Source: a bacterium
Lineage (GTDB): Bacteria; UBA8248
NCBI GenBank assembly: GCA_965261085.1
Contig: OZ253442.1
Span: 896,001-960,000, forward strand
Direction of reading: 5' to 3'
DNA: 64,000 nt
Below are positions 1 to 64,000 of the stretch, piece by piece (the stretch's first letter is position 1; every line of letters starts with the position of its first letter). The notes under the pieces were generated by a model. The model saw only the letters and a program-made list of their open reading frames with translations, ran no database searches and had not been told where the DNA came from. A program made the translations under genes and the position numbers.

Positions 1-2
1 TC

Positions 3-1565
3 GCCGATGAAATCGGCCGCGCGCTCGGCGTACAGGTGACGGTCATATCCGCCTCGGGGCGGCTGCTTGCGGATTCGGGCCTCGCGCCCGGCGCATCCGA
101 GAGAGAAGAAAGCCGCGCCGACCGGCCCGAAGTCATCGCGGCGAGAAAAAAGGGAATGGGCTCGAGCGTCCGGCGCAGCCCGAGGGGCGGCGGAGATTTG
201 CTCTACCTGGCTCTTCCGATAGACGCGGGTCCGGTTTCCGGCGGGGTGATCCGGCTGGCCATGAGCCTTCGGGAAATAGAGGAGACGATAGGCAAGATGC
301 GGGGCCTTCTCCTCCTGGCCGGCGCTTTTGCGTTTTTGCTCGCCGTGGCGGTCAGCTTCGGGGCGGGGGTGATCGTACGCCGGGGGTTTGACGAGGTCTA
401 CAATGCCGTGGAGAAGATTTCCCGAGGCGACTTCAGTTACCGCATCGCTTCCAGGCGAAGGGACGAGTTGGGCGAACTCGCCCGGACGATGGACAGGCTC
501 GCCTCGGAGGTGGAGGCCCATCTCGATGAGCTGCGTAACGAGCGCGACCGTCTGGAGGCGATTCTTGAAGGAATGAACGAGGGCGTCATGGTCACGAACG
601 CCTCGGGAGATATCCTTCTCGTGAATTCCGCGTTCAGGGATTTCTTCCCTTCGCTTCCTGAGTTCGAGGACGGTACGCCGATTCCCCTGGAGGCCGTGCG
701 TTCCACCGAGGTGCAAGAAGCGGTGCGGGGTATGCTCTCTCGCTCCGCTTCCCGGATGGAGCGTGAGGTCGAAGTTCTGCCCGCCCGCACGCTGACCCTG
801 CACGCCAAGCGGGAGAGGGCGGAAAAGGAATCGAACCTCGTTCTGGTGTTTCACGACATCACCGAGGTCAAACGGCTCGCGGGAATTCGGCGGGAGTTCA
901 CCGCCAACGTCTCCCACGAGTTGCGCACGCCCCTGACGGCGATACAGTGGGCGTCCCAGACGCTGGAAGTGACGGCGCACTCAGACCCCGAGGCGACGCG
1001 ACGGTTCGCCTCGACCATCAATCGGCACGCCCGGCGTCTCTCGGCCTTGGTCGAGGACCTGCTGGAGTTGGGCAGGATAGAATCGAAGGAAGAACACGTC
1101 CGGCCCGAGGAGGTTTCCATACGGAGCGCGATGGACTCGGTTGCGCATACCCTGGCGCCCGTCGTCGAGAAAAAGGGCGTTCACCTGGATATGGAAGTTC
1201 CCGAGGAGGCCGACCACGTCTGGGCGGACCCGGCGGCCCTGGAGAGGATTCTGATCAATCTGGCCGAAAACGGGGTCAACTACAGTTCCGAGGGGAGCCG
1301 AATCAGCGTTTCGGGAGCGTTGCGCGAAGATGGTTTCATCGAGGTTTCCGTGGCCGATCAGGGAGAGGGGATCCCCCCCGAGCATCTTTCCCGGATATTC
1401 GAGCGGTTCTACCGGGTGGATTCGGCCCGCTCCCGGGAGAACGGGGGCACGGGCTTGGGGCTCTCCATCGTGAAGCATCTCGTCCAGGAAATGGGCGGAG
1501 ACGTATGGGTCGAAAGCGCGCCCGGCCGGGGCTCCACCTTCCGCTTCACCATTCCCACCCCCTGA
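3..1565 (+). CDS. phoR: Phosphate regulon sensor histidine kinase (5'-truncated by window edge)
   Basis: Frame open from base 3; TM-HAMP-PAS-HisKA (NVSHELRTPLT)-HATPase (DQGEGIP, FERFYRVD, GGTGLGL); directly upstream of the pst operon. Confidence 0.9.
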   Translation, partial: ADEIGRALGVQVTVISASGRLLADSGLAPGASEREESRADRPEVIAARKKGMGSSVRRSPRGGGDLLYLALPIDAGPVSGGVIRLAMSLREIEETIGKMRGLLLLAGAFAFLLAVAVSFGAGVIVRRGFDEVYNAVEKISRGDFSYRIASRRRDELGELARTMDRLASEVEAHLDELRNERDRLEAILEGMNEGVMVTNASGDILLVNSAFRDFFPSLPEFEDGTPIPLEAVRSTEVQEAVRGMLSRSASRMEREVEVLPARTLTLHAKRERAEKESNLVLVFHDITEVKRLAGIRREFTANVSHELRTPLTAIQWASQTLEVTAHSDPEATRRFASTINRHARRLSALVEDLLELGRIESKEEHVRPEEVSIRSAMDSVAHTLAPVVEKKGVHLDMEVPEEADHVWADPAALERILINLAENGVNYSSEGSRISVSGALREDGFIEVSVADQGEGIPPEHLSRIFERFYRVDSARSRENGGTGLGLSIVKHLVQEMGGDVWVESAPGRGSTFRFTIPTP

Positions 1566-1909
1566 GAGGGGAAATTCCCTCTTTTTTCTGTATTTTGTTC
1601 GAGCGCGCCTTGCACCTTGTTTTTGGATTTCGGGGGTGAGTCTGAGCATTGTCCCCTTGGGTTCGGAGCCGGTGTCTCGATAAATTCATTTGTCCAAAAA
1701 GTCATCCGATTTTCATCCTTTCGTAACATTTCCAACTCCTTTTTTCTCTATAGTTCACCTCGTTCGGAGAGCAAACGCAGGAAGGAGCGCTTCCGCTCAG
1801 TGTTGCCGACACGCAGCCGCCTAAAAAAGCGATGTTGTTCTCCGGGCGAAGAGGCACGCAGTCCATGGGGAATGGGGGCGCCAGTCTGCCTGAAGGTGGA
1901 AAGCGCCCG

Positions 1910-1953
1910 TGTCACGGTATGTTCACTGTTTTGTCGCACAAATGTAACAAAGT
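1910..1953 (+). promoter_or_regulatory. Pho box array (4 direct repeats, 11-bp period)
   Basis: TGTCAC at 1910, GTTCAC at 1921, TGTCGC at 1932, TGTAAC at 1943; about 50 bp upstream of the pstS start; matches PhoB-type TGTCA repeats. Confidence 0.8.
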
Positions 1954-2001
1954 CTTTTGTTTTTTCCTGTAGTTTCAATCCATCAAAAGGAGGAAGTTAG
2001 A

Positions 2002-3003
2002 ATGAGTAAGTTTTCTAAGATTTGGGGCTTGGCCGTTGCGGCTGCGATTTGCCTCGTTCTCGTAGCGCAGCCCGCCGGTGCGGCCCTGATGGTGGACAAG
2101 AAGTTGCCCACCTACAAGGCCACCAGCGGCGTTTCCGGGAACGTAAAGTCTGTCGGATCGGATACGCTGAACAATCTCATGACGCTTTGGGCCGAGGGCT
2201 TCAGGCGTTCCTACCCGAACGTGAAAATCGAGATCGAGGGCAAAGGCTCCTCCACGGCTCCTCCCGCGCTCATCGCCGGGACTTCGAACTTCGGCCCGAT
2301 GTCGCGCGCCATGAAGTCCAAGGAAATGGATGCTTTCGAGAAGAAATTCGGCTACAAGCCGGGCCGCATCCGCGTCGCCGTGGACGCCCTGGCCCTTTTC
2401 ACGAACAAAGACAACCCCCTCAAGTGCCTGAGCCTCCCGCAGGTGGACGCCATTTTCTCAAAAACCCGCAAGGGCGGCATGAGGTCGGACATCGGCGCGT
2501 GGGGCGAGGTCGGCCTCCAGGGCATGTGGGCGAGCAAGCCGGTTTCCGTGTATGGCCGTAACTCGGCTTCGGGCACGTATGGCTACTTCAAGATAGTGGC
2601 CCTCTACAAGGGCGACTACAAAGACTCCGTGAAAGAGCAGCCCGGCTCCTCGGCGGTCGTGCAGGGCGTGGCTTCCGATAAGTTCGCCATCGGCTACTCG
2701 GGCATCGGATACAAGACGGCGGATGTCATCGCGCTCCTGATTTCCAAAAAGACCGGCGACAAATGCTATGGGCCCGAAGCCGCGAACGCCTATTCGGGCA
2801 ACTACCCGATCGCGCGTTTCTTCTACATCTACGTCAACAAGAACCCGAACCAGCCGCTCGATCCCCTGAGAGCGCAGTTCATCAAGTACATTTTCTCGCA
2901 AGCCGGTCAGCAGGCCGTCATCAAAGCCGGGTTTTTCCCGGTGAACGCGGCCATCGCCAAGCTGGACCTGGGCGCTCTCGGCCTCGGGATGGGAAGCAAC
3001 TAG
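2002..3003 (+). CDS. pstS: Phosphate ABC transporter substrate-binding protein
   Basis: AGGAGG RBS; signal peptide; VGSDTL, EGKGSST, GRNSASGTY, IGYSGIG motifs. Confidence 0.95.
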   Translation: MSKFSKIWGLAVAAAICLVLVAQPAGAALMVDKKLPTYKATSGVSGNVKSVGSDTLNNLMTLWAEGFRRSYPNVKIEIEGKGSSTAPPALIAGTSNFGPMSRAMKSKEMDAFEKKFGYKPGRIRVAVDALALFTNKDNPLKCLSLPQVDAIFSKTRKGGMRSDIGAWGEVGLQGMWASKPVSVYGRNSASGTYGYFKIVALYKGDYKDSVKEQPGSSAVVQGVASDKFAIGYSGIGYKTADVIALLISKKTGDKCYGPEAANAYSGNYPIARFFYIYVNKNPNQPLDPLRAQFIKYIFSQAGQQAVIKAGFFPVNAAIAKLDLGALGLGMGSN

Positions 3004-3020
3004 TTTTTCCAACGCAGCGC

Positions 3021-3069
3021 AGCGGCGAGGACGACGGAGCGGATTCGTCGTCCCCCCGCTTTCATTTTT
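3021..3069 (+). terminator. Intercistronic stem-loop after pstS
   Basis: GGACGACG...CGTCGTCC stem followed by TTTCATTTTT. Confidence 0.55.
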
Positions 3070-3082
3070 GAAAAAGAGAGAT

Positions 3083-5716
3083 ATGGGCAACGAACGAGTT
3101 CCAGACGCAGGCGGTAATGGGCGGAGGAAGCCGGGGCAAACGCGCGACCTGAGCGCGAGGCAATCCGTCCGGATAATCGACAAGATCGTCACAAAGGTGA
3201 TTACCATCGGCGGGCTGTTCGTGATTCTGGCCGTTCTCGGAATCATGGCGTTTCTCGTTGCGGTGGCCCTGCCGCTGTTTGCCGGAGAAACGATAACAGG
3301 CTCGGGCGTCTTCCGGGTCGCCGCGCCCCAAAGCCCTCTCCTCAGCGTCGAGGTGGATGATTACAACACCATAGCCGTTCTGGTGTCGGATGACGGCGTT
3401 TTGACTCCCATCCACGCATTGACCGGAAAACCGCTCAAGCAGCGGAAACTCGATTTCGGGGGTACGCGGGCGACCGCTTTTGCGCGAACGCTCAAGGGCG
3501 GAAACATCGCATTCGGCTTCCCCGATGGAACGGTGCGGTTCGGCAAAATCAGTTTCCGCACACAGGTGTTGCCCGCTGAAAAGACTCCGGGGGGACTCAC
3601 GAAGATCAACGAGCGTGATGTCACCGACGGGAAGGTCGTTTTTTCGAAAATTCCAGGTGAGCAGGTTCGGAAAATCTGGCTGGAAGCGGAGGTCAAGGAA
3701 CCGCAACAGGTCGCGCCGAAAGGGACGGCAATCGTCAAGCTCGATTACAAGGTGGGGGGAACGCCCGAACGCCCGAGCATCTCCTTCGCCTCGGTGGACG
3801 CCGAGGGCGTGGCGCGCCTGAGCCTGACGGAGACGAGGGTCAATCTTCTGACGGGACAGACCACTTCGTCCGTGGAGAGCGTGGTGCTGCCTGATTTGCC
3901 TCGGGGAACGCGCGTCGTGGGCATACTCCTCACGGAAAAAGCCGACAAGGTGTATATCGGCGTCGAAAAAGGGTTCCTTCTGCGCTACGACGCAAGAGAC
4001 TTCAACGCCGTATCCCTCGTGGAAAAGCGCGACCTGCTTTCCATGGATGAAAAGTTAACAATCTTCAAGGCCCTTATCGGCGAGGAATCCATCGTCGTGG
4101 GAGGTTCCAATGGGTCTTTGAGCATCTTTTTCCATGCGCGCACTCCGGGCGCCGCCACGAAGGACGGATTGGTGATGGTGCGCGGGCACGAACTGGAGAG
4201 ACACGCCGCGAGAGTTACGGGTTTTTCCACCTCCCAGCGGAGCCGGATGTTCGCCACGATGGATTCAGGCGGAGACATTTGGCTTCGTCATGCTACGAGT
4301 GAATCGACGCTGTTGCGCTTCAAGGTGAAGGGAATGACGGGTCCCAGGCGCTTCGTCCGCCTTTCTCCCCGCGATGACGCGATCGTCGCCGTGGATGAGA
4401 AGGGCGTGGTGAATTTCTGGAAATTCTCGGCCGAACACCCCGAGACGACCTTTCAGACCCTGTTCGGGAAGGTTTGGTACGAAGGTTATCCCAAGCCCGG
4501 GTATACGTGGCAATCCTCCTCTGGAGACGACGCATTCGAGGAGAAGATATCCCTCATCCCGCTGATATTCGGAACCATCAAGGGAACGGTCTACTCCCTG
4601 ATTTTCGCGATACCCATCGCGGTGCTGGGCGCTATTTTCACCTCCGAGTTCATTGGCCCGGAAGTCCGCTCCGTCGTGAAGCCCGCAATGGAGATGATGG
4701 CCTCGCTACCCTCGGTGGTTCTAGGCTTCGTGGCCGCTCTGATTCTGGCGCCCATCGTGGAAACATGGATCGCCGCGATCCTTCTCTCGTTCATGCTGAT
4801 ACCGCTTCTCCTGTTGTTATCGGCCTACTTATGGCAAGTGATGCCGCCGCGCATCTCCCTCCCCTTGTCGGGATTTCCGAAAATCAGTCTGATTTTCTTC
4901 GTGATCATCCTGGGTTCGTTGCTTGGTTATCTTATCGGGCCGGGGTTCGAGAGGTTTTTCTTCGGCGGCGACTTCAAGGCCTGGGCGAACGGAAACATCG
5001 GAATAGCGACGCCGATGCTGTTCATCATTTTCTTTCCCGTGTCTTTTCTGGTCGTTGCTTTCGGGGCCGAGCGGCTTTTCGGGTATGAATGGAAACAAAG
5101 GCTCAGGCGGATGCCCCATTCGCGGGGCGCGCTCTTCGAGCTTCTTCGCTGGGCCGGAATGCTGGTCGTCGCCGGACTGCTGAGTTGGGTGACGGCCGTG
5201 GTGCTCACGGCGCTCGGCCTGGATGCGCGTGGCGGGGTCATCGACACCTACGTGCAGCGAAACTCTCTTGTGGTGGGCTTTGCGATGGGCTTCGCCGTCA
5301 TTCCGCTCATCTACACCATCGCCGAGGACGCGCTCAACTCCGTACCGAGCCACCTCAGGGCGGCGAGCCTCGCTTGCGGCGCAACGCCTTGGCAGACGGC
5401 CCTTTGGGTCATCCTGCCCACAGCGGCCAGCGGAATTTTCGCCGCCGTGATGATCGGAATGGGCCGCGCGGTGGGTGAAACGATGATCGTCGTCATGGCG
5501 GCGGGGAATACCCCGGTTCTGGATTGGAACATTTTCTCAGGCCTCAGAGCGCTTTCGGCGAACATCGCGGTGGAGCTTCCAGAAGCCGTGAAGGACGGGA
5601 CGCTCTACCGGGTGCTGTTCCTGGCGGCCCTCGTCCTCTTCGGGATGACGTTCATCGTCAATACGGTGGCGGAGGTGGTTCGCCTGCGTTTCCGCAAGCG
5701 CGCCTCGCAGTTGTGA
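3083..5716 (+). CDS. pstC: Phosphate ABC permease PstC, long form with large extracytoplasmic beta-rich insertion
   Basis: C-terminal PLIFGTIKG, EMMASLPSVVLG, GRAVGETMIVVMAAGN motifs; operon position. Confidence 0.9.
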   Translation: MGNERVPDAGGNGRRKPGQTRDLSARQSVRIIDKIVTKVITIGGLFVILAVLGIMAFLVAVALPLFAGETITGSGVFRVAAPQSPLLSVEVDDYNTIAVLVSDDGVLTPIHALTGKPLKQRKLDFGGTRATAFARTLKGGNIAFGFPDGTVRFGKISFRTQVLPAEKTPGGLTKINERDVTDGKVVFSKIPGEQVRKIWLEAEVKEPQQVAPKGTAIVKLDYKVGGTPERPSISFASVDAEGVARLSLTETRVNLLTGQTTSSVESVVLPDLPRGTRVVGILLTEKADKVYIGVEKGFLLRYDARDFNAVSLVEKRDLLSMDEKLTIFKALIGEESIVVGGSNGSLSIFFHARTPGAATKDGLVMVRGHELERHAARVTGFSTSQRSRMFATMDSGGDIWLRHATSESTLLRFKVKGMTGPRRFVRLSPRDDAIVAVDEKGVVNFWKFSAEHPETTFQTLFGKVWYEGYPKPGYTWQSSSGDDAFEEKISLIPLIFGTIKGTVYSLIFAIPIAVLGAIFTSEFIGPEVRSVVKPAMEMMASLPSVVLGFVAALILAPIVETWIAAILLSFMLIPLLLLLSAYLWQVMPPRISLPLSGFPKISLIFFVIILGSLLGYLIGPGFERFFFGGDFKAWANGNIGIATPMLFIIFFPVSFLVVAFGAERLFGYEWKQRLRRMPHSRGALFELLRWAGMLVVAGLLSWVTAVVLTALGLDARGGVIDTYVQRNSLVVGFAMGFAVIPLIYTIAEDALNSVPSHLRAASLACGATPWQTALWVILPTAASGIFAAVMIGMGRAVGETMIVVMAAGNTPVLDWNIFSGLRALSANIAVELPEAVKDGTLYRVLFLAALVLFGMTFIVNTVAEVVRLRFRKRASQL

Positions 5717-5723
5717 GGATAGG

Positions 5724-7550
5724 ATGAAGGCGAAGGATCCGAAAGAACGTAAAGAAAAGCAAAAGACGCAGATACCGGTTCCGGGAGATGACTCGGGCAA
5801 CGACAAAGACCCAACTCCCGAAGTGGCGCAGACCGCCGAAGCGGGGGGAAGCCCGCCTGGCAGGACGGGTATTCGCGCATCGCTCGACTTCAAGGCCAGA
5901 GGCGAGCCTTTCGTCTGGATCATGGGCGGTGCGCTCGCTCTCGGCGTATTGATGATCGTCGGCTTTCTCGCACTCGTTTTATGGAACGGCATCGTGACGT
6001 TCTACCCCGGTCCGGTGGAAGTGGTAACGCTCAAGAATGGTCAGCGCATGGCCGGCGAGCCGTTTCGCTCGGAGAGCTTCCGCCCCTCCGCCGAGCAGTT
6101 GAAAGGGGTCGATGCGGAATCCCGGCGCGCCATCCGGGAGGCGGACGGGCTTGCGAGCCGCACGCTCTACCGGATCGGAAATTTCGACATCTACAACGAG
6201 GATTTCAAGTGGGCGGTGGCGCATCAGGTCGCCAAGACCGAGACTCCGCCCGGCATATTCTTCATCGAACGCAGGGAGTGGGGCCCGTTCATCGGCTTCA
6301 TCAAGACCTTGATTCTCGATGGCCGCCGGATTCCGAGCGAAAAGGTGTCCCTGGATGAGTTGTATGCGGCCCACGACGGGGCGGTCGACCGCAGGAACGA
6401 AATTCGCTCCACCGAGGTGGACGAGATAGGCGCCATCAATTACTACATCGAAGAGGATCGGCTCGCCTTGCGGCGCACCTCGCTGGACTACGGGAAGAAG
6501 AGCGAGGAGTATCGCGCCGAAAAAGAGAAGTACGAGCGCCGGACGAAGGAGAGGCGGGCCGGATTCGCGGTGCTCAAGAAAAGAATCGCCGCGATTAACA
6601 AAGAGGATGAGAAATACAAGATCGTCCTCAGGGAGATCGGCGGCCGCGAGAAAAACCTGCGGCTCTCGGAAATTGTCCGCATCTACCCGGCGAATAATCT
6701 CTCGATCTTCGGGAAGATGGGCGTCTATTTCTCCAGGTGGGGAGAGTTTTTGACCGACGATCCGCGCGAGGCGAATACCGAGGGCGGCGTCTTGCCGGCG
6801 ATATTCGGCACCGTCATGATGACGCTGCTCATGGTCGTCTTCGTCGCTCCGTTCGGCGTGGTCACGGCCCTTTACCTGCGTGAATACGCCAAACAGGGCG
6901 CCCTGGTCTCCATCGTGCGCATCTGCGTGAACAACCTCGCGGGCGTTCCCTCCATCGTCTACGGCGTGTTCGGCCTCGGGTTTTTCGCCTACACCGTCGG
7001 GGTGAGAATCGACCAGTTATTTTATCCCGAAAGGCTCCCCAACCCGACGTTCGGGACGGGCGGTCTTCTGTGGGCGTCCCTGACGCTGGCGCTCCTCACC
7101 GTTCCGGTGGTGATCGTGGCGACAGAGGAGGCGCTCTCCGCCGTTCCCCGCTCCATGCGGGAGGGCTCTCTCGCCTGCGGCGCCTCGAAATGGCAGACCA
7201 TCCGGAACATCGTTATGCCCCAGGCCATGCCGGGCATCATGACCGGCCTCATACTGGCGATGGCGCGCGGCGCGGGCGAAGTGGCGCCCCTCATGCTCGT
7301 AGGGGTGGTGAAGCTCGCGCCCGAGCTTCCCTTCGACACCTTCTTCCCGTTCCTGCACCCCGAGAGGAGCTTCATGCACCTGGGCTTCCATATCTACGAC
7401 GTAGGGTTCCAGTCGCGAAACTCCGAAGCCGGAAAACCGATGGTTTTCGTCACGACGCTTCTTTTAATCGGGATCATCGCCTTCATGAACGCTTTCGCCA
7501 TCATGGTTCGCAACCGCCTTCGGCGGAAGTTCGTGGAAGGTCATTTTTAA
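5724..7550 (+). CDS. pstA: Phosphate ABC permease PstA, long form
   Basis: EANTEGGVLPAIFGT, NLAGVPSIVYG, ARGAGEVAPL motifs. Confidence 0.92.
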   Translation: MKAKDPKERKEKQKTQIPVPGDDSGNDKDPTPEVAQTAEAGGSPPGRTGIRASLDFKARGEPFVWIMGGALALGVLMIVGFLALVLWNGIVTFYPGPVEVVTLKNGQRMAGEPFRSESFRPSAEQLKGVDAESRRAIREADGLASRTLYRIGNFDIYNEDFKWAVAHQVAKTETPPGIFFIERREWGPFIGFIKTLILDGRRIPSEKVSLDELYAAHDGAVDRRNEIRSTEVDEIGAINYYIEEDRLALRRTSLDYGKKSEEYRAEKEKYERRTKERRAGFAVLKKRIAAINKEDEKYKIVLREIGGREKNLRLSEIVRIYPANNLSIFGKMGVYFSRWGEFLTDDPREANTEGGVLPAIFGTVMMTLLMVVFVAPFGVVTALYLREYAKQGALVSIVRICVNNLAGVPSIVYGVFGLGFFAYTVGVRIDQLFYPERLPNPTFGTGGLLWASLTLALLTVPVVIVATEEALSAVPRSMREGSLACGASKWQTIRNIVMPQAMPGIMTGLILAMARGAGEVAPLMLVGVVKLAPELPFDTFFPFLHPERSFMHLGFHIYDVGFQSRNSEAGKPMVFVTTLLLIGIIAFMNAFAIMVRNRLRRKFVEGHF

Positions 7551-7565
7551 TGGAGACGTATTGAA

Positions 7566-8396
7566 ATGGTGTCCAACGCGGTAGTGACCGACCTGCAAGG
7601 CGAGTTCGAAGCGACGGCGTACCATCCCGTCGAGAGCGAACTCGGCACCGTGATCGAAATCGAAAGCTTCAGCCTCTGGTACGGGCAGAAACAGGCTCTG
7701 TTCAATAACACCCTGAAGATACAAAAAGAGCTCGTCACCGCCTTGATTGGCCCTTCTGGTTGCGGAAAATCCACGCTCCTTCGCTCGTTCAACCGCATGA
7801 ATGACCTGATCGACGGCATCCACCGCGACGGGACCATTGCGATTGACGGAAGCGAAATTCACGATCCGCGCGTCGAGGTCATCGAGCTTAGAAAGCGCCT
7901 CGGCATGGTTTTCCAAAAGCCCAACCCGTTTCCGATGTCGATATTCGAAAACGTGGTCTATCCCCTGCGGGTGGACGGGATACGCGACAAGCGCGTGCTG
8001 GAGGAAACCTGCGAGCGCACCCTTCGCGACGCCGCGCTCTGGGACGAGGTGTCCGACCGGCTCCAGGACAACGCGCTCGGCCTCTCCGGGGGGCAGCAGC
8101 AGCGCCTGTGCATCGCCCGGGCGATTGCCTCGGAGCCCGAGATCATTCTGATGGACGAACCCTGTTCGGCGCTCGACCCGATTGCCACGGCCCGGATTGA
8201 GGATCTGATCGCGCAACTCAAGGAACATTTCTCCATCGTCATCGTGACGCACAACATGCAGCAGGCCGCGCGCGTCTCGGACAACACCGCTTTCATGTTC
8301 CTGGGCCGATTGATCGAGTATGGGGAGACGAAGAAGATTTTCATGAATCCCATGCACGTTCGGACATCCGATTACATCACTGGCCGGTTCGGCTAG
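7566..8396 (+). CDS. pstB: Phosphate ABC transporter ATP-binding protein
   Basis: [45 protein letters not shown]. Confidence 0.97.
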
Positions 8397-8416
8397 GTCG
8401 CTTTAGGAGATTTGGC

Positions 8417-9100
8417 ATGGCACTGACGAGCGGAAGGGCGCACACGAGTTCGGAATTCGAAAGTGAACTCCAGGAACTCCGCCGCCTTATTCTGGAATTG
8501 GGCGCCAAGGTGGAGGCGATGATGGCGAAAAGCATCGAAAGCCTCACCCGGCGGGATTCGGACATCGCCCAGGCTGTCATCGAAAGTGATTCGGAAATCA
8601 ACCAACTCGAAGTCGACGTGAACGAGCTTTGCCTGCAGATGGTGGCGCTCAGGCAGCCGACGTCGGTGGACCTTCGCTTCATCACGACGGGTCTCAAAAT
8701 CGCCTCCGACCTCGAACGGGTGGGCGACTTGGCCGTCAACGTGTGCGAGCGGGCGCTGGAGTTGAACGAGGAGCCTCCGCTCAAGCCCTACATCGAACTG
8801 CCGCGGATGGCGAGCGCTTCGAGCCAGATGCTGCGCGAGAGCCTGGACAGCTTCATCAAGGAAGACGTGGTGCTGGCGCGCAAGGTGATGGCGAGTGACG
8901 ACGAAGTAGACGACATGAACGAGGAACTGTTCCGCGAACTGCTGACCTATATGCTGGACAACCCGCGCAACATCAGCCGGGCGACCCGCCTGACGTTCAT
9001 CTCGAAATACTTCGAGAGAATCGCCGACCATGCGACGAACATCGCAGAGGCCGTCCTCTTCATGGTGGAAGGCCGGAACCCGAGACGCGAACTCGCCTAG
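8417..9100 (+). CDS. phoU: Phosphate signalling protein PhoU
   Basis: QPTSVDLR, DLERVGDLAVN, ERIADHATNIAE repeats. Confidence 0.96.
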   Translation: MALTSGRAHTSSEFESELQELRRLILELGAKVEAMMAKSIESLTRRDSDIAQAVIESDSEINQLEVDVNELCLQMVALRQPTSVDLRFITTGLKIASDLERVGDLAVNVCERALELNEEPPLKPYIELPRMASASSQMLRESLDSFIKEDVVLARKVMASDDEVDDMNEELFRELLTYMLDNPRNISRATRLTFISKYFERIADHATNIAEAVLFMVEGRNPRRELA

Positions 9101-9210
9101 TCCCTTTCATCGCCTTGTAGCCGCCTTCCCTGTATCCACGCGATTTTGAGGGTCGGTCTCAGACCTGTGTTTCCGTGCTTTTTCCGGAAAACCGGCTCAG
9201 AAAGCTCTTC

Positions 9211-10248
9211 TCAATCTGCGATTCCCAGCATGGATTTCAAGCGGTCGTAGTTCGTGGGGCCCATCTCCAGCTCGTTTCGGTTGATCGCGCGCGCGAGTTC
9301 GCTTACGGCGTCGTTGTATGGAGTGGGAATCCCGAGTTCCCTGCCCTTTCGCGAGACGAGGCCGTTGATGAATTCAATTTCGTTTTTGCGGCCCTTGATG
9401 TGATCGTGAATGGGCGCCGTGCGGGCGCGCGGGCCGGTGTGGCCCGTCATGGTCGTGAGGGCGTTCAGCAGCACCTTGTCTTCATTGCCCGCGAAATCAT
9501 CCGCGCTCAACCCGAATACGGGTTCGATGTTGATTCCCGCCGCCGTGCCCACCGCCACGGTCTCCTTGCCGAGTTTTACCGCGATATCGAAGATTCCGGG
9601 AAGTTTCGCGACTTCCCTGTTCAACAGGCCGATGAGCCCCCAGGGGCCCATGCTCATCGAATTGACGACGAGCTTCGTCCATTTCGTGCCCCGGATGTTG
9701 GTGGAGATTTCCACCTTGGCGACGTGGCTCAGGATTTTCTGTATTTCCTTGAGGCGCGGGGTGATGGAGCCGTCCAACTCACCCACGGCGAACCAGGTGC
9801 CTGTGCGCGGCGTATTGCGCTGAACGAAACCGGGGTTGAAGATTTCCCCCGAAAGCTCGATGCAGCAGCCCACCACGCGCTCCCGGCCGAGAATGGAAGT
9901 CGTTATCTCCTCCTCGTTCATGCTGTTCTGGAGTCCTACCAGCACGCCGTCGGTTTTTAGGTGCGGCACCATGAGTTCGGCCATCCAGCGCGTGTCGAAA
10001 GATTTCACCGCCAGCAGGATGAGATCGAATTCAGGCTTGGCCGAAGCCAGCTCGCACAGGTGAAGCGCCTTGACGCGAACCTTCAAGTCGAGGTCCGGCA
10101 TCTGGACGTGGAGGCCGTCTTTTTTCATCGCCTCCACGTGCGCCGGCCACTGATCCACGATGGTGACGTCATAGCCTGCGTCGGTGAGGTCTGCGGCGGC
10201 GCTGCTGCCGATGGCTCCGGTTCCGAATACGGCGATCTTCTCGAACAC
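9211..10248 (-). CDS. Ketopantoate reductase (PanE/ApbA) family protein
   Basis: GTGAIG Rossmann motif, LLAVKSFD, LQN, KWTKLVVN, EIEFING...GIPTPYN. Confidence 0.85.
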   Translation of the reverse strand: MFEKIAVFGTGAIGSSAAADLTDAGYDVTIVDQWPAHVEAMKKDGLHVQMPDLDLKVRVKALHLCELASAKPEFDLILLAVKSFDTRWMAELMVPHLKTDGVLVGLQNSMNEEEITTSILGRERVVGCCIELSGEIFNPGFVQRNTPRTGTWFAVGELDGSITPRLKEIQKILSHVAKVEISTNIRGTKWTKLVVNSMSMGPWGLIGLLNREVAKLPGIFDIAVKLGKETVAVGTAAGINIEPVFGLSADDFAGNEDKVLLNALTTMTGHTGPRARTAPIHDHIKGRKNEIEFINGLVSRKGRELGIPTPYNDAVSELARAINRNELEMGPTNYDRLKSMLGIAD

Positions 10249-10758
10249 TTCTCACTCTCCTTCCGGGTTCTTGTTCAGGCGCGATTCTCGCATATAAACC
10301 ATATGTAGCACGTCTGTCGCCGGTTTCACGACCTCCATGCGGCGGGTTCCCTTCTTTCCACAAAGGCCGCGTGCGGGTGGTTTCGGATAGATTTCCCCGG
10401 CAATTGGTTGACATGTAAGTGGTAATCACCAATTATAAAAATACTCGCAAAAAGAAAATAACCGTGTGGAGGGGGTGGATTTCATCAGCGAAGCACGAGT
10501 GATTTTTGGGTTTTGCAGAGGATGGGGGAGCCTCTCATTTTTTGAACAGGAAATCGGTAAGGGTTTGGTGTATTTACAGGCATCGCGGGTCGCCACATCA
10601 TAAAGTCGCCATCTTCCCATCCCCCCCTCTGAATCGTTTTTCTAAACATCTACGGGCGTATGCCGCCGCATCGCGTGTAGCATAAGGTACACCTGAGAGC
10701 ATGTGGAATCCCAAGTGAGGTACACGTTTAGAGGATACCGTATAGAGGAGGAAAGAAG

Positions 10759-12288
10759 ATGAAGAGAAGGTTCGTAATTTTTGGAATGGCTGTTTTCATG
10801 TCGCTGACTGTGATGTCCGGAAGCGCGTTTTCGGCCAAGAAAACGCAGCTCATTATTGGAATGCCCGGAGATCCCACGACCTTCGACCCCCATATCCGGC
10901 TCGGGCTGCCCATGCTTCAGTCCTGGCCGCTCGTGTTCGACAACATTCTGGCGCGCGACATCAAGGGAAAAATCGTTCCCGCCCTGGCGACGTCATGGAG
11001 TTTCGTTACTCCTACGGTTCTGGAGCTCAAGCTCCGCAAGGGCGTCAAGTTTCATAACGGGGAGCCTCTCGACGCGAATGCCGTGAAATACAGTCTCGAC
11101 AGGCTGTTCGATAAGAAGGTTAAAAGCCGAATCCGCAATTTCTACAGGAGTCTCAAAAAAGTCGAAGTGGTCGATTCGCATACCGTGCGCATCCACACCA
11201 AGCATCCGGACCGCTACCTGCTCTCGCCGCTGGCGGATTTCAGCGCGGTGGTCCCGCCGAAGCATTACGCGGGCAATAAACTCAAGGATCTCGCGCGCAA
11301 GCCGGTCGGCAGCGGTCCCTACCGCCTCACGAAATGGCGCAAAGGTTCCGAGATGGTGTTCGAGGCCGTCCCCGGATACTGGGATAAATCGCGCCAGCGC
11401 GTGAAGAAAGTGATCGTGAAAGTCATTCCCGAGCCGACGACGCGCGTCTCGGCGCTCGTGGCCGGCGCGGTCGACATGATCAAGGACATTCCGCCCCAGA
11501 CGGTTCCGATGGCGAAATCAAACCCCAACGTCGACGTGGTCTCAGGCCCCGGGCCCAAGGCTTGTTCGCTCATCATGGTTCTCAAGGACGGAGCCCCTTG
11601 GTCCGATGCGCGCGTGCGCCAGGCGGTGAACTACGCCATCGACAAGGAAAGCATCATCAAACACGTGCTTCAAGGCCACGCGACCGCGGCCATGGGCACC
11701 GTCGTCGGACCGAACAGTTTCGGCCACAACCCGGCCTTGAAAGCCTATCCCTACGATCTGGCCAAGGCGAAGAGCCTCATGAAGCAGGCCGGATACGAAA
11801 AGGGCTTCACCGTTCCGCTGGTCGTTCCCCTGGGGCGCTATCTCAAGGGCGTGCAGGGGGCCGAGGCCATCGCGGGGCAGCTCAAGAAGATCAACGTCAA
11901 CGTCAAGGTGAAGCCGCTGGAATACGGCGCCTGGCGGCGGAACAGCCGCTCGAAATGGAAGAAGGGCTATAAACCCTATTGGAATTACGCTTGCCGCAAT
12001 GATCTCGCGCTTCATGCGGCCTGGATGTACTCGGGCCTCCTGTACAGCAAATCGACGCACGGCGGCGTTCGGAGCGAGAAGCTGGACAACATGATCGTAG
12101 GCGCCCGCTCCGAGCCGGACGAAGCCAAACAGGCCGCGAAATACCGGAAGCTCGCCGAATACATCAGAGAGCAGGCCTTCCTGGGCTTTCTGTATCACCT
12201 CGATGAGATTTCGGGAAAGAAAAAATCCGTCGACTGGAAGATGCGCTCCACCGGCCTCGTGATCGCAACCGACGCGGGGTGGAAGTAA
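10759..12288 (+). CDS. ABC transporter substrate-binding protein, family 5 (peptide/nickel type)
   Basis: Signal peptide; PALATSW, LRKGVKFHNG, PVGSGPY, VRQAVNYAID. Confidence 0.92.
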   Translation: MKRRFVIFGMAVFMSLTVMSGSAFSAKKTQLIIGMPGDPTTFDPHIRLGLPMLQSWPLVFDNILARDIKGKIVPALATSWSFVTPTVLELKLRKGVKFHNGEPLDANAVKYSLDRLFDKKVKSRIRNFYRSLKKVEVVDSHTVRIHTKHPDRYLLSPLADFSAVVPPKHYAGNKLKDLARKPVGSGPYRLTKWRKGSEMVFEAVPGYWDKSRQRVKKVIVKVIPEPTTRVSALVAGAVDMIKDIPPQTVPMAKSNPNVDVVSGPGPKACSLIMVLKDGAPWSDARVRQAVNYAIDKESIIKHVLQGHATAAMGTVVGPNSFGHNPALKAYPYDLAKAKSLMKQAGYEKGFTVPLVVPLGRYLKGVQGAEAIAGQLKKINVNVKVKPLEYGAWRRNSRSKWKKGYKPYWNYACRNDLALHAAWMYSGLLYSKSTHGGVRSEKLDNMIVGARSEPDEAKQAAKYRKLAEYIREQAFLGFLYHLDEISGKKKSVDWKMRSTGLVIATDAGWK

Positions 12289-12439
12289 AAACGGCGCCTC
12301 GCTTCTCTCCCGGTTGTCTCTGCCGCAACCGGGAGAGGGCGACGCCGGACGCCCGGGCAGGGCGGGAGAGATTGGTTCGTGGCCCCGGGCGAAAATGCGG
12401 AAGCACCGGGCAAGAGGATAGTTCGTAACGGGGGGCGCA

Positions 12440-13357
12440 ATGACGGGATTTATTGTTCGCCGGATGTTTCAGGCCGTCGTGCTCATGAAGTTCGTCCTGA
12501 TTTTCGTGTTCCTGCTTTTGCATCTCTCCGGCGATCCGGCCCGGATCATGCTTCCCGACGACGCCACCGAAGAAGACATCGCGGAACTCAGGAACGAGAT
12601 GGGGCTCGATAGGCCGCTGCTGACGCAGTACCTCATCTTCTTCCGCAACGTCTTGCGCGGGAATTTCGGCGAATCCTTCGAGCATGGCGAGTCCGCCCTT
12701 AAAGTCGTGCTCGAACACCTGCCCGCCACGATCGAACTCGCTGCGGCCGCCTTCATCATGTCCGTCCTCATCGGCCTGCCGTTCGGGTGCATCGCCGCCC
12801 TGAAGGAGAACACGGTCTACGACAAGGGGTTGATGGTGGGGGCCGTACTCGGCCAGGCGGTCCCCGATTTCTGGCTGGGCCTGATGATGATCCTCCTCTT
12901 CTCCGTGAAGCTGGGATGGCTTCCGCCGTTCGGGTACGGGGAGCCGATTCATTTCATCATGCCGACCATCGCCGCGGGCGTTTTTCACACGGCCCGCCTC
13001 GCGCGCCTGATGCGCTCTGAAATGGTGGAAGTGCTCCGCCAGGATTATATTCTCACGGCGTATTCCAAGGGATTGGCCGAGAAGGTCGTGCTGTTCAAGC
13101 ACGCCCTCAAGAATTCGGCCATCCCCATCGTCACCATACTCGGCCTGGACCTCGCCCTCACGCTGGGGGGAACCGTCATCACCGAAACCGTGTTCGCCTG
13201 GCCCGGCGTGGGGAGGCTCACCGTCGCCGCCATTCACCACCGGGACTACCCGATAGTCCAGGCGGCGGTTTTTCTTCTGGCCTTGGGCTTCGTCGGCATC
13301 AATTTGCTGGTGGACATCATATACACCTACCTCGATCCCAGGATTCAGTACCGATGA
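12440..13357 (+). CDS. ABC permease, DppB/OppB type
   Basis: GDPA, GLDRPL, DYILTAYSKGL, ETVFAWPGVG, LDPRI. Confidence 0.92.
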   Translation: MTGFIVRRMFQAVVLMKFVLIFVFLLLHLSGDPARIMLPDDATEEDIAELRNEMGLDRPLLTQYLIFFRNVLRGNFGESFEHGESALKVVLEHLPATIELAAAAFIMSVLIGLPFGCIAALKENTVYDKGLMVGAVLGQAVPDFWLGLMMILLFSVKLGWLPPFGYGEPIHFIMPTIAAGVFHTARLARLMRSEMVEVLRQDYILTAYSKGLAEKVVLFKHALKNSAIPIVTILGLDLALTLGGTVITETVFAWPGVGRLTVAAIHHRDYPIVQAAVFLLALGFVGINLLVDIIYTYLDPRIQYR

Positions 13358-14271
13358 GGCATGAAGAACACGAAAGCATCGTAGAGGCCCAGGAGTTTCA
13401 GCATTTCGACGAAACTCCCTGGTGGCAACGGCTCGGGCGCTCGCTCATCGCCACGAAATCCGCGATGGCGGGAGCCGTTATATTGCTCATCGTGCTGATT
13501 GCCGCGGTGTTCGCGCCCCTGCTCGTGCCGCTGGACCCTACGGCGCAATCCCTCACGCGGGTGATGAAACCGCCCATGTGGCAAGGGGAGGGGCACATCT
13601 TCTATCTGGGCACCGACCACCTCGGCCGCGACCTCTTGAGCCGGTTGATATACGGCGCGCGCATATCCCTCATCGTCGGATTATCCGCGACGGTACTGGC
13701 GGGGAGCATCGGCCTCATCCTCGGTATGGTAGCGGGCTATTTCGGCGGAAAGGTGGACTTTCTTCTGATGCGCCTGGTGGATTTCGTCCTCTCGTTTCCG
13801 TTCATTCTGCTGGCCCTGGCGACAATCGCCATTCTGGGGCCGAGCCTTTGGCTCATCGTCTCCTTGATCTCTTTTCGCCAGTGGACGGTGTATGCGCGCG
13901 TGGTGCGCGGTTCTGTTCTCTCGATTCGCGAGCAGGAGTTCGTCATCGCCTCGCGCGCCGTCGGGGGGAGCGACCTGCGCCTCATCTTCCGCCATGTTCT
14001 GCCCAACGTGCTGGCGCCCGTCATCGTCATCGGTTCCTTGTATCTGGGCCGGCTAATCGTCATCGAGGCGGGCCTCAGCTTTCTGGGATTGGGCGTTCCT
14101 CCGCCCACGCCCACCTGGGGCGGACTTCTGGCCGAGGGCCGCTCCTATCTGTACGTTTCATGGTGGATCGTCACGTTTCCGGGGCTCGCCATCACCTTCA
14201 CGGTGCTGGGAGCCAACCTCTTGGGCGACTGGCTCAGGGATGTCTTGGACCCGCGTCTCAGGTCGCGCTAG
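13354..14271 (+). CDS. ABC permease, DppC/OppC type
   Basis: LGTDHLGRD, HVLPN, EAGLSFLGLG, DVLDPR; ATGA overlap with upstream permease. Confidence 0.92.
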   Translation: MRHEEHESIVEAQEFQHFDETPWWQRLGRSLIATKSAMAGAVILLIVLIAAVFAPLLVPLDPTAQSLTRVMKPPMWQGEGHIFYLGTDHLGRDLLSRLIYGARISLIVGLSATVLAGSIGLILGMVAGYFGGKVDFLLMRLVDFVLSFPFILLALATIAILGPSLWLIVSLISFRQWTVYARVVRGSVLSIREQEFVIASRAVGGSDLRLIFRHVLPNVLAPVIVIGSLYLGRLIVIEAGLSFLGLGVPPPTPTWGGLLAEGRSYLYVSWWIVTFPGLAITFTVLGANLLGDWLRDVLDPRLRSR

Positions 14272-14302
14272 CGAATACCCGTTCTAATTCAGGAGAAAGA
14301 CA

Positions 14303-14749
14303 ATGGCTGAAGATATGATGGAAAATTACGTGGACAAAAATCCCGACGTGCAGGAGCGCTTCAGGAAAGCGGGCGAAATCCGCCGCGCGATGGGAATCTA
14401 CGGAGAAGGCGGTCAGACTTCGGATGATTTCCTGAAGATATCTCCGGCGCACACGCAGGCCATCATGGAGTATTGCTTCGGCATGGTGTGGGCGCAGTCG
14501 GAAAAGCTGGATCTCAAAACCCGCGAAATCATCGTGCTCGCCACCATGGTGGCGCAGGACCTGCCCGGAGAACTGGAGTGGCACGTGCGCTCCGCACTCA
14601 ATCTGGGTCTCACGCAAGAGGAAATCATCGAGGCGATCGTGCAGTGCTCACCCTACGTCGGTCTCCCGAAAACGAACCATGCGCTCAGGGCGGCCAAGCG
14701 GGCTTTCGACAAGGCCGAGGGAAAAGAACCGAGCGATTTGGGGCATTAG
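14303..14749 (+). CDS. Carboxymuconolactone decarboxylase/AhpD-family protein
   Basis: FGMVW...LDLKTREII, HVRSALNLGLTQEEIIE, PYVGLP. Confidence 0.85.
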   Translation: MAEDMMENYVDKNPDVQERFRKAGEIRRAMGIYGEGGQTSDDFLKISPAHTQAIMEYCFGMVWAQSEKLDLKTREIIVLATMVAQDLPGELEWHVRSALNLGLTQEEIIEAIVQCSPYVGLPKTNHALRAAKRAFDKAEGKEPSDLGH

Positions 14750-14804
14750 GGGTAATAAACCCTTTGCGGGGGAATCAAGATCGATTTCCCCCTCGATGGG
14801 GGTG

Positions 14805-15290
14805 TTACTTCTCCTTGAGAAGTCGCGGCCAGTTCTTCTCGGCCGATTTGATATGTCCGGGGATGTCCTGCTCCCAGGTTCGCTGAACGCCCTTGCTGTA
14901 GTTCAGATAAAGTTTTCCGTCCACGATTCTCCATGCTTCGGGGACGATGCTCGCGGTGTAGCCCTGGCTCACGGCGTATGCGCAGTAACCGCCGTATTTT
15001 GGGGCGTATTTTTCAGGATTATCGCGGAACAAGTCACGGTTTCGCGCGCTCGAAAAATACCAGGTGGCGCCTTTCCATTTGTGGGAGAAATCCTTTTTCC
15101 CCTTTACGGGTTTTTTCTCCGTGAAATAGGCCACCGGGTCGTATCCTCTGATGGCGCCTCCGAGATAGGTGGAATAAACGGGAGCGATGGCCTCCGCCGG
15201 GCTTACAAGAGCGAAGAAAAAGACGGCGAGACAGGTGGCCGTCCATACCCGCCGACGGGGGGTCCGGGGCGTTTTATTCGTTTTTCGCAT
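14805..15290 (-). CDS. Exported YHS-domain protein
   Basis: GYDPVAYF, F.S..NRD.F...PEKYAPKYGGYCAYAV, IVDGKLYLNY. Confidence 0.88.
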   Translation of the reverse strand: MRKTNKTPRTPRRRVWTATCLAVFFFALVSPAEAIAPVYSTYLGGAIRGYDPVAYFTEKKPVKGKKDFSHKWKGATWYFSSARNRDLFRDNPEKYAPKYGGYCAYAVSQGYTASIVPEAWRIVDGKLYLNYSKGVQRTWEQDIPGHIKSAEKNWPRLLKEK

Positions 15291-15408
15291 CTCTTAAATC
15301 ATCCTCTCAGAAAACAAGTGGCGACATCTCGAGGCGGTGCGATTCCCCGAATACGCATTATACCCCAAACGCGCAGAAATGCGTTTCGTAAGCGTGACGA
15401 AAAACCCC

Positions 15409-16095
15409 TCAACACGCATAAAATTCCGGGAGGGTAAGGTAGCCCTCGCGCGGCAGTTCATTTATTAGGGGTAGGCCTTGTCTTAGTTTTTGTCTTTGGG
15501 CGGTCCGCAAGTGAGCGAGCACGTTCCAGTAGACGTGGCGCAGGACCGCGCCGATTTCCAGGTGGAAAAGACCTGGGCGCTCCGCGTCTTCATGAAACCC
15601 GAAAGGATGAAGGCGGGTGGACATCCTGTGGTAGTCGACGGGTTTGTGGGGGTCTCCCGGGCGGGAGGCTTCGGGGTCCGTGTAATAGGTGAACGACATG
15701 GAGCACAATCTTTCCGCGCTTTCGCGCTCGATGATTTCACCACAAAGCGCGGCCCAGGGCCGCATGAAGTCGACCACGGCCCTTTTGTCGCCGGCCGCTT
15801 CGGGCGGGACGTGCCGGATGCCCGCGCCGATGAGGTCGGCGATGAGCCCGGCGGTATCGGGAAAAGTGTAGCCTTCTCTCAGAAGCATCTCCCCTGCCCG
15901 CATGGACAGCCACACAGGGGTCACGAGGGCGATGTGGCGCAGTTGTAAATCCATCGACCAGCGCGCCCAGGGCGGCTCCTCGTTGGCGTAGGACATCTGC
16001 TCGTGGGTCAGTCCCTTGACCTCCCCGTACACGAGGTCGGGATAGTTTTGGAGACGGGTCTTTAGTTCGGGCCATTCCGCATTCATCTTTTTCAC
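15409..16095 (-). CDS. Hypothetical protein, DinB/YfiT-like
   Basis: RWS..QLRH near N-terminus and HVYWNVLAHLR near C-terminus resemble DinB His motifs. Confidence 0.5.
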   Translation of the reverse strand: MKKMNAEWPELKTRLQNYPDLVYGEVKGLTHEQMSYANEEPPWARWSMDLQLRHIALVTPVWLSMRAGEMLLREGYTFPDTAGLIADLIGAGIRHVPPEAAGDKRAVVDFMRPWAALCGEIIERESAERLCSMSFTYYTDPEASRPGDPHKPVDYHRMSTRLHPFGFHEDAERPGLFHLEIGAVLRHVYWNVLAHLRTAQRQKLRQGLPLINELPREGYLTLPEFYAC

Positions 16096-16283
16096 CTCTG
16101 GGGTCAGGTTTTCATGGGGATCAGGTGAAAGAATTATACCTTGTATGCGGGAGAAAAGAAGGGTAGAATTTTCTCATCCATTTGAATTTTTTCATATTTG
16201 TCTTTGTACGCTTGCAAGTGTTGCGCTCTTCAATGTCCCCGCAAGGGGGATAATTCCATTCCTGTTCAGGGAGGGTACCGCCA

Positions 16284-17273
16284 ATGTCAAGAAGAATCAT
16301 TCCCGTCGTTTTCGCCGCTGTAGCGTTTCTCCTCGCTCATGGGGCCGCGCCCGCTCTGGGGGCCAAGAAAGTCATCATCAAGGTCGGCCACATGTACAGC
16401 AACAAGAACCCCACCCATTACGGAGCCATCGAATTCGGAAAAATACTCGACAAGCTCAGCAATGGAACCATGGAGGTGCAGGTGTTCCTGAAGGGCCAGG
16501 TCGGCGACGGCAAGACCCAGCTACAATCGGTTCAGTTGGGCGCCATTCAGGCGTCGTTCCAGGGTCTCACGCAGTTTCCCGCGTATGACAGCCTGAACCT
16601 CCCCTATTTCTGGAAGAGCACCAAGCACGTCCGCACCGTCGCCAACGGGCCTCTGTTCGAACGCTGGCGCAAGGAGTTCCTGAAAAAGCGCGGCACGATC
16701 ATGGTGAGCGTCATCAACCGGGGCGCGCGGCACGTGCTCTCGCGCAAGAAGCCTCTTAAAACGCTCGCCGATTTCAAGGGTCTCAAAATCCGCGTTCCGC
16801 AGGCGCCTCCCTGGGTGCTGGCCTTCCGGGGACTCGGCTCCAAGCCCACGCCGATGTCCTGGGCGGACGTGTATAACGCCATGCTGCTGGGCACGGTCGA
16901 CGCCATGGAGAACACCCTGGAGACGCTTTACACGAACAAATTCTACGAAGTGGGCAAACACCTGACGCTCACCTCGCACCTCTCCTCGACGTCGTACTTC
17001 ATGGTGAACGACAAGTGGCGAAAGGACTTGAGCAAGCAGCAGCGCAAGTGGTTCGACGACGCGCTGACCAAGGGAATCGCCCACGCGCAGAAGATCTACA
17101 CCGATCTCGAGAACGCCTACCTGGATAAGTTCAAGAAAAAAGGCGTGAAGATCTACAACATCAACGTGAACGAATTCGCCAAGAAAACCGCATCGGCTGC
17201 GGAGACCATCGGCACGAAGGGATGGGGCAAGGACTTCTTCGAGAAGGTCAAGGCGACGCGCTCGAAGTTCTAA
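16284..17273 (+). CDS. dctP: TRAP transporter substrate-binding protein
   Basis: Signal peptide; DFKGLKIRVP, PTPMSWADVY...GTVDAMEN, YEVGKHLTLT. Confidence 0.92.
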   Translation: MSRRIIPVVFAAVAFLLAHGAAPALGAKKVIIKVGHMYSNKNPTHYGAIEFGKILDKLSNGTMEVQVFLKGQVGDGKTQLQSVQLGAIQASFQGLTQFPAYDSLNLPYFWKSTKHVRTVANGPLFERWRKEFLKKRGTIMVSVINRGARHVLSRKKPLKTLADFKGLKIRVPQAPPWVLAFRGLGSKPTPMSWADVYNAMLLGTVDAMENTLETLYTNKFYEVGKHLTLTSHLSSTSYFMVNDKWRKDLSKQQRKWFDDALTKGIAHAQKIYTDLENAYLDKFKKKGVKIYNINVNEFAKKTASAAETIGTKGWGKDFFEKVKATRSKF

Positions 17274-17323
17274 AGCAAAAGTTTCTCAATGCGCGCAGGC
17301 TGGTCTGCACGCGCGCAGTCACG

Positions 17324-17365
17324 AAAAAAACACCGCCGGATATGGTGAGCCGGCGGTGTTTTTTT
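17324..17365. terminator. Bidirectional intrinsic terminator
   Basis: A7-CACCGCCGG-loop-CCGGCGGTG-T7 between convergent dctP and dctM. Confidence 0.85.
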
Positions 17366-17373
17366 GCTTCGTT

Positions 17374-18660
17374 CTAATCGACGGGCAGCAGCAGGTTCGG
17401 CAGCCACATGACGAGCGGCGAGTAGTAGACGATGGAGAACAGGGTGATGATGAGCGGAATATAAAACGGCGTAGTCGCCCGGACAATGGTCCAGAAGGGG
17501 ACTTTCGTGATGTCCGAGACGACGTAGAGCGCAAGGGCGAAGGGCGGCGTGAGGTTTCCGATAACGAGATTCAGCACCATGAACACGCCCAGGTGCACGA
17601 GGTCGATGTCCAGCGCCTGTGCGATGGGCAGCATGACCGGCGTGACGATGAGCAGCAGGGGGGTGGGTTCCATCACCATGCCGGCGATGAGCAGGAATAT
17701 GTTCAGCACGAAGAGGATGAGCCACTTCTCCTCTAAGGCGGTCATGAGGAAGTGGGCGAAAATGAAGGGAACCCGCTCGATGGTGATGAGGCGGGTGAAG
17801 ACCGAAGCGGCGGAGAATATGAACAAGACCACCGCCGTATAGATGATCACCGTCGAGAGGATGCGGGGGATGTCCGTGAGGCGGACCTCCTTGTAGACCA
17901 CCATTCCGAGGAACAGGGACCACGCCACGGCGAGCACGGCCGCCTCGGTGGGCGTGGTGGCGCCAGAGCCGATTCCGCCCAGGATGATCGCCGGGGTCAG
18001 CAGGGCCAGAAAAGCGGAGCGGAAGCTCTTCCATATCTGGGCGAGAGAGGCGCGTGGGTACTTCTTGTATCCCCGCTTGCGGGAGATGAAATAGACGATC
18101 ACCATCATCGCGCCGCCCATGAAGAAGCCCGGAATCACGCCGCCTAAAAAGACGCGCCCCGCCGATTCCTCGGCGATGCTCGCGTATATCACCATGATGA
18201 TGCTGGGCGGGATGATGGGCCCGATGCACGAACTCGCGGCCGTAACGGCCGCCGAGAAAGGCTTGTCGTAGCCCTCCTTGGTCATGCCCTCGATTTCCAC
18301 GCGGCCCAGCCCCGCCGCATCGGCCAGCGCGGAGCCGGACATGCCGGCGAAGATGATGCTGGCGACGATGTTCGCGTGTCCCAGGCTCCCGGTGAAATGG
18401 CCGACCAGCGTTTTGGCGAAGTCGAAAATCCGGTCCGTGACCTTCGCGATGTTCATGATCTGGGCGGCGAAGATGAACAGCGGAATGGCGATGAGCGAAT
18501 AGTGCTCCAAAGAGCCGATCATGATGCTCGCCAGGAAGGTGATCGGCATCTCGGAGAGGAACGTCAGATAAAACAGACAGGTGAATACCAGGGCCATGGC
18601 TATCGGGGTGTTGAGGGAGAGGAAGACGAAAAACAGGATAACGAGTATCAGGGCGTTCAT
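17374..18660 (-). CDS. dctM: TRAP transporter large permease
   Basis: AIPLF, FAGMSGSALADAA, GPIIPPSI, TPTEAA, GNLTPP. Confidence 0.95.
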   Translation of the reverse strand: MNALILVILFFVFLSLNTPIAMALVFTCLFYLTFLSEMPITFLASIMIGSLEHYSLIAIPLFIFAAQIMNIAKVTDRIFDFAKTLVGHFTGSLGHANIVASIIFAGMSGSALADAAGLGRVEIEGMTKEGYDKPFSAAVTAASSCIGPIIPPSIIMVIYASIAEESAGRVFLGGVIPGFFMGGAMMVIVYFISRKRGYKKYPRASLAQIWKSFRSAFLALLTPAIILGGIGSGATTPTEAAVLAVAWSLFLGMVVYKEVRLTDIPRILSTVIIYTAVVLFIFSAASVFTRLITIERVPFIFAHFLMTALEEKWLILFVLNIFLLIAGMVMEPTPLLLIVTPVMLPIAQALDIDLVHLGVFMVLNLVIGNLTPPFALALYVVSDITKVPFWTIVRATTPFYIPLIITLFSIVYYSPLVMWLPNLLLPVD

Positions 18661-18676
18661 GCAGACTCCTTCGCGA

Positions 18677-19345
18677 TCACACCGCCGGGGAACTCCGGTG
18701 GCCCAGTTCCGCTTTGCCTATCGTCAGGGCCCATATCTGGCGTCCCGAGTGGATGACCATCAGGGTCATTCCTATGGGAAACGATGCGCTTTGGTAGGTT
18801 TGCGGGAACTCGAGCGCCGGGGAAGGATAGGTCCATTCCAGAATGGCCACCAGGGTTCCCTGATAAATGAGCAGCAAGAGAGTGAAGAAGATGAGAATCT
18901 CGATGGTGACGTGAATTTTTCGCTGCAAACGCAACGGAAGCTGGCCGACGAAAGTCTCCATGGTCAGTTTTTCACCGTGCTTGTATCCGAGTGCTGCGCC
19001 GATGAAAACGCCCCAATGAAAGCAGAGCAGCGTAATTTCCTCGGCCCATACGATGGGGTCGTCCAGAATGTATCTGAAATACACTTGCATGAACACGAGA
19101 TATCCGATGGCCGCCAGGAAGGGATACGCCAGAAGTTCCTCCAGATTACGCAGCAGGTAACCCCCGCCTTCCATCTTCACCTGGCGGACGGCGTATATGA
19201 CGACGCCCGCGAGCAGGATGACGGGGAGGATGTAATGAAAAACGGGGATGCTGATCAGGATGAGCGTCGGCTGGATGAGGGTGTAGAACACCCACGAGGA
19301 TATCCAGAATATCACCTGGAAAGGTAAAGCCATCCACTCCGACAC
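18677..19345 (-). CDS. dctQ: TRAP transporter small permease with N-terminal extra helices
   Basis: QVYFRY...WAEEI...FIGAALG; immediately upstream of dctM. Confidence 0.85.
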   Translation of the reverse strand: MSEWMALPFQVIFWISSWVFYTLIQPTLILISIPVFHYILPVILLAGVVIYAVRQVKMEGGGYLLRNLEELLAYPFLAAIGYLVFMQVYFRYILDDPIVWAEEITLLCFHWGVFIGAALGYKHGEKLTMETFVGQLPLRLQRKIHVTIEILIFFTLLLLIYQGTLVAILEWTYPSPALEFPQTYQSASFPIGMTLMVIHSGRQIWALTIGKAELGHRSSPAV

Positions 19346-19462
19346 GGAATAACCCCCTTATGGGGAAACGAGTGTCCAATGCCCAGTATTTCGCTTTTAC
19401 AGCATGTATCCCTTGTACAGAAGCGTAGAACCAGGGTCAACCGGGCGTTGACACGGAGTCGA

Positions 19463-20563
19463 CTAGAGGTCTCGCCACGGTTCGATGACGGTTTTGACCT
19501 GTTCTTCTTCGGGAAACTCTCCGCCCGTGATGCGCACGGCGCGCTCCGCCTCGGCGAGAGGGAAGCGGTGGGTCACCATCTCCGAGAAGGGATAGGGCGA
19601 GTTCGCCGCGAAATCGAGCGCGCCCCGCACGGCGTCGCTCGTGTGGCTGTATGCGCCCTGGATGCGTATTTCGCCCCACACCAGGGGGTCCAGATCCAGA
19701 GCGCCCTCCTTGCCGCCGGTGAGTCCGGCCAGCACCACCGTACCCAGCCTGCGGACGAGCCTGGGCGAGAGGCCCGCAGCGGCGGGGCTTCCCGTCACGT
19801 CGAGGACTACGTCCGCCATCCGGCCGCCCGTGAGCTTGCGGACTTCCTCTACGGGGTCTGCGGCCTCGACCTCGATGGTGTGGTCCGCGCCGAAGCGTTT
19901 CGCCGTTTCCAGGCGCTTCGCGTCACGCGCGAGGCCGGTGAGGATCACCTGTCCCGCGCCTGTGTGTTTCGCCACCGCGCACGCGCAAAGACCCTGGGGA
20001 CCCGGGCCTTGCACCACCACGGTGTCTCCGACTGAAATTCCGCCCAGATCGTGCGCCCACCGCACCCCGTTCGCCAGCACGGCGGTGATGAGCACGGCGG
20101 ATTCATCGGTGAGTCCCTCGGGCGCCTTGTGGATTCCCACCCCCGGCGGCAGGTAGACGTATTGCCCGTAAGCGCCCCACAGGTGCGGCGGCGCTTCGCA
20201 GGAGCGCCCGCTGCCGTAGATCATGGCGTCCTTACACAGGCGGCGGTTTCCGGTGTGGCAGTACCAGCACTGGTTGCAGCCCACCTGCGCTTCCACCACG
20301 AGGCGGTCGCCCTCTTTCACGCCCAAGCGTTTTTGGACGTTTTTGCCGACCTTGGCGAGGCGGCCCACCATCTCGTGGCCCATGATGATGGGGTAGCTCC
20401 ACCGGTGGGCGACCTTGCCGCCGAAGTATTTATAATCAGACGAGCAAACGCCCACCATGTCGACCCGGAGCAGGCCGTCCTCATCCCCAATCTCGGGCAG
20501 AGGAAATTCCTGCAAGCTGATTTTGCCGGGCGTCTCTACGACGGCAGAAACCTCATGCGTCAT
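19463..20563 (-). CDS. Zn-dependent alcohol dehydrogenase (MDR family)
   Basis: GVCSSD, GHE, C-x2-C-x2-C-x7-C, GPGPQG. Confidence 0.93.
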   Translation of the reverse strand: MTHEVSAVVETPGKISLQEFPLPEIGDEDGLLRVDMVGVCSSDYKYFGGKVAHRWSYPIIMGHEMVGRLAKVGKNVQKRLGVKEGDRLVVEAQVGCNQCWYCHTGNRRLCKDAMIYGSGRSCEAPPHLWGAYGQYVYLPPGVGIHKAPEGLTDESAVLITAVLANGVRWAHDLGGISVGDTVVVQGPGPQGLCACAVAKHTGAGQVILTGLARDAKRLETAKRFGADHTIEVEAADPVEEVRKLTGGRMADVVLDVTGSPAAAGLSPRLVRRLGTVVLAGLTGGKEGALDLDPLVWGEIRIQGAYSHTSDAVRGALDFAANSPYPFSEMVTHRFPLAEAERAVRITGGEFPEEEQVKTVIEPWRDL

Positions 20564-20593
20564 GGCGGCCTCCTGTAAATCTATTGCGCCGCG

Positions 20594-21250
20594 TCAATCG
20601 GTGTCGAACTTCTGCGCGAGGCGGGGGAAGAGGTCGCGCATCGATTCGCCCTCGGCGATGCGCCCTTTGACCTCTTGTTCTATGTCGCGAATCCGGATGA
20701 CCTGCCGCTTCACCTGTTCCAGCGAGCTTTGCGGAACGACGGCCACGCCGTCGATATCCGCGACGATGATGTCCCCGGGTTCCACGCGCACACCGCAGCA
20801 GGTGACGGGGGCGTTTTTCTCCACGACTTCCAGGCGTTTCGGGAAGGCGAGGCTCCACACCGATTTGCTGAACACGGGAAAATCGAGTTCGCGCAGCGCT
20901 TCCAGATCGCGCGTCGCCCCGTCGATCACGCAGCCGACGGCGCCGCGCCGTTTGCAGACGCTGCTCGCGCCCCCGCCCCAGACGGCCAGAGGAGAACTTG
21001 CTGCGTCGACGACGACCACCGAGCCTGCGGGCACTTCTTCCACCGCGTCATAGAGGCTGAACAGAGCCTTGGCTCCCGGGTCTCGCACCGGAGCGAACAC
21101 CATCGTGGCGGCCGGTCCTGCGAATCGAGGGTAGTTCTCGGGGGCGTTGGGCCGGGGGCCTTCCATGATGAGGTTGAGCCCCAACGCCGTTGAGGCGTCG
21201 CCGAGCGTCGCCGTGTCGACATCTGAGAAAAAAGCCGCGTCCGAGTTCAT
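20594..21250 (-). CDS. RraA/HMG-aldolase family protein
   Basis: LGDA, AVWGG, VIDGATRD, VEPGDIIVADIDGVAVVP; AAGGAG RBS before ATG at 21250. Confidence 0.88.
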   Translation of the reverse strand: MNSDAAFFSDVDTATLGDASTALGLNLIMEGPRPNAPENYPRFAGPAATMVFAPVRDPGAKALFSLYDAVEEVPAGSVVVVDAASSPLAVWGGGASSVCKRRGAVGCVIDGATRDLEALRELDFPVFSKSVWSLAFPKRLEVVEKNAPVTCCGVRVEPGDIIVADIDGVAVVPQSSLEQVKRQVIRIRDIEQEVKGRIAEGESMRDLFPRLAQKFDTD

Positions 21251-21544
21251 CCGCATCTCCTTTATATACCGGCGCCGTTGCTTCCAGGCGCGCATCGCTT
21301 CATGTCCAGGGTAGGGCCAGTATAATCGTTTCAGGAGAAAAATACATGGGAAGCCTATCCCTCGACCGACTTCCCACATCAACCGCGGTGGCGTTCACCG
21401 CGACCCGGGTTGTGTAGATTTCCGTCGTCTTCAAATCGGACCTTTCATCCACCATGCGCCGCAAACGCCTAAGGCTGAGGTGAACAAACCCCCCCGTTCG
21501 GGCTAAGATGCAGCCATCGTCCAGATTTTTTGAACGGGAAACTC

Positions 21545-23569
21545 ATGAGCCAGGAATCATTTATGGGGGAAATCGACCCCATATCCTTAGAAGTCATCAA
21601 CGAATCCTTCGTCGCCGTCGTCCGGGAAATGCGGGCGAACATGGTGCGGACGGCGTATTCCTCCATCATCTACGAGGGGCACGATTTCTCCTGCGTGCTC
21701 GTGGACGGTGCGGGGCAACTCGTCGCCATGGCGGAGGACAACCCCGTCCACATCTTCCCCGTTCCCATGGAAGTCGCCCAGATGATTGAGCGCTTCGGGG
21801 GTGACATCCACCCGGGCGACGTATTCATCCACAACGACCCCTATACGGGCGGAACGCACTTGAACGACGTGGCGATCATCTCGCCTCTGTTCGATGGCGA
21901 GCAAATGGCTATCTACCCCGTCGTCCGCGCGCACTGGGGCGACGTGGGCGGCACGACGCCGGGGAGCATTTCAGGGAAAAACACCGAAATTCTCCACGAC
22001 GGGGTGCGCATCCCCATATTGCGGATCATCGAGAAGGGAAAGATCAACCAGGGCGTTCTCGACCTCCTGCTTCACAACATGCGGGTTCCGGACGAGAGGC
22101 GGGGGGATTTCTTCGCTATGCTGGCCACCTGCCACACGGCCCACAAACGGCTGGAGGAGTTGGCGGCGAAATACGGCTGGGGCGTCATACTCGCCGCGAA
22201 GGATCGCCTGCTCGATCGCGCCGAAGCCTCCATGCGGCGCAGAATCGCCGCCCTGCCCGAGGGAGAATCCATCTATGAGCATTTCATGGATCACGACGGG
22301 CATTCCCTCGAGCCGATACGCATCCGGGTGCGGGTCGAGAAAACGGGCGATGAGTTGATAGTCGATTTTCACGGAACCGACCCGCAGACGAAAGGAGCCT
22401 ATAACGTAGGTCCCGCCATGGCTCCATCGGCCGCCTTCAGCGTCATCAAGGCGTTCTTCGATCCCAAGGGCGCGATCAACCACGGGGCCTTTCGTCCGCT
22501 CGCCATCCGGGTAGAGCCCGGCTCCCTGCTTTCGGCGCGATACCCTGCGAGTTGCGCGGGCTCGATGGAGGTGAGCCACGCCGTGGTCTCGGCTCTTATC
22601 GGCGCCACCGCGCGCTTTGCGTCGGATGTTGTGACGGGCGATTTGAAGGGCACTTCGAACCACGTCTACATCGGCGGGAGGGACGCGCAAAGCGGCAAAC
22701 CCTTCCTGTTCTACGAGTTTCCGGCGGGAGGCACGGGTGGATTTGCGGAGAGCGACGGCAACAACGCGACGCGGAACTTCACGGAAGGGGATTTCGCCTC
22801 GATCCAATCGGTGGAGGTCATCGAGCAGGGCCAGCCCTTGAAGATTCGGGAACTCTCCCTGCGCGCGGATTCGGGCGGGGCCGGCGCTCATAGAGGCGGG
22901 CTGGGCCTTCACCGCGAGGTGGAGGTGCTGGCGGAGAGCGCGCTCCTCTCGATCTCCTCGGATAAGAACGTGATCCCGCCCTTCGGGGTGCTCGGAGGCG
23001 GACCGGGAAAGCCCAATCGCTTCGTCGTCGAAAGGGGTGATGAGACTCTGGCGCCTTCTGAAACCCCTGGCAAGGCGGCGGGTTTTCCGCTTGGGAGAGG
23101 AGACGTGCTCGTTGTGGAGACATCCGGCGGAGGCGGCTATGGCGATCCGTTCAAGCGGGAGCCCGAGTCGGTTCTCGCCGACGTGCGTGCGGGTTACGTG
23201 ACTGAAGAGGGGGCGAGACGCGATTACGCCGTCATCGTGCAAGACGGCGTCCTGAATGATGAGGCGACGCGCGCGCACAGGCAGGCCGCCCGCGCGACAA
23301 GACGCGCGCTGAGGCTCGTTCTCACCGATGAAAAAAACCGGGCGGATTCTCGCCGCAGGTGTTATATGAATCCGGCGACGCTTGCGGGGCGGAATCTTAA
23401 GCAAGGGGATTTGGTCGAATTGCGCGGAAAATGGGGGGTGCCGCTCCGCGCGTGGACCGAAGAGGATGCGGACGTGCCCGAGAACGCGGTGGGTCTGGAT
23501 AAGGACGGGGTGGCCATACTCGCCGCCGAGGAGGGAGATGCAGTCTTTCTGTCTCCCGTGAGCGTGTGA
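21545..23569 (+). CDS. Hydantoinase B/5-oxoprolinase subunit with C-terminal extension
   Basis: EM...RTAYS, DFSC, NDPYTGGTHLND, HWGDVGG..PGS, DSGGAG..RGG, GGGGYGDP. Confidence 0.93.
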   Translation: MSQESFMGEIDPISLEVINESFVAVVREMRANMVRTAYSSIIYEGHDFSCVLVDGAGQLVAMAEDNPVHIFPVPMEVAQMIERFGGDIHPGDVFIHNDPYTGGTHLNDVAIISPLFDGEQMAIYPVVRAHWGDVGGTTPGSISGKNTEILHDGVRIPILRIIEKGKINQGVLDLLLHNMRVPDERRGDFFAMLATCHTAHKRLEELAAKYGWGVILAAKDRLLDRAEASMRRRIAALPEGESIYEHFMDHDGHSLEPIRIRVRVEKTGDELIVDFHGTDPQTKGAYNVGPAMAPSAAFSVIKAFFDPKGAINHGAFRPLAIRVEPGSLLSARYPASCAGSMEVSHAVVSALIGATARFASDVVTGDLKGTSNHVYIGGRDAQSGKPFLFYEFPAGGTGGFAESDGNNATRNFTEGDFASIQSVEVIEQGQPLKIRELSLRADSGGAGAHRGGLGLHREVEVLAESALLSISSDKNVIPPFGVLGGGPGKPNRFVVERGDETLAPSETPGKAAGFPLGRGDVLVVETSGGGGYGDPFKREPESVLADVRAGYVTEEGARRDYAVIVQDGVLNDEATRAHRQAARATRRALRLVLTDEKNRADSRRRCYMNPATLAGRNLKQGDLVELRGKWGVPLRAWTEEDADVPENAVGLDKDGVAILAAEEGDAVFLSPVSV

Positions 23570-23620
23570 GCGGGTTCTTTGATTTTGGAAATTTTACGCC
23601 GAACCGGCGAAGATGACTTG

Positions 23621-24190
23621 TTATCTTGCGAGCAGGACTCGCAAGGCTTCCGTCGATTCCCTGCTTTGCGCCACGGTTTCCCGTAGCGCTTCTCTAGACT
23701 CTCGGTCTTGTTCTCTGCCTGCCGCGATAAACTCTTTGAAAGCCGCCCGAGATTCCTTATTTTCTTCGATGAACTCTCTGAAAGCCGCCCTTGATTCCCC
23801 GTTCTCTTCGATGAGTTCTCTCAGGGCTTCCCTGGATTCACTGCGTTCTTTTCTGCCTTCCTCGATGAGTTCTCTCAGGGCTTCGCTGGATTCACTGCGT
23901 TCTTTTCTGCCTTCCTCGATGAGTTCCCTGAAACCATCCCTGAAAGCCGCCCTGGACTCCTTGCCTTCCTCGATTGACTCTCTAAGATTTGCCCTGGATT
24001 CCCTGCCTTCCTCAATGAGTTCTCTTAGCGCCACGGAATTCTCGTCCTGCTGTTTCGAGCGGACTCTGTTCCCCCAGAGCATCGCGGCGATTCCGCTGCC
24101 TATCAGGAGACATTGCAGCCCTCCGACACTGGCGACAACCCAGATATTCAATTCCATTAACGCTAATGTCGCTGCTTGAAATTCCGTCAT
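23621..24190 (-). CDS. Membrane-anchored tandem-repeat coiled-coil protein, unknown function
   Basis: Hydrophobic N-terminal segment, then about 9 repeats of (A/N)(L/F)RE(L/F)IEE(G/N)..ESR, 14 or 18 aa long. Confidence 0.75.
   Translation of the reverse strand: MTEFQAATLALMELNIWVVASVGGLQCLLIGSGIAAMLWGNRVRSKQQDENSVALRELIEEGRESRANLRESIEEGKESRAAFRDGFRELIEEGRKERSESSEALRELIEEGRKERSESREALRELIEENGESRAAFREFIEENKESRAAFKEFIAAGREQDRESREALRETVAQSRESTEALRVLLAR
23690..24030 (-). repeat. Intragenic 42/54-bp tandem repeats
   Basis: 41 identical nt at 23832-23872 and 23886-23926 (54-bp offset); further degenerate 42-bp units. Confidence 0.9.
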
Positions 24191-24472
24191 TTCCCCACGC
24201 ACTCCTTAAGGACTAGGACATGAACTCGGGTCCTCTGGAACGCTAGTACATTAAAATCATATCGTTTTGCAGCGATTTCCTCAACTTGGTCCAAGCGCAT
24301 TCGAGCATCATATTCCACCGGAAAATCCAGCTTGAGCGCGAGCAATTCCCCAAAGAACCTTTGGGTAACCGACGAACCAATGTATCATCGCCCTTTGCGT
24401 TTTCTAAAATGGGTTCGCGAGTCGCCATGAGTGCGTTTTTCTTTATATGACGATGAAAGGAAGGCCGTTTCG

Positions 24473-26497
24473 TTGAGTCTCGTCGGCATAGACACCGGAG
24501 GAACCTTCACCGACCTCGTTTTCTACGATGAAGACGAGAAGCGGATAGAAGTCTCCAAGACTCCCACGCTTCGGGGGAAAGAAGACACGGTCTTTCTCGA
24601 GGGAATCGAGAGTCTCGACCTCTCCGCCATCGAGCGGATCACGCACGGCACCACCGTCGGCACCAACGCGATACTGGAAGGCGCGGGCGCGCGCGCGGCG
24701 ATTCTGACGACGCGCGGTTTTCGCGACGTTCTGGAAATCGGCCGGACGCAGCGCCTCGTGCCCCAGAGCCTCTTCGACCCAAAATTCGTTCGACCCCGGC
24801 CTATCGTCCCCAGAGAGTTGCGGCTCGAAATCGAAGAGCGCGCCCTGGCCGATGGGCGGATAGAAGTCCGCGTGGAAGAAGCGGAGGTCGAGGAGCAGGC
24901 TGAACACTTGAAGCGCCTGGGTGCGCAAGCCGTCGCCATCTGCTATCTGCACGCCTACGCCAACGGGGAGAACGAAAGGCGCACGGCGGAGTATCTGGAG
25001 AAAATGCTGCCGGGGGTGTATCTCTCCCTATCCCATGAGGTCGTGCCCGAATACCGCGAATTCGAGCGTTTCTCCACGGCGGCCTTGAACGCCTATCTCG
25101 GCCCCAAGATAAGAAACTATGTGAGTCTTCTGGAAGGAGCGCTTCGCGAGAAAGGGTGCCGCGCGCCCCTTTTCATCATGGCTTCGAACGGCGGGATGCT
25201 CGACGCCGGGCGGGCGACGCAGTTCCCCGTACGCACGATTCTCTCAGGCCCTGCGGGCGGCGTCGTGGGCGGAGTGTCGGTTGCCGAATCGCTGGGTCTT
25301 GCTCACCTCATCACTTACGACATGGGCGGCACCAGTACGGACGTATGCCTCATTCGCGATCGCAGGCCCATCGTCAGCACGAGCAACCTCATCGGCGCCT
25401 ATCCGCTCAAGACTTCGCAACTCCAGATCAACACCGTGGGCGCGGGCGGGGGGAGCATCGCCTGGCGTGATGAAGACGGCGCGCTGCACGTGGGTCCAAA
25501 GAGCGCGGGCGCGCGCCCGGGGCCTGCGTGCTACGGATTCGGCGGCGAGGAGCCGACGGTGACGGACGCGAACGTCGTGCTCTCGCGCATCGGCCCCCGC
25601 ACCCTCCTGGCCGGGGGGATGAAGCTCCATCCCGAAAAGGCGCGGAGCGCTCTCGGGGCCTTGGCCGGTGAACTGGGGGTCGGCGACGCGGTTTCGATGG
25701 CGCGCGGGGTGATCGACCTCGCCGTAATGAGGATGGTGAGCTCGATTCGTGAGATTTCCATCGAGCGCGGCTTCGACCCGAGAGAACACACCCTGCTCGC
25801 CTACGGGGGCGCGGGGCCGTTGCACGCGGCCTTGATTGCAAGAGAACTCTCCATGTCGAGCGTCGTGGTGCCGCGCTTTCCGGGGAATTTTTCCGCCGTC
25901 GGCCTTCTGATGGCGGACGTGGTGCAGGAGAGCGTCGGGACGTGTTTCGTCGCTTTGGAAAACGCGGAACAAAGCGCCCTCGAACGCATTCTTAAAGATT
26001 TGACGGCGCCTTGCGCGAGCCGTCTGCGCGCCGCCGGGTTGGATGGGATTCAAACGCTGCGCTCTGCCGACGTCCGCTACGTCGGACAGGCGTTCGAGCT
26101 CACGATTCCGGTTTCTGAAACCCCCGGCTGGCTGAAAGCCTTGGGCGGTGAGTTCCACGCGCGCTACGAGGCGCGCTACGGGCATTGCCATCCCGGCGAT
26201 CCGCTCGAGATCGTGAACCTGCGGGTGCGTGTCTCGGGGCTGGTGGATAAGCTCAAGTGGGTGAAATTAGAGAAGCGCGCAGGCGGGCTGGATGACGCGC
26301 TGGTGGAGAGAAGAAGCGTCGTTTTTGAGAATAATGTTCCCGATTGTCCCGTCTACAGGCGCGATTCCCTACCGGTTGACCTGGAAATTCACGGGCCTGC
26401 GGTCATCGAGGAATACGGCTCGAACACCCTGGTTCCTCCCGGCTGGCTCGTGCGCCTGGACGCACAAGGTCATCTTCACTTAAGCGCATCGAGTTGA
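24473..26497 (+). CDS. Hydantoinase A/5-oxoprolinase ATP-dependent subunit
   Basis: GIDTGGTFTD, HGTTVGTNA, SGPAGG, DMGGTSTD, GAGGGS, SAGARPGPACYG; likely TTG start after AGGAAGG. Confidence 0.93.
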   Translation: MSLVGIDTGGTFTDLVFYDEDEKRIEVSKTPTLRGKEDTVFLEGIESLDLSAIERITHGTTVGTNAILEGAGARAAILTTRGFRDVLEIGRTQRLVPQSLFDPKFVRPRPIVPRELRLEIEERALADGRIEVRVEEAEVEEQAEHLKRLGAQAVAICYLHAYANGENERRTAEYLEKMLPGVYLSLSHEVVPEYREFERFSTAALNAYLGPKIRNYVSLLEGALREKGCRAPLFIMASNGGMLDAGRATQFPVRTILSGPAGGVVGGVSVAESLGLAHLITYDMGGTSTDVCLIRDRRPIVSTSNLIGAYPLKTSQLQINTVGAGGGSIAWRDEDGALHVGPKSAGARPGPACYGFGGEEPTVTDANVVLSRIGPRTLLAGGMKLHPEKARSALGALAGELGVGDAVSMARGVIDLAVMRMVSSIREISIERGFDPREHTLLAYGGAGPLHAALIARELSMSSVVVPRFPGNFSAVGLLMADVVQESVGTCFVALENAEQSALERILKDLTAPCASRLRAAGLDGIQTLRSADVRYVGQAFELTIPVSETPGWLKALGGEFHARYEARYGHCHPGDPLEIVNLRVRVSGLVDKLKWVKLEKRAGGLDDALVERRSVVFENNVPDCPVYRRDSLPVDLEIHGPAVIEEYGSNTLVPPGWLVRLDAQGHLHLSASS

Positions 26498-26572
26498 TTT
26501 ATCTTAGGGGATTATAAACATCACTCGACAGCGGGATTCCGAGCTTTGGATTCGAAAGGGAACGATGTATTC

Positions 26573-26992
26573 ACTCCCCCTTGGAGGGGGTTGTTGAAAA
26601 AGCCCCCAAAGGAAAAATGCCTGCGGCGCATAATATCTCCCTCCCCCTGAGCAACTCGCCGCTCCGCCTCACCCTGAGTAGCGGCGAAGCCGCGTATCGA
26701 AGGGCGAAGTTCGCACCTGTGGGGGGAGACGCGCCCTCCCATCCTTCGATACGGCGCATGCGCGCCTACTCAGGATGAGGTCGATACGGTGGCCATGCAA
26801 GACGAGGGAAACGCGCTTGCTCCCTGGACCAGGTTTTTCAAAAACCCTTGGAGGGGGAGTCGGCAAGGTAAGGGCGAAGCCCGCAACCGCGCCGGTGGGG
26901 AGCAGGTTCTCCTCACTTGAAATCCATCCCCCCACCGCATCAGCCTTCGCCCACAGGGCTTGGCTTCTGCGACTCCCCCTCAAGGGGGGAGT
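26573..26992. repeat. ACTCCCCC(T)TGAGGGGGAGT-bounded REPIN-like element, interrupted by a MITE
   Basis: Inverted pair of palindromes about 165 bp apart after removing the insert; other copies at 30046-30213, 59511-59660, 61958-62128; partial at about 33820-33884 and 37303-37349. Confidence 0.85.
26587..26848. mobile_element. MITE with IS1182-like ends, carrying a CGTC-type REP pair
   Basis: GGGGTTGTTGAAAAA ... TTTTTCAAAAACCCT; 5-bp direct repeat TGGAG (26582-26586, 26849-26853); internal inverted pair 26667-26704 / 26742-26780. Confidence 0.8.
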
Positions 26993-27012
26993 GAGAAAAA
27001 CCCAAGCATAGG

Positions 27013-27202
27013 GGAGTTGTTGAAAAAGTCTCGATTTCAGGGGGTAGAGGGGACACCCCTCTCGATTGGAAAAGCAACCCCCCTGTCCCCCCTTGTCAGG
27101 GGGGTAAAAGCGATGCCCCCCGACGAGGGGGTGGAAGAAAAGCCCCCCTGACAAGGGGGGTTGGGGGGTTACTACTTCGACGAGGACTTTTTCAACAGCC
27201 CC
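27013..27202. mobile_element. MITE with IS1182-like ends, carrying a CCCCCCTTGTCAGGGGGG repeat pair
   Basis: GGAGTTGTTGAAAAAGTC ... GACTTTTTCAACAGCCCC; flanks ATAGG/ATAAG (4/5). Confidence 0.78.
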
Positions 27203-27318
27203 ATAAGGGAGTGGTATTGGAGAGGGGTTTATGGATTAAATTGCTAGATTACTTATGAATTGACTAGCTAGAAGAAGTCGTCAACTCAAGTATATAATTC
27301 CATACCTTAAGGGTTCCC

Positions 27319-28284
27319 ATGAACGAGACGGTGAAATACGGATACGGCTACGGGATGCAGCCCGGCGAAGTCCCTTGCCACTCCGATTTTCTGGGCTTCA
27401 TCGAAAAGGTGGAACGTGCGGGTTTCGATTCTTTCTGGCTGGATGATCACATCGCGTTTCGCGGTAATTTCCTCGAAAGCCTCGCCGCTCTCGCCGCCGC
27501 TGCGGCCAGAACCGAGCGCATCGTTCTCGGCAGCCTCGTCTATTTGCTGCCGCTCAGGCGGCCCGCCATCGCCGCGCAGGCGGCGGCCACGGTGGATTAC
27601 CTGAGCGGAGGCGGGCGCTTCATCTTCGGCGTAGGCGTAGGAGGCGAGGAGGCCCGGGAGTTCGAGGTTTGCGGCGTGCCCAAGACCGAGCGCGGCGCGC
27701 GCACGGATGAGGCCATCGAGGTCTTGCGCAAGCTATGGTCGGGCGAGGCGGTGAGTCACGAGGGAGAATTCTTTCGTTTTTCAAATGCGCGGCAAAGCCC
27801 TCCGCCACCGAGCGCGGGCGGCCCGCCGATCTGGGTGGGCGGCAGGAGCGAGGCCGCCCAAAGGCGCGCCGCTTTGCTCGCGGACGGCTACGCGCCTTAT
27901 CTTTTTTCCCCGTCGCGCTACGAGATGGGGGTGGAGTTCATTCGCCGCTGCGCCTCAGAACATGGGAGGGACCTGGACGATCCGCAAAAGCCGTGGACGC
28001 CCGCGCTTCACCTGTTCGTGAACCTGCGCGAAAACGAGGACGAAGCCCTCGATGATGGTGCAGAAAATCTCTCGATGCGGTATGGGATGGATATGCGCGA
28101 AGCGGCGAAAAGGTATTTGCTCCACGGCTCCGTGGAGCGTTGCGCCGAGAGAATCCAAGGGTTCTGGAAGGCGGGGGTTCGGCATTTCATCTTCAAGGTG
28201 GCCGCACCCGCTGGTGAGGAAGTGGAGCACATGTTGAGACTAGCTCAAGAACTCTTGCCCGAGGTCAGGCGCCATGTCGGCTGA
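27319..28284 (+). CDS. Luciferase-like (LLM) flavin-dependent oxidoreductase
   Basis: GFDSFWLDDH, ATVDYLSGGGRFIFGVGVG, PPIWVGG. Confidence 0.92.
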   Translation: MNETVKYGYGYGMQPGEVPCHSDFLGFIEKVERAGFDSFWLDDHIAFRGNFLESLAALAAAAARTERIVLGSLVYLLPLRRPAIAAQAAATVDYLSGGGRFIFGVGVGGEEAREFEVCGVPKTERGARTDEAIEVLRKLWSGEAVSHEGEFFRFSNARQSPPPPSAGGPPIWVGGRSEAAQRRAALLADGYAPYLFSPSRYEMGVEFIRRCASEHGRDLDDPQKPWTPALHLFVNLRENEDEALDDGAENLSMRYGMDMREAAKRYLLHGSVERCAERIQGFWKAGVRHFIFKVAAPAGEEVEHMLRLAQELLPEVRRHVG

Positions 28285-29944
28285 GGCGAGTGGACACGTC
28301 GATACCTTCGCGCGGGATAATCTTCCCCCGAAGTCCCTGTGGCCGGAAATGGACTACGGCGTCCTGCCGGAGCTTGCGGCCTATCCCTCCCGCATCAACG
28401 CGGGCGCCGTGCTCATTGACGAGATGGCCCAAGGCGCGCAGGCCGAACGGCCCGCGATTTATTACGGCGAGGCTCTTTGGAGTTATCGCACGCTTTTGGA
28501 AAACGCCAACCGCATCGCCTCGGTGATGACGGATCGCTTCGGCCTCGTGCCCGGAGGGCGCGTGCTCGTCCGCTCATCGAACCACCCGACCCTCGTGGCC
28601 GCTTGTCTGGGCGTTTTGAAGGCGGGCGGCGTGGTGATTCCCACGATGCCGGTGATGCGCGAGCGCGAACTGGCCTACGTGCTCGATAAAGCCAGGGTCG
28701 GTTTCGCGATTTGCGACGCCCGTTTGAGCGCCGATTTGCTCGTCGCCGCAAAGGCCTCCAAATCCCTTGAAAACGTCGTTCTCTTCGGCTCGGACGAACC
28801 GGACGGCCTCGAAGCCTTGATGGCCGAAGCCTCACCAGAATTCCGAAACGCCGATACGGCGGCGGACGACGTTGCGCTCATAGGTTTCACCTCGGGTTCT
28901 ACCGGAACGCCCAAGGGCACGGTGCATTTTCACCGGGATCTGCTCGCCGTCGCGGATACGTTTCCCAAATACCTCTTCGGCCTGACTCCTGATGACGTCG
29001 TTTGCGGCAGCCCGCAGATAGCTTTTTTGTACGGGTTTTGCGCCTTCGTCACCGACGCCTTGCGGTTCGGCGCCTCCTCGGTTCTGCTCGAGCGGGGAAC
29101 CCCGCGCGATCTTCTGGAGGCCATCGAGGGGTACGAGGCGACGGTGTGCTTCAGCACGCCCTCCGGCTACAAGCAGATGCTCGACATCGCGGAAGGATAC
29201 GACCTCGGCAGCCTGCGCGCCTGCATCGCGGGAGGAGAGCTTCTTGAGCCTTCGGTGTTCAGGGGGTGGCGCGAGAGGACGGGGGTGGCGATCATCAACG
29301 GGCTGGGTATTTCGGAGCTTCTTCATATATTCATATCGGCGAGCGGCGAGGATATCCGCCCCGGAAAGATCGGCCGCGCGGCGCCCGGTTATCAGGTGCG
29401 CGTCGTGGACGATAACATGCGCGACACGGCCCCTGGCGAGGTGGGGCAGATGATCGTCAAGGGACCCACGGGGTGCCGGTATCTCGACGACCTGGAGCGC
29501 CAGCGGAAATACGTGCGAGACGGCTGGAACATGACGGGAGACCTTTGCCGCATGGATTCGGAGGGTTACATTTCCTTCGAGGCGCGAACCGACGACATGA
29601 TCAACACCGGGGGATACAACGTGTCGGGCCTGGAGGTGGAGGCCGTGTTGCTCGAACACCCCAGGGTGCGCGAGTGCGCGGTGGTCGGCTCGCCGAACTT
29701 AGAACGCGGAGAAATCGTCAAGGCGTTCGTCGTTCTCTCAGGAGACGCCGGCGCAGACTCCCCGCAGGCGCAGGGTGCGCTTGTCCGGGAGCTACAGGAT
29801 TTCGTGAAATCACAACTCGCACCCTATAAATACCCCAGAGCCGTGGAGTTTCTCGAAAGCCTGCCACTCACGGCCACGGGCAAGATACAAAGGGGCGCTT
29901 TGCGGAAACTCGAAAAAGAACGCGCGCAAGACGGGGGCTATTGA
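28274..29944 (+). CDS. AMP-forming aromatic acid-CoA ligase, 2-aminobenzoate-CoA-ligase-like
   Basis: HVDTFARDNLPP N-terminus, FTSGSTGTPKG, TGD, R.DDMI, YKYPR, TATGKIQR. Confidence 0.85.
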   Translation: MSAEASGHVDTFARDNLPPKSLWPEMDYGVLPELAAYPSRINAGAVLIDEMAQGAQAERPAIYYGEALWSYRTLLENANRIASVMTDRFGLVPGGRVLVRSSNHPTLVAACLGVLKAGGVVIPTMPVMRERELAYVLDKARVGFAICDARLSADLLVAAKASKSLENVVLFGSDEPDGLEALMAEASPEFRNADTAADDVALIGFTSGSTGTPKGTVHFHRDLLAVADTFPKYLFGLTPDDVVCGSPQIAFLYGFCAFVTDALRFGASSVLLERGTPRDLLEAIEGYEATVCFSTPSGYKQMLDIAEGYDLGSLRACIAGGELLEPSVFRGWRERTGVAIINGLGISELLHIFISASGEDIRPGKIGRAAPGYQVRVVDDNMRDTAPGEVGQMIVKGPTGCRYLDDLERQRKYVRDGWNMTGDLCRMDSEGYISFEARTDDMINTGGYNVSGLEVEAVLLEHPRVRECAVVGSPNLERGEIVKAFVVLSGDAGADSPQAQGALVRELQDFVKSQLAPYKYPRAVEFLESLPLTATGKIQRGALRKLEKERAQDGGY

Positions 29945-30330
29945 AAAAGCCCCATAAAACAGGAAATGGGTTTCTAAATCGACATACATTCATGAAATGA
30001 CTCCTCCCTTGAGGGTCATTGGCAACTGATGAAAGAGGAAGAACCACTCCCCCCTTGAGGGGGAGTCAGCAAGGCAAGGACGGAGTCCGCAGCCGCGCTG
30101 GTGGGGGGTGAATTTATTTTGTGGGGAAACCCATATTTTAGAACCATACCCCCCACCGACTCAGCCTTCGCACAAACCGCTCGGCTTCGTCGACTCCCCC
30201 TCAAGGGGGGAGTGGTTGTTGATCTCTCTCGTCGGTTGGCGAACAGCAATCGCTTCTTCATCAGTCGTGATTGACCTCCCCGGTCGGCTACATACGCCGA
30301 ATCACGAAATCAGGACTTTTTAACAGCTCC
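29934..30330. mobile_element. MITE with IS1182-like ends (same family as 59444-59728) with nested repeats
   Basis: GGGGCTATTGAAAAAGCCCC ... GGACTTTTTAACAGCTCC; subterminal sequence matches the 59444 copy at both ends. Confidence 0.78.
30247..30275 (+). repeat. 29-nt hairpin unit (type copy)
   Basis: CAATCGC-ttcttcatcagtc-GTGATTG-AC; see finding for other copies. Confidence 0.75.
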
Positions 30331-30590
30331 ATCCGGGGCGGATTGAGGTTCTGTGCTCTTTCGGCAGCCGCGCCGTCTGCTTCGTAAGTCTTCACGGTCA
30401 TACGGGGAATGCCGCACCGGCTCCCTGACTATTGCGGCGGCTTTGATAAACATGGTATTCTTTGCTCTCTTCATCATAAATTCATACAGTTTCTCTCGGT
30501 ATTGTCTTGTTCCGAGCAGGAGGAATCGAAGGAAAGCCATATCTTCCCGATACACTGAGTGCGCCCCGCCCTTGGGGCGTTGATGAGTCC

Positions 30591-31682
30591 ATGAAGCAAG
30601 CCGCGAATCCTGCGGCCAGAGTGGAGGCTGAAATCGTGGGTAAAAGAACGAATGTCAGGGATCTTCTCTTCAAATCGGCTTTGGCGGTTCTGCTGGGAGT
30701 GGCGCTCGTCTTCACGTCCGCCACGCCTTCCGAGTCGGCCGTCAAGCGAGTCATCATCACCCAGGCGGTCGAGAGTCTCGCCTTCGTCGGCAACTACGTG
30801 GCGCGCGCGAACGGCTATTTCGCCGACGAGGATCTGGCCGTCGAGGTCATCTCCACGCGGGGCGGCGGGCCGGACATCAAGGCCAACCTCGCGGGCAAGG
30901 CGGAATTCTCCGTAGCGGCGGGCACCTACCAGATCAACGCCGTCAAGGCGGGCGGACGCCTCATCGCGGTGATGAGCTGCCTGAACCGCAGCATCGTCAA
31001 CTCCGCCATCCGCAAGGACGTCGCCAAGAGACTCGGCATCACCGCCAAAACGCCCTACATGGAAAAAATTAAGAAGATGAAAGGTTTGACCGTCGGGGCC
31101 ACGCGGCCGGGCGCGCTCACCTACAACCAGGGCGAATACTGGATCCGCCAGGCCGGCTACACGCCCCAGAAAGAAGTGAAGCTCATCGGCGCAGGCGCGG
31201 GCCCCGTGCTCATCGCGGCGCTCGAGCGCAACAAGATTCAGATAGCGATCCAGACCATCCCCGTGCCGGAGACGGCGATATTCCGGGGCCACGCCATTCC
31301 CTTCGTCACGAACTCTGCGGGCGAAGACCCGAAGATGGATCAGTTCATGATGGAGGTCCTGCTCGTGCGGCCCGATTACGCCAAGAAGAACCCCGAGACC
31401 GTCCGCAAGGTGGTGCGGGCGCTTCTCAAGGCCAACAACTGGATTTCCAAGCACACCGCCGAGGAGATTCGCGAGAAAATCCAGATTTACTTCGCCAAGA
31501 CCGACAAGCGACTGCTGCGCACCAGCATCGCGGCGGTGAAGAATGCCGTCTCGCTGGACGGAAAAGTCACCCAGCGCGCGGTGGACATCACCCAGAACCT
31601 GCTCATCGCGGCGGGCAAGCTCAAAAAAGCGTTCCCCAGGAGCGTCCTGGTATCGGACGAGTATTTGCCCGGCAAGATGTGA
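30591..31682 (+). CDS. ABC substrate-binding protein, NMT1/SsuA/TauA type (start uncertain)
   Basis: Signal peptide; YVARANGYFADEDL, KGLTVG, KNPETVRKVVRALLKA; followed by ATPase and permease. Confidence 0.88.
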   Translation: MKQAANPAARVEAEIVGKRTNVRDLLFKSALAVLLGVALVFTSATPSESAVKRVIITQAVESLAFVGNYVARANGYFADEDLAVEVISTRGGGPDIKANLAGKAEFSVAAGTYQINAVKAGGRLIAVMSCLNRSIVNSAIRKDVAKRLGITAKTPYMEKIKKMKGLTVGATRPGALTYNQGEYWIRQAGYTPQKEVKLIGAGAGPVLIAALERNKIQIAIQTIPVPETAIFRGHAIPFVTNSAGEDPKMDQFMMEVLLVRPDYAKKNPETVRKVVRALLKANNWISKHTAEEIREKIQIYFAKTDKRLLRTSIAAVKNAVSLDGKVTQRAVDITQNLLIAAGKLKKAFPRSVLVSDEYLPGKM

Positions 31683-31759
31683 GCGGCTTTTTTCTGCTCT
31701 GAAAACCGCCGGGGAAGGGCCGTTGAGTGCTCCTCCCCGGCGGTGGAGATTCATGCCTC

Positions 31760-32563
31760 GTGCCACCTATTCTCTCGATACGGAATCTGCATAAGGAATT
31801 TTTCTCGCGGGGAAACCGCGTCGTCGCCATCGAGGATTTCAGCCTCGACATCGTAGAAGGCGAATTCCTCACCATCGTGGGGCCGAGCGGCTGCGGGAAG
31901 TCCACGCTGCTCAACTGCATCATCGGGCTGGTGCACCCCACCTCGGGAACCATCAACTACCGAGACAAGAAGCTGCGCGGCATCAACACCGAGATCGGCT
32001 ACGTGCCGCAGGCGGACTATCTCTACGCCTGGCGCACGCTCATCAACAACGTCGCCTTTCCCCTGGAGATGCGCGGGGTGGATCAGAAGACCCGCCACGA
32101 GAAGGCGCGCGAATTCATCCAGCGCGTAGGCCTTGCGGGGTTTGAGGATCACTACCCGCACGAACTCTCGGGCGGAATGCGCCAGCGGGCCAACATCATC
32201 CGCACTCTTATCTACGACCCCGAGGTAATCCTGATGGACGAGCCCTTCGGACCGCTCGACGCCCAGACGCGGATTATCCTTCAGGATCAGCTTTTGAAAC
32301 TCTGGCGCGAAGCGCGCAAGACCGTCATATTCATCACGCACGATCTCGTCGAGGCCATCGCCCTGGCCGACAGGGTCGTCGTCATGACGAGCCGGCCCGG
32401 CATGCTCAGGAGCGTCGCGGAAGTGAACATCCCGCGCCCGCGCGACGTGTTCACCATTCACGGCGAGGAAGTTTTTCGCAAGACCTACGATCAACTGTGG
32501 GAGGAATTGCGCGAGGAGGTCCAGCGCAGCGAGGATTGGATGAAAAACGGGACCGCGGGATAA
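31760..32563 (+). CDS. ABC ATP-binding protein, nitrate/sulfonate type
   Basis: [37 protein letters not shown]. Confidence 0.93.
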   Translation: MPPILSIRNLHKEFFSRGNRVVAIEDFSLDIVEGEFLTIVGPSGCGKSTLLNCIIGLVHPTSGTINYRDKKLRGINTEIGYVPQADYLYAWRTLINNVAFPLEMRGVDQKTRHEKAREFIQRVGLAGFEDHYPHELSGGMRQRANIIRTLIYDPEVILMDEPFGPLDAQTRIILQDQLLKLWREARKTVIFITHDLVEAIALADRVVVMTSRPGMLRSVAEVNIPRPRDVFTIHGEEVFRKTYDQLWEELREEVQRSEDWMKNGTAG

Positions 32564-32589
32564 AATACGCGGATGAGGAGGGGGTTGCC

Positions 32590-33687
32590 ATGGTCGACAT
32601 GATCGATAAACCAGTGAGCGAGGACAAGGGATCGAGCGAGCCGGTGCAGAGCGTCCAAGAGGTTCTCGCCCGGATCAAGCTGCCCAAGTGGGGCGCGTTT
32701 CTCCTGACGCTCCCCCTGCCGGGCGTTCCGCAACTCTGGCGAGGGGACTACCTGAGGGGCGCGCTTCTGCTGGGCCTCACCGTGGGCGGCTACATGGCCT
32801 GTTCGGTCACGGGCATGTTATTTCACGCCATCGCGCTCGTGGACGTCTCCATCACGCGAACCGGGCGCATCATCAAGAACTCGCGCTTGCGCATGTTCGC
32901 CTACCGGGCCTTTTTCGTGGGCGGCTTTCTGGCCATGTGGGAGTTGAGCGCCTGGGAAATCGGCCCCAAGCAATGGCTCTGCGTGGACCCGTTCTGGTTC
33001 GGCTCGCCCGTGCGCGTCCTGAGCTATCTGGTGGAGATAACGCTTTCGGGCGCCGTCTTCATCGATACGTGGACGACGATGTACGAGGCGTTCCTGGGCT
33101 ACATCATAGGCGCGGCTTTGGGTGTCGCCATGGGCTTCGTGCTGGCGCGGCTCGAGACCCTGGCCGAGATACTCGACCCCTTCATCGTCGCGGTGAACGG
33201 CATCCCGCGCGTGGCGATGGCGCCGATTCTCATCATCTGGTTCGGTATAGGCGTGGAGTCCAAAATCGTGCTGGCGGTGAGCCTCGTGCTCTTCCTCACC
33301 TTCATGAACACATACTCGGGCCTCAGAGGCGTGGACCCCAACCTCAAGAACCTGGCGCAAGTAATGGGCGCGAACGAGATGCAGGTTCTCTGGAAGGTCA
33401 CGCTGCCCGCAGCGATGCCCTGGATATTGACGGGCCTCAAGATAGGCGTTCCCTTCGCCGTCGTCGGGGCCATCCTGGGCGAGTTCATGGCGGCGAGCCA
33501 GGGGCTTGGCTTCATGATTCAGCATACGAGCAACCTGTTCAACATCGCGGGTTCGTTCGCGGGCCTTATCCTGCTCATGTTCATCGTGCTCATCGCCAAC
33601 TCGGCGGTGAACTGGCTGGAGCGCTATCTGCTGCGCTGGCGGCCCAAACAACAAGCCGCAGGCGAAGGCGCAACAGAGGTGTATTAG
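32590..33687 (+). CDS. ABC permease, SsuC/TauC type with N-terminal extra membrane segment
   Basis: PRVAMAPILIIWFGIG, LPAAMPWILTGLK, GEFMAASQGLG. Confidence 0.9.
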   Translation: MVDMIDKPVSEDKGSSEPVQSVQEVLARIKLPKWGAFLLTLPLPGVPQLWRGDYLRGALLLGLTVGGYMACSVTGMLFHAIALVDVSITRTGRIIKNSRLRMFAYRAFFVGGFLAMWELSAWEIGPKQWLCVDPFWFGSPVRVLSYLVEITLSGAVFIDTWTTMYEAFLGYIIGAALGVAMGFVLARLETLAEILDPFIVAVNGIPRVAMAPILIIWFGIGVESKIVLAVSLVLFLTFMNTYSGLRGVDPNLKNLAQVMGANEMQVLWKVTLPAAMPWILTGLKIGVPFAVVGAILGEFMAASQGLGFMIQHTSNLFNIAGSFAGLILLMFIVLIANSAVNWLERYLLRWRPKQQAAGEGATEVY

Positions 33688-33727
33688 GGTCGATTCTCCC
33701 TGATCGGCCGGAAAATCTCTCTTTGGT

Positions 33728-33766
33728 TCTGTAGTGACAGCCCCTCCTTGGGGCTGTCACTACAGA
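33728..33766. repeat. Perfect 17-bp-stem GTAG-type palindrome (may also terminate transcription)
   Basis: TCTGTAGTGACAGCCCC-tcctt-GGGGCTGTCACTACAGA. Confidence 0.75.
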
Positions 33767-33802
33767 CCTGTGTGTCCGCCCCGGTTTTCTCTCCCATTGC
33801 TA

Positions 33803-33951
33803 TGTTTCTAAAATAAAAGCTCCCCCCACCGGCGCGGCTTCGGACTCCGTCCTCACCTTGCCGACTCCCCCTCAAGGGGGGAGTCATTTCATAAGCATAT
33901 GTCGATTGAGAAATTCATTCCCTGTTTTTGGGGGACTTTTTCAACAGCCTC
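33803..33951 (-). mobile_element. Truncated copy of the 59444-type MITE
   Basis: Near-identical reverse complement of about 59444-59592; one TIR only; flanked by TCCTC. Confidence 0.8.
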
Positions 33952-34093
33952 TCCTCGCTCGGAATTGACCCTCAAGGGGGGAGAGTGATTGGGAAACAGC
34001 GTTTTTTGGAAATTCCTCTTTCGAGGTCGGGAACAAGCTTGCTTCCGCCTTCCGCACGGGCGGGCACGGGGGCCCGCCTCTACCTCTACACCC

Positions 34094-34882
34094 CTATGCA
34101 GACGTATCCGGCGGTGGAGTGACGCCGATTTCCCCGCGCAGGAGGCGGCGGAACGCGATGCGTCTCTGAACCTCCCGCACGAAGGCGCTTACCACGCGCC
34201 TCCATGTCACATACATCACACCGTCGGCGCTCATTTGTTTTTTGCGCGCGAGTTTGCGGTCGTGTTCGATCTGGGAATCGTCCTGCTCGTCGTGCGAGAC
34301 GACGGGCGGGTCGATATAGAACACGTTCAGCCCGTTTTCCCAGAAACGGGAGAGCGCCTGGTCGATTTCCCGCATCATCCTGGGCGTATTTTCCAGAAAG
34401 TGGCGAGCCGCATCGCGCGTGATGACGTAGCCGTAACCGCCGTAGTCGTGGTAGCGCACCCGCCCGACCCGGTGCCCCGTCCCGAGGCGCTCGCACGGGA
34501 TGAAGGTCCTGGACGAGCGACGGTTCAGCTTCACGACGTCAAAGGCGAACGGCCTGCGTTCCAGCGCGTCCAGCACCTTGGGCAAGTCCACTGACAAGAC
34601 GGCGTCATCCTCGAAGATCGACGCGGTTTCCGGGCCGTTCTCCACGATTTCCCGCATCACCTGGCGATGACTCATCCAGCAGGCAATTTCTGCGTCGGCC
34701 TGGGGCCAAAGACCCAGCCTCCGCCTGGTTTCCCTGTCGACCTGTGCGTAATGCTCGGGCGTGAGTTCCTTGGCATCGACGGCGGGGTGAAACGTCGCTT
34801 CCAGACCCAATGACGCGAATTGCTCCTCCATCCGGCGGCGGCGTTCCCCGGCTCTTTCGAGATTGATGACGAACAGCTTCAT
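34094..34882 (-). CDS. Glycosyltransferase family 25
   Basis: FVINLER...RR, AVDA, EIACWMSH, IFEDDA, YVIT. Confidence 0.92.
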   Translation of the reverse strand: MKLFVINLERAGERRRRMEEQFASLGLEATFHPAVDAKELTPEHYAQVDRETRRRLGLWPQADAEIACWMSHRQVMREIVENGPETASIFEDDAVLSVDLPKVLDALERRPFAFDVVKLNRRSSRTFIPCERLGTGHRVGRVRYHDYGGYGYVITRDAARHFLENTPRMMREIDQALSRFWENGLNVFYIDPPVVSHDEQDDSQIEHDRKLARKKQMSADGVMYVTWRRVVSAFVREVQRRIAFRRLLRGEIGVTPPPDTSA

Positions 34883-34956
34883 GGTCGGGTCCCCTCGTGG
34901 TGGCGGATATCTTTACTCATCCGCCGGACAATTCTGACGCATATACTCCGGTATTT

Positions 34957-36153
34957 TCAAAGCGCCTGCCGATGGCGGCGCTCGCGCACCAGGTCGAGAA
35001 TCAGGCGCTCATACTGATCGACCGAGGCGTCGAGCGAGAACTCCTGCGCCCTTGCCATCAGCACCTCCTTCTCCGGCGGGGAATCGAGAACACGCTCCAT
35101 GGCCGCCGCAAGCGCGGTATCGTCCCCCACGGGCGCGAGCGGTCCGAATCACCCGTTATCCAGAATCTCCGATGCGCCAGCTTGGCAGTTCGTGCTCACG
35201 CACGGGCAGCCGCACGCCATCGCCTGAATTAAAACACCGGGTAAACCCTCATACCTGGAAGAGAGAACGAACAAAGAGACGCGGCTCATGAAGGCGTAGG
35301 GGTTTGAGACCCAGCCGGGCAGGGACACTTTTTCCTGCAGCCCCAATTTGCGGATCATCTTCTCCAGCCTCTTCCGCCAGCTTCCTTCTCCGAGAATAAT
35401 CAGGCGAACCCGGCGATTCCGGGAGACTTGCCGAAATGCCCGTAAAAGGGTCGGAAAATCCTTGACTCTCGCCAGCCTTCCGGCAGCCAGTATGACCGGG
35501 GGACCATCGTCGGTCATCCAGGGATGGTCGGGGACGACCGGGGCCAGCTCGGCGATGTCTGTGGAGACGACGGGATTGTAGATTCGGGAAATTCTCTTGC
35601 GGGGGATTCCAAGTTCGAGGGCGAGGTTGTTGGCGACGCCGTCCGATACGGCAAGAATGTGATCCGCAATCGGGAACAAAATAGGGTAAAGGTTACGAAA
35701 CCTCCATTTTGTGTGCCTGAGAAAGATACGGACAGTCGGAATTGTCACAGGGCTCAGTCTGGTGAAAGAAAGCGCCATCAACGTCGTTGATTTGGACCTG
35801 GGGAGTGAAGGGAGAATGCAGTCCGGCCGTTCTTCGTCGATATAGGCGGCTATGGAGCGGGCGTCCTGCAGTAAACTTTTTCGCAGAAACTTGAGTATTC
35901 TCAAACCGAAGCGCCGCGTGAGTTGGATGCGGTCGCGAAAGTCATTTATCGGTTCTTGGTTCAATACGAACAGGCGCGCCTCAGGGGGGATTTCGTCCAC
36001 AAGTGTGTCTATTTTTTCGAATACGAGAATATCCACACGATACCCACGGTCAATCAGCCCGCGCGCCAGTCTCAGTACGGAGCGTTCCGCGCCGCCGCCA
36101 CCCAAATGAGGGATGGCGAGAGCAATCCGCAGGAATTTTTCAGGTTCGTTCAT
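34957..36153 (-). pseudogene. Glycosyltransferase family 4 with internal TGA at 35149-35151
   Basis: GGAER, AGRL..VKDF, LSSRYEGLPGVLIQAMACG; after ILDNG* the same frame continues FGPLAPVGDDTALAAAM... for 63 codons to TGA at 34957. Confidence 0.85.
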
Positions 36154-36251
36154 TTCCGATTTTCCGCACATACCCACCCAAGGCGCGATGTTCTTTCGAG
36201 ACGACGCTTCTCATTACCTCGGAATTTCGTATCGCGCATTCTGGCCTCGGC

Positions 36252-37028
36252 TTATTCTGAATCGCCGCCGGTCCCGGCGCTTCGCACCTTGCGATAATAG
36301 TATATGTGCTTTAGCGCTTCTTCCCTAAGATTACTTAGGATGCGGCGGCCCAGTTTCCAGAAATTCCGGCTCGGCCGGGAATCCGCCGCTTCCTGAACGA
36401 AGGAATGGCCGTCCGCCTCGTTTATATGGAACACGACGGGCGTTTCCAGGGAGAAAACATCCATTCCGTTTTCCCAGTATGCGTGCAGCGTATGATCGAT
36501 CTGATGCACGATTCTTGGACAATTTTTCAGAAAGCGGCTCGCTCCTTTTTTCGAGACCACGTAACTTTGCGTCCCCCAGTCCGAAAACTTCGTAATGCCC
36601 AACCGGACGCCCGCATCGACTCTCTTGAGCGGCGCAAAGGGTTTGTCCGTATCGTTTCGGTGCAGAAAAACGAGGTCGAACTCCCAGCCCGAGGCGTAGA
36701 GCCGCGCAAGCGCATCCAGCGCACCGCCGATTTCGGGCGCGAGCGTTACGTCGTCCTCGAAGACGGCTACGAGCTCATCCTCTCCCGCCGCGACGCTTCC
36801 GAGCGCCTTTCTGTGGCTGATATAACAGGCGATCATGCCGTCCGAGAGCGGGCGGCGGCCCTCCCTGTCGCGGGATATCCTGTCCACGAGGGCCCAGTCT
36901 TCATCATTCAGATCGCGCCAGTCGATGGCGTCAAGAATCTCGAATTCCATGCCTAAAGCGTTGAATTGTCTTCGCATCGCACGCCGCCTGTCTTCGGCGC
37001 GCGGCAGGTTGATGACGACGCACTTCAT
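36252..37028 (-). CDS. Glycosyltransferase family 25 (paralog of 34094-34882)
   Basis: VVINL..RR, AID, IACYISH, VFEDDV, YVVS, IDHTL...WENG. Confidence 0.9.
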   Translation of the reverse strand: MKCVVINLPRAEDRRRAMRRQFNALGMEFEILDAIDWRDLNDEDWALVDRISRDREGRRPLSDGMIACYISHRKALGSVAAGEDELVAVFEDDVTLAPEIGGALDALARLYASGWEFDLVFLHRNDTDKPFAPLKRVDAGVRLGITKFSDWGTQSYVVSKKGASRFLKNCPRIVHQIDHTLHAYWENGMDVFSLETPVVFHINEADGHSFVQEAADSRPSRNFWKLGRRILSNLREEALKHIYYYRKVRSAGTGGDSE

Positions 37029-37122
37029 CGCGTGCGGGTCATGGGCCACCGTTTTGCTCCTTCGCCTCAAATATCGCTTCCGGGATGGAAAACGACGAAT
37101 GCGCCCGCCTTTCGTTTTTGAT

Positions 37123-37253
37123 CGTCATTCCGGCGCATGCCGGAATCTAGAGCCGATGAGGAAGGGCACGTCACGGCCTTTGATCGCCTCGATGATCGGG
37201 GCGGCCCAATGGAAAAACCGAAAAATGGATTCCGGCTTTCGCCGGAATGACGG
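37123..37253. repeat. CGTCATTCCGGC..GCCGGAATC (CGTC-type) REP inverted pair
   Basis: CGTCATTCCGGCGCATGCCGGAATC ... GGATTCCGGCTTTCGCCGGAATGACG; related pairs at 61745-61904 and 62405-62566, a half at about 59820. Confidence 0.85.
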
Positions 37254-37514
37254 GGGGATGCGGAACTAAAGAGACGCAAGATTCCTGCCCCCACGCCGGA
37301 AACCCCCCACCAACGCGGCTTCGCGTTGACTCCCCCTCAAGGGGGGAGTGATTTCCGACCCTTCTACGAGGGCCGTTCACGAACAGCCCCTACAAATCCA
37401 AAACCCCCTCCCGTGAAAGGCAACCCCCAACCCCCTTTATCGGGGCTGTTGAAAAATCCTCGTCGGCGGGGTTTTTGGTTTCGGAATTTCTTAGTTTAAG
37501 GCCTTTCCTTCCGT

Positions 37515-38246
37515 CTAAGTTGTGTCCGCTTCGTGTTTGGTATTTCCATGCTCTGCACGATAAGCGCGCCCGGTATCCACCACCACAATGAGCCCTGCGC
37601 TCTTTTCCAGTCTCAGGTAGGCATTCTTGAAGCGTTTACAATACCGGAACAACTCTTTGTTGTAGGGGCCATAATTCATGGAGGCCTGAGATTCGGGATC
37701 AAGGTCGAGGTTCATCAGTTCTGAATATTGATTGGCGAATTCCCGCTCAACGAAACATGGGCAAAGGGTAAACCAAGGGAATCTCGTCCTGAATGGGGTA
37801 TAACGAATTCTCTTGCTTCTCGTTTTGAATTTTCGTCTACGAGTTCTCCAGTTTTTCATGTCGTTCTGGTGGAACATCGTAACCATTTTGGTCCTGCAAT
37901 CGAGAAGCTCAAATACTTCTTCAGGGTCAACCTTCGCAATCGCCAGCCAATCATCTTCAAGGTGAAGCGCAACCGGAGATGATATTTTCGACCAGAGGTT
38001 CTTCACCGCCAGACTGAACCCCGGAGTTTCCGGCATGGATAATTCGGCGTCCGGGAAATAGTGCAGAATCATATCTCGACACGTCTCCCCGTCTTTCGTC
38101 GTCCCCATGTACGGGTCGATGTTTGCGAATACCTGATGGATTACAAAGCCGGGGAATACGTGTTCCTGAAAAGACTTGAGCGTGAGTTCAAGGAGTTTTG
38201 GTCTGCGACCAGAGATCAAGGTAAGGTCAATTTCTGTGATCTCCAT
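37515..38246 (-). CDS. Putative GT-A-fold glycosyltransferase-like protein
   Basis: GRRPKLL..TL.SF, NIDP, LHLEDDW (DxD-like); located in the glycosyltransferase cluster. Confidence 0.55.
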   Translation of the reverse strand: MEITEIDLTLISGRRPKLLELTLKSFQEHVFPGFVIHQVFANIDPYMGTTKDGETCRDMILHYFPDAELSMPETPGFSLAVKNLWSKISSPVALHLEDDWLAIAKVDPEEVFELLDCRTKMVTMFHQNDMKNWRTRRRKFKTRSKRIRYTPFRTRFPWFTLCPCFVEREFANQYSELMNLDLDPESQASMNYGPYNKELFRYCKRFKNAYLRLEKSAGLIVVVDTGRAYRAEHGNTKHEADTT

Positions 38247-38310
38247 GTTGCTTCCCCTTTACTCATCCAGCGCCAAGGGTATCTGCTCGCTCAGTTTTGT
38301 TAATGCCCTT

Positions 38311-39230
38311 TTAATCAAGATGATATGGAGAACAAATAACCATTGAGTGATTTTTGTGAGAAATCTTATCGACCAAGGCTAACTTGAAGTCCTTCTTCCA
38401 GAACCCGATTTCTCGCAACTCGTAAATGAATTCGTAATTGTTTTTTTTTAAAATTCGATAGCCGGGTTTGCTCCATCAGATATGTTCGAGGCCAATATTT
38501 CACAAGCAATAACCAGCTTATGCTTATTCAAAATATTAACGGCTCCTTCGAGACATTCCATTTCATGGTTTTCCACATCGATCTTTACGAAGTCGATACC
38601 TGCGCAACGATTCACCATTTCCATGTTATCCAGTAAATCGACATCAAATTCCACACAATTGAATTCATCATATGGAGTTGTTGGACTTTTAGCAATAATC
38701 ACTTGACTAGCATCTGTTATAGGTTCTATTGCGCGCACCTTTTCATAGACATTCGAACATCCCAGGTTGACGGGAAAAACATTGCCCGCTAGTTTCGCAT
38801 TGATTTTCAGAAGTTGGTATGTTCTCGGGTGAGGCTCAATAGCAATTACCTTGTCAAAAAATTGCGCAAAATATAGCGCGTGGGTTCCGATGTGTGCCCC
38901 GATATCCAGACATACCGCCTTACTTTTAAGTTTCGGGAAGACTCTCAATGCCAGAAAATCTAATTCTTTAATTTCATACCACCCGTTCATAAGTAGCATC
39001 GCCGAAGAATGATCTGATGAAAAACAAGCAACCTTGGGATATTTTTTTGCATTTTCCTTAATCGCTTCCGCTAAGTACTTGTGCGTTATACGCCTTGCTC
39101 CTTTTATTGGATGTAATACAAGGCGCAGTAGATTCCGTACAAATTTTGTTCCGTTCTTCAAGAGAACTCCAAACATTGTTTTATTCTGCATTGTCTGCAG
39201 ATGCTCTAGGTTTCGCATCATCTTTCTCAT
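38311..39230 (-). pseudogene. FkbM-family methyltransferase, frameshifted at a T4A9 tract (38441-38453)
   Basis: LDIGAHIG, IAIEPHP, FVKIDVENHE; annotated stop at 38448, but one extra T gives IEFLKKNNYEFIYEL... to TAA at 38311; visibly AT-rich. Confidence 0.8.
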
Positions 39231-39400
39231 CGCTTCCCCTCGACTGGTCCCACTCCGCCTCCGTGGGCGGATATTAGCATTTCTTCGTCGATGGGGTAAC
39301 GAGGCGGGCGGCAAACCGCAATCGCAGTTCCTCCCTTATCGGTCGGAACTGACTTCATCAGTCGCGATTGACCTCATCGGTCGGCAAACGCTCGCTCCTC

Positions 39401-40922
39401 GGGGTTGTTGAAAAACCCCTGACTCTATGCTTGGATGTATGGATATTACGCGCCCGAGAAGGGAATATCCGCGATGTTGGGACGCAAGAACCGCGCCCAG
39501 ATGGATTTGTTCATCACCGGTTCGCTGGAGAGGTTGATTCCCGAGGATCACATATTGGCCCGCGTGAACCGCGTTCTGGACCTGAGTTGGCTGCGCGAGG
39601 AAGTGGCGGATTGTTATTGCGCGGACAACGGCCGTCCTGGGATCGACCCCGAAGTGGCGGTTCGGTTGATGTTGGCGGGCCTTCTGCTGGGGTTCGTGCA
39701 CGACCGTCGGTTGATGCGCGAGGCGCAGGTGAACATCGCGATCCGGTGGTTCATCGGTTACGGGCTGGAGGATCGGCTGCCGGATCATTCGAGCCTGACG
39801 CGGATACGGCAGCGCTGGGGGGAGGCCCGGTTCCGGGAGATATTCCGCCGCACGGTCCGTGCGTGCCTGGATGCGAAGGTGGCCAAGGCCGAAGTCGTGC
39901 ACGTGGACGCCTCATTGATCCGCGCGGACGTGAGTTGGGAGAGTCTGGTGGAGCGTCACGTGGACGAGGTGATAGCGGAGAACCCCGTCGAGGAGGAGGC
40001 CGGGAAGAAGGGTGGAGGAGGCCGCCGTGGCGGGGGTTCCGGGAAGGTGAGCCGGACGGACCCGGACGCGCGGCTGGCGAGAACGGGCGGGGGATTCGAG
40101 CCGAGCTACAAGCAGCACGCTGTGGTGGACGACACGCGCGGGGTGGTGCTCGACGTATCGGTGACGGAGGGTACGGTGAACGAGCGTGAGGTGCTCGAAT
40201 CGCAGGTGGAAGCGGTATGCGAGGTATCGGGGCGCGCGCCCGCGATGGTGACGGCGGACTCTGGCTACGCCTACTCGAAGGTCTACGCGGCCCTGGAGCG
40301 CCGGGGTGTGGCCGCGCTCATTCCGGCGAAGAGGGAACCCTCGCAGAGCCGTGTTCCGTTGCGCCTGTTCCGCTACGACGCGCGGCACGACATCGTGAAG
40401 TGTCCGCGCGGCAAGATACTGAGCCCCCGTCGGCCCGCAAAGGGGGGGCGTTATTATCGTTCGAAGACCCGTGATTGCGCGGGCTGCGCGCTTCGCGAGG
40501 ATTGCCTGCCGAAGGCGTGGTCGAGCAAGGTGGTGTTGGTTCCGCATGCGTATCCGGCGCTGTTGCGCGCGCGCCGGCGCCATGCGCGATGGAGGGAGGA
40601 GGAGCGGCGGATGTACCGGCGTCATATGTGGCGCTCGGAGGGCTACCACGGCGAGGCGAAGACCTGGCACGGGCTTGCGCGCGCGGTGCGGCGCGGTCTT
40701 GAGAACATGAAGATACAGTCCTACCTGACGGCGGCGGCGATCAACCTCAAGCGGCTCTCCGCCGCACTTGCTGCAAGGTTATTCGCCCTCTGGAGGGCCT
40801 GGTCGGCCCGGGAAGAGCCTCTGTGCGTCCATCGCGGCCTCGCAAGCTGCGTGGGCTTCCTGTCCGCCGCCGCGTGACCCTCCATACCGCCCGCTCCCGA
40901 AACCGGGTTATTCAACAACCCC
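39401..40922 (+). mobile_element. IS1182-family insertion sequence, 1522 bp
   Basis: IRL GGGGTTGTTGAAAAACCC / IRR GGGTTATTCAACAACCCC (17/18); 5-bp direct repeat TCCTC at 39396-39400 and 40923-40927. Confidence 0.92.
39474..40877 (+). CDS. IS1182-family DDE transposase
   Basis: LIPEDH, GRPGIDP, PDHSSL, HVDAS, SRTDPDA, ADSGY, C-P.G...C..C...C, E...EAK..HGL.RA..RG. Confidence 0.92.
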   Translation: MLGRKNRAQMDLFITGSLERLIPEDHILARVNRVLDLSWLREEVADCYCADNGRPGIDPEVAVRLMLAGLLLGFVHDRRLMREAQVNIAIRWFIGYGLEDRLPDHSSLTRIRQRWGEARFREIFRRTVRACLDAKVAKAEVVHVDASLIRADVSWESLVERHVDEVIAENPVEEEAGKKGGGGRRGGGSGKVSRTDPDARLARTGGGFEPSYKQHAVVDDTRGVVLDVSVTEGTVNEREVLESQVEAVCEVSGRAPAMVTADSGYAYSKVYAALERRGVAALIPAKREPSQSRVPLRLFRYDARHDIVKCPRGKILSPRRPAKGGRYYRSKTRDCAGCALREDCLPKAWSSKVVLVPHAYPALLRARRRHARWREEERRMYRRHMWRSEGYHGEAKTWHGLARAVRRGLENMKIQSYLTAAAINLKRLSAALAARLFALWRAWSAREEPLCVHRGLASCVGFLSAAA

Positions 40923-41437
40923 TCCTCGTTCGCGTTTGACCCCGCATTTGCCGTTATCGGGTCTTTTCGGGATGCGGCAGAATACGTCTCGTGAAGGGCA
41001 GGCCTTCGCGTGAATTCGACCGAGGACGAGAAGCAATGCAAATAATCAAATTTAATGAAAATATCGATAAATTCACGGGGTTTTTCAATAAAAAACGGGC
41101 CATGATAATCCTTGTAAGCTATTGTAATATAACATTAAATGATGTGAATATGAGCGTGGTTGACTCAGATATGACCGCGAAAAGTTTTTCAAGCCTCCGC
41201 AATTGCCCGCAGTTGCGATGACATAGGCGCGATTCCGCGCACCTCCCGGCATCTCCCCGCAAGCTCTCTCCGTCCGGCATTACCCTGAGAGACCCGAGGC
41301 CCCATCCTCTGAAAAGCCGGGATGGATTCTCGCGCCGAAATAAGGGATAATGCGGGATTCCAACAACAGGGACATTACTTGAGTTTCCGGTTCCCAAGAA
41401 ACAAGGGACATATCTTTTCCAACCAGGAGGAAAGCAG

Positions 41438-42409
41438 ATGAAAACATGCCGTACCTTGTGCTTCATTCTGATAGCTGTTTTCGCCGTCGCATTGCCGCTG
41501 CAATCCGCTTCGGCCGCCTATCCCGATAAGCCGATTCAGTTCATCATTCCCTTCGGCGCGGGCGGTGGCGCGGACATCGAGGGACGCCTGCTCGCCAAGG
41601 GGATGGCGAATGTGCTCGGCGTTCCCGTGGTGGCCATCAACAAACCGGGCGCGGGCGGCGCCGTCACCTACACGTTCGTCAAGAACTCCAAGCCCGACGG
41701 CTATACGGTTGCCTGGAACTCCACGTCCATCCTCACCTCCACGAACATCGGCAACGTGCCTTGGGATTACACGGCGCTCGACCACATCGGGCGGGTGCAC
41801 TTCCAGCCCCTGGTGGTGGCGGTGAACGCCAAATCGAAGTGGAAGACGGCGAAGGCTTTCGTGGCCGACTGCAAGAAAAAGCCGAACACGCTCAAGATCG
41901 GCCACGCGGGCACCGGCAGCACCACCCATCTCACGGCCGTCGTGTTCACGAGCATGACGGGATGTAAGGCCATACTCGTTCCCCTGGGCGTCAAGCGCCG
42001 CAACGCAGCGCTTCTGAGCGGCGAGGTGGACGCCATGGGTGCGCCTCTTACGGGGGCGATTCGTCTGGCGAAAGCGAACAAGTTCCGCATCATCACCCAT
42101 ATAACGGGCAAGCGGAACCCAGCGATCGCGGACGTGCCCACCATGAAGGAACTGGGCTACGACATCTCCTTCGATCACTTCCGCGGTCTCAGCGTGCCCA
42201 AAGGAACGCCCGCGGCCGTGAAGGCGAAACTCGTCGACGCCATGACGAAGGCCGCCAACTCGGCGGCTTTCAAGAAATTGGCCAAGACGAAAGGCTTCAC
42301 GATCGACCCGAGCGGGCCGAAAGAGTTCGGCATGATGCTCGCCAAGCGCGACAAGATTGTCGCCGACATCATGAAGGCGACGGGTATCTACAAGTCCAAG
42401 AAGAAATAA
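41438..42409 (+). CDS. tctC: Tripartite tricarboxylate transporter substrate-binding protein (Bug/TctC family)
   Basis: YPDKPI..IIPFGAGGGAD, NKPGAGG, PDGYT, DVPT.KELG. Confidence 0.92.
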   Translation: MKTCRTLCFILIAVFAVALPLQSASAAYPDKPIQFIIPFGAGGGADIEGRLLAKGMANVLGVPVVAINKPGAGGAVTYTFVKNSKPDGYTVAWNSTSILTSTNIGNVPWDYTALDHIGRVHFQPLVVAVNAKSKWKTAKAFVADCKKKPNTLKIGHAGTGSTTHLTAVVFTSMTGCKAILVPLGVKRRNAALLSGEVDAMGAPLTGAIRLAKANKFRIITHITGKRNPAIADVPTMKELGYDISFDHFRGLSVPKGTPAAVKAKLVDAMTKAANSAAFKKLAKTKGFTIDPSGPKEFGMMLAKRDKIVADIMKATGIYKSKKK

Positions 42410-42433
42410 GGGCGCCAATCGTGTGAAACATGG

Positions 42434-42473
42434 GGGCCGCCTCCCTCTTAAGCGAGGGGGCGGCCTTCATTTT
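42434..42473 (+). terminator. Stem-loop after tctC
   Basis: GGCCGCCTCCCTC-loop-GAGGGGGCGGCC then TTCATTTT. Confidence 0.55.
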
Positions 42474-42509
42474 CGAGTCGTTTCCTCTTCCTGGGGCAGG
42501 TTATCCGCG

Positions 42510-42992
42510 ATGGGTTTAAGAAATATCGTCGGCGGGGTATTCATTCTCGGTTTTACGCTCTATTACGGCGGCCTCGCCACCCTGCTCCCGAAACGCACCA
42601 CGACCGACGCGCCGGGGCCCCATTTTTTCCCGTATCTGATCACGATCTCGATAATCGCTCTCTCCGGGGTGCTCCTCTTCCAGGGGGTGAGGGGACTGAA
42701 AGGATCCTCAGGCCTCGCCGATTTGATGCCTGAGAAGTCCTCCTCGAATCAAGATTACAGTCTCACTCGCGCAGTGGCCGGGTTGCTGCTCACGGGCCTT
42801 TATTTTTTTGCGCTTTCCATGTTCGGGTTTTTCTGGGCCACTCCCGTTTTCTTCGCCGCTCTCATGTGGGTGACGGGCGAGCGCCGCCCGCATATTCTTC
42901 TCGGTTTGGCGATTATCGTTCCCATGTTCTTGTTCTTTTTGTTCCGCGACCTTTTTCAGCTTCCCCTCCCGAGGGGAAGCTTTTTTGGATGA
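42510..42992 (+). CDS. tctB: TTT small permease
   Basis: PGPHFFP, FGF..AT, LQLPLPRG-like end; lies between tctC and tctA. Confidence 0.85.
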   Translation: MGLRNIVGGVFILGFTLYYGGLATLLPKRTTTDAPGPHFFPYLITISIIALSGVLLFQGVRGLKGSSGLADLMPEKSSSNQDYSLTRAVAGLLLTGLYFFALSMFGFFWATPVFFAALMWVTGERRPHILLGLAIIVPMFLFFLFRDLFQLPLPRGSFFG

Positions 42993-42998
42993 TGCAAG

Positions 42999-44507
42999 AT
43001 GAACGGTGACATGCTTCAGGGATTCTACCTCGCTCTCGCGCCGACGAGCATCCTGGCCACCGCCCTGGGCGCCTTACACGGCCTCATATGCGGGATGATG
43101 CCGGGCCTGACGACGAGTGCGGGCATCATCATCCTGTTTCCGGTCACCTTCATCCTGGAGCCGACCACCGCCGTGGCGCTTCTGCTCGGCGTATTCGCGG
43201 GCGGAATGACGGGGGGAAGCTTCGCCGCCATCCTCATCAATATCCCGGGTTCGCCGTCGGCTTCGGCCACCACGATGGATGGGTTCCCCCTGACCCAGAA
43301 GGGAGAGGCCGGGCGCGCTCTCGGGATTTCCATCGTATCGAGCTTCACCGGCGGTCTTTTCAGCTTTTTCTGCCTGCTGTTGATCGCTCCCCAACTCACG
43401 AAAGTGGCCCTTCAGTTCCGTGCGGCCGATCTGTTCGGGCTGGTCTTTTTCGGTATGTCCGTCATATCCGCCTTCGCGGCGAAATCGCTCGTGAAGGGCC
43501 TGTTGTCCACTTTTCTGGGCCTCATGATCGTTACGGTGGGGATGGATCCGCTCGTGGGGACGGCTCGTTTCACCTTCGGCGACGTGAACATGCTCTCGGG
43601 CATCCACTTCATCCCCGCTCTCGTGGGCCTCTTCGCCATTCCGGAGATAATGGCGAACCTGGCGGAGGGGAACATTCGCTCGGTCGCCTCGAGATTCGGC
43701 CGCGTGTTTCCCAGTTGGGAAGATATCAAAAAGATTCGTATTCCGGTGGCCATCGGCTCCATCGTGGGTACTTTTATCGGCATCCTCCCGGGAGCGGGCG
43801 GCCCGATAGCCGTTTTCGTGAGTTACGACTACGCCCAGAAAGTCAGCAAGGAGCCCGAAAAATTCGGTAAGGGTTGTATAGAAGGGGTGGCCGCTCCCGA
43901 ATCGGCGAACAGTTCTATTGCCGGCGGGGCGCTCATTCCCATGATGACGCTGGGGATTCCGGGTGATCCGATAACCGCCATCCTCATCGGCGCCTTGCTG
44001 GTCCACGGCATGGCGCCGGGGCCGCTGCTTTTCGTGGAGCAGGGCCCTTTTGCGTTTTCCGTGCTTTTTTCGTATTTCATCGCGATTTGCAGCACGGCGC
44101 TGGTCGCGTTCCTGGGCTTGCGGCTCATCGTGAAATTGCTGTCCATTCCCCGATCGCTCCTTCTTCCGATAATCGTCGCCTTGTGTGTTTTGGGAACGTA
44201 TGCGCTGAGGAACTCTTTTTTCGATATATACGTCATGTTCTTTTTCGGACTCGTGGCGCTCTCTTTCAAATGGCTCGATATTCCGGTCGTCCCCATGTTG
44301 CTTGCGCTCGTGCTGGGCAGGCAGTTGGAAGAGCACTTGCGGGTCGCCCTCGCCGCATCGAAAGGCGATGTCTCGATTTTCTTCACTTCTCCGTGGTGTC
44401 TGGTTTTCCTCTGCCTCTCGTTGGTCTCTTTCGCCTGGCCGTTCCTGCTCGAGTGGAGAATCAGGAACAGAGCGCGCAAGAACGCATCCATCCCTTCCTC
44501 CGCATAG
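42999..44507 (+). CDS. tctA: TTT large permease
   Basis: GMMPGL, NIPGSP, DGFPL, APESANS, TLGIPGD. Confidence 0.93.
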   Translation: MNGDMLQGFYLALAPTSILATALGALHGLICGMMPGLTTSAGIIILFPVTFILEPTTAVALLLGVFAGGMTGGSFAAILINIPGSPSASATTMDGFPLTQKGEAGRALGISIVSSFTGGLFSFFCLLLIAPQLTKVALQFRAADLFGLVFFGMSVISAFAAKSLVKGLLSTFLGLMIVTVGMDPLVGTARFTFGDVNMLSGIHFIPALVGLFAIPEIMANLAEGNIRSVASRFGRVFPSWEDIKKIRIPVAIGSIVGTFIGILPGAGGPIAVFVSYDYAQKVSKEPEKFGKGCIEGVAAPESANSSIAGGALIPMMTLGIPGDPITAILIGALLVHGMAPGPLLFVEQGPFAFSVLFSYFIAICSTALVAFLGLRLIVKLLSIPRSLLLPIIVALCVLGTYALRNSFFDIYVMFFFGLVALSFKWLDIPVVPMLLALVLGRQLEEHLRVALAASKGDVSIFFTSPWCLVFLCLSLVSFAWPFLLEWRIRNRARKNASIPSSA

Positions 44508-44747
44508 AAAGCGCATCGGTTGGTTTCTTTGCGCTTGAACCGGAGAAAGATTCTCGCGGCGTTTCAGTCGCAGTCGCTTTGATGAGAACTAAAACGAAAA
44601 ACGCGGCTCTTGACCCTGAATTGAGGCTCATCTAACCTTCTCTTCACGGTGAAAACAAATTTTCTCTAACGTCCAGTTTTCGGTCTCGAACGGGTCTGAT
44701 TCTGGCAATTTGGATTCGTAAGTTTCCATTTTCAAGGGGGGCTTCTC

Positions 44748-45968
44748 ATGTCTGGTTTTGGAAAAAAAGCGCTCATAGCCGCAGTGATGTCACTTGCGAT
44801 TGTGTCATCCGGCGCGTCCGCCTCGTTTGCGGCGAAAACCATCAAAATCGGCGCTCTCTCTCCGCTGACGGGCCTTTATTCCATCGTGGGGAAAAGAACG
44901 AGCCAGGGCATCAACCTGGCCGTGAAGGAAATCAATGACGCGGGCGGCGTTCTGGGCCATAAGTTCGAGGCGCTGATCCGCGACTCGGAAACCAACCCGG
45001 CGAGTTCGGTGCGCACCGCGAGACGGTTGATTCTGCGCGATAAGGTTTTCGCCCTTCTCGGTCCGCTGCACGGGGGAGCGGCCATCGCCGTTTTGCAGGA
45101 ATCGAAAAAGCTCAAGACGATGAATTTCCCCTGGGCGGCGACCGAAGAGATCAATACGAAATTCTGCAGCCGCTACACCTGGCGTGTGGGAAGCAGCGCG
45201 CAACAGACCTCTCGCGCAGGCGCCGTCATCGCCCATCGGCTGGGCTATAAGACCTGGGCGACGATATCTTCTGATTTTTCATACGGTCGCTCTGTTGTCC
45301 GGCAGTTCTGGAACTATCTCAAGGAACGCGACCCGGGTGCGAAACGCCCCTATGCGGCATGGCCGAAGCTGGGTGAGAATGATTACTCCGCCTACATCAA
45401 CAAGATGCAGAAGGCGAAGCCGGATGCGATTTTCGTCGGCCTGTTCGGGGCTGACCTCATCAAGTTCATGAAGCAGGCCCGCTCCTTCGGGATGTATGAG
45501 AAGGTGAAGATATTCACCGATTTCGGCGGCAACCACGTCGTGCTCAAGGCGCTTGGCGATCAGGCCCCGTTTGGTCATTGGGCGAGTTCGCGCTATCTGC
45601 ACAACTATCCGGTTTCCGCGGGCAACAAACGCTTCGTGGACAACTTCCGCAAAGCGTACAATGTGTATCCGGACATGACGGCCGGCGAGGCCTATTCGAC
45701 CGTTCACGTGATTGCGGAATCCATCCGCCGCGCCGGCGTGGTGGACAAGGAGAAGGCGATTGACGTCATGGGAGGCGTCGCCTTCAACTCACCCGAGGGA
45801 TGGATCATCATGCGCCCATCCGATCACCAAGGGTGGCAGTCCAGCTTCTGGGGCGTGATTTCAAAAAGCAAGAAATATCCTTTCCCGATTCTCTCGAACA
45901 TTCAGGTGATATCTCCCGTCGAGGGTTCTCACCCGGACGAGAACACGGGCCAGGGTTGCCGGAAATAA
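44748..45968 (+). CDS. Branched-chain-amino-acid-type ABC substrate-binding protein
   Basis: IKIGALSPLTG, EINDAGGVLG, DFSYG, signal peptide. Confidence 0.92.
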   Translation: MSGFGKKALIAAVMSLAIVSSGASASFAAKTIKIGALSPLTGLYSIVGKRTSQGINLAVKEINDAGGVLGHKFEALIRDSETNPASSVRTARRLILRDKVFALLGPLHGGAAIAVLQESKKLKTMNFPWAATEEINTKFCSRYTWRVGSSAQQTSRAGAVIAHRLGYKTWATISSDFSYGRSVVRQFWNYLKERDPGAKRPYAAWPKLGENDYSAYINKMQKAKPDAIFVGLFGADLIKFMKQARSFGMYEKVKIFTDFGGNHVVLKALGDQAPFGHWASSRYLHNYPVSAGNKRFVDNFRKAYNVYPDMTAGEAYSTVHVIAESIRRAGVVDKEKAIDVMGGVAFNSPEGWIIMRPSDHQGWQSSFWGVISKSKKYPFPILSNIQVISPVEGSHPDENTGQGCRK

Positions 45969-46043
45969 TCATCGCGCGTGAAGCCGAGGACGCCCCGGGA
46001 AGTTTTGGGGCGTCGCTTCACCTTTTTCTGGAGGCCCGGGCGC

Positions 46044-46925
46044 ATGGAATTGGACGTCAGTTTTTGGTTGACCCAGTTTCTGAACGGGTTGGCCAACGCG
46101 ATGATTCTCTTCCTGATCGCCTCGGGCCTCACGATTCTCCTGGGCGTGCTGGGCGTCCTGAATCTGGCCCACGGTTCGTTTTACATGCTGGGCGCTTTTC
46201 TGATTTTCTCGAGTTCGCTCATCAAGAATCCAAGCTGGTTCTGGGTGGGTCTGCTCCTGGCGCCCCTCGTGGTGGCGGGGTTTGGAACCATCATCGAAGC
46301 ATTTTGTCTGCGCCCTCTCTATCATCGCGAAAGACTCTACACCCTGCTTTTAACCTATGGATTCACCCTCATTCTCGATGACCTGGTTTTGCTGATTTGG
46401 GGCCGAGATTACAAGTCCGTACCCATCCCCGCGCTGCTCGACGGCCGTATCTCCATAGGGGATTTCAGTTATCCCGTGTATTTTCTCTTCATCATCGCAG
46501 TCGGTCCACTGTTGGGCGTTTTTCTGTGGTTCATCCTTCACCGAACGAATTTTGGAAAACTCATACGCGCCGCCGCCACGGACAGTGAGATGCTCGACGC
46601 CCTGGGGGTCAACGTGAACCGGGTATTCACCGGCGTATTCGCCCTGGGCGCCTGGCTTGCGAGCCTGGGCGGGATTCTGGCCGCGCCCATGAGGAGCGTC
46701 GAGCCCGGTATGGGGGTGGAGATCATCATCGAATCGTTCATCGTCGTCATCATCGGGGGAATGGGGAGTTATCTGGGCGCGTTCGTGGGCGCTGTGCTCA
46801 TCGGGATGCTCAAGGCGTTTGGCATCGAAATTCTCGAGAATTTTTCGATGGTTTTCATCTACGCCCTCGTGCTGCCGATTCTAATCTTAAGACCCCGTGG
46901 TCTGTTCGGCGAGACGACAATCTAG
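46044..46925 (+). CDS. livH: Liv-type ABC permease
   Basis: ASGLTI..G...VLNLAHG, VIIGGMGS, LRPRGLFG. Confidence 0.88.
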   Translation: MELDVSFWLTQFLNGLANAMILFLIASGLTILLGVLGVLNLAHGSFYMLGAFLIFSSSLIKNPSWFWVGLLLAPLVVAGFGTIIEAFCLRPLYHRERLYTLLLTYGFTLILDDLVLLIWGRDYKSVPIPALLDGRISIGDFSYPVYFLFIIAVGPLLGVFLWFILHRTNFGKLIRAAATDSEMLDALGVNVNRVFTGVFALGAWLASLGGILAAPMRSVEPGMGVEIIIESFIVVIIGGMGSYLGAFVGAVLIGMLKAFGIEILENFSMVFIYALVLPILILRPRGLFGETTI

Positions 46926-46947
46926 GAACGGGAGCCTGGAAAGACGC

Positions 46948-47976
46948 ATGGAAAGTTCATCGAGCAAAAAAATTTTCTTGAGCCGACTCACGGAGCGCAT
47001 CCTCAAACGCTTCGGCATCGCGGCTTTGCTCGGATTGGCCGTTCTTGCCCCAGTTTTGGTTCAGAACGATTATTATATTCAGTTTTGCACGGAAATTCTC
47101 ATCGCGAGCCTGCTCGCCATCAGCCTGAATTTTCTCATCGGCTTCACCGGCCTCGTCTCCCTGGGACATGCGGTGTACCTGGGCGTCGGCGCCTATGCCT
47201 TCGCCCTTTTGACGAAGAACGTTTATCCCTCCATGTGGGCCGGATTGATAACGGCGGGCGCCTCCTGCGCACTTCTCGCATGGTTCATGGGTATTTTCTG
47301 CGTGCGTCTGGCGGGGTTGTATTTCGCCATGTTGACGCTCGCGTTCTCTCAAGTGGTCTACACCGTCGCCTACTATTGGCGCGACGTCACGGGCGGGGAT
47401 GACGGGATGCTCGGCATCCCGAAGCCTGAGATAGGGATTCCGGGCGTGTTCAGCATTTCTCTGGAATCGTTTACGAACTTTTATTATTTCGTGCTGATCA
47501 TCGTGGCGACCTTGATCTTTTTGGCGTGGAAAATCGCCAATTCACCTTTTGGCAAGGTGTTGCAGGCTATTCGGGAAAACCCCGAGCGCGTGGAATTCAT
47601 CGGCCTGCCCGTACACAGGTATAAATTGTTCGCATTCATCATCGCCGGGACCCTCGGCGGTTTCGCTGGTGGTCTGTACTCGACTTTTCAGGGCTATATT
47701 TCACCCGATTTACTCTACTGGACCCAATCGGGCGAGATTGTTTTGATGACGATCCTGGGCGGTATGTATTCTTTCCTGGGGCCCGCCTTCGGCGCGGGGC
47801 TGCTCTTGTTCATCCGGGACACGGTTTTGAATTTCATGGAGTACTGGAGAATCGTCGTCGGCGGTATCCTGGTGCTCCTGGTTTTATTCCTCCCCGGCGG
47901 AATCCTGGGGTTCTTCGAGGGGTGGATGTCCAGATTATCGATTGGTGGAAACGATGGCGACGACGCCCGTTCTTGA
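46948..47976 (+). CDS. livM: Liv-type ABC permease
   Basis: GFTGLVSLGH, YFAMLTLAF, TGGDDG, SPFG...AIREN. Confidence 0.88.
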   Translation: MESSSSKKIFLSRLTERILKRFGIAALLGLAVLAPVLVQNDYYIQFCTEILIASLLAISLNFLIGFTGLVSLGHAVYLGVGAYAFALLTKNVYPSMWAGLITAGASCALLAWFMGIFCVRLAGLYFAMLTLAFSQVVYTVAYYWRDVTGGDDGMLGIPKPEIGIPGVFSISLESFTNFYYFVLIIVATLIFLAWKIANSPFGKVLQAIRENPERVEFIGLPVHRYKLFAFIIAGTLGGFAGGLYSTFQGYISPDLLYWTQSGEIVLMTILGGMYSFLGPAFGAGLLLFIRDTVLNFMEYWRIVVGGILVLLVLFLPGGILGFFEGWMSRLSIGGNDGDDARS

Positions 47977-48706
47977 GACCCGGAGTCTGAGCAAACAGTT
48001 CGGTTCGCTTCTGGCGGTCAACGAGGTGGACTTTGAAGTCCCGCAGGGAGAGTTGTGCGCCGTCATCGGGCCCAACGGGGCGGGGAAAACTACCTTTTTC
48101 AATCTGATTTCAGGGAGGTTCGAACCGACTTCGGGCGCGATTTTCTTCGAAGGGGAGGATATTACCGGCTTTCCTCCGCACGCGGTGGTGAAAAAAGGGG
48201 TGGGCCGCTCTTTTCAGATCACGAACATATTCCCCCGGCTTTCGGTTCTGGACAACGTGCGCATCGCCGTTTTGGCGAGACGGGGCAAGACGCTGGATAT
48301 GTTCTCGCCCATCGAGAAGTACACCGAAGAACAAGAAGAGGCGCTCGTAATACTCGGCGAAGTGGAACTCGAGCACAAGGCGCATCGCCCGACCACGGAA
48401 CTGGGTCACGGGGAGAGAAGAAACCTGGAACTCGGTATCACGCTGGCGCTGGAGCCCCGGTTGATCCTGCTGGACGAGCCGACGGCCGGCATGTCGATCG
48501 AGGAGACATCGAGCACCATAGATCTCGTAAAAAAGATATCCAGTGATAAAACGGTCGTCTTCACCGAGCATGACATGAGCGTGGTTTTCTCAATCGCCGA
48601 TCGCATATCCGTCCTGCATCAGGGGAGCATCATCGCCGAGGGAACGCCCGATGAGATTCGCAACAACGACCTCGTTCGCCTCGCCTACCTGGGGGAAGAG
48701 GTGTGA
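47954..48706 (+). CDS. livG: Liv-type ABC ATP-binding protein
   Basis: GPNGAGKTT, RSFQI, LDEPTAG, EHDM, AYLG. Confidence 0.9.
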   Translation: MATTPVLETRSLSKQFGSLLAVNEVDFEVPQGELCAVIGPNGAGKTTFFNLISGRFEPTSGAIFFEGEDITGFPPHAVVKKGVGRSFQITNIFPRLSVLDNVRIAVLARRGKTLDMFSPIEKYTEEQEEALVILGEVELEHKAHRPTTELGHGERRNLELGITLALEPRLILLDEPTAGMSIEETSSTIDLVKKISSDKTVVFTEHDMSVVFSIADRISVLHQGSIIAEGTPDEIRNNDLVRLAYLGEEV

Positions 48707-49404
48707 TTCTCACCCTCGAGAAAATAAATACGTTCTACGGGCACAGCCATATTCTGTTCGACGTGGATATGAGCATCGCCGAAGGGGAGGTGGTGAGCCT
48801 TCTCGGAAGGAACGGCGCGGGAAAGACGACCACGCTCCGCTCCATCATGGGGTTGACGCCCCCGCGCGAGGGCAGCGTGCGCTGGCTGGGCGAAGAAGTG
48901 CAACGCTTAAAGCCGCATGCGATCGCCAGAAAAGGCGTGGGCTTCGTGCCCGAGGACAGGAGAATTTTCTCTCGTCTCAGCGTGGAGGAAAATCTCGAAA
49001 TAGGGGCCTTCAAGCTGGATCGCCCCACTGGCTGGACACTTGAGCGCATATATGGTCTTTTCCCTAAGCTTGAGCTATTGAAGGCCCACAAGGGAAACCA
49101 GCTCAGTGGCGGCGAACAGCAGATGCTGGCCATCGCCCGCGCGTTGATGGGGGCTCCGAAACTCGTTTTGCTCGATGAACCCTCAGAGGGTCTGGCGCCG
49201 GTCATCGTGAAAGACATGGGCGAGATGATAGGCACGCTCAAGGATGAGGGAATCACCGTATTGCTGGTGGAGCAAAACGCCCGTTTCGCCTGTCGACTCT
49301 CCGATCGCGTTTACATCATCGACAACGGCAGGGTCCGCTTCGGTGGTACGGTGGCGCAGCTCGAAGAGGACGAAGAGCTCAAATCGCGTTATCTGGCCGT
49401 TTGA
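48703..49404 (+). CDS. livF: Liv-type ABC ATP-binding protein
   Basis: GRNGAGKTT, VPEDRRIF, LSGGEQQML, DEPSEGLAP, VEQN. Confidence 0.9.
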   Translation: MILTLEKINTFYGHSHILFDVDMSIAEGEVVSLLGRNGAGKTTTLRSIMGLTPPREGSVRWLGEEVQRLKPHAIARKGVGFVPEDRRIFSRLSVEENLEIGAFKLDRPTGWTLERIYGLFPKLELLKAHKGNQLSGGEQQMLAIARALMGAPKLVLLDEPSEGLAPVIVKDMGEMIGTLKDEGITVLLVEQNARFACRLSDRVYIIDNGRVRFGGTVAQLEEDEELKSRYLAV

Positions 49405-49443
49405 TTTTTTGTTTTCCCGGCAGGGAAACGAGGAGGGTTTTGG

Positions 49444-50451
49444 ATGAACTCCCGTGTTGAATTCGGTTTGATCATGGCCCTGACCATCCGTGGACTCGCC
49501 GTTGGAAACTTCGAGGACATGAAATTGGTGGCGCAGGAAGCGGAGAGGCTGGGCTTTGATTCGATATGGCTTTGCGATCATTTCCTGACGCTCGACCCGA
49601 GCTCCTATGCGAAAGACGCCGGTTTCGATGCGGCGGGGGATTCGGAAGGCATCGGATCCGGCTCCATCCCCTTGCTCGAAACCTGGACGGCGCTCAGCGC
49701 CCTCTCGCAAGTGACGAAAAAACTTCGCCTCGGAACCAGCGTTTTGAGCAATTCCTACCGCATCCCCTCGGTGCTCGCGAAGATGGGCGCGACGCTGGAT
49801 CACATCAGCGGCGGGCGGCTCGATCTGGGTCTCGGCGCGGGCTGGATGCAGGAGGAGTACGAGGCCTACGGCATTCCTTTCCCGAGGGCTTCGGTTCGGA
49901 TCGCCCAGATGGAAGAGGCCGTTCAACTGATCCGCAAGATATGGACGGAGCCTCACCCCACGTTCGAGGGCGAGCATTACACGATAAAGGGCGCTGTGTG
50001 CGACCCCCCGCCGGTTCAGAAACCATCGCCTCCGATATGGATTGGCGGGGAGGGCAAGAAAGTTCTTCGCGCGGCGGCCAGATACGCCGATGGCTTCAAC
50101 GTGCGCTGGTGGCCTCCCGAGCGCTATATCGAGCGCAAGGAGGAGATTGACGCCAACTGCGAGGAGGCGGGGCGCGACCCCGAAGCGCTCCAGCGCTCCT
50201 TGATGTGCCTTCTTCTCCCGAGCCATGATCGCGCCCGCATAGAGGCCGAAAAAAAGCGATTTGCCGCCATTCCGGAGACTGGTATAATTTCGGGAACACC
50301 TCAAGAATGCGTAGAACGGATGATGGAATACGTCGACGCGGGCGTCAGGCATTTTTTATATACGATTCCCGATGTCGCCGAAATGGATATGCTTCGTCTC
50401 GCGGGAGAGGAGATTCTTCCCGAAGTCAGGAACCTGGCGAACGGGGAATGA
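49444..50451 (+). CDS. LLM-class oxidoreductase (flavin- or F420-dependent)
   Basis: GFDSIWLCDHF, R.PSVLAKM.ATLD.ISGGRL.LGLGAGW, PPIWIGG.G. Confidence 0.92.
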   Translation: MNSRVEFGLIMALTIRGLAVGNFEDMKLVAQEAERLGFDSIWLCDHFLTLDPSSYAKDAGFDAAGDSEGIGSGSIPLLETWTALSALSQVTKKLRLGTSVLSNSYRIPSVLAKMGATLDHISGGRLDLGLGAGWMQEEYEAYGIPFPRASVRIAQMEEAVQLIRKIWTEPHPTFEGEHYTIKGAVCDPPPVQKPSPPIWIGGEGKKVLRAAARYADGFNVRWWPPERYIERKEEIDANCEEAGRDPEALQRSLMCLLLPSHDRARIEAEKKRFAAIPETGIISGTPQECVERMMEYVDAGVRHFLYTIPDVAEMDMLRLAGEEILPEVRNLANGE

Positions 50452-50482
50452 AGCCGTTTATACCTAGCAGGGAGATTTTCCA

Positions 50483-51172
50483 ATGAATGAAAACCAGGAA
50501 CTCGCCGATTATCTGAAACCCACCGAATTCATCGATTCGGATAATCCCGACATCGTCTCGAAAGCGGAAGAACTCACCGACGGCTGCGCGGACGATAAGG
50601 AAAAACTCGGCAACATCTATTATTTCGTCCGTGATTTTCCCTACGACATTCTCGACTCGTTCCGCTACCTCGCCGAGGGAAAGCGCCAGGCGAGCGACGT
50701 GCTGAACAACGGCAAGGCGTTCTGCATGGGCAAGGCCAGCATGTTCGCCGCCCTTTGCCGGGCCTCGGGCATCCCCTCGCGCATCGGCTTCCAGCAGCTT
50801 CATTGCCCGGACAAGCCTTTCATGAATGAGGAGGTCGCCAAGATCTGGGGCGACCGCAAGCTGCCGTGGCACTCGCTGGGAGAAGCGTATCTGGGCGGCA
50901 AGTGGCTTAAGCTCGACGCCACGATCGACAAGGAGTTCGCCGCACGAAAAGGGTGTGTATATTCCCAGGAATTCGATGGAGTACACGATATACCTTCCGT
51001 TGAAGGCCCCCTCATCAAGGATCTCCCGAGCCATAAGGACTACCCGAAAGACGTGGCCGACTGGTATGAGCAGGTCGCCAAGGACGTCGTCGCTTCCGTC
51101 GAGGAAGACGTGGTTCACGAAGACGTTCTCAGCGATCAGGAATGGTCCGGCCCCGAGACGGAGAAATTATAG
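50483..51172 (+). CDS. Transglutaminase-like family protein
   Basis: YL.PT.FIDSD.P, YYFVRD, FCMGKA (Cys), WHSLGE.YLGGKW.KLDAT (His, Asp). Confidence 0.88.
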   Translation: MNENQELADYLKPTEFIDSDNPDIVSKAEELTDGCADDKEKLGNIYYFVRDFPYDILDSFRYLAEGKRQASDVLNNGKAFCMGKASMFAALCRASGIPSRIGFQQLHCPDKPFMNEEVAKIWGDRKLPWHSLGEAYLGGKWLKLDATIDKEFAARKGCVYSQEFDGVHDIPSVEGPLIKDLPSHKDYPKDVADWYEQVAKDVVASVEEDVVHEDVLSDQEWSGPETEKL

Positions 51173-51233
51173 AGCCGGGCCGCCTCAGTAGGGGAGTCCG
51201 GTCGAAATAACATTCAATTTTAGGAGCTTTTTG

Positions 51234-52742
51234 ATGTCGGGTAGTGTTGTGAAAGTGGCCGAGTTTCCGCTCACCCAGGAAGTGGAGCAGCAATTCATCG
51301 ACGGCAACTGGGTGAAAGGTGATCGCGGCGAGCCGATAGACGTGCTCAATCCCTCGAATAACGAGACGATTTTCCAGTTGTTGCCAGCATCGGATGCGCA
51401 AGTCGATGAGGCCGTCGCCTCTTGCTGGCGGGCGTTTCATGATCCGTCATGGAGCAAGATGCCCGCGCTCGATCGCGGAAAACTCATCACGAAACTCGCG
51501 ACGTTGATGCGCGAGCACGCGGAAACCCTCGCGAGGCTCGAGGCGATCAACACGGGCATCCCCATCCGGGAGAGCCGCCTGGAGTCCGCTTCCTCCGCGC
51601 GCCATTTCGAGTATTTCGCCGGATGGTCCGGAAAAGTGGCGGGCAGCGCGCAACCCCTCATGAACGATCGGCTCATGTATTCGACAAGGGAGCCCTTGGG
51701 CGTCGTGGCCATCATCGTTCCCTGGAATACCCCGCTCAAGCTCATGTCCCGGGGGCTGGCCGCCGCATTGGCCTGCGGGAACACGGTGGTCATCAAACCC
51801 TCCGCCGTCGCACTGGCCTCGGTGCTTTATTTTGGAAAACTCGTTAAAGAAGCCGGCTTCCCGCCGGGGGTGATCAACATTGTCGCGGGCTCGGGACGCT
51901 CGACGGGCGCCAAGCTCGTTGGCCATCCGGACATCAGAAAAATCGTCTTCACCGGCGGCACCGAGGGCGGCCTCGAGGTTCTGGGGCTCGCCGCCAGGAA
52001 CGTCACGCCCGTGTTGGCGGAGTTGGGCGGCAAGGGTCCCATCATCGTTTGTGAGGACGCTGATCTGGATGAAGCCGCCGATGGCGTGATGAGCCAGGTG
52101 TTCGCCCGCCAGGGCGAGGTCTGTTTCGCCGGGACGCGCCTGTTCCTCCCGCGTTCCATCCACGATGCGTTCGTCGAGAAGATTATCGAGCGGGTGGAGG
52201 GGATAAGCGTGGGCGACGCGATGGATGAGGCGACCGACATGGGGCCGCTCATCTCTCCTGGTCATCTCGCAGATGTCGTTGGTTACGTCGAATCGGCTGT
52301 AGAGGACGGGGCGCGCGTCGCCTGCGGGGGCGGCCGCGTGACGCCGGAAGGAGGGCCGGACGGGAATTTCATGAAGCCCACGGTTCTTACCAACGTGAAC
52401 CAGGGCATGAGAGCGGCGTGTGAGGAAATTTTCGGCCCCGTTCTCACTGTCCAGGAGTTCGATTCTCTCGACGATGCGGTCAGGGACGCCAACGCCACGG
52501 ACTTCGGGTTGGCGAGCTACGTCTGGACGAGCGACCTGCGCCGGGCGCATCGCCTCGCTCAGGAGCTTGATTGCGGAAACGTATTCATCAACACCTACCG
52601 CTATGGCTCCGAGATCCCTTTCGGGGGCGTGAAGAAAAGCGGCATCGGCAGAGAGCATGGCGAGGAGGCTCTGCGCGAATACACCCAGATCAAAAGCGTC
52701 TGCATCGGGCTTTCGAGATGGCATTCCTGGAATCGAGACTAG
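51234..52742 (+). CDS. Aldehyde dehydrogenase family protein
   Basis: PWNTP, FTGG, ELGGK, GEVC, EEIFGPV, PFGGVKKSG.GRE. Confidence 0.95.
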   Translation: MSGSVVKVAEFPLTQEVEQQFIDGNWVKGDRGEPIDVLNPSNNETIFQLLPASDAQVDEAVASCWRAFHDPSWSKMPALDRGKLITKLATLMREHAETLARLEAINTGIPIRESRLESASSARHFEYFAGWSGKVAGSAQPLMNDRLMYSTREPLGVVAIIVPWNTPLKLMSRGLAAALACGNTVVIKPSAVALASVLYFGKLVKEAGFPPGVINIVAGSGRSTGAKLVGHPDIRKIVFTGGTEGGLEVLGLAARNVTPVLAELGGKGPIIVCEDADLDEAADGVMSQVFARQGEVCFAGTRLFLPRSIHDAFVEKIIERVEGISVGDAMDEATDMGPLISPGHLADVVGYVESAVEDGARVACGGGRVTPEGGPDGNFMKPTVLTNVNQGMRAACEEIFGPVLTVQEFDSLDDAVRDANATDFGLASYVWTSDLRRAHRLAQELDCGNVFINTYRYGSEIPFGGVKKSGIGREHGEEALREYTQIKSVCIGLSRWHSWNRD

Positions 52743-52808
52743 GACGATCCAATGAATTTCGAGAAACTTACTCTACGCACTTCAAGCGAATTTCAAGGAG
52801 GAATCACC

Positions 52809-53768
52809 ATGAAGAAGTTTTGGCTGGTTTTAGCACTCGCTTTCCTCGTTGCGGGAGCCTCGGCCACATCCGCCTCGGCGGCCTATCCGACGAAGCCTGT
52901 GGAGATGACCATCACCTTCAAGGCCGGCGGCGCTGCGGACATCTCAGGACGCACCGTGGCGAAAGCGGCGGAGAAAGTGTTCGGACAGCCGATAGTCGCC
53001 GTGAACCGCCCGGGAGCCGGTGGAACAATCGGCTTCGCCTACGTCAAGACCGCGCCGCCCAGCGGATACAAGATCGGCTGGCTTTCGGCCTCGATTCTGA
53101 CCGGCACGAACATGGGGAAGCTGCCCTATGATTACCGCGCCTGGGATTATGTTTCCCGCGTGGTGTTCGAGGCGACCGCCATCGTCGTCCGGGGCGATTC
53201 CCCCTATAAATCGCTTCCCGAACTCGTGAAGGCGGCCAAATCGAAGACGCTCAACATCGGAAGCGCCGGCGCCGGCAGTTTTACGAGGCTCACGGCTTCG
53301 GCGCTGGCGAAAAAGGCGGGTTTCAAGTTCCGTCACATCCCCCTAGGCAAACGCCGCGTGCCCAGCCTCCTGGGTGGGGAGGTCGATGCGATTTCCGTCC
53401 ATCCGCCCGAGGTGCTGGCCCTGCACAAGGCGGGCAAAGTCCGCATGCTGGCCGTTTCTTTCCCGAAGCGCCATCCGGCCTACCCGAAGGTTCCCCTGTT
53501 CAGTGAACATGGGTGGGACGTCGGTTTCTATCAGTTCCGGGGTCTGCACGTTCCCAAGGGAACGCCCGCCGAAGCGGTTCAGAAGATCCACAAGGCTTTC
53601 GAGGCGGCTGCCAAGGATCCCAAAGTCCTGGCCACCGCCGAGAAAAGTGGTTTCTTGGTCTCCTACATGGGGCCGGACAAATTCCCGGCCTTCGTGGCCA
53701 AGCAGAACGCTCTGATCAAGGAGATCGTCGTTTCGCTGGGTCTGGATAAGAAGAAAAAGAAGAAATAA
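52809..53768 (+). CDS. tctC: Second TTT substrate-binding protein
   Basis: YPTKPV...FKAGGAAD, NRPGAGG, LLGGEVD, VPKGTP. Confidence 0.9.
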   Translation: MKKFWLVLALAFLVAGASATSASAAYPTKPVEMTITFKAGGAADISGRTVAKAAEKVFGQPIVAVNRPGAGGTIGFAYVKTAPPSGYKIGWLSASILTGTNMGKLPYDYRAWDYVSRVVFEATAIVVRGDSPYKSLPELVKAAKSKTLNIGSAGAGSFTRLTASALAKKAGFKFRHIPLGKRRVPSLLGGEVDAISVHPPEVLALHKAGKVRMLAVSFPKRHPAYPKVPLFSEHGWDVGFYQFRGLHVPKGTPAEAVQKIHKAFEAAAKDPKVLATAEKSGFLVSYMGPDKFPAFVAKQNALIKEIVVSLGLDKKKKKK

Positions 53769-53816
53769 ACTTCTGAATCGTACCGAGGGTGAAAAGCCAC
53801 AAGGGAACCGGCGTTC

Positions 53817-54302
53817 ATGACGGAGGAGAATGAAAAAATCAGAAGCAATGTCGGACGCCTCGTCGCTCCGATCCTTCTGGTGGTTTTTTGCATCTGGTAT
53901 GGTTCGATTATTCTGGAGTTGCCCCAGGGGCCGGGGTCAGAAGGTCCCCTGGGGCCTTCTTTTGTTCCCTGGCTGTGGGTATCGTTCCTTGTCGTTCTGA
54001 CACTGGTCGATATCGGAACGGACTACCTCGGCGCGCCTCGGGAGAAAGCGCGCGTCGTTATCGAGAGAAAAAGCATTCTCGACGCCTTGACCCTCTGCCT
54101 CTTGATGGCGGGCTTCGCACTCCTGATGCAATACATCGGTTTTTCCGCCGCAGTCGTGGTGTTTCTCGCCATCGCCATCTGGTGGAGCGGAATCCGCGCC
54201 CTGAAAATCATCATCCCCTACGCCGTCATCTTCGCCCTGGTGGTGAACTATGTTTTTCACCGCGTTCTCCAGGTGCCCTTGCCCCAGGACTGGCTCTTCT
54301 AA
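53817..54302 (+). CDS. tctB: Second TTT small permease
   Basis: LGPSFVP, IGF, VLQVPLP. Confidence 0.85.
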   Translation: MTEENEKIRSNVGRLVAPILLVVFCIWYGSIILELPQGPGSEGPLGPSFVPWLWVSFLVVLTLVDIGTDYLGAPREKARVVIERKSILDALTLCLLMAGFALLMQYIGFSAAVVVFLAIAIWWSGIRALKIIIPYAVIFALVVNYVFHRVLQVPLPQDWLF

Positions 54303-54303
54303 G

Positions 54304-55794
54304 ATGGATCTCCTGGCGGACGGCCTCGTCCAGGCCCTGGCGTGGAAGCCTTTTTTGTTCGCCGTTCTGGGAAGTTTTCTGGGTATCGTATTCGCGGCCA
54401 TTCCGGGCCTCACGGTGAGCATGGGCATCATTCTCCTGCTGCCTTTCACCTTTCACATGGCGAGCGTCACGTCGATGAGCCTTCTGGTGGGGGTTTTCGT
54501 CGGCGGAATGACGGGAGGAAGCATCTCGGCCATTCTGCTCAACATTCCCGGCAATCCCGCCGCCATCGTCACGAGTCTGGACGGACACCCCCTCGCCCGG
54601 AAGGGCCGGGCCGGGGTCGCGCTGGGCGTGGCTTTTTTCTCGAGCTTTTTCGGAGGGTTGTTCAGCCTCGTCTGCCTGGTGACCATAGCGCCTCAACTGG
54701 CGGATTTCGCCCTGAAATTCGGCGCGCCCGAACTGGCGTCGCTGGTATTGCTGGGGCTTTGCCTCATCTGTGGATTCGCTCAAACCTCGATGAGCAAGGC
54801 GCTCATCTCGGGCGTGCTGGGCTTGAGTTTTTCCACCGTCGGCATGGACCCCATCGATTCGATACCGCGCTTCACGTTTTCCGTCGTACAGATTCAGCAG
54901 GGGGTTTCTTTTCTGCCTGTGATGATAGGGCTTTTCGCGGTGCCCGAGATCATTTCGGGCATGCGCGGCTCCGCCGTCTCTTTGCCGGATTTCTCCACGC
55001 GCCTGCGCGATTTGCTGCCCTCGCCGGGAATCTTCGTCGGTCTCTGGAAGACGCTCGCGCAATCCTCTCTCATCGGGACAACCATCGGGCTGCTGCCTGG
55101 TACGGGAAGCGCCGTCGCCGCCGTGCTGAGCTACAACACGGCGCAGCGCCGCTCGCCTGAACCCGAATCGTTCGGGAAGGGAAAGCTAGAGGGGGTATCC
55201 GCGCCCGAGGCCGCCAACAGCGCCATGACCGGCGGCGCGATGATTCCGATGCTCACGCTGGGGATTCCCGGCGACCCCGTGACCGCCGTGATGCTCGGCG
55301 CGCTCACCATCCAGGGGCTCGCTCCGGGACCTCTCCTGTTCGAGAGCCACGGCGGTTTCGTGTATTCGATATTCGGGTCTTTTCTCATCGCCTTGTTCCT
55401 GACCATCATCATCGCCCTGCTCGGCATACGCTTGTTCGTCCAGGTGTTGCGCGTGCCTTCGGGGCTTCTTTTTCCGAGCATCGCAGTGTTCTGCGTCATC
55501 GGGGCGTTCGCGCTCCAGAACAGCTTTTTCGACGTATTCCTGATGATTGGTTTCGGGCTGCTCGGCTTTTTCATGCAGAAATTCAACTATCCGATCATGC
55601 CGTTGCTGCTGGCGATCATCCTGGGCCCGGTTTTTGAGAAAAACGCCAGAATGTCGCTCATCCTCTCGGACGGCGACCCCGGCATTTTCTTTCGCAAGCC
55701 GATAAGCCTGGTATTTCTGGTCTTGGGCTTGGTCTATCTCATCAGCGTTTTTCTGAAAAGAACTTCTCTATGGAAGAAACAGGGTTCCACCTGA
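54304..55794 (+). CDS. tctA: Second TTT large permease
   Basis: AIPGL, NIPGNP, DGHPL, APEAANS, TLGIPGD. Confidence 0.92.
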   Translation: MDLLADGLVQALAWKPFLFAVLGSFLGIVFAAIPGLTVSMGIILLLPFTFHMASVTSMSLLVGVFVGGMTGGSISAILLNIPGNPAAIVTSLDGHPLARKGRAGVALGVAFFSSFFGGLFSLVCLVTIAPQLADFALKFGAPELASLVLLGLCLICGFAQTSMSKALISGVLGLSFSTVGMDPIDSIPRFTFSVVQIQQGVSFLPVMIGLFAVPEIISGMRGSAVSLPDFSTRLRDLLPSPGIFVGLWKTLAQSSLIGTTIGLLPGTGSAVAAVLSYNTAQRRSPEPESFGKGKLEGVSAPEAANSAMTGGAMIPMLTLGIPGDPVTAVMLGALTIQGLAPGPLLFESHGGFVYSIFGSFLIALFLTIIIALLGIRLFVQVLRVPSGLLFPSIAVFCVIGAFALQNSFFDVFLMIGFGLLGFFMQKFNYPIMPLLLAIILGPVFEKNARMSLILSDGDPGIFFRKPISLVFLVLGLVYLISVFLKRTSLWKKQGST

Positions 55795-55835
55795 TCAGCC
55801 ATTTCATTTCGCCGTACGGAGGGAGGCATCGAACC

Positions 55836-56972
55836 ATGAAACGAAGCACCGAAAGAATACTCACGACCCACACGGGGAGCCTGCCGCGTCCCCAGGAAGT
55901 AGTCGATTTGTTGTTGGCCCAGGAGGAAGGCGGCGCGGATTCGGGTGATCTCGATGCCGCCGTGGCGCGCGCGATAGAAGACGTCGTGGAAAAACAGGCG
56001 GCGGCGGGGGTCGACGTGATCAACGACGGCGAGCAGGCCAGGCCCGATTACACCAGCCACGTCAAGGACAGGCTGACGGGCTACGAGGGGCCGAGCTCGC
56101 CCCCGCTTGGCACGGGCGAAGAGGGTTTCCCCGAATTGTCCGAGATACTCTCTCAATTCGCCTCTCCGCTTCAGAACCGTCCGGCCTGCTCCGGCCCCGT
56201 GGCGTGGAAGGACTGGCCCGCCGCCCAGGTGGACATCGAGCGCGCGAAGAGCGCCCTCGGCCGCGCCGATACGGAGGAGGCGTTCATGACCTCCCCTTCG
56301 CCGGGGCAGATTTCACGCTATCTGAGAAACCTCCACTACCCGAGCGAGGAGGAATACATATTCGCGCTCGCAGACGTGATGCGCCGCGAATACGAGGCCA
56401 TCGTGGATGCGGGCCTGCTCTTGCAACTCGACTGCCCCGACCTCGCCTTGAGCCGCCATACCGTGTTTCGAGATTTGAGCCTTGCGGATTTTCGCAAGGA
56501 AATCGAGATGCACGTCGAAGCCCTGAACCACTCGGTGCGTAATATCACGCCCGAGCGCATGCGCATGCACATCTGCTGGGGCAGCACGCTGGGGCCGCAC
56601 CATGAGGACGTTCCGCTCAAGGACATCATCGACGTCGTGCTCAAAGGACGCCCCTGCGCGGTGTCGTTTCCCGGCGCGAACCCCCGCCACGGCCATGAGT
56701 GGAAGGTGTGGCGCGATGTCGACTTGCCCGAGGGCAAGAGCATCATCCCCGGCGTAATCGATTCGACGTCCAACTTCGTGGAGCATCCCGAGCTGGTGGC
56801 GGAGCGCATCGTGAATTACGCCGAGGCTGTGGGGCGCGAGAACGTGATAGCCGGGGTCGATTGCGGTTTCGGCACCTTCGCCGGCCGCGTACAGGTGGAT
56901 CGCCGCATCGTGTGGATGAAAATGGCTACCCTCGCCGAGGGCGCGGCCCTGGCGTCTGAAACACTCTGGTAG
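55836..56972 (+). CDS. Cobalamin-independent methionine synthase II (MetE C-terminal) family protein
   Basis: TTHTGSLPRP, NDGE, LQLDCPDLA, HICWG, PGVID, DCGF. Confidence 0.9.
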   Translation: MKRSTERILTTHTGSLPRPQEVVDLLLAQEEGGADSGDLDAAVARAIEDVVEKQAAAGVDVINDGEQARPDYTSHVKDRLTGYEGPSSPPLGTGEEGFPELSEILSQFASPLQNRPACSGPVAWKDWPAAQVDIERAKSALGRADTEEAFMTSPSPGQISRYLRNLHYPSEEEYIFALADVMRREYEAIVDAGLLLQLDCPDLALSRHTVFRDLSLADFRKEIEMHVEALNHSVRNITPERMRMHICWGSTLGPHHEDVPLKDIIDVVLKGRPCAVSFPGANPRHGHEWKVWRDVDLPEGKSIIPGVIDSTSNFVEHPELVAERIVNYAEAVGRENVIAGVDCGFGTFAGRVQVDRRIVWMKMATLAEGAALASETLW

Positions 56973-56991
56973 GGCGGTTCCAGGAGACGGC

Positions 56992-58380
56992 CTATTCTCC
57001 CGCCACGGTGAGGCGGATGAGTTTTTCCGCTTTCTCCTCCGCATCCAGGGCGCGGCAGGTTTCGATGATTTGCGTGTAGCGCGACTCCGGTATCGGGAGG
57101 CCTGCGGCGATGCCCCCGGTGCGGTTCGCGAGTTCATCGAAGCTGAAGATGAACTCGCGCCCGGTGGCCTGTTTGGTGAAGACTCCACGCTCTTTCGTGT
57201 AGATGCTCACCTTGGGAGCGAAAAGGTCCATCTCGCGTGAGGGGATGATTCTCACGCGATCCATCATCTCGAGCACCTCGGGCGGGTCGTCTTCGCCGGG
57301 GGGCTTGTTCAGCAGCGGATAGCCGCGCTTCACGACGCCGAAGGCCGCGTAGTAATGCGTGCCGCCCGGACGCGCCGCGCCGTCCTCCCGCCGGTTCGCG
57401 AAGGCTGGGCTCGGGTATTGCGTCTCCAGCCAGTTCACGAGAGTCTCCACGCGCTCGACCTCCTCGGGGCGGATGTCGTTCTCCTCGCAGAGCTTCGCCG
57501 TCACGTCGATGTGCGCCAAGTTGTAGCCAGAGGTGGTATAGATACGAAACAGCGTTTCGAGGAAGAGCCACTCCTCCCCCAATCCTTCGGTGATTTTACC
57601 TAAGCTCGTTCTCGTATCGCCCGTGAAACTGTAGGTCAAGCGGCCCTCGTTGTTTCCGGCGTAGGCGTGGTAGAAACCGGCTTCGCCTTCGAGCACCGTC
57701 TCCCCGCCGACGTGGCCCCGCTCGGCCAGCGCCGCCGCGAGGAGGGCGTTTCGCACCGCCGCGCCCTCTCTTAACGCCTGTCCCCCGCTTCGAGGGCCTT
57801 CGAGGTTTCCGCTCGCGAGACTCGCACAAAGCGCGATGGCGCTGTTCAACTGCTCCTCGTTCAAGCGCATGATTTTCGCAGCGGCGACGGCGGCCCCGAA
57901 AATCCCGAAAACGGAACCCGCATGAAAACCGCGCGACATCACCGTGGGGATGAAGTCGGACGCCAAGCGCTCCATGACCTCATAGCCCGCGGCGATTCCC
58001 GTCAGAAAATCCGCCCCCGAGGCGCCCCGTGTTTCCGCAGAGGCCAAGGCGGCGGGCACGATGCCGGCGCCCGGATGGGTGAGCATGCGGAACGTGTCCC
58101 ACTTGCCTCCCGCCAGGGCCATCTCGGAGTTCGCAAACGCGGCGCCCCCTTTCGTCGCCCTGGCCCCGCTCACCATGATGGTCGCGCCGCCGTGAACGCC
58201 CGCTTCCTCCTCGGTGATGAGCGCGACGGCTCTTTGCCCGTCTTCGGTTCTTGATCCCAAAAGAGCGGAGCCGATGGCTTGTAAGGTGACGCCCTTGGCG
58301 CGATCGACGACTTCGGGCGGCAGATCCTCGAAGCGAAGCCCCGCCGCCCACCTTGCGAGCCTGCGGCTTAAGGACGCCAT
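56992..58380 (-). CDS. MmgE/PrpD family protein
   Basis: L.FEDLPPEVV, AAFANS, THPG, IAAGYE, RGFH, LEGEAGF. Confidence 0.88.
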   Translation of the reverse strand: MASLSRRLARWAAGLRFEDLPPEVVDRAKGVTLQAIGSALLGSRTEDGQRAVALITEEEAGVHGGATIMVSGARATKGGAAFANSEMALAGGKWDTFRMLTHPGAGIVPAALASAETRGASGADFLTGIAAGYEVMERLASDFIPTVMSRGFHAGSVFGIFGAAVAAAKIMRLNEEQLNSAIALCASLASGNLEGPRSGGQALREGAAVRNALLAAALAERGHVGGETVLEGEAGFYHAYAGNNEGRLTYSFTGDTRTSLGKITEGLGEEWLFLETLFRIYTTSGYNLAHIDVTAKLCEENDIRPEEVERVETLVNWLETQYPSPAFANRREDGAARPGGTHYYAAFGVVKRGYPLLNKPPGEDDPPEVLEMMDRVRIIPSREMDLFAPKVSIYTKERGVFTKQATGREFIFSFDELANRTGGIAAGLPIPESRYTQIIETCRALDAEEKAEKLIRLTVAGE

Positions 58381-58676
58381 TTTGAACACCTCCTGGAAAG
58401 CGCGGGGTGTCTTCGCGCCGCCGCGCTGCGCATCTTCGGGGTGAGCCGCTGCCTGTTGGATGAAGGTTTGATGATGTGAGTGATGTCCATAAAAAGGCCA
58501 ATCCTCGAAACATGGGCGAAACAAAACAGAAACGACAATTTAACCGAACTGCAAGATTCCCGTAAAGAAACCCCTCTATATTTCTATCCTGTCAACGGAG
58601 ATTATAAGTGTTCATTTTATTTTCCGGCCGCACGAGGCGGCCGTTGTAACGAATATATGAAAGAGAGATTGGAAGA

Positions 58677-58847
58677 ATGAAGAGCAAGAAGTTGATGGGC
58701 GCGGAAAAATTATCTCGCAGGAAGTTCCTGAAAAAAGCGGGAGCAGTGGGCCTCGTGGCGCCCGAACCCTGGAGCAAGCACACGAGTCCGGACAAGAGCT
58801 GTGACTGGGTAAATCACCAGGGAACATATATGAAGACGACGACCTAG
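58677..58847 (+). pseudogene. Remnant of a Tat-exported substrate-binding protein, probably urea-binding UrtA (N-terminus fused to C-terminus)
   Basis: 56 codons: SRRKFLK twin-Arg motif joined to GLVAPEPWSKHTSPDKSCDWVNHQGTY, which resembles UrtA C-termini as I recall them. Confidence 0.55.
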
Positions 58848-58954
58848 TCGCAAGAACCGCCCAGGGGAAGCCGAACCTGGCTTCCCCATGGGCGGCCCAA
58901 AAAAGAATACGTGAATCGCGCAAATACCGGCCGGAATACGGCGAAGGAGGGGGT

Positions 58955-59411
58955 ATGCAGCAAGCCGGCGGCGATTCCGCGTGGGAGCATCGCCGGGATT
59001 ATTTATTTCTCGCGTCCTTATTCTGGTTTTCGTGCTTGGCTTTGGCTTGGCGGCAAGAGGAGAAGCGCAAACCGAAACGTTTTCACCGGCAATCCAGGCG
59101 GAAGTCGCACAACCAGGATCGAAGAATCGAAAGAAAAGAAGACGCGCTGCCCTCAGTCTCGCGAAGCGCCTCGAGCCAAAGCTGCTACCCCTTCTTTTGG
59201 CGCTTCGCGAGGGCAGCCTTTATCAGTGGCAGCCTGGATCGGGCGGAGAGCGGGTCTGGCGGGCGGCTGCACGCGGCTCACAGGCCCCGGCGCGCTGGTC
59301 CGCTGGCTGGCGGATTCGCCCGAAGTCTTAAGGAAGACGTATTTCGAAATCTGGAACGTCGCCAGAAAAACGCTTTTCGACCGAGAGGCGACGCCGCTCA
59401 GGAAGTTCTGA
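58955..59411 (+). pseudogene. Chimeric remnant: UrtB-like N-terminus joined out of frame to a UreD-like C-terminus
   Basis: Signal peptide plus LLPLLLALREGSLY (frame of 58981) up to about 59230; then GGCTRL..GALVRWLADSPEVLR...IWNVARKTL...PLRKF* ending 59411. Confidence 0.5.
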
Positions 59412-59443
59412 GGGGGAGGCGGTGCGCGTTTTCCTTCCCCTAA

Positions 59444-59728
59444 GGGGCTGTTGAAAAAGTCCCCCAAAAACAGGGAATGAATTTCTCAATCGACATATGC
59501 TTATGAAATGACTCCCCCCTTGAGGGGGAGTCGGCAATGCGAGGACAGAGTCCGAAGCTGCGCCGGTGGGGGGAGCTTTTATTTTAGAAGCATACCCCTC
59601 ACCGCATCAGCCTTCGCGCAAAAAACGCTCGGCTTCTGCGACTCCCCCTCAAGGGGGAGTCATGTCTCCTACCTCTCCAGTCGGCTCCATACGCTGAATC
59701 ACGAAATCATAACTTTTTCAACAGCCCC
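59444..59728. mobile_element. Complete 285-bp MITE with IS1182-like TIRs carrying an ACTCCCCC-type REPIN
   Basis: GGGGCTGTTGAAAAAGT ... ACTTTTTCAACAGCCCC (17/17); flanks CCTAA/CCAAA. Confidence 0.88.
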
Positions 59729-59732
59729 CCAA

Positions 59733-59758
59733 AGGGCGGTTCGCGAACCGCCCCCTGC
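59733..59758. repeat. GTAG-type REP palindrome
   Basis: GGGCGGTTCGCGAACCGCCCC; relatives at 37369-37393, 62317-62386, 62582-62607, about 34058-34083 and about 33765-33782. Confidence 0.7.
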
Positions 59759-59948
59759 AAAAAGGGCGGGTCGCAAAAATGTGACCCGAGGCCTCGTGTA
59801 TGAGAAATGGTGTTTTTTTTCATTCCGGCGGAGGCTGGTGACAACCGACAGGTTGGCCAGAACCGATGAAGGGGGATATTTTCCGGCATTTCATTACGTC
59901 TTTGATCGAGCGGGTTTTCACCGGGTTCGACGGCGGAAAGAACGAGGT

Positions 59949-60908
59949 CTATTCGACGCGCTGCCTCTTCGCGCCGAAAGAGCCCACGATTTCGCCGCGT
60001 TCGAAGACACCCACGACGCCGGCATGGCCCTCTCCGACGAAGCGGCCCTGAATGTAGTCATTGCTTCCGGTCGGCTTTTCCCCGAATGCGCCGCCGTGGA
60101 GCGAGACGTTCTCCCAAGGCGGGATACTCCCGCCATCTAGCTTGGCGCCGGTTCCGAGAGCTTCAAGATTGTCGAAAACGATGTCAACGTCCAGATTGGC
60201 GAAGTCGTCGATGACGAGCGTCGCATCGCCTTGCACGAACTGGCCGCGGGTCACGAAATCGCTGACGTCCACGCCGATCATCACCCCTTTCCATGTGGCG
60301 GACATGCCCTGCGCGGCCGTCGGCGCCGTGGCGCTCGCCACGCCGAGGGCGCTTGAGTCGAAGACGTCGCCGGGTCCGATGGGCCGGCCCTGCCCGTCCC
60401 TGATCGTCAGGGTGGTCCGGTTGACGAAGAAAGCTCCCTCGTCGAGCCAACCGCCGTAGAACCTTGCGCTGAACGCCCTTTCATCGGTGCGCTGGCCGAA
60501 GCCTTCCACGAGAGGGATGCTGCGGACGGTTTCGGTCTGTGGCTTGAGCGTCAAGGAATCCTTCAGGCGCTCGGCGAAATGTTTACTTCCGAAGTCGGAT
60601 TCGGGGTCGTCGAGAGCGCGCTCCAGCGCAGCTTCCAGACCCTCGGGAGCCGGGCTTACGCCGCAGACCGCGCCTTCACACTTGGTAAAGGTGAGCGACG
60701 ATGCTCCATCGAATCGAAACACGTGCTGATCGCTTGCAAGCGTCGTGGTGGCGGATTCCACTCTTGCGAGTGTGCCGAGCTTGACCTGCTCCACCGTCCG
60801 TGCGGTATCGAACTCCATCCACGCCATGTTCTCCTGATTCCCGGCGCTGCAACCGGAAAGAACAAGCATCGCGGCTATCGCAATCAACGTGGTTATGGTG
60901 CGCATCAT
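59949..60908 (-). CDS. Lipoprotein with transferrin-binding-protein-like C-terminal beta-barrel
   Basis: LSGC lipobox; SATWKGVMIG, IQGRFVGEGHAGVVGVFE...IVGSFGAKR C-terminus. Confidence 0.7.
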   Translation of the reverse strand: MMRTITTLIAIAAMLVLSGCSAGNQENMAWMEFDTARTVEQVKLGTLARVESATTTLASDQHVFRFDGASSLTFTKCEGAVCGVSPAPEGLEAALERALDDPESDFGSKHFAERLKDSLTLKPQTETVRSIPLVEGFGQRTDERAFSARFYGGWLDEGAFFVNRTTLTIRDGQGRPIGPGDVFDSSALGVASATAPTAAQGMSATWKGVMIGVDVSDFVTRGQFVQGDATLVIDDFANLDVDIVFDNLEALGTGAKLDGGSIPPWENVSLHGGAFGEKPTGSNDYIQGRFVGEGHAGVVGVFERGEIVGSFGAKRQRVE

Positions 60909-61160
60909 CCGGTTCCCCTTGAATTTACTCTACTCGGCGGCCGTTCGCGTTTTCGGACCGCCTCCGTCACGGGGGCGCGCTCTCGTTCCGGGGCGCATCG
61001 CCCGGAGAGGAGACGGTGGGCAAGAGCGGACCACGAACACTGAACATGCCGTACCCGTCCGGGGCAGGTCTCGCCCCGGCCCTTGATGAAATTATACGGA
61101 GTTTCGTCGGGGATTTCACGAAAAATGAATTGCCCGCGCACAGGGGTGGCTCTCTAGCTG

Positions 61161-61200
61161 CGCCTGCCCCTAGAGTGGGCCGAAATCGGGCGGGGGTATG
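61161..61200 (-). repeat. 40-bp direct repeat of the amidase 3' end (partner at 62670-62709)
   Basis: 38/40 identical; both copies encode IPPPDFGPL*. Confidence 0.9.
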
Positions 61201-61247
61201 AAGCGCGTCGGCCGCTCTGCGGTACGAAAGTATTTGTAAGCCATCAC

Positions 61248-61276
61248 TTGACAATTCTGCCGCCTACGGTTAGCTT
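61248..61276 (+). promoter_or_regulatory. Sigma70-type promoter of the higBA module with overlapping inverted repeat
   Basis: TTGACA (61248-53)-17 bp-TAGCTT (61271-76); imperfect IR TTGT-AAG..CTTGACAA at 61234-61254. Confidence 0.65.
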
Positions 61277-61282
61277 GCGTCA

Positions 61283-61349
61283 ATGATTGGGAGCATTCGG
61301 ATGGTACGACGACGGCGCAGTGGACGTGGACATAGAGGACTATCACTGA
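61283..61349 (+). pseudogene. higB: higB toxin remnant (internal deletion)
   Basis: MIGSIR start joined out of frame to FGWYDDGAVDVDIEDYH*, the typical HigB C-terminus; TGA overlaps the higA ATG. Confidence 0.75.
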
Positions 61350-61654
61350 TGATCGAGAGACACCCTTCCATCGACCCGGCGCATCCGGGGGAAATCCTGC
61401 GCGAGGACGTCCTGCCCGCCCTCGGGGTGAGCAAGACGGCGGTGGCCGCGGCCCTCGGCATTTCCCGGCAGACGCTCTACGACATCCTGAACGAGAAGCA
61501 GCCGGTTACCGCCGAGATGGCGGTTCGCTTCGGCAAGCTCTTCGGCAACGGCCCGGGCTTTTGGGTCAACCTCCAGCGCAACTACGATCTGGCGCGCGCG
61601 GAACGTTCGGTGGATGTCAGCGGAATACCGACGCTCGAAGCGAGGAATGCTTAG
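61349..61654 (+). CDS. higA: HigA-family addiction-module antitoxin (HTH-XRE)
   Basis: HPGEILREDVL, LGISRQTL..ILNEK..VTAEMA.R, FWVNLQ..YDL. Confidence 0.93.
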   Translation: MIERHPSIDPAHPGEILREDVLPALGVSKTAVAAALGISRQTLYDILNEKQPVTAEMAVRFGKLFGNGPGFWVNLQRNYDLARAERSVDVSGIPTLEARNA

Positions 61655-62678
61655 GATGTAGTAGCGCGACCTGTGGGACGACCCCGAGGAGGGGTTCGCC
61701 CCTACGGAACGCGAACCGTCGCTACGGCAATCGCGGATTTCGCTCGTCATTCCGCCGAAAGCCGGAATCCAGAGAATTTACCCTTCGTCTTTCATTTTCC
61801 GGCTTCATCCCCGCTTCATCGAAGAATAATGAAACCCCATAACGCATCCACATTATCGGTTCTGGCCAACCTCTCGGTTGTCACCCGCATACGCCGGAAT
61901 GACGAGCGAGAACCATTCCTCCCTTGGGGGTTGGATGCGTGATGCGAGATTGGAATCACTCCCCCCTTGAGGGTCATTTCCGACCGAAGAGGGAGGGAAT
62001 GTCGCAGAAGCCGAGCGTTTTGTGCGAAGGCTGATGCAGTGGGGGGACGATTTTCAAATAAAACTCCCCCCACCGGCGCGACTTCGGGCTTCGCTCTCGT
62101 CTTGCCGACTCCCCCTCAAGGGGGGAGTGATTCTCGCCTTGACTCGTCTTGCCATTGGTCTTCCCGAGGAGGAGAATTGCAAACTCTCCTTCACCGGTCG
62201 GGTCTGACCCCCACCGACTCGCTTGCGGGCGTGCGCCCTTACCTCGTCGACAATCCCTCATTCTTCAATCGGGCTTGACCCTCAAGGGGGGAGTGGTATT
62301 GCAACTCAGCGGTATTGTAGGGGACTACCCTTCTGGGTAGTCCCTGCCCCCGTGGTTGTCCCCCGCAGGACAGGCACAGGGGCTACGGCGAACGTGGTTT
62401 CGCTCGTCATTCCGGCGAAAGCCGGAATCCAGAGCCGATGTGGGTGGGTACATTCCGGTATTTCGTTCCGTCTTTGATCGAGCGGGAATAACGGCGAAAA
62501 GCAAAAGGCGAAACCCTGGATTCCGCATTCCCTCCCGCCTTGGTCGGAAATGACACCGGAATGACGGCCAAAACGGAAATCGGGCGGACACATAGGTCCG
62601 CCCCTACGACGTGTGATCACTTCTAATCGTTATCCCGAATTCATCCCCCCAAAAACACCCGAGCGATTCCGCCTGCCC

Positions 62679-64000
62679 CTAGAGCGGGCCGAAATCGGGC
62701 GGGGGGATGCGGCGCTTAGAAGCCGCCTCATACGTCGAGGCGATCCGGAGCAGGGTGTCCTCCTTGCCGGGTTCGGCTCGGAATACGAGAGAAAACGGCA
62801 GGCCCGGCTCGGGGATGGTGGTGGCCTGATCGTTGGGAACGGAGATGAACCGCGTACCATCCTCGCTCAACTCGAAAACGGGATCATAGGTCGTGCGCAC
62901 GTAGCCCGCCGGCACGAGCACTTCCGTCAGACCTGCGTTCGGCCCGCTTTGCGATTCGGGCCGTGAGTTCAGCACGAGGCCGGGCTGGACCGCCCCTCCG
63001 ATGATGGCGGGCGGAAACGGCGTGTGCAGGCGCACGAGGGCGTCGAGGTTGTTCTCCAGAATCACCATCATGTCCACGCGGCGCAGGAGTTCGCGCAGCA
63101 TGATGCGCTCGTTCACTCCTTGTCTGCCGCCGTGGGGATTGCGCGGGTCGACCACTTCCTCCCAGTTCCTGAAGGCGGCGCGATGGTCGTCGCCCCAGAA
63201 TTTAGAGCGCGCGTTCAACTCGGGAAAGCCGGTGATGGTCTCGCTGAATCCGCGCGCCTCCCAGTCCTCGGCCCGGCGCGAGAGGTACTGGTGGATGTGG
63301 TAGCGAAACGTCATGGCGAGTTCTTGTTGCTGCACGGTGGCGAGGTCGAGGTTTTTAGGCTGCTCGATTCTGCCCTCGCCCATGTCGAGCATGTAGTCGA
63401 TGGGCTGCATGCCGCCCGAGCCGAAGACGACGCCCGGCGCGAACTCTGTGGGGACGATGGCTTCGGCGAATTCCCTGAAGAGCGGCGCGCCCTCGGGCGT
63501 GAGCCGGAACATGATGTCTGGCATGAAGACGGGGATGAGCCTGGCGAGCGCGCGCCGGAAATCCGTCTTCATCGTCTCGATTTCCGGGTCGCCCGCCCAG
63601 AGCGGGTCGGTGGATTCCAGGAGTTTCGCCCCGAGTTTTTGGCCCAGGACTTCCTTTATCTCCCGGGCCGCCGCGTTGACGATGGGCTCTTCTGATTTCG
63701 AACCCCTCGGATACACCATGGACTCGCGGATGACCCCGATGCGCATCCCCTCGAGCGCGCCCGCCTCCCCGCTCGTTTTGATGTGCGCCGCGTAGGGCGT
63801 ATCCAGAACGGAGGAGCGCGGCACCGTCGTGAACGGATCGCGCGGGTCGTAATAGCCGTTCACCGGATCCTTCAGGGCGTCGAGAACCTTGGCGCAATCA
63901 CTCAGGCATTTCGTGATGATGCCGCTCCTGTCGCAATAGATGTCCGCGCCGATGGCCCCGCCGTCGAAGCCGAGCATCGCCTTGTGCGGCAGAATGAGCG
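62679..64000 (-). CDS. Amidase signature family protein (5' part outside window)
   Basis: L.GMRIGV, LDALV, AGL....VPAGY, GLPF.L.F...PG.EDTLLRIASTYEAAS.RR.PP. Confidence 0.8.
   Translation of the reverse strand, partial: LILPHKAMLGFDGGAIGADIYCDRSGIITKCLSDCAKVLDALKDPVNGYYDPRDPFTTVPRSSVLDTPYAAHIKTSGEAGALEGMRIGVIRESMVYPRGSKSEEPIVNAAAREIKEVLGQKLGAKLLESTDPLWAGDPEIETMKTDFRRALARLIPVFMPDIMFRLTPEGAPLFREFAEAIVPTEFAPGVVFGSGGMQPIDYMLDMGEGRIEQPKNLDLATVQQQELAMTFRYHIHQYLSRRAEDWEARGFSETITGFPELNARSKFWGDDHRAAFRNWEEVVDPRNPHGGRQGVNERIMLRELLRRVDMMVILENNLDALVRLHTPFPPAIIGGAVQPGLVLNSRPESQSGPNAGLTEVLVPAGYVRTTYDPVFELSEDGTRFISVPNDQATTIPEPGLPFSLVFRAEPGKEDTLLRIASTYEAASKRRIPPPDFGPL

Follow-up and report, generated by a model that had tools for sequence, protein, structure and literature searches.

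Features of the locus

The window (the whole stretch of DNA that was analysed, 64 kb in length) holds intact, nested, split and partial copies of a 29-nt hairpin unit, together with MITE-like mosaic repeats, a CGTC-type REP and an IS1182-like insertion sequence. These features are the following:

30015-30043, minus strand: degenerate copy of the unit, adjoining a MITE-like mosaic end; loop and right arm recognisable, arms non-complementary, no covariance-model match at E<=10
30045-30214: MITE-like mosaic repeat ending on either side in a palindrome of the 'empty' form (CGA-CTCCCC-CTCAAGGGGGGAGTG)
30247-30275, plus strand: intact unit, stem CAATCGC/GTGATTG (covariance model 42.2 bits, E 1e-9)
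33945-33969, plus strand: right half-unit from the apical loop on (11.3 bits), directly after an IS1182-type terminal repeat (33930-33949)
39319-39372, plus strand: host unit CAATCG...TTCATCAGTC GCGATTG AC that encloses another unit; loss of 4 host bases without duplication
39325-39353, plus strand: the nested intact unit, CAGTTCC/GGAACTG (41.5 bits)
39373-39384, plus strand: unit fragment consisting of the 3' part of the loop and GG; similar pieces occur in other arrays
39385-39400, plus strand: left part of an IS-split unit, CAAACGC and the loop up to TCCTC
39401-40922, plus strand: IS1182-like insertion sequence with a 480-aa transposase (39435-40877; DUF772, DDE_Tnp_1_6, DDE_Tnp_1)
40923-40940, plus strand: right part of the IS-split unit, TCCTC GTTC GCGTTTG AC (11.8 bits)
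61957-62129: MITE-like mosaic, a unit at its left end, its right end in the palindrome ('empty') form
61973-62001, minus strand: intact unit CATTCCC/GGAAATG in the mosaic end slot (44.9 bits)
62180-62208, plus strand: intact unit CAAACTC/GGGTCTG (31.4 bits), followed by a 42-nt mosaic module
62251-62279, plus strand: intact unit CAATCCC/GGGCTTG (43.8 bits) in an end slot before CCTCAAGGGGGGAGTG (62280-62295)
62518-62565, plus strand: CGTC-type REP (arms 62518-62525 and 62556-62565), its loop replaced by a unit plus one A
62526-62554, plus strand: intact unit CATTCCC/GGAAATG in place of the REP loop (38.2 bits)

All eight full or split copies listed in a first-pass annotation of this DNA lie where it had placed them. 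The right half that it gave as 33952-33969 also exists and adjoins the IS-type terminal repeat, and the copy at 30015-30043 is degenerate, as described. The nested arrangement at 39319-39372 is kept in the closest relative as well (L074). The insertion sequence presumably belongs to the IS1182 family, a name that we attach to it from the Pfam domains of its transposase.

Structure of the unit

The unit of 29 nt is composed of a 7-bp stem, a 13-nt core and a tail. The stem sequence is free while its complementarity is kept, and the conserved parts are the closing C-G pair, a tail of AC followed by C (ACC), and the pyrimidine core TC-NN-TCNTC-NN-TC with TCNTC as its apical loop. Position 30 is a C in 87 of 100 copies and position 0 a purine in 89 of 100, the bases that precede the unit being C-R-R (Y-Y-G on the reverse strand). 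The first-pass annotation had described a 13-nt loop: the core is indeed conserved, but it is not all loop, since a 2-bp inner helix formed by the pairing of NN with NN, and covarying (CT/AG, CC/GG, GC/GC), had been overlooked. The TC/TC positions of the core appear on the opposite strand as tandem GA/GA. The further claim that length and ends are fixed did not hold, as the CA/TG ends covary and the genome contains the stem subfamilies GAATTCC/GGAATTC (11 copies), CGAACCC/GGGTTCG (8) and TGAACGC/GCGTTCG (6). In the N-GTC of the reverse strand N is G in 87 of 100 copies, A in 8, T in 4 and C in 1, and the C of GTC takes part in a covarying pair.

The covariation anticipated for a larger set of copies was found. 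Among 66 copies, 91.8% of the cells are paired against 70.7 +/- 1.0 after shuffling (0 of 500 shuffles reached the observed value), and two-sided changes occur in all 9 base pairs, that is, in the 7-bp stem and in the 2-bp inner helix. These rows had been preselected for at least 6 of the 7 outer pairs, leaving the inner helix and a loop-anchored scan as the parts that are independent of that selection. The scan, which used the loop only, gave 137 sites in the genome, 64 of them with flanking arms that form 5 or all 6 of the Watson-Crick pairs, compared with 0 of 137 in a control with one arm shifted by 3. There are 75 distinct units, made from 37 loops and 46 stem pairs, and one 13-nt loop is found with 8 stem pairs. 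The units are a structure-defined hairpin family, and chance is ruled out. The hairpins are weak: of the 8 strands folded, 5 take the proposed structure in the minimum-energy prediction, energies run from -1.4 to -7 kcal/mol, and several fold no better than shuffles.

Copy number and distribution

The enrichment over shuffled sequence that had been claimed was confirmed, with 6 matches to the strict pattern in the 64-kb window against a mean of 0.17 and a maximum of 2 in 100 shuffles. Genome-wide the strict pattern has 73 matches, 62 of which have 6 or 7 of the 7 stem pairs. At E<=0.001 the covariance model finds 114 copies in the 4.27-Mb genome G000, beside which about 40 further copies are split by an IS or a MITE. 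With the same model, where the counts per genome are among at most 150 candidates scored, 16 of 22 congeneric genomes have 54-139 copies and the other six 0-9, and matches were obtained in 1 of 18 genomes of other genera (2 copies). In a scan of all species genomes, among the matches listed, 7 pairs were present in 50 of 66 from the genus and in 0 of 29 from other taxa, and no cyanobacterial match was among those listed. The unit is specific to a single subclade within an uncultured genus of Nitrospinota. Neighbouring units less than 400 nt apart form 12 direct, 10 divergent and 0 convergent pairs, with no inverted-doublet organisation.

Insertion into other repeats

The proposal that the unit lands inside other repeats proved correct. 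Units slot into the loops of CGTC-type REPs, into the left arm of the terminal palindrome of the MITE-like mosaic element, and into the loop or right stem of their own copies. At such slots 4-7 host bases are missing without duplication, and no target-site duplication was found at four kinds of junction. Where an empty relative could be compared, which was the case at two sites, replacement of 6-7 host bases without duplication was seen, in agreement with the first-pass annotation. The site at 62526 has the unit plus A where G008, G004, G021 and G014 have a plain REP with a 7-nt loop. A host unit that G000 has in intact form at 3046379 contains a nested unit in G008 (L357), 30 bases taking the place of 6. 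A rare loop ending CACTC is common to host and guest in this nested case, which local duplication would fit as well as insertion. In G004 (L220) a unit whose G008 counterpart is intact has a second unit joined into its right stem.

Among 143 mosaic ends 78 are palindromic, at least 32 have a unit in the slot, and about 7 have there another hairpin likewise ending GAC. The left target junction is non-uniform and ranges from stem position 4 through 4 nt into the right stem. When 100 units of G000 and 56 of G008 were compared with 1.2 Mb of G008, two clean orthologous filled/empty contrasts were obtained, plus one appended copy and one doubtful case; they are few because the intergenic repeat nests are mostly unalignable even between the closest genomes. 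Reads had been suggested as a source of filled and empty alleles, and in Logan contigs none of either kind was found at the level of the unit.

An insertion sequence that targets the loop

The exact target of the IS1182-like insertion sequence and of its MITEs in the unit is the apical TCNTC loop, and their insertion duplicates 5 bp, which for the copy in the window are TCCTC (39396-39400 and 40923-40927). A right half-unit starting at the apical pentamer adjoins 40 of 163 terminal-repeat ends, compared with 123 of 20000 random positions, and about half of the IS1182-like ends lie in units. The units are a favoured landing site of this insertion sequence, which occurs in 13 of 16 unit-rich relatives and in 0 of 6 unit-poor ones. 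It is represented by 21 copies that are at least 99% identical, and it is active.

Comparison with known repeats

The first-pass annotation knew of no description of the unit. The exact unit was not found in print and Rfam gave 0 matches in the 64-kb window at gathering score, and the family is apparently undescribed; the kind, however, is known, the closest known kinds being CGTC-type REPs (in passages of PMC3733652) and the small dispersed repeats (SDRs) of cyanobacteria, namely of Nostocaceae (via passages of PMC5861425). Passages of Di Nocera, De Gregorio & Rocco (2013, PMC3733652) present CGTC-tagged REPs as short palindromes with variable stems and without a known dedicated transposase, in which an unpaired tag CGTC (variants TGTC, CCTC) is followed by an 8-9-bp stem starting with two A/T pairs, a 4-5-nt loop and a 3-nt tail, mostly CCA. 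The resemblance of the reverse strand to these REPs had been rightly noted: GTC adjoins a stem whose first pairs are A/T in most copies (GGTC-AA...TT-G), and no transposase gene is associated with the unit. Unlike them, the unit has the tag GGTC, a 7-bp stem, a structured 13-nt core with an apical loop of 5 nt, and a tail that is not CCA. Canonical CGTC-1-like REPs (CGTC, 8-bp stem ATTCCGGC, 4-nt loop, tail CCA) coexist with the unit in the genome and serve as its host, and the 86 CGTC REPs of G007 contrast with just 9 weak matches to the unit there.

GTAG REPs and REPINs are associated with RAYT transposases (Bertels & Rainey 2011, in passages of PMC3116915). As with the repeats described in those passages, the units are high-copy extragenic hairpins that are variable among relatives, are targets of insertion sequences and are thought to be recognised as folded single strands. 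In contrast, they end in CA... and ...GAC-C with no GTAG tag, they do not flank RAYT genes and they form no inverted doublets. The unit was also considered as a MITE and rejected, given that target-site duplication is absent and its arms vary in sequence.

According to passages of PMC5861425 and PMC2884548, SDRs of Nostocaceae are repeats of about 20 bases that are possibly mobile, and the HIP1 palindrome is reported there as an insertion site of SDR5; PMC5861425 states that among HIP1-rich cyanobacteria none outside the Nostocaceae was found to have an SDR-like repeat. The unit belongs to a different phylum and has a different sequence, SDR families having been compared by description only. 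A 2008 article by Elhai et al. in Genome Res 18:1484 is said to describe SDRs of 21-27 nt with a shared hairpin, compensating changes and mutually nested copies.

BIMEs of E. coli and NIMEs of Neisseria are mosaic intergenic repeat clusters. Part of this background is found in passages of PMC3733652, which also describe CGTC-tagged REPs as sometimes lying inside a second palindrome and interspersed with repeats of other kinds, for example in the Neisseria mosaics. Here too small hairpins alternate with conserved modules in strain-variable intergenic nests, whereas the sequences are different, the mosaic has MITE-like terminal inverted repeats and its defined slot may or may not hold the hairpin. 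In passages of Tobes & Pareja (2006, PMC1525189), REP-targeting insertion sequences (IS1397, ISKpn1, IS621 and others) belong to the IS3, IS110, IS4, IS256 and IS5 families. They share with the present element a specific insertion into a palindromic repeat; unlike those in the passages, it is IS1182-like and hits the apical pentamer with a 5-bp duplication.

Mobility and origin of the unit

We lean towards the view that the unit is a very small REP-like hairpin repeat which a protein reads by its fold, which was moved as a discrete piece, and which is now mostly a passenger. The constancy of one loop over up to 8 stem pairs, together with exact ends in unrelated hosts, suggests a protein that would recognise the folded loop, and the unit may travel, or may once have travelled, as a separate piece into hairpin tips that are single-stranded. 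Insertion by a trans-acting single-strand enzyme, as proposed in the first-pass annotation, is still an inference. The present spread would chiefly be that of a passenger of the mosaic, with local partial duplication (20-24 nt periods) and overwriting between copies. The earlier description of the unit as solo applies to about half of the copies; 44 of 100 are joined to modules of the larger MITE-like mosaic, and most identical copies share larger flanks, so recent copying was mostly passive.

It is a tentative possibility that the unit is immobile alone and is a module of a mosaic of the BIME/NIME kind, spread by MITE riding, hairpin replication slippage and gene conversion, with arms copied in repair or template switching and no selection of the fold by a protein. 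Besides the 44 joined units, this would account for the 7 of 10 sets of identical units that share larger flanks and for the arrays rich in left parts (stem, loop and 1-4 nt) and right parts (loop, stem and AC) with periods of 20-24 nt, which often share rare loop variants with a neighbour. It would also agree with an orthologous mosaic end overwritten by a unit in which 7 of 29 positions are changed, a compensatory pair among them, between flanks 92.5% identical, with the perfect co-occurrence of the unit and the mosaic end motif (present throughout the 17 unit-rich genomes, and no more than once in any of the six unit-poor ones), and with the failure to find an enzyme in the genome. However, the exact CA...GAC(C) ends recur in unrelated hosts (REP loop, mosaic end slot, other units), 3 identical pairs have unrelated flanks, and an identical 13-nt loop over 8 stem pairs with several compensatory changes is unexplained by arm-copying alone. 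That the unit transposes on its own, a folded single strand being cut and pasted into hairpin tips (REPs, MITE ends, own copies) by an enzyme outside the REP-linked families, seems doubtful to us. An IS200/IS605-type lagging-strand mechanism might give a strand bias, and its absence (54 against 46 units on the two replication strands, no leading/lagging bias) counts against the favoured view of the unit as a piece moved by itself, as do the weak hairpins, the non-uniform junctions, the small number of clean filled/empty contrasts and the lack of a linked enzyme.

The gene most often flanked by the unit had been expected to reveal the enzyme; in the genome no transposase-like gene was found flanked by units in the manner of REPs and RAYTs, and no IS110 copy lies in or beside a unit. 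Cross-mobilisation by the RAYT (HUH Y1) transposases of the genome, the units being a second, untagged REP-RAYT substrate, is improbable. RAYTs act on folded single strands (in passages of PMC3733652), G000 has two RAYT-like genes, missed by PF01797 alone (484942-485445, intact, and 4074400-4074947, disrupted), and in G013 (L196) three tandem units lie 240-390 nt past the 3' end of a RAYT gene; yet both genes of G000 are flanked by GTAG REPs and not by units, the unit has no GTAG tag and no replication-strand bias, and Y1_Tnp matches are present in the unit-poor genomes G001 and G007. We give equally little credence to a hairpin kept for a host function, as a site of a nucleoid or RNA-binding protein or as an RNA hairpin at gene ends, with spread being secondary. 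The loop is strongly conserved over variable stems, many copies have GGA/GGAGG-like loops on the purine strand, and 21 of the 59 units outside crude ORFs lie between convergent genes, as against 21% of intergenic bases that do so. Against such a function, the orientation relative to neighbouring genes is inconsistent (9 same, 18 opposite), wobble-type mismatches occur on both strands (29 AC/CA against 18 GT/TG), the count is 0-9 in six congeneric genomes, IS and MITE insertions freely interrupt copies, and the hairpins are of weak stability and without a T-run.

The unit bears on the origin and spread of RAYT-less REP-like repeats (CGTC type, small dispersed repeats). The genus is a compact test case for this question, with a 29-nt unit whose structured loop is sharply conserved, clear presence/absence slots, hairpins of three families side by side (GTAG with RAYT, canonical CGTC and the 29-nt unit) and an active insertion sequence that aims at the loop; it could be used for finding the loop-reading protein and for studying hairpin tips as insertion hot spots. 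If the unit were a self-transposing hairpin of 29-30 nt, it would be among the smallest mobile DNA elements known in bacteria, the first such outside cyanobacteria and a dedicated landing pad of an IS1182-like element. For annotation, the unit accounts for a large part of the hypervariable intergenic sequence in these sponge-associated genomes, and its presence varies among relatives whose flanking genes are 97-98% identical.

The 29-nt unit in the genome carrying the window

We read the unit as a family of REP-like hairpins in DNA. All of the copies reported by the first-pass annotation were found at their places in the window, where the strict pattern occurs six times against a mean of 0.17 and a maximum of 2 in 100 shuffles. 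In the whole genome (G000, a single contig of 4.27 Mb with 58.7% G+C, on which the window spans 896001-960000) the strict pattern has 73 matches, 62 of them with 6 or 7 of the 7 stem pairs. A loop-anchored scan requiring at least 6 pairs, with the ends left free, gave 160 sites compared with 18-43 in five block shuffles, and adding the closing pair and the tail as criteria left 110 sites (85 distinct). Ten of these were judged by eye to be chance and removed, and the later counts refer to the remaining 100 units (75 distinct).

An alignment of 66 copies is gap-free and was scored for a structure made of a 7-bp stem, a 2x2 internal loop, a 2-bp helix and an apical loop of 5 nt. The covariation that had been proposed from the window is borne out: 91.8% of cells are paired against 70.7 ± 1.0 in shuffles, a value reached in none of 500, and slid partners pair in just 15-43% of cells. 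Two-sided changes occur at all nine pairs; the outer stem pairs were partly preselected by the copy filter, and the inner pair 11-17, which is free of that selection, is UA in 33 copies, CG in 26 and unpaired in 4. In an independent test, 64 of 137 sites chosen by loop only reached 5 or more Watson-Crick pairs out of 6 in the arms; with one arm slid, no site did.

The CA/TG ends, previously described as fixed, in fact covary, as seen in the subfamilies GAATTCC, CGAACCC and TGAACGC. What stays constant is the core TC-NN-TCNTC-NN-TC, together with the closing C-G pair and a tail AC, which is followed by C in 87 of the 100 units; the base before the unit is a purine in 89. The 75 distinct units combine 37 loops with 46 stem pairs, one loop being found on 8 stem pairs. 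Because identical loops sit on different compensated stems and the unit ends are exact in unrelated hosts, we infer a protein that would read the folded loop.

The single-strand hairpins are weak (-1.4 to -7 kcal/mol); of the four units folded, three are more stable on the purine strand. The non-Watson-Crick cells, among 675, are AC/CA (29), GT/TG (18) and other (29), so that mismatch types occur on both strands and neither strand is favoured. The units have no replication-strand bias (54 versus 46 among 100), nor are they biased in direction relative to genes (of 27 in tandem contexts, 9 point the same way and 18 the opposite way). Nothing points to an RNA role of one strand, and the 64-kb window has no match in Rfam.

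Distribution across genomes

The covariance model has 139 matches in G000 at E<=1 and 114 at E<=0.001. Among 22 congeneric genomes, 16 (unit-rich) gave 54-139 matches, high counts per genome being lower bounds as at most 150 candidates were scored in each, and six (unit-poor: G001, G007, G009, G010, G016 and G020) gave 0-9. G000 and the 16 unit-rich relatives together hold more than 1500 copies. Only one of 18 genomes from other genera had any, namely two. When one genome per species was scanned with the pattern, 50 of the 66 matches listed from the unit's own genus had 7 pairs, compared with none of the 29 listed from other taxa, four of which had 6 pairs. A unit-like copy lies on one contig of a Pseudomonadales-labelled MAG.

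Gene context and the MITE-like mosaic

The genes adjoining units are ordinary. Outside crude ORFs, 21 of 59 units lie between convergent genes, convergent spacers being 21% of intergenic bases; because spurious ORFs run across repeat nests, the class of 41 units "inside" crude ORFs is unreliable.

The element was first taken to be solo, which does not hold for 44 of the 100 units: these are linked with modules from a MITE-like mosaic of 170-230 bp. Among 143 mosaic ends, 78 carry the terminal palindrome CGA-CTCCCC-CTCAAGGGGGGAGTG, in at least 32 the unit replaces the left arm of the palindrome, and about 7 have a different hairpin that is also GAC-terminated. The mosaic end motif is found in 17 of 17 unit-rich genomes, and at most once per genome in the six unit-poor ones. 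The other hairpin, and two recurrent motifs that adjoin unit arrays upstream of genes, are as follows.

Small hairpin and motifs associated with units
G000 132133, 383006, 1214628, 1701640, 2002965, 2539105 and 3681761: second small hairpin, about 26 nt, stem CGGACTTTCC/GGAAAGCCCG, GAC end, in the unit's mosaic-end slot
Window 40941-40975 and 41040-41095; G000 787.7 kb, 1291.9 kb and 2026.5 kb: sites of motif CCCGCATTTGC (54 copies in G000) and of the AT-rich block GAAAATATCGATAAATTCACGGGGTTTTTC

CCCGCATTTGC and GAAAATATCGATAAATTCACGGGGTTTTTC could serve as promoters or in regulation, or could represent a further repeat.

An IS1182-like element inserted in the apical loop

Window 39401-40922: IS1182-like element encoding a 480-aa transposase with DUF772 and DDE domains

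The insertion point of this element is the apical TCNTC of a unit, with 5 bp duplicated, and the same holds for its short MITE derivatives (terminal repeat GGGGTTGTTGAA...). Across the 163 terminal-repeat ends of IS1182-like copies and derived MITEs in G000, 40 adjoin a right half-unit beginning with the apical pentamer, compared with 0.6% of random positions. Since 21 of the 25 IS1182-like matches in G000 are at least 99% identical, the expansion is recent. The element is present in 13 of 16 unit-rich relatives, the other three being assemblies of 190-470 contigs, and in none of the six unit-poor genomes. According to PMC1525189, targeting of REPs by IS elements is known in five IS families.

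Evidence on movement

Even where the flanking genes of relatives are 97-98% identical, most intergenic repeat nests cannot be aligned, and a flank-based ortholog search with G008 and G004 units mostly gave no collinear pair, with one usable region (G004 versus G008). A few contrasts suggest that the unit may move as a discrete piece. At window 62526, a unit and one A occupy the place that the 7-nt loop of a CGTC REP has in four relatives. One unit that G008 has intact carries, in the congener G004, a further unit joined into its right stem, and members of the GAATTCC subfamily are always preceded by the left part of a CAATTCC unit, of which a G008 paralogue has the intact form. A host unit that is uninterrupted in G000 has another unit nested inside it in G008, with 30 bases in place of 6; guest and host share a rare loop ending, so that this copy may have arisen either by local duplication or by insertion. 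The comparison of G008 L192:2195 with G000 513 kb as an empty site was rejected, its left flank being too diverged.

Most recent copying of the unit is passive. Larger flanks are shared in 7 of 10 sets of identical units, and unrelated flanks are seen in 3 identical pairs. Three orthologous units are kept (29/29, 29/29 and 27/29), and in one orthologous slot the units differ at 7 of 29 positions between flanks that are 92.5% identical. Arrays hold left and right partial units with a period of 20-24 nt. Window 29925-30432, which holds a mosaic and a unit and is bordered on both sides by IS-type terminal repeats, corresponds to 106 nt of unrelated sequence in G008, G004 and G006 and looks like cargo between IS-type terminal repeats. 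In Logan contigs from four public runs over 29500-41500 the contigs break at repeats, making the unit level unreadable; the short 106-nt allele is present in one run.

Candidate mobilisers

The check for a gene flanked by units, which had been proposed as a route to the mobiliser, gave six candidates with units on both sides and no mobiliser: four are ordinary genes (cytochrome c', AtzD-like amidohydrolase, PIG-L and chromate transporter), one is an artefact ORF within a repeat cluster and one is a low-complexity ORF without family, taken as spurious. IS110 was rejected as well, as its four copies in G000 sit in another conserved target and not in units.

G000 280 kb, 2516 kb, 3785 kb and 3790 kb: IS110-family copies

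Three of these four have a similar left flank, the conserved target that is unrelated to units. IS110 occurs in 15 of 16 unit-rich relatives and in none of the six unit-poor genomes, a correlation that reflects general IS richness.

Relation to known REPs and RAYT genes

The likeness to CGTC-type REPs noted in the first-pass annotation stands in part: they are the REP type that the unit most resembles, and it behaves like REPs, but it lacks their defining features, and those of GTAG REPs too. Both types are also present in G000, the window included.

REPs in the window
61739-61772 and 62402-62436: CGTC-1-type REPs (CGTC, stem ATTCCGGC, 4-nt loop, CCA tail)
62315-62390 and 62586-62616: hairpins GTAGGGG... 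/ ...CCCCTAC of GTAG-type REPs, sharing one intergenic nest with units

The canonical CGTC-type REPs of G000 (tag C in 101 of 118 copies, 8-bp stem, 4-nt loop, CCA tail) fit the CGTC REP definition in PMC3733652, and the one with stem ATTCCGGC has 52 exact copies. Unit-rich genomes have 44 to 306 CGTC REPs each; G007 has 86, yet almost no units. The phylum name Nitrospinota does not appear in the text of that 2013 survey. We found no paper on extragenic palindromes in Nitrospin* taxa, and judging by titles and abstracts none of the sponge Nitrospinota papers found to mention transposase and repeat appears to treat such repeats.

Two RAYT-like HUH genes lie in G000 outside the window, each flanked by GTAG REPs.

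G000 484942-485445: RAYT-like gene, intact
G000 4074400-4074947: RAYT-like gene, disrupted by an internal repeat

A Pfam Y1_Tnp (PF01797) search of G000 at E<=0.001 gave no match, which is a false negative, as tblastn with the RAYT of a relative recovered both genes. Another relative, G013, has a RAYT-like gene with a repeat-derived insertion in its product, and downstream of this gene there are three tandem copies of the unit plus a 35-nt spacer (contig L196, 1060-1217; period 64-65 nt).
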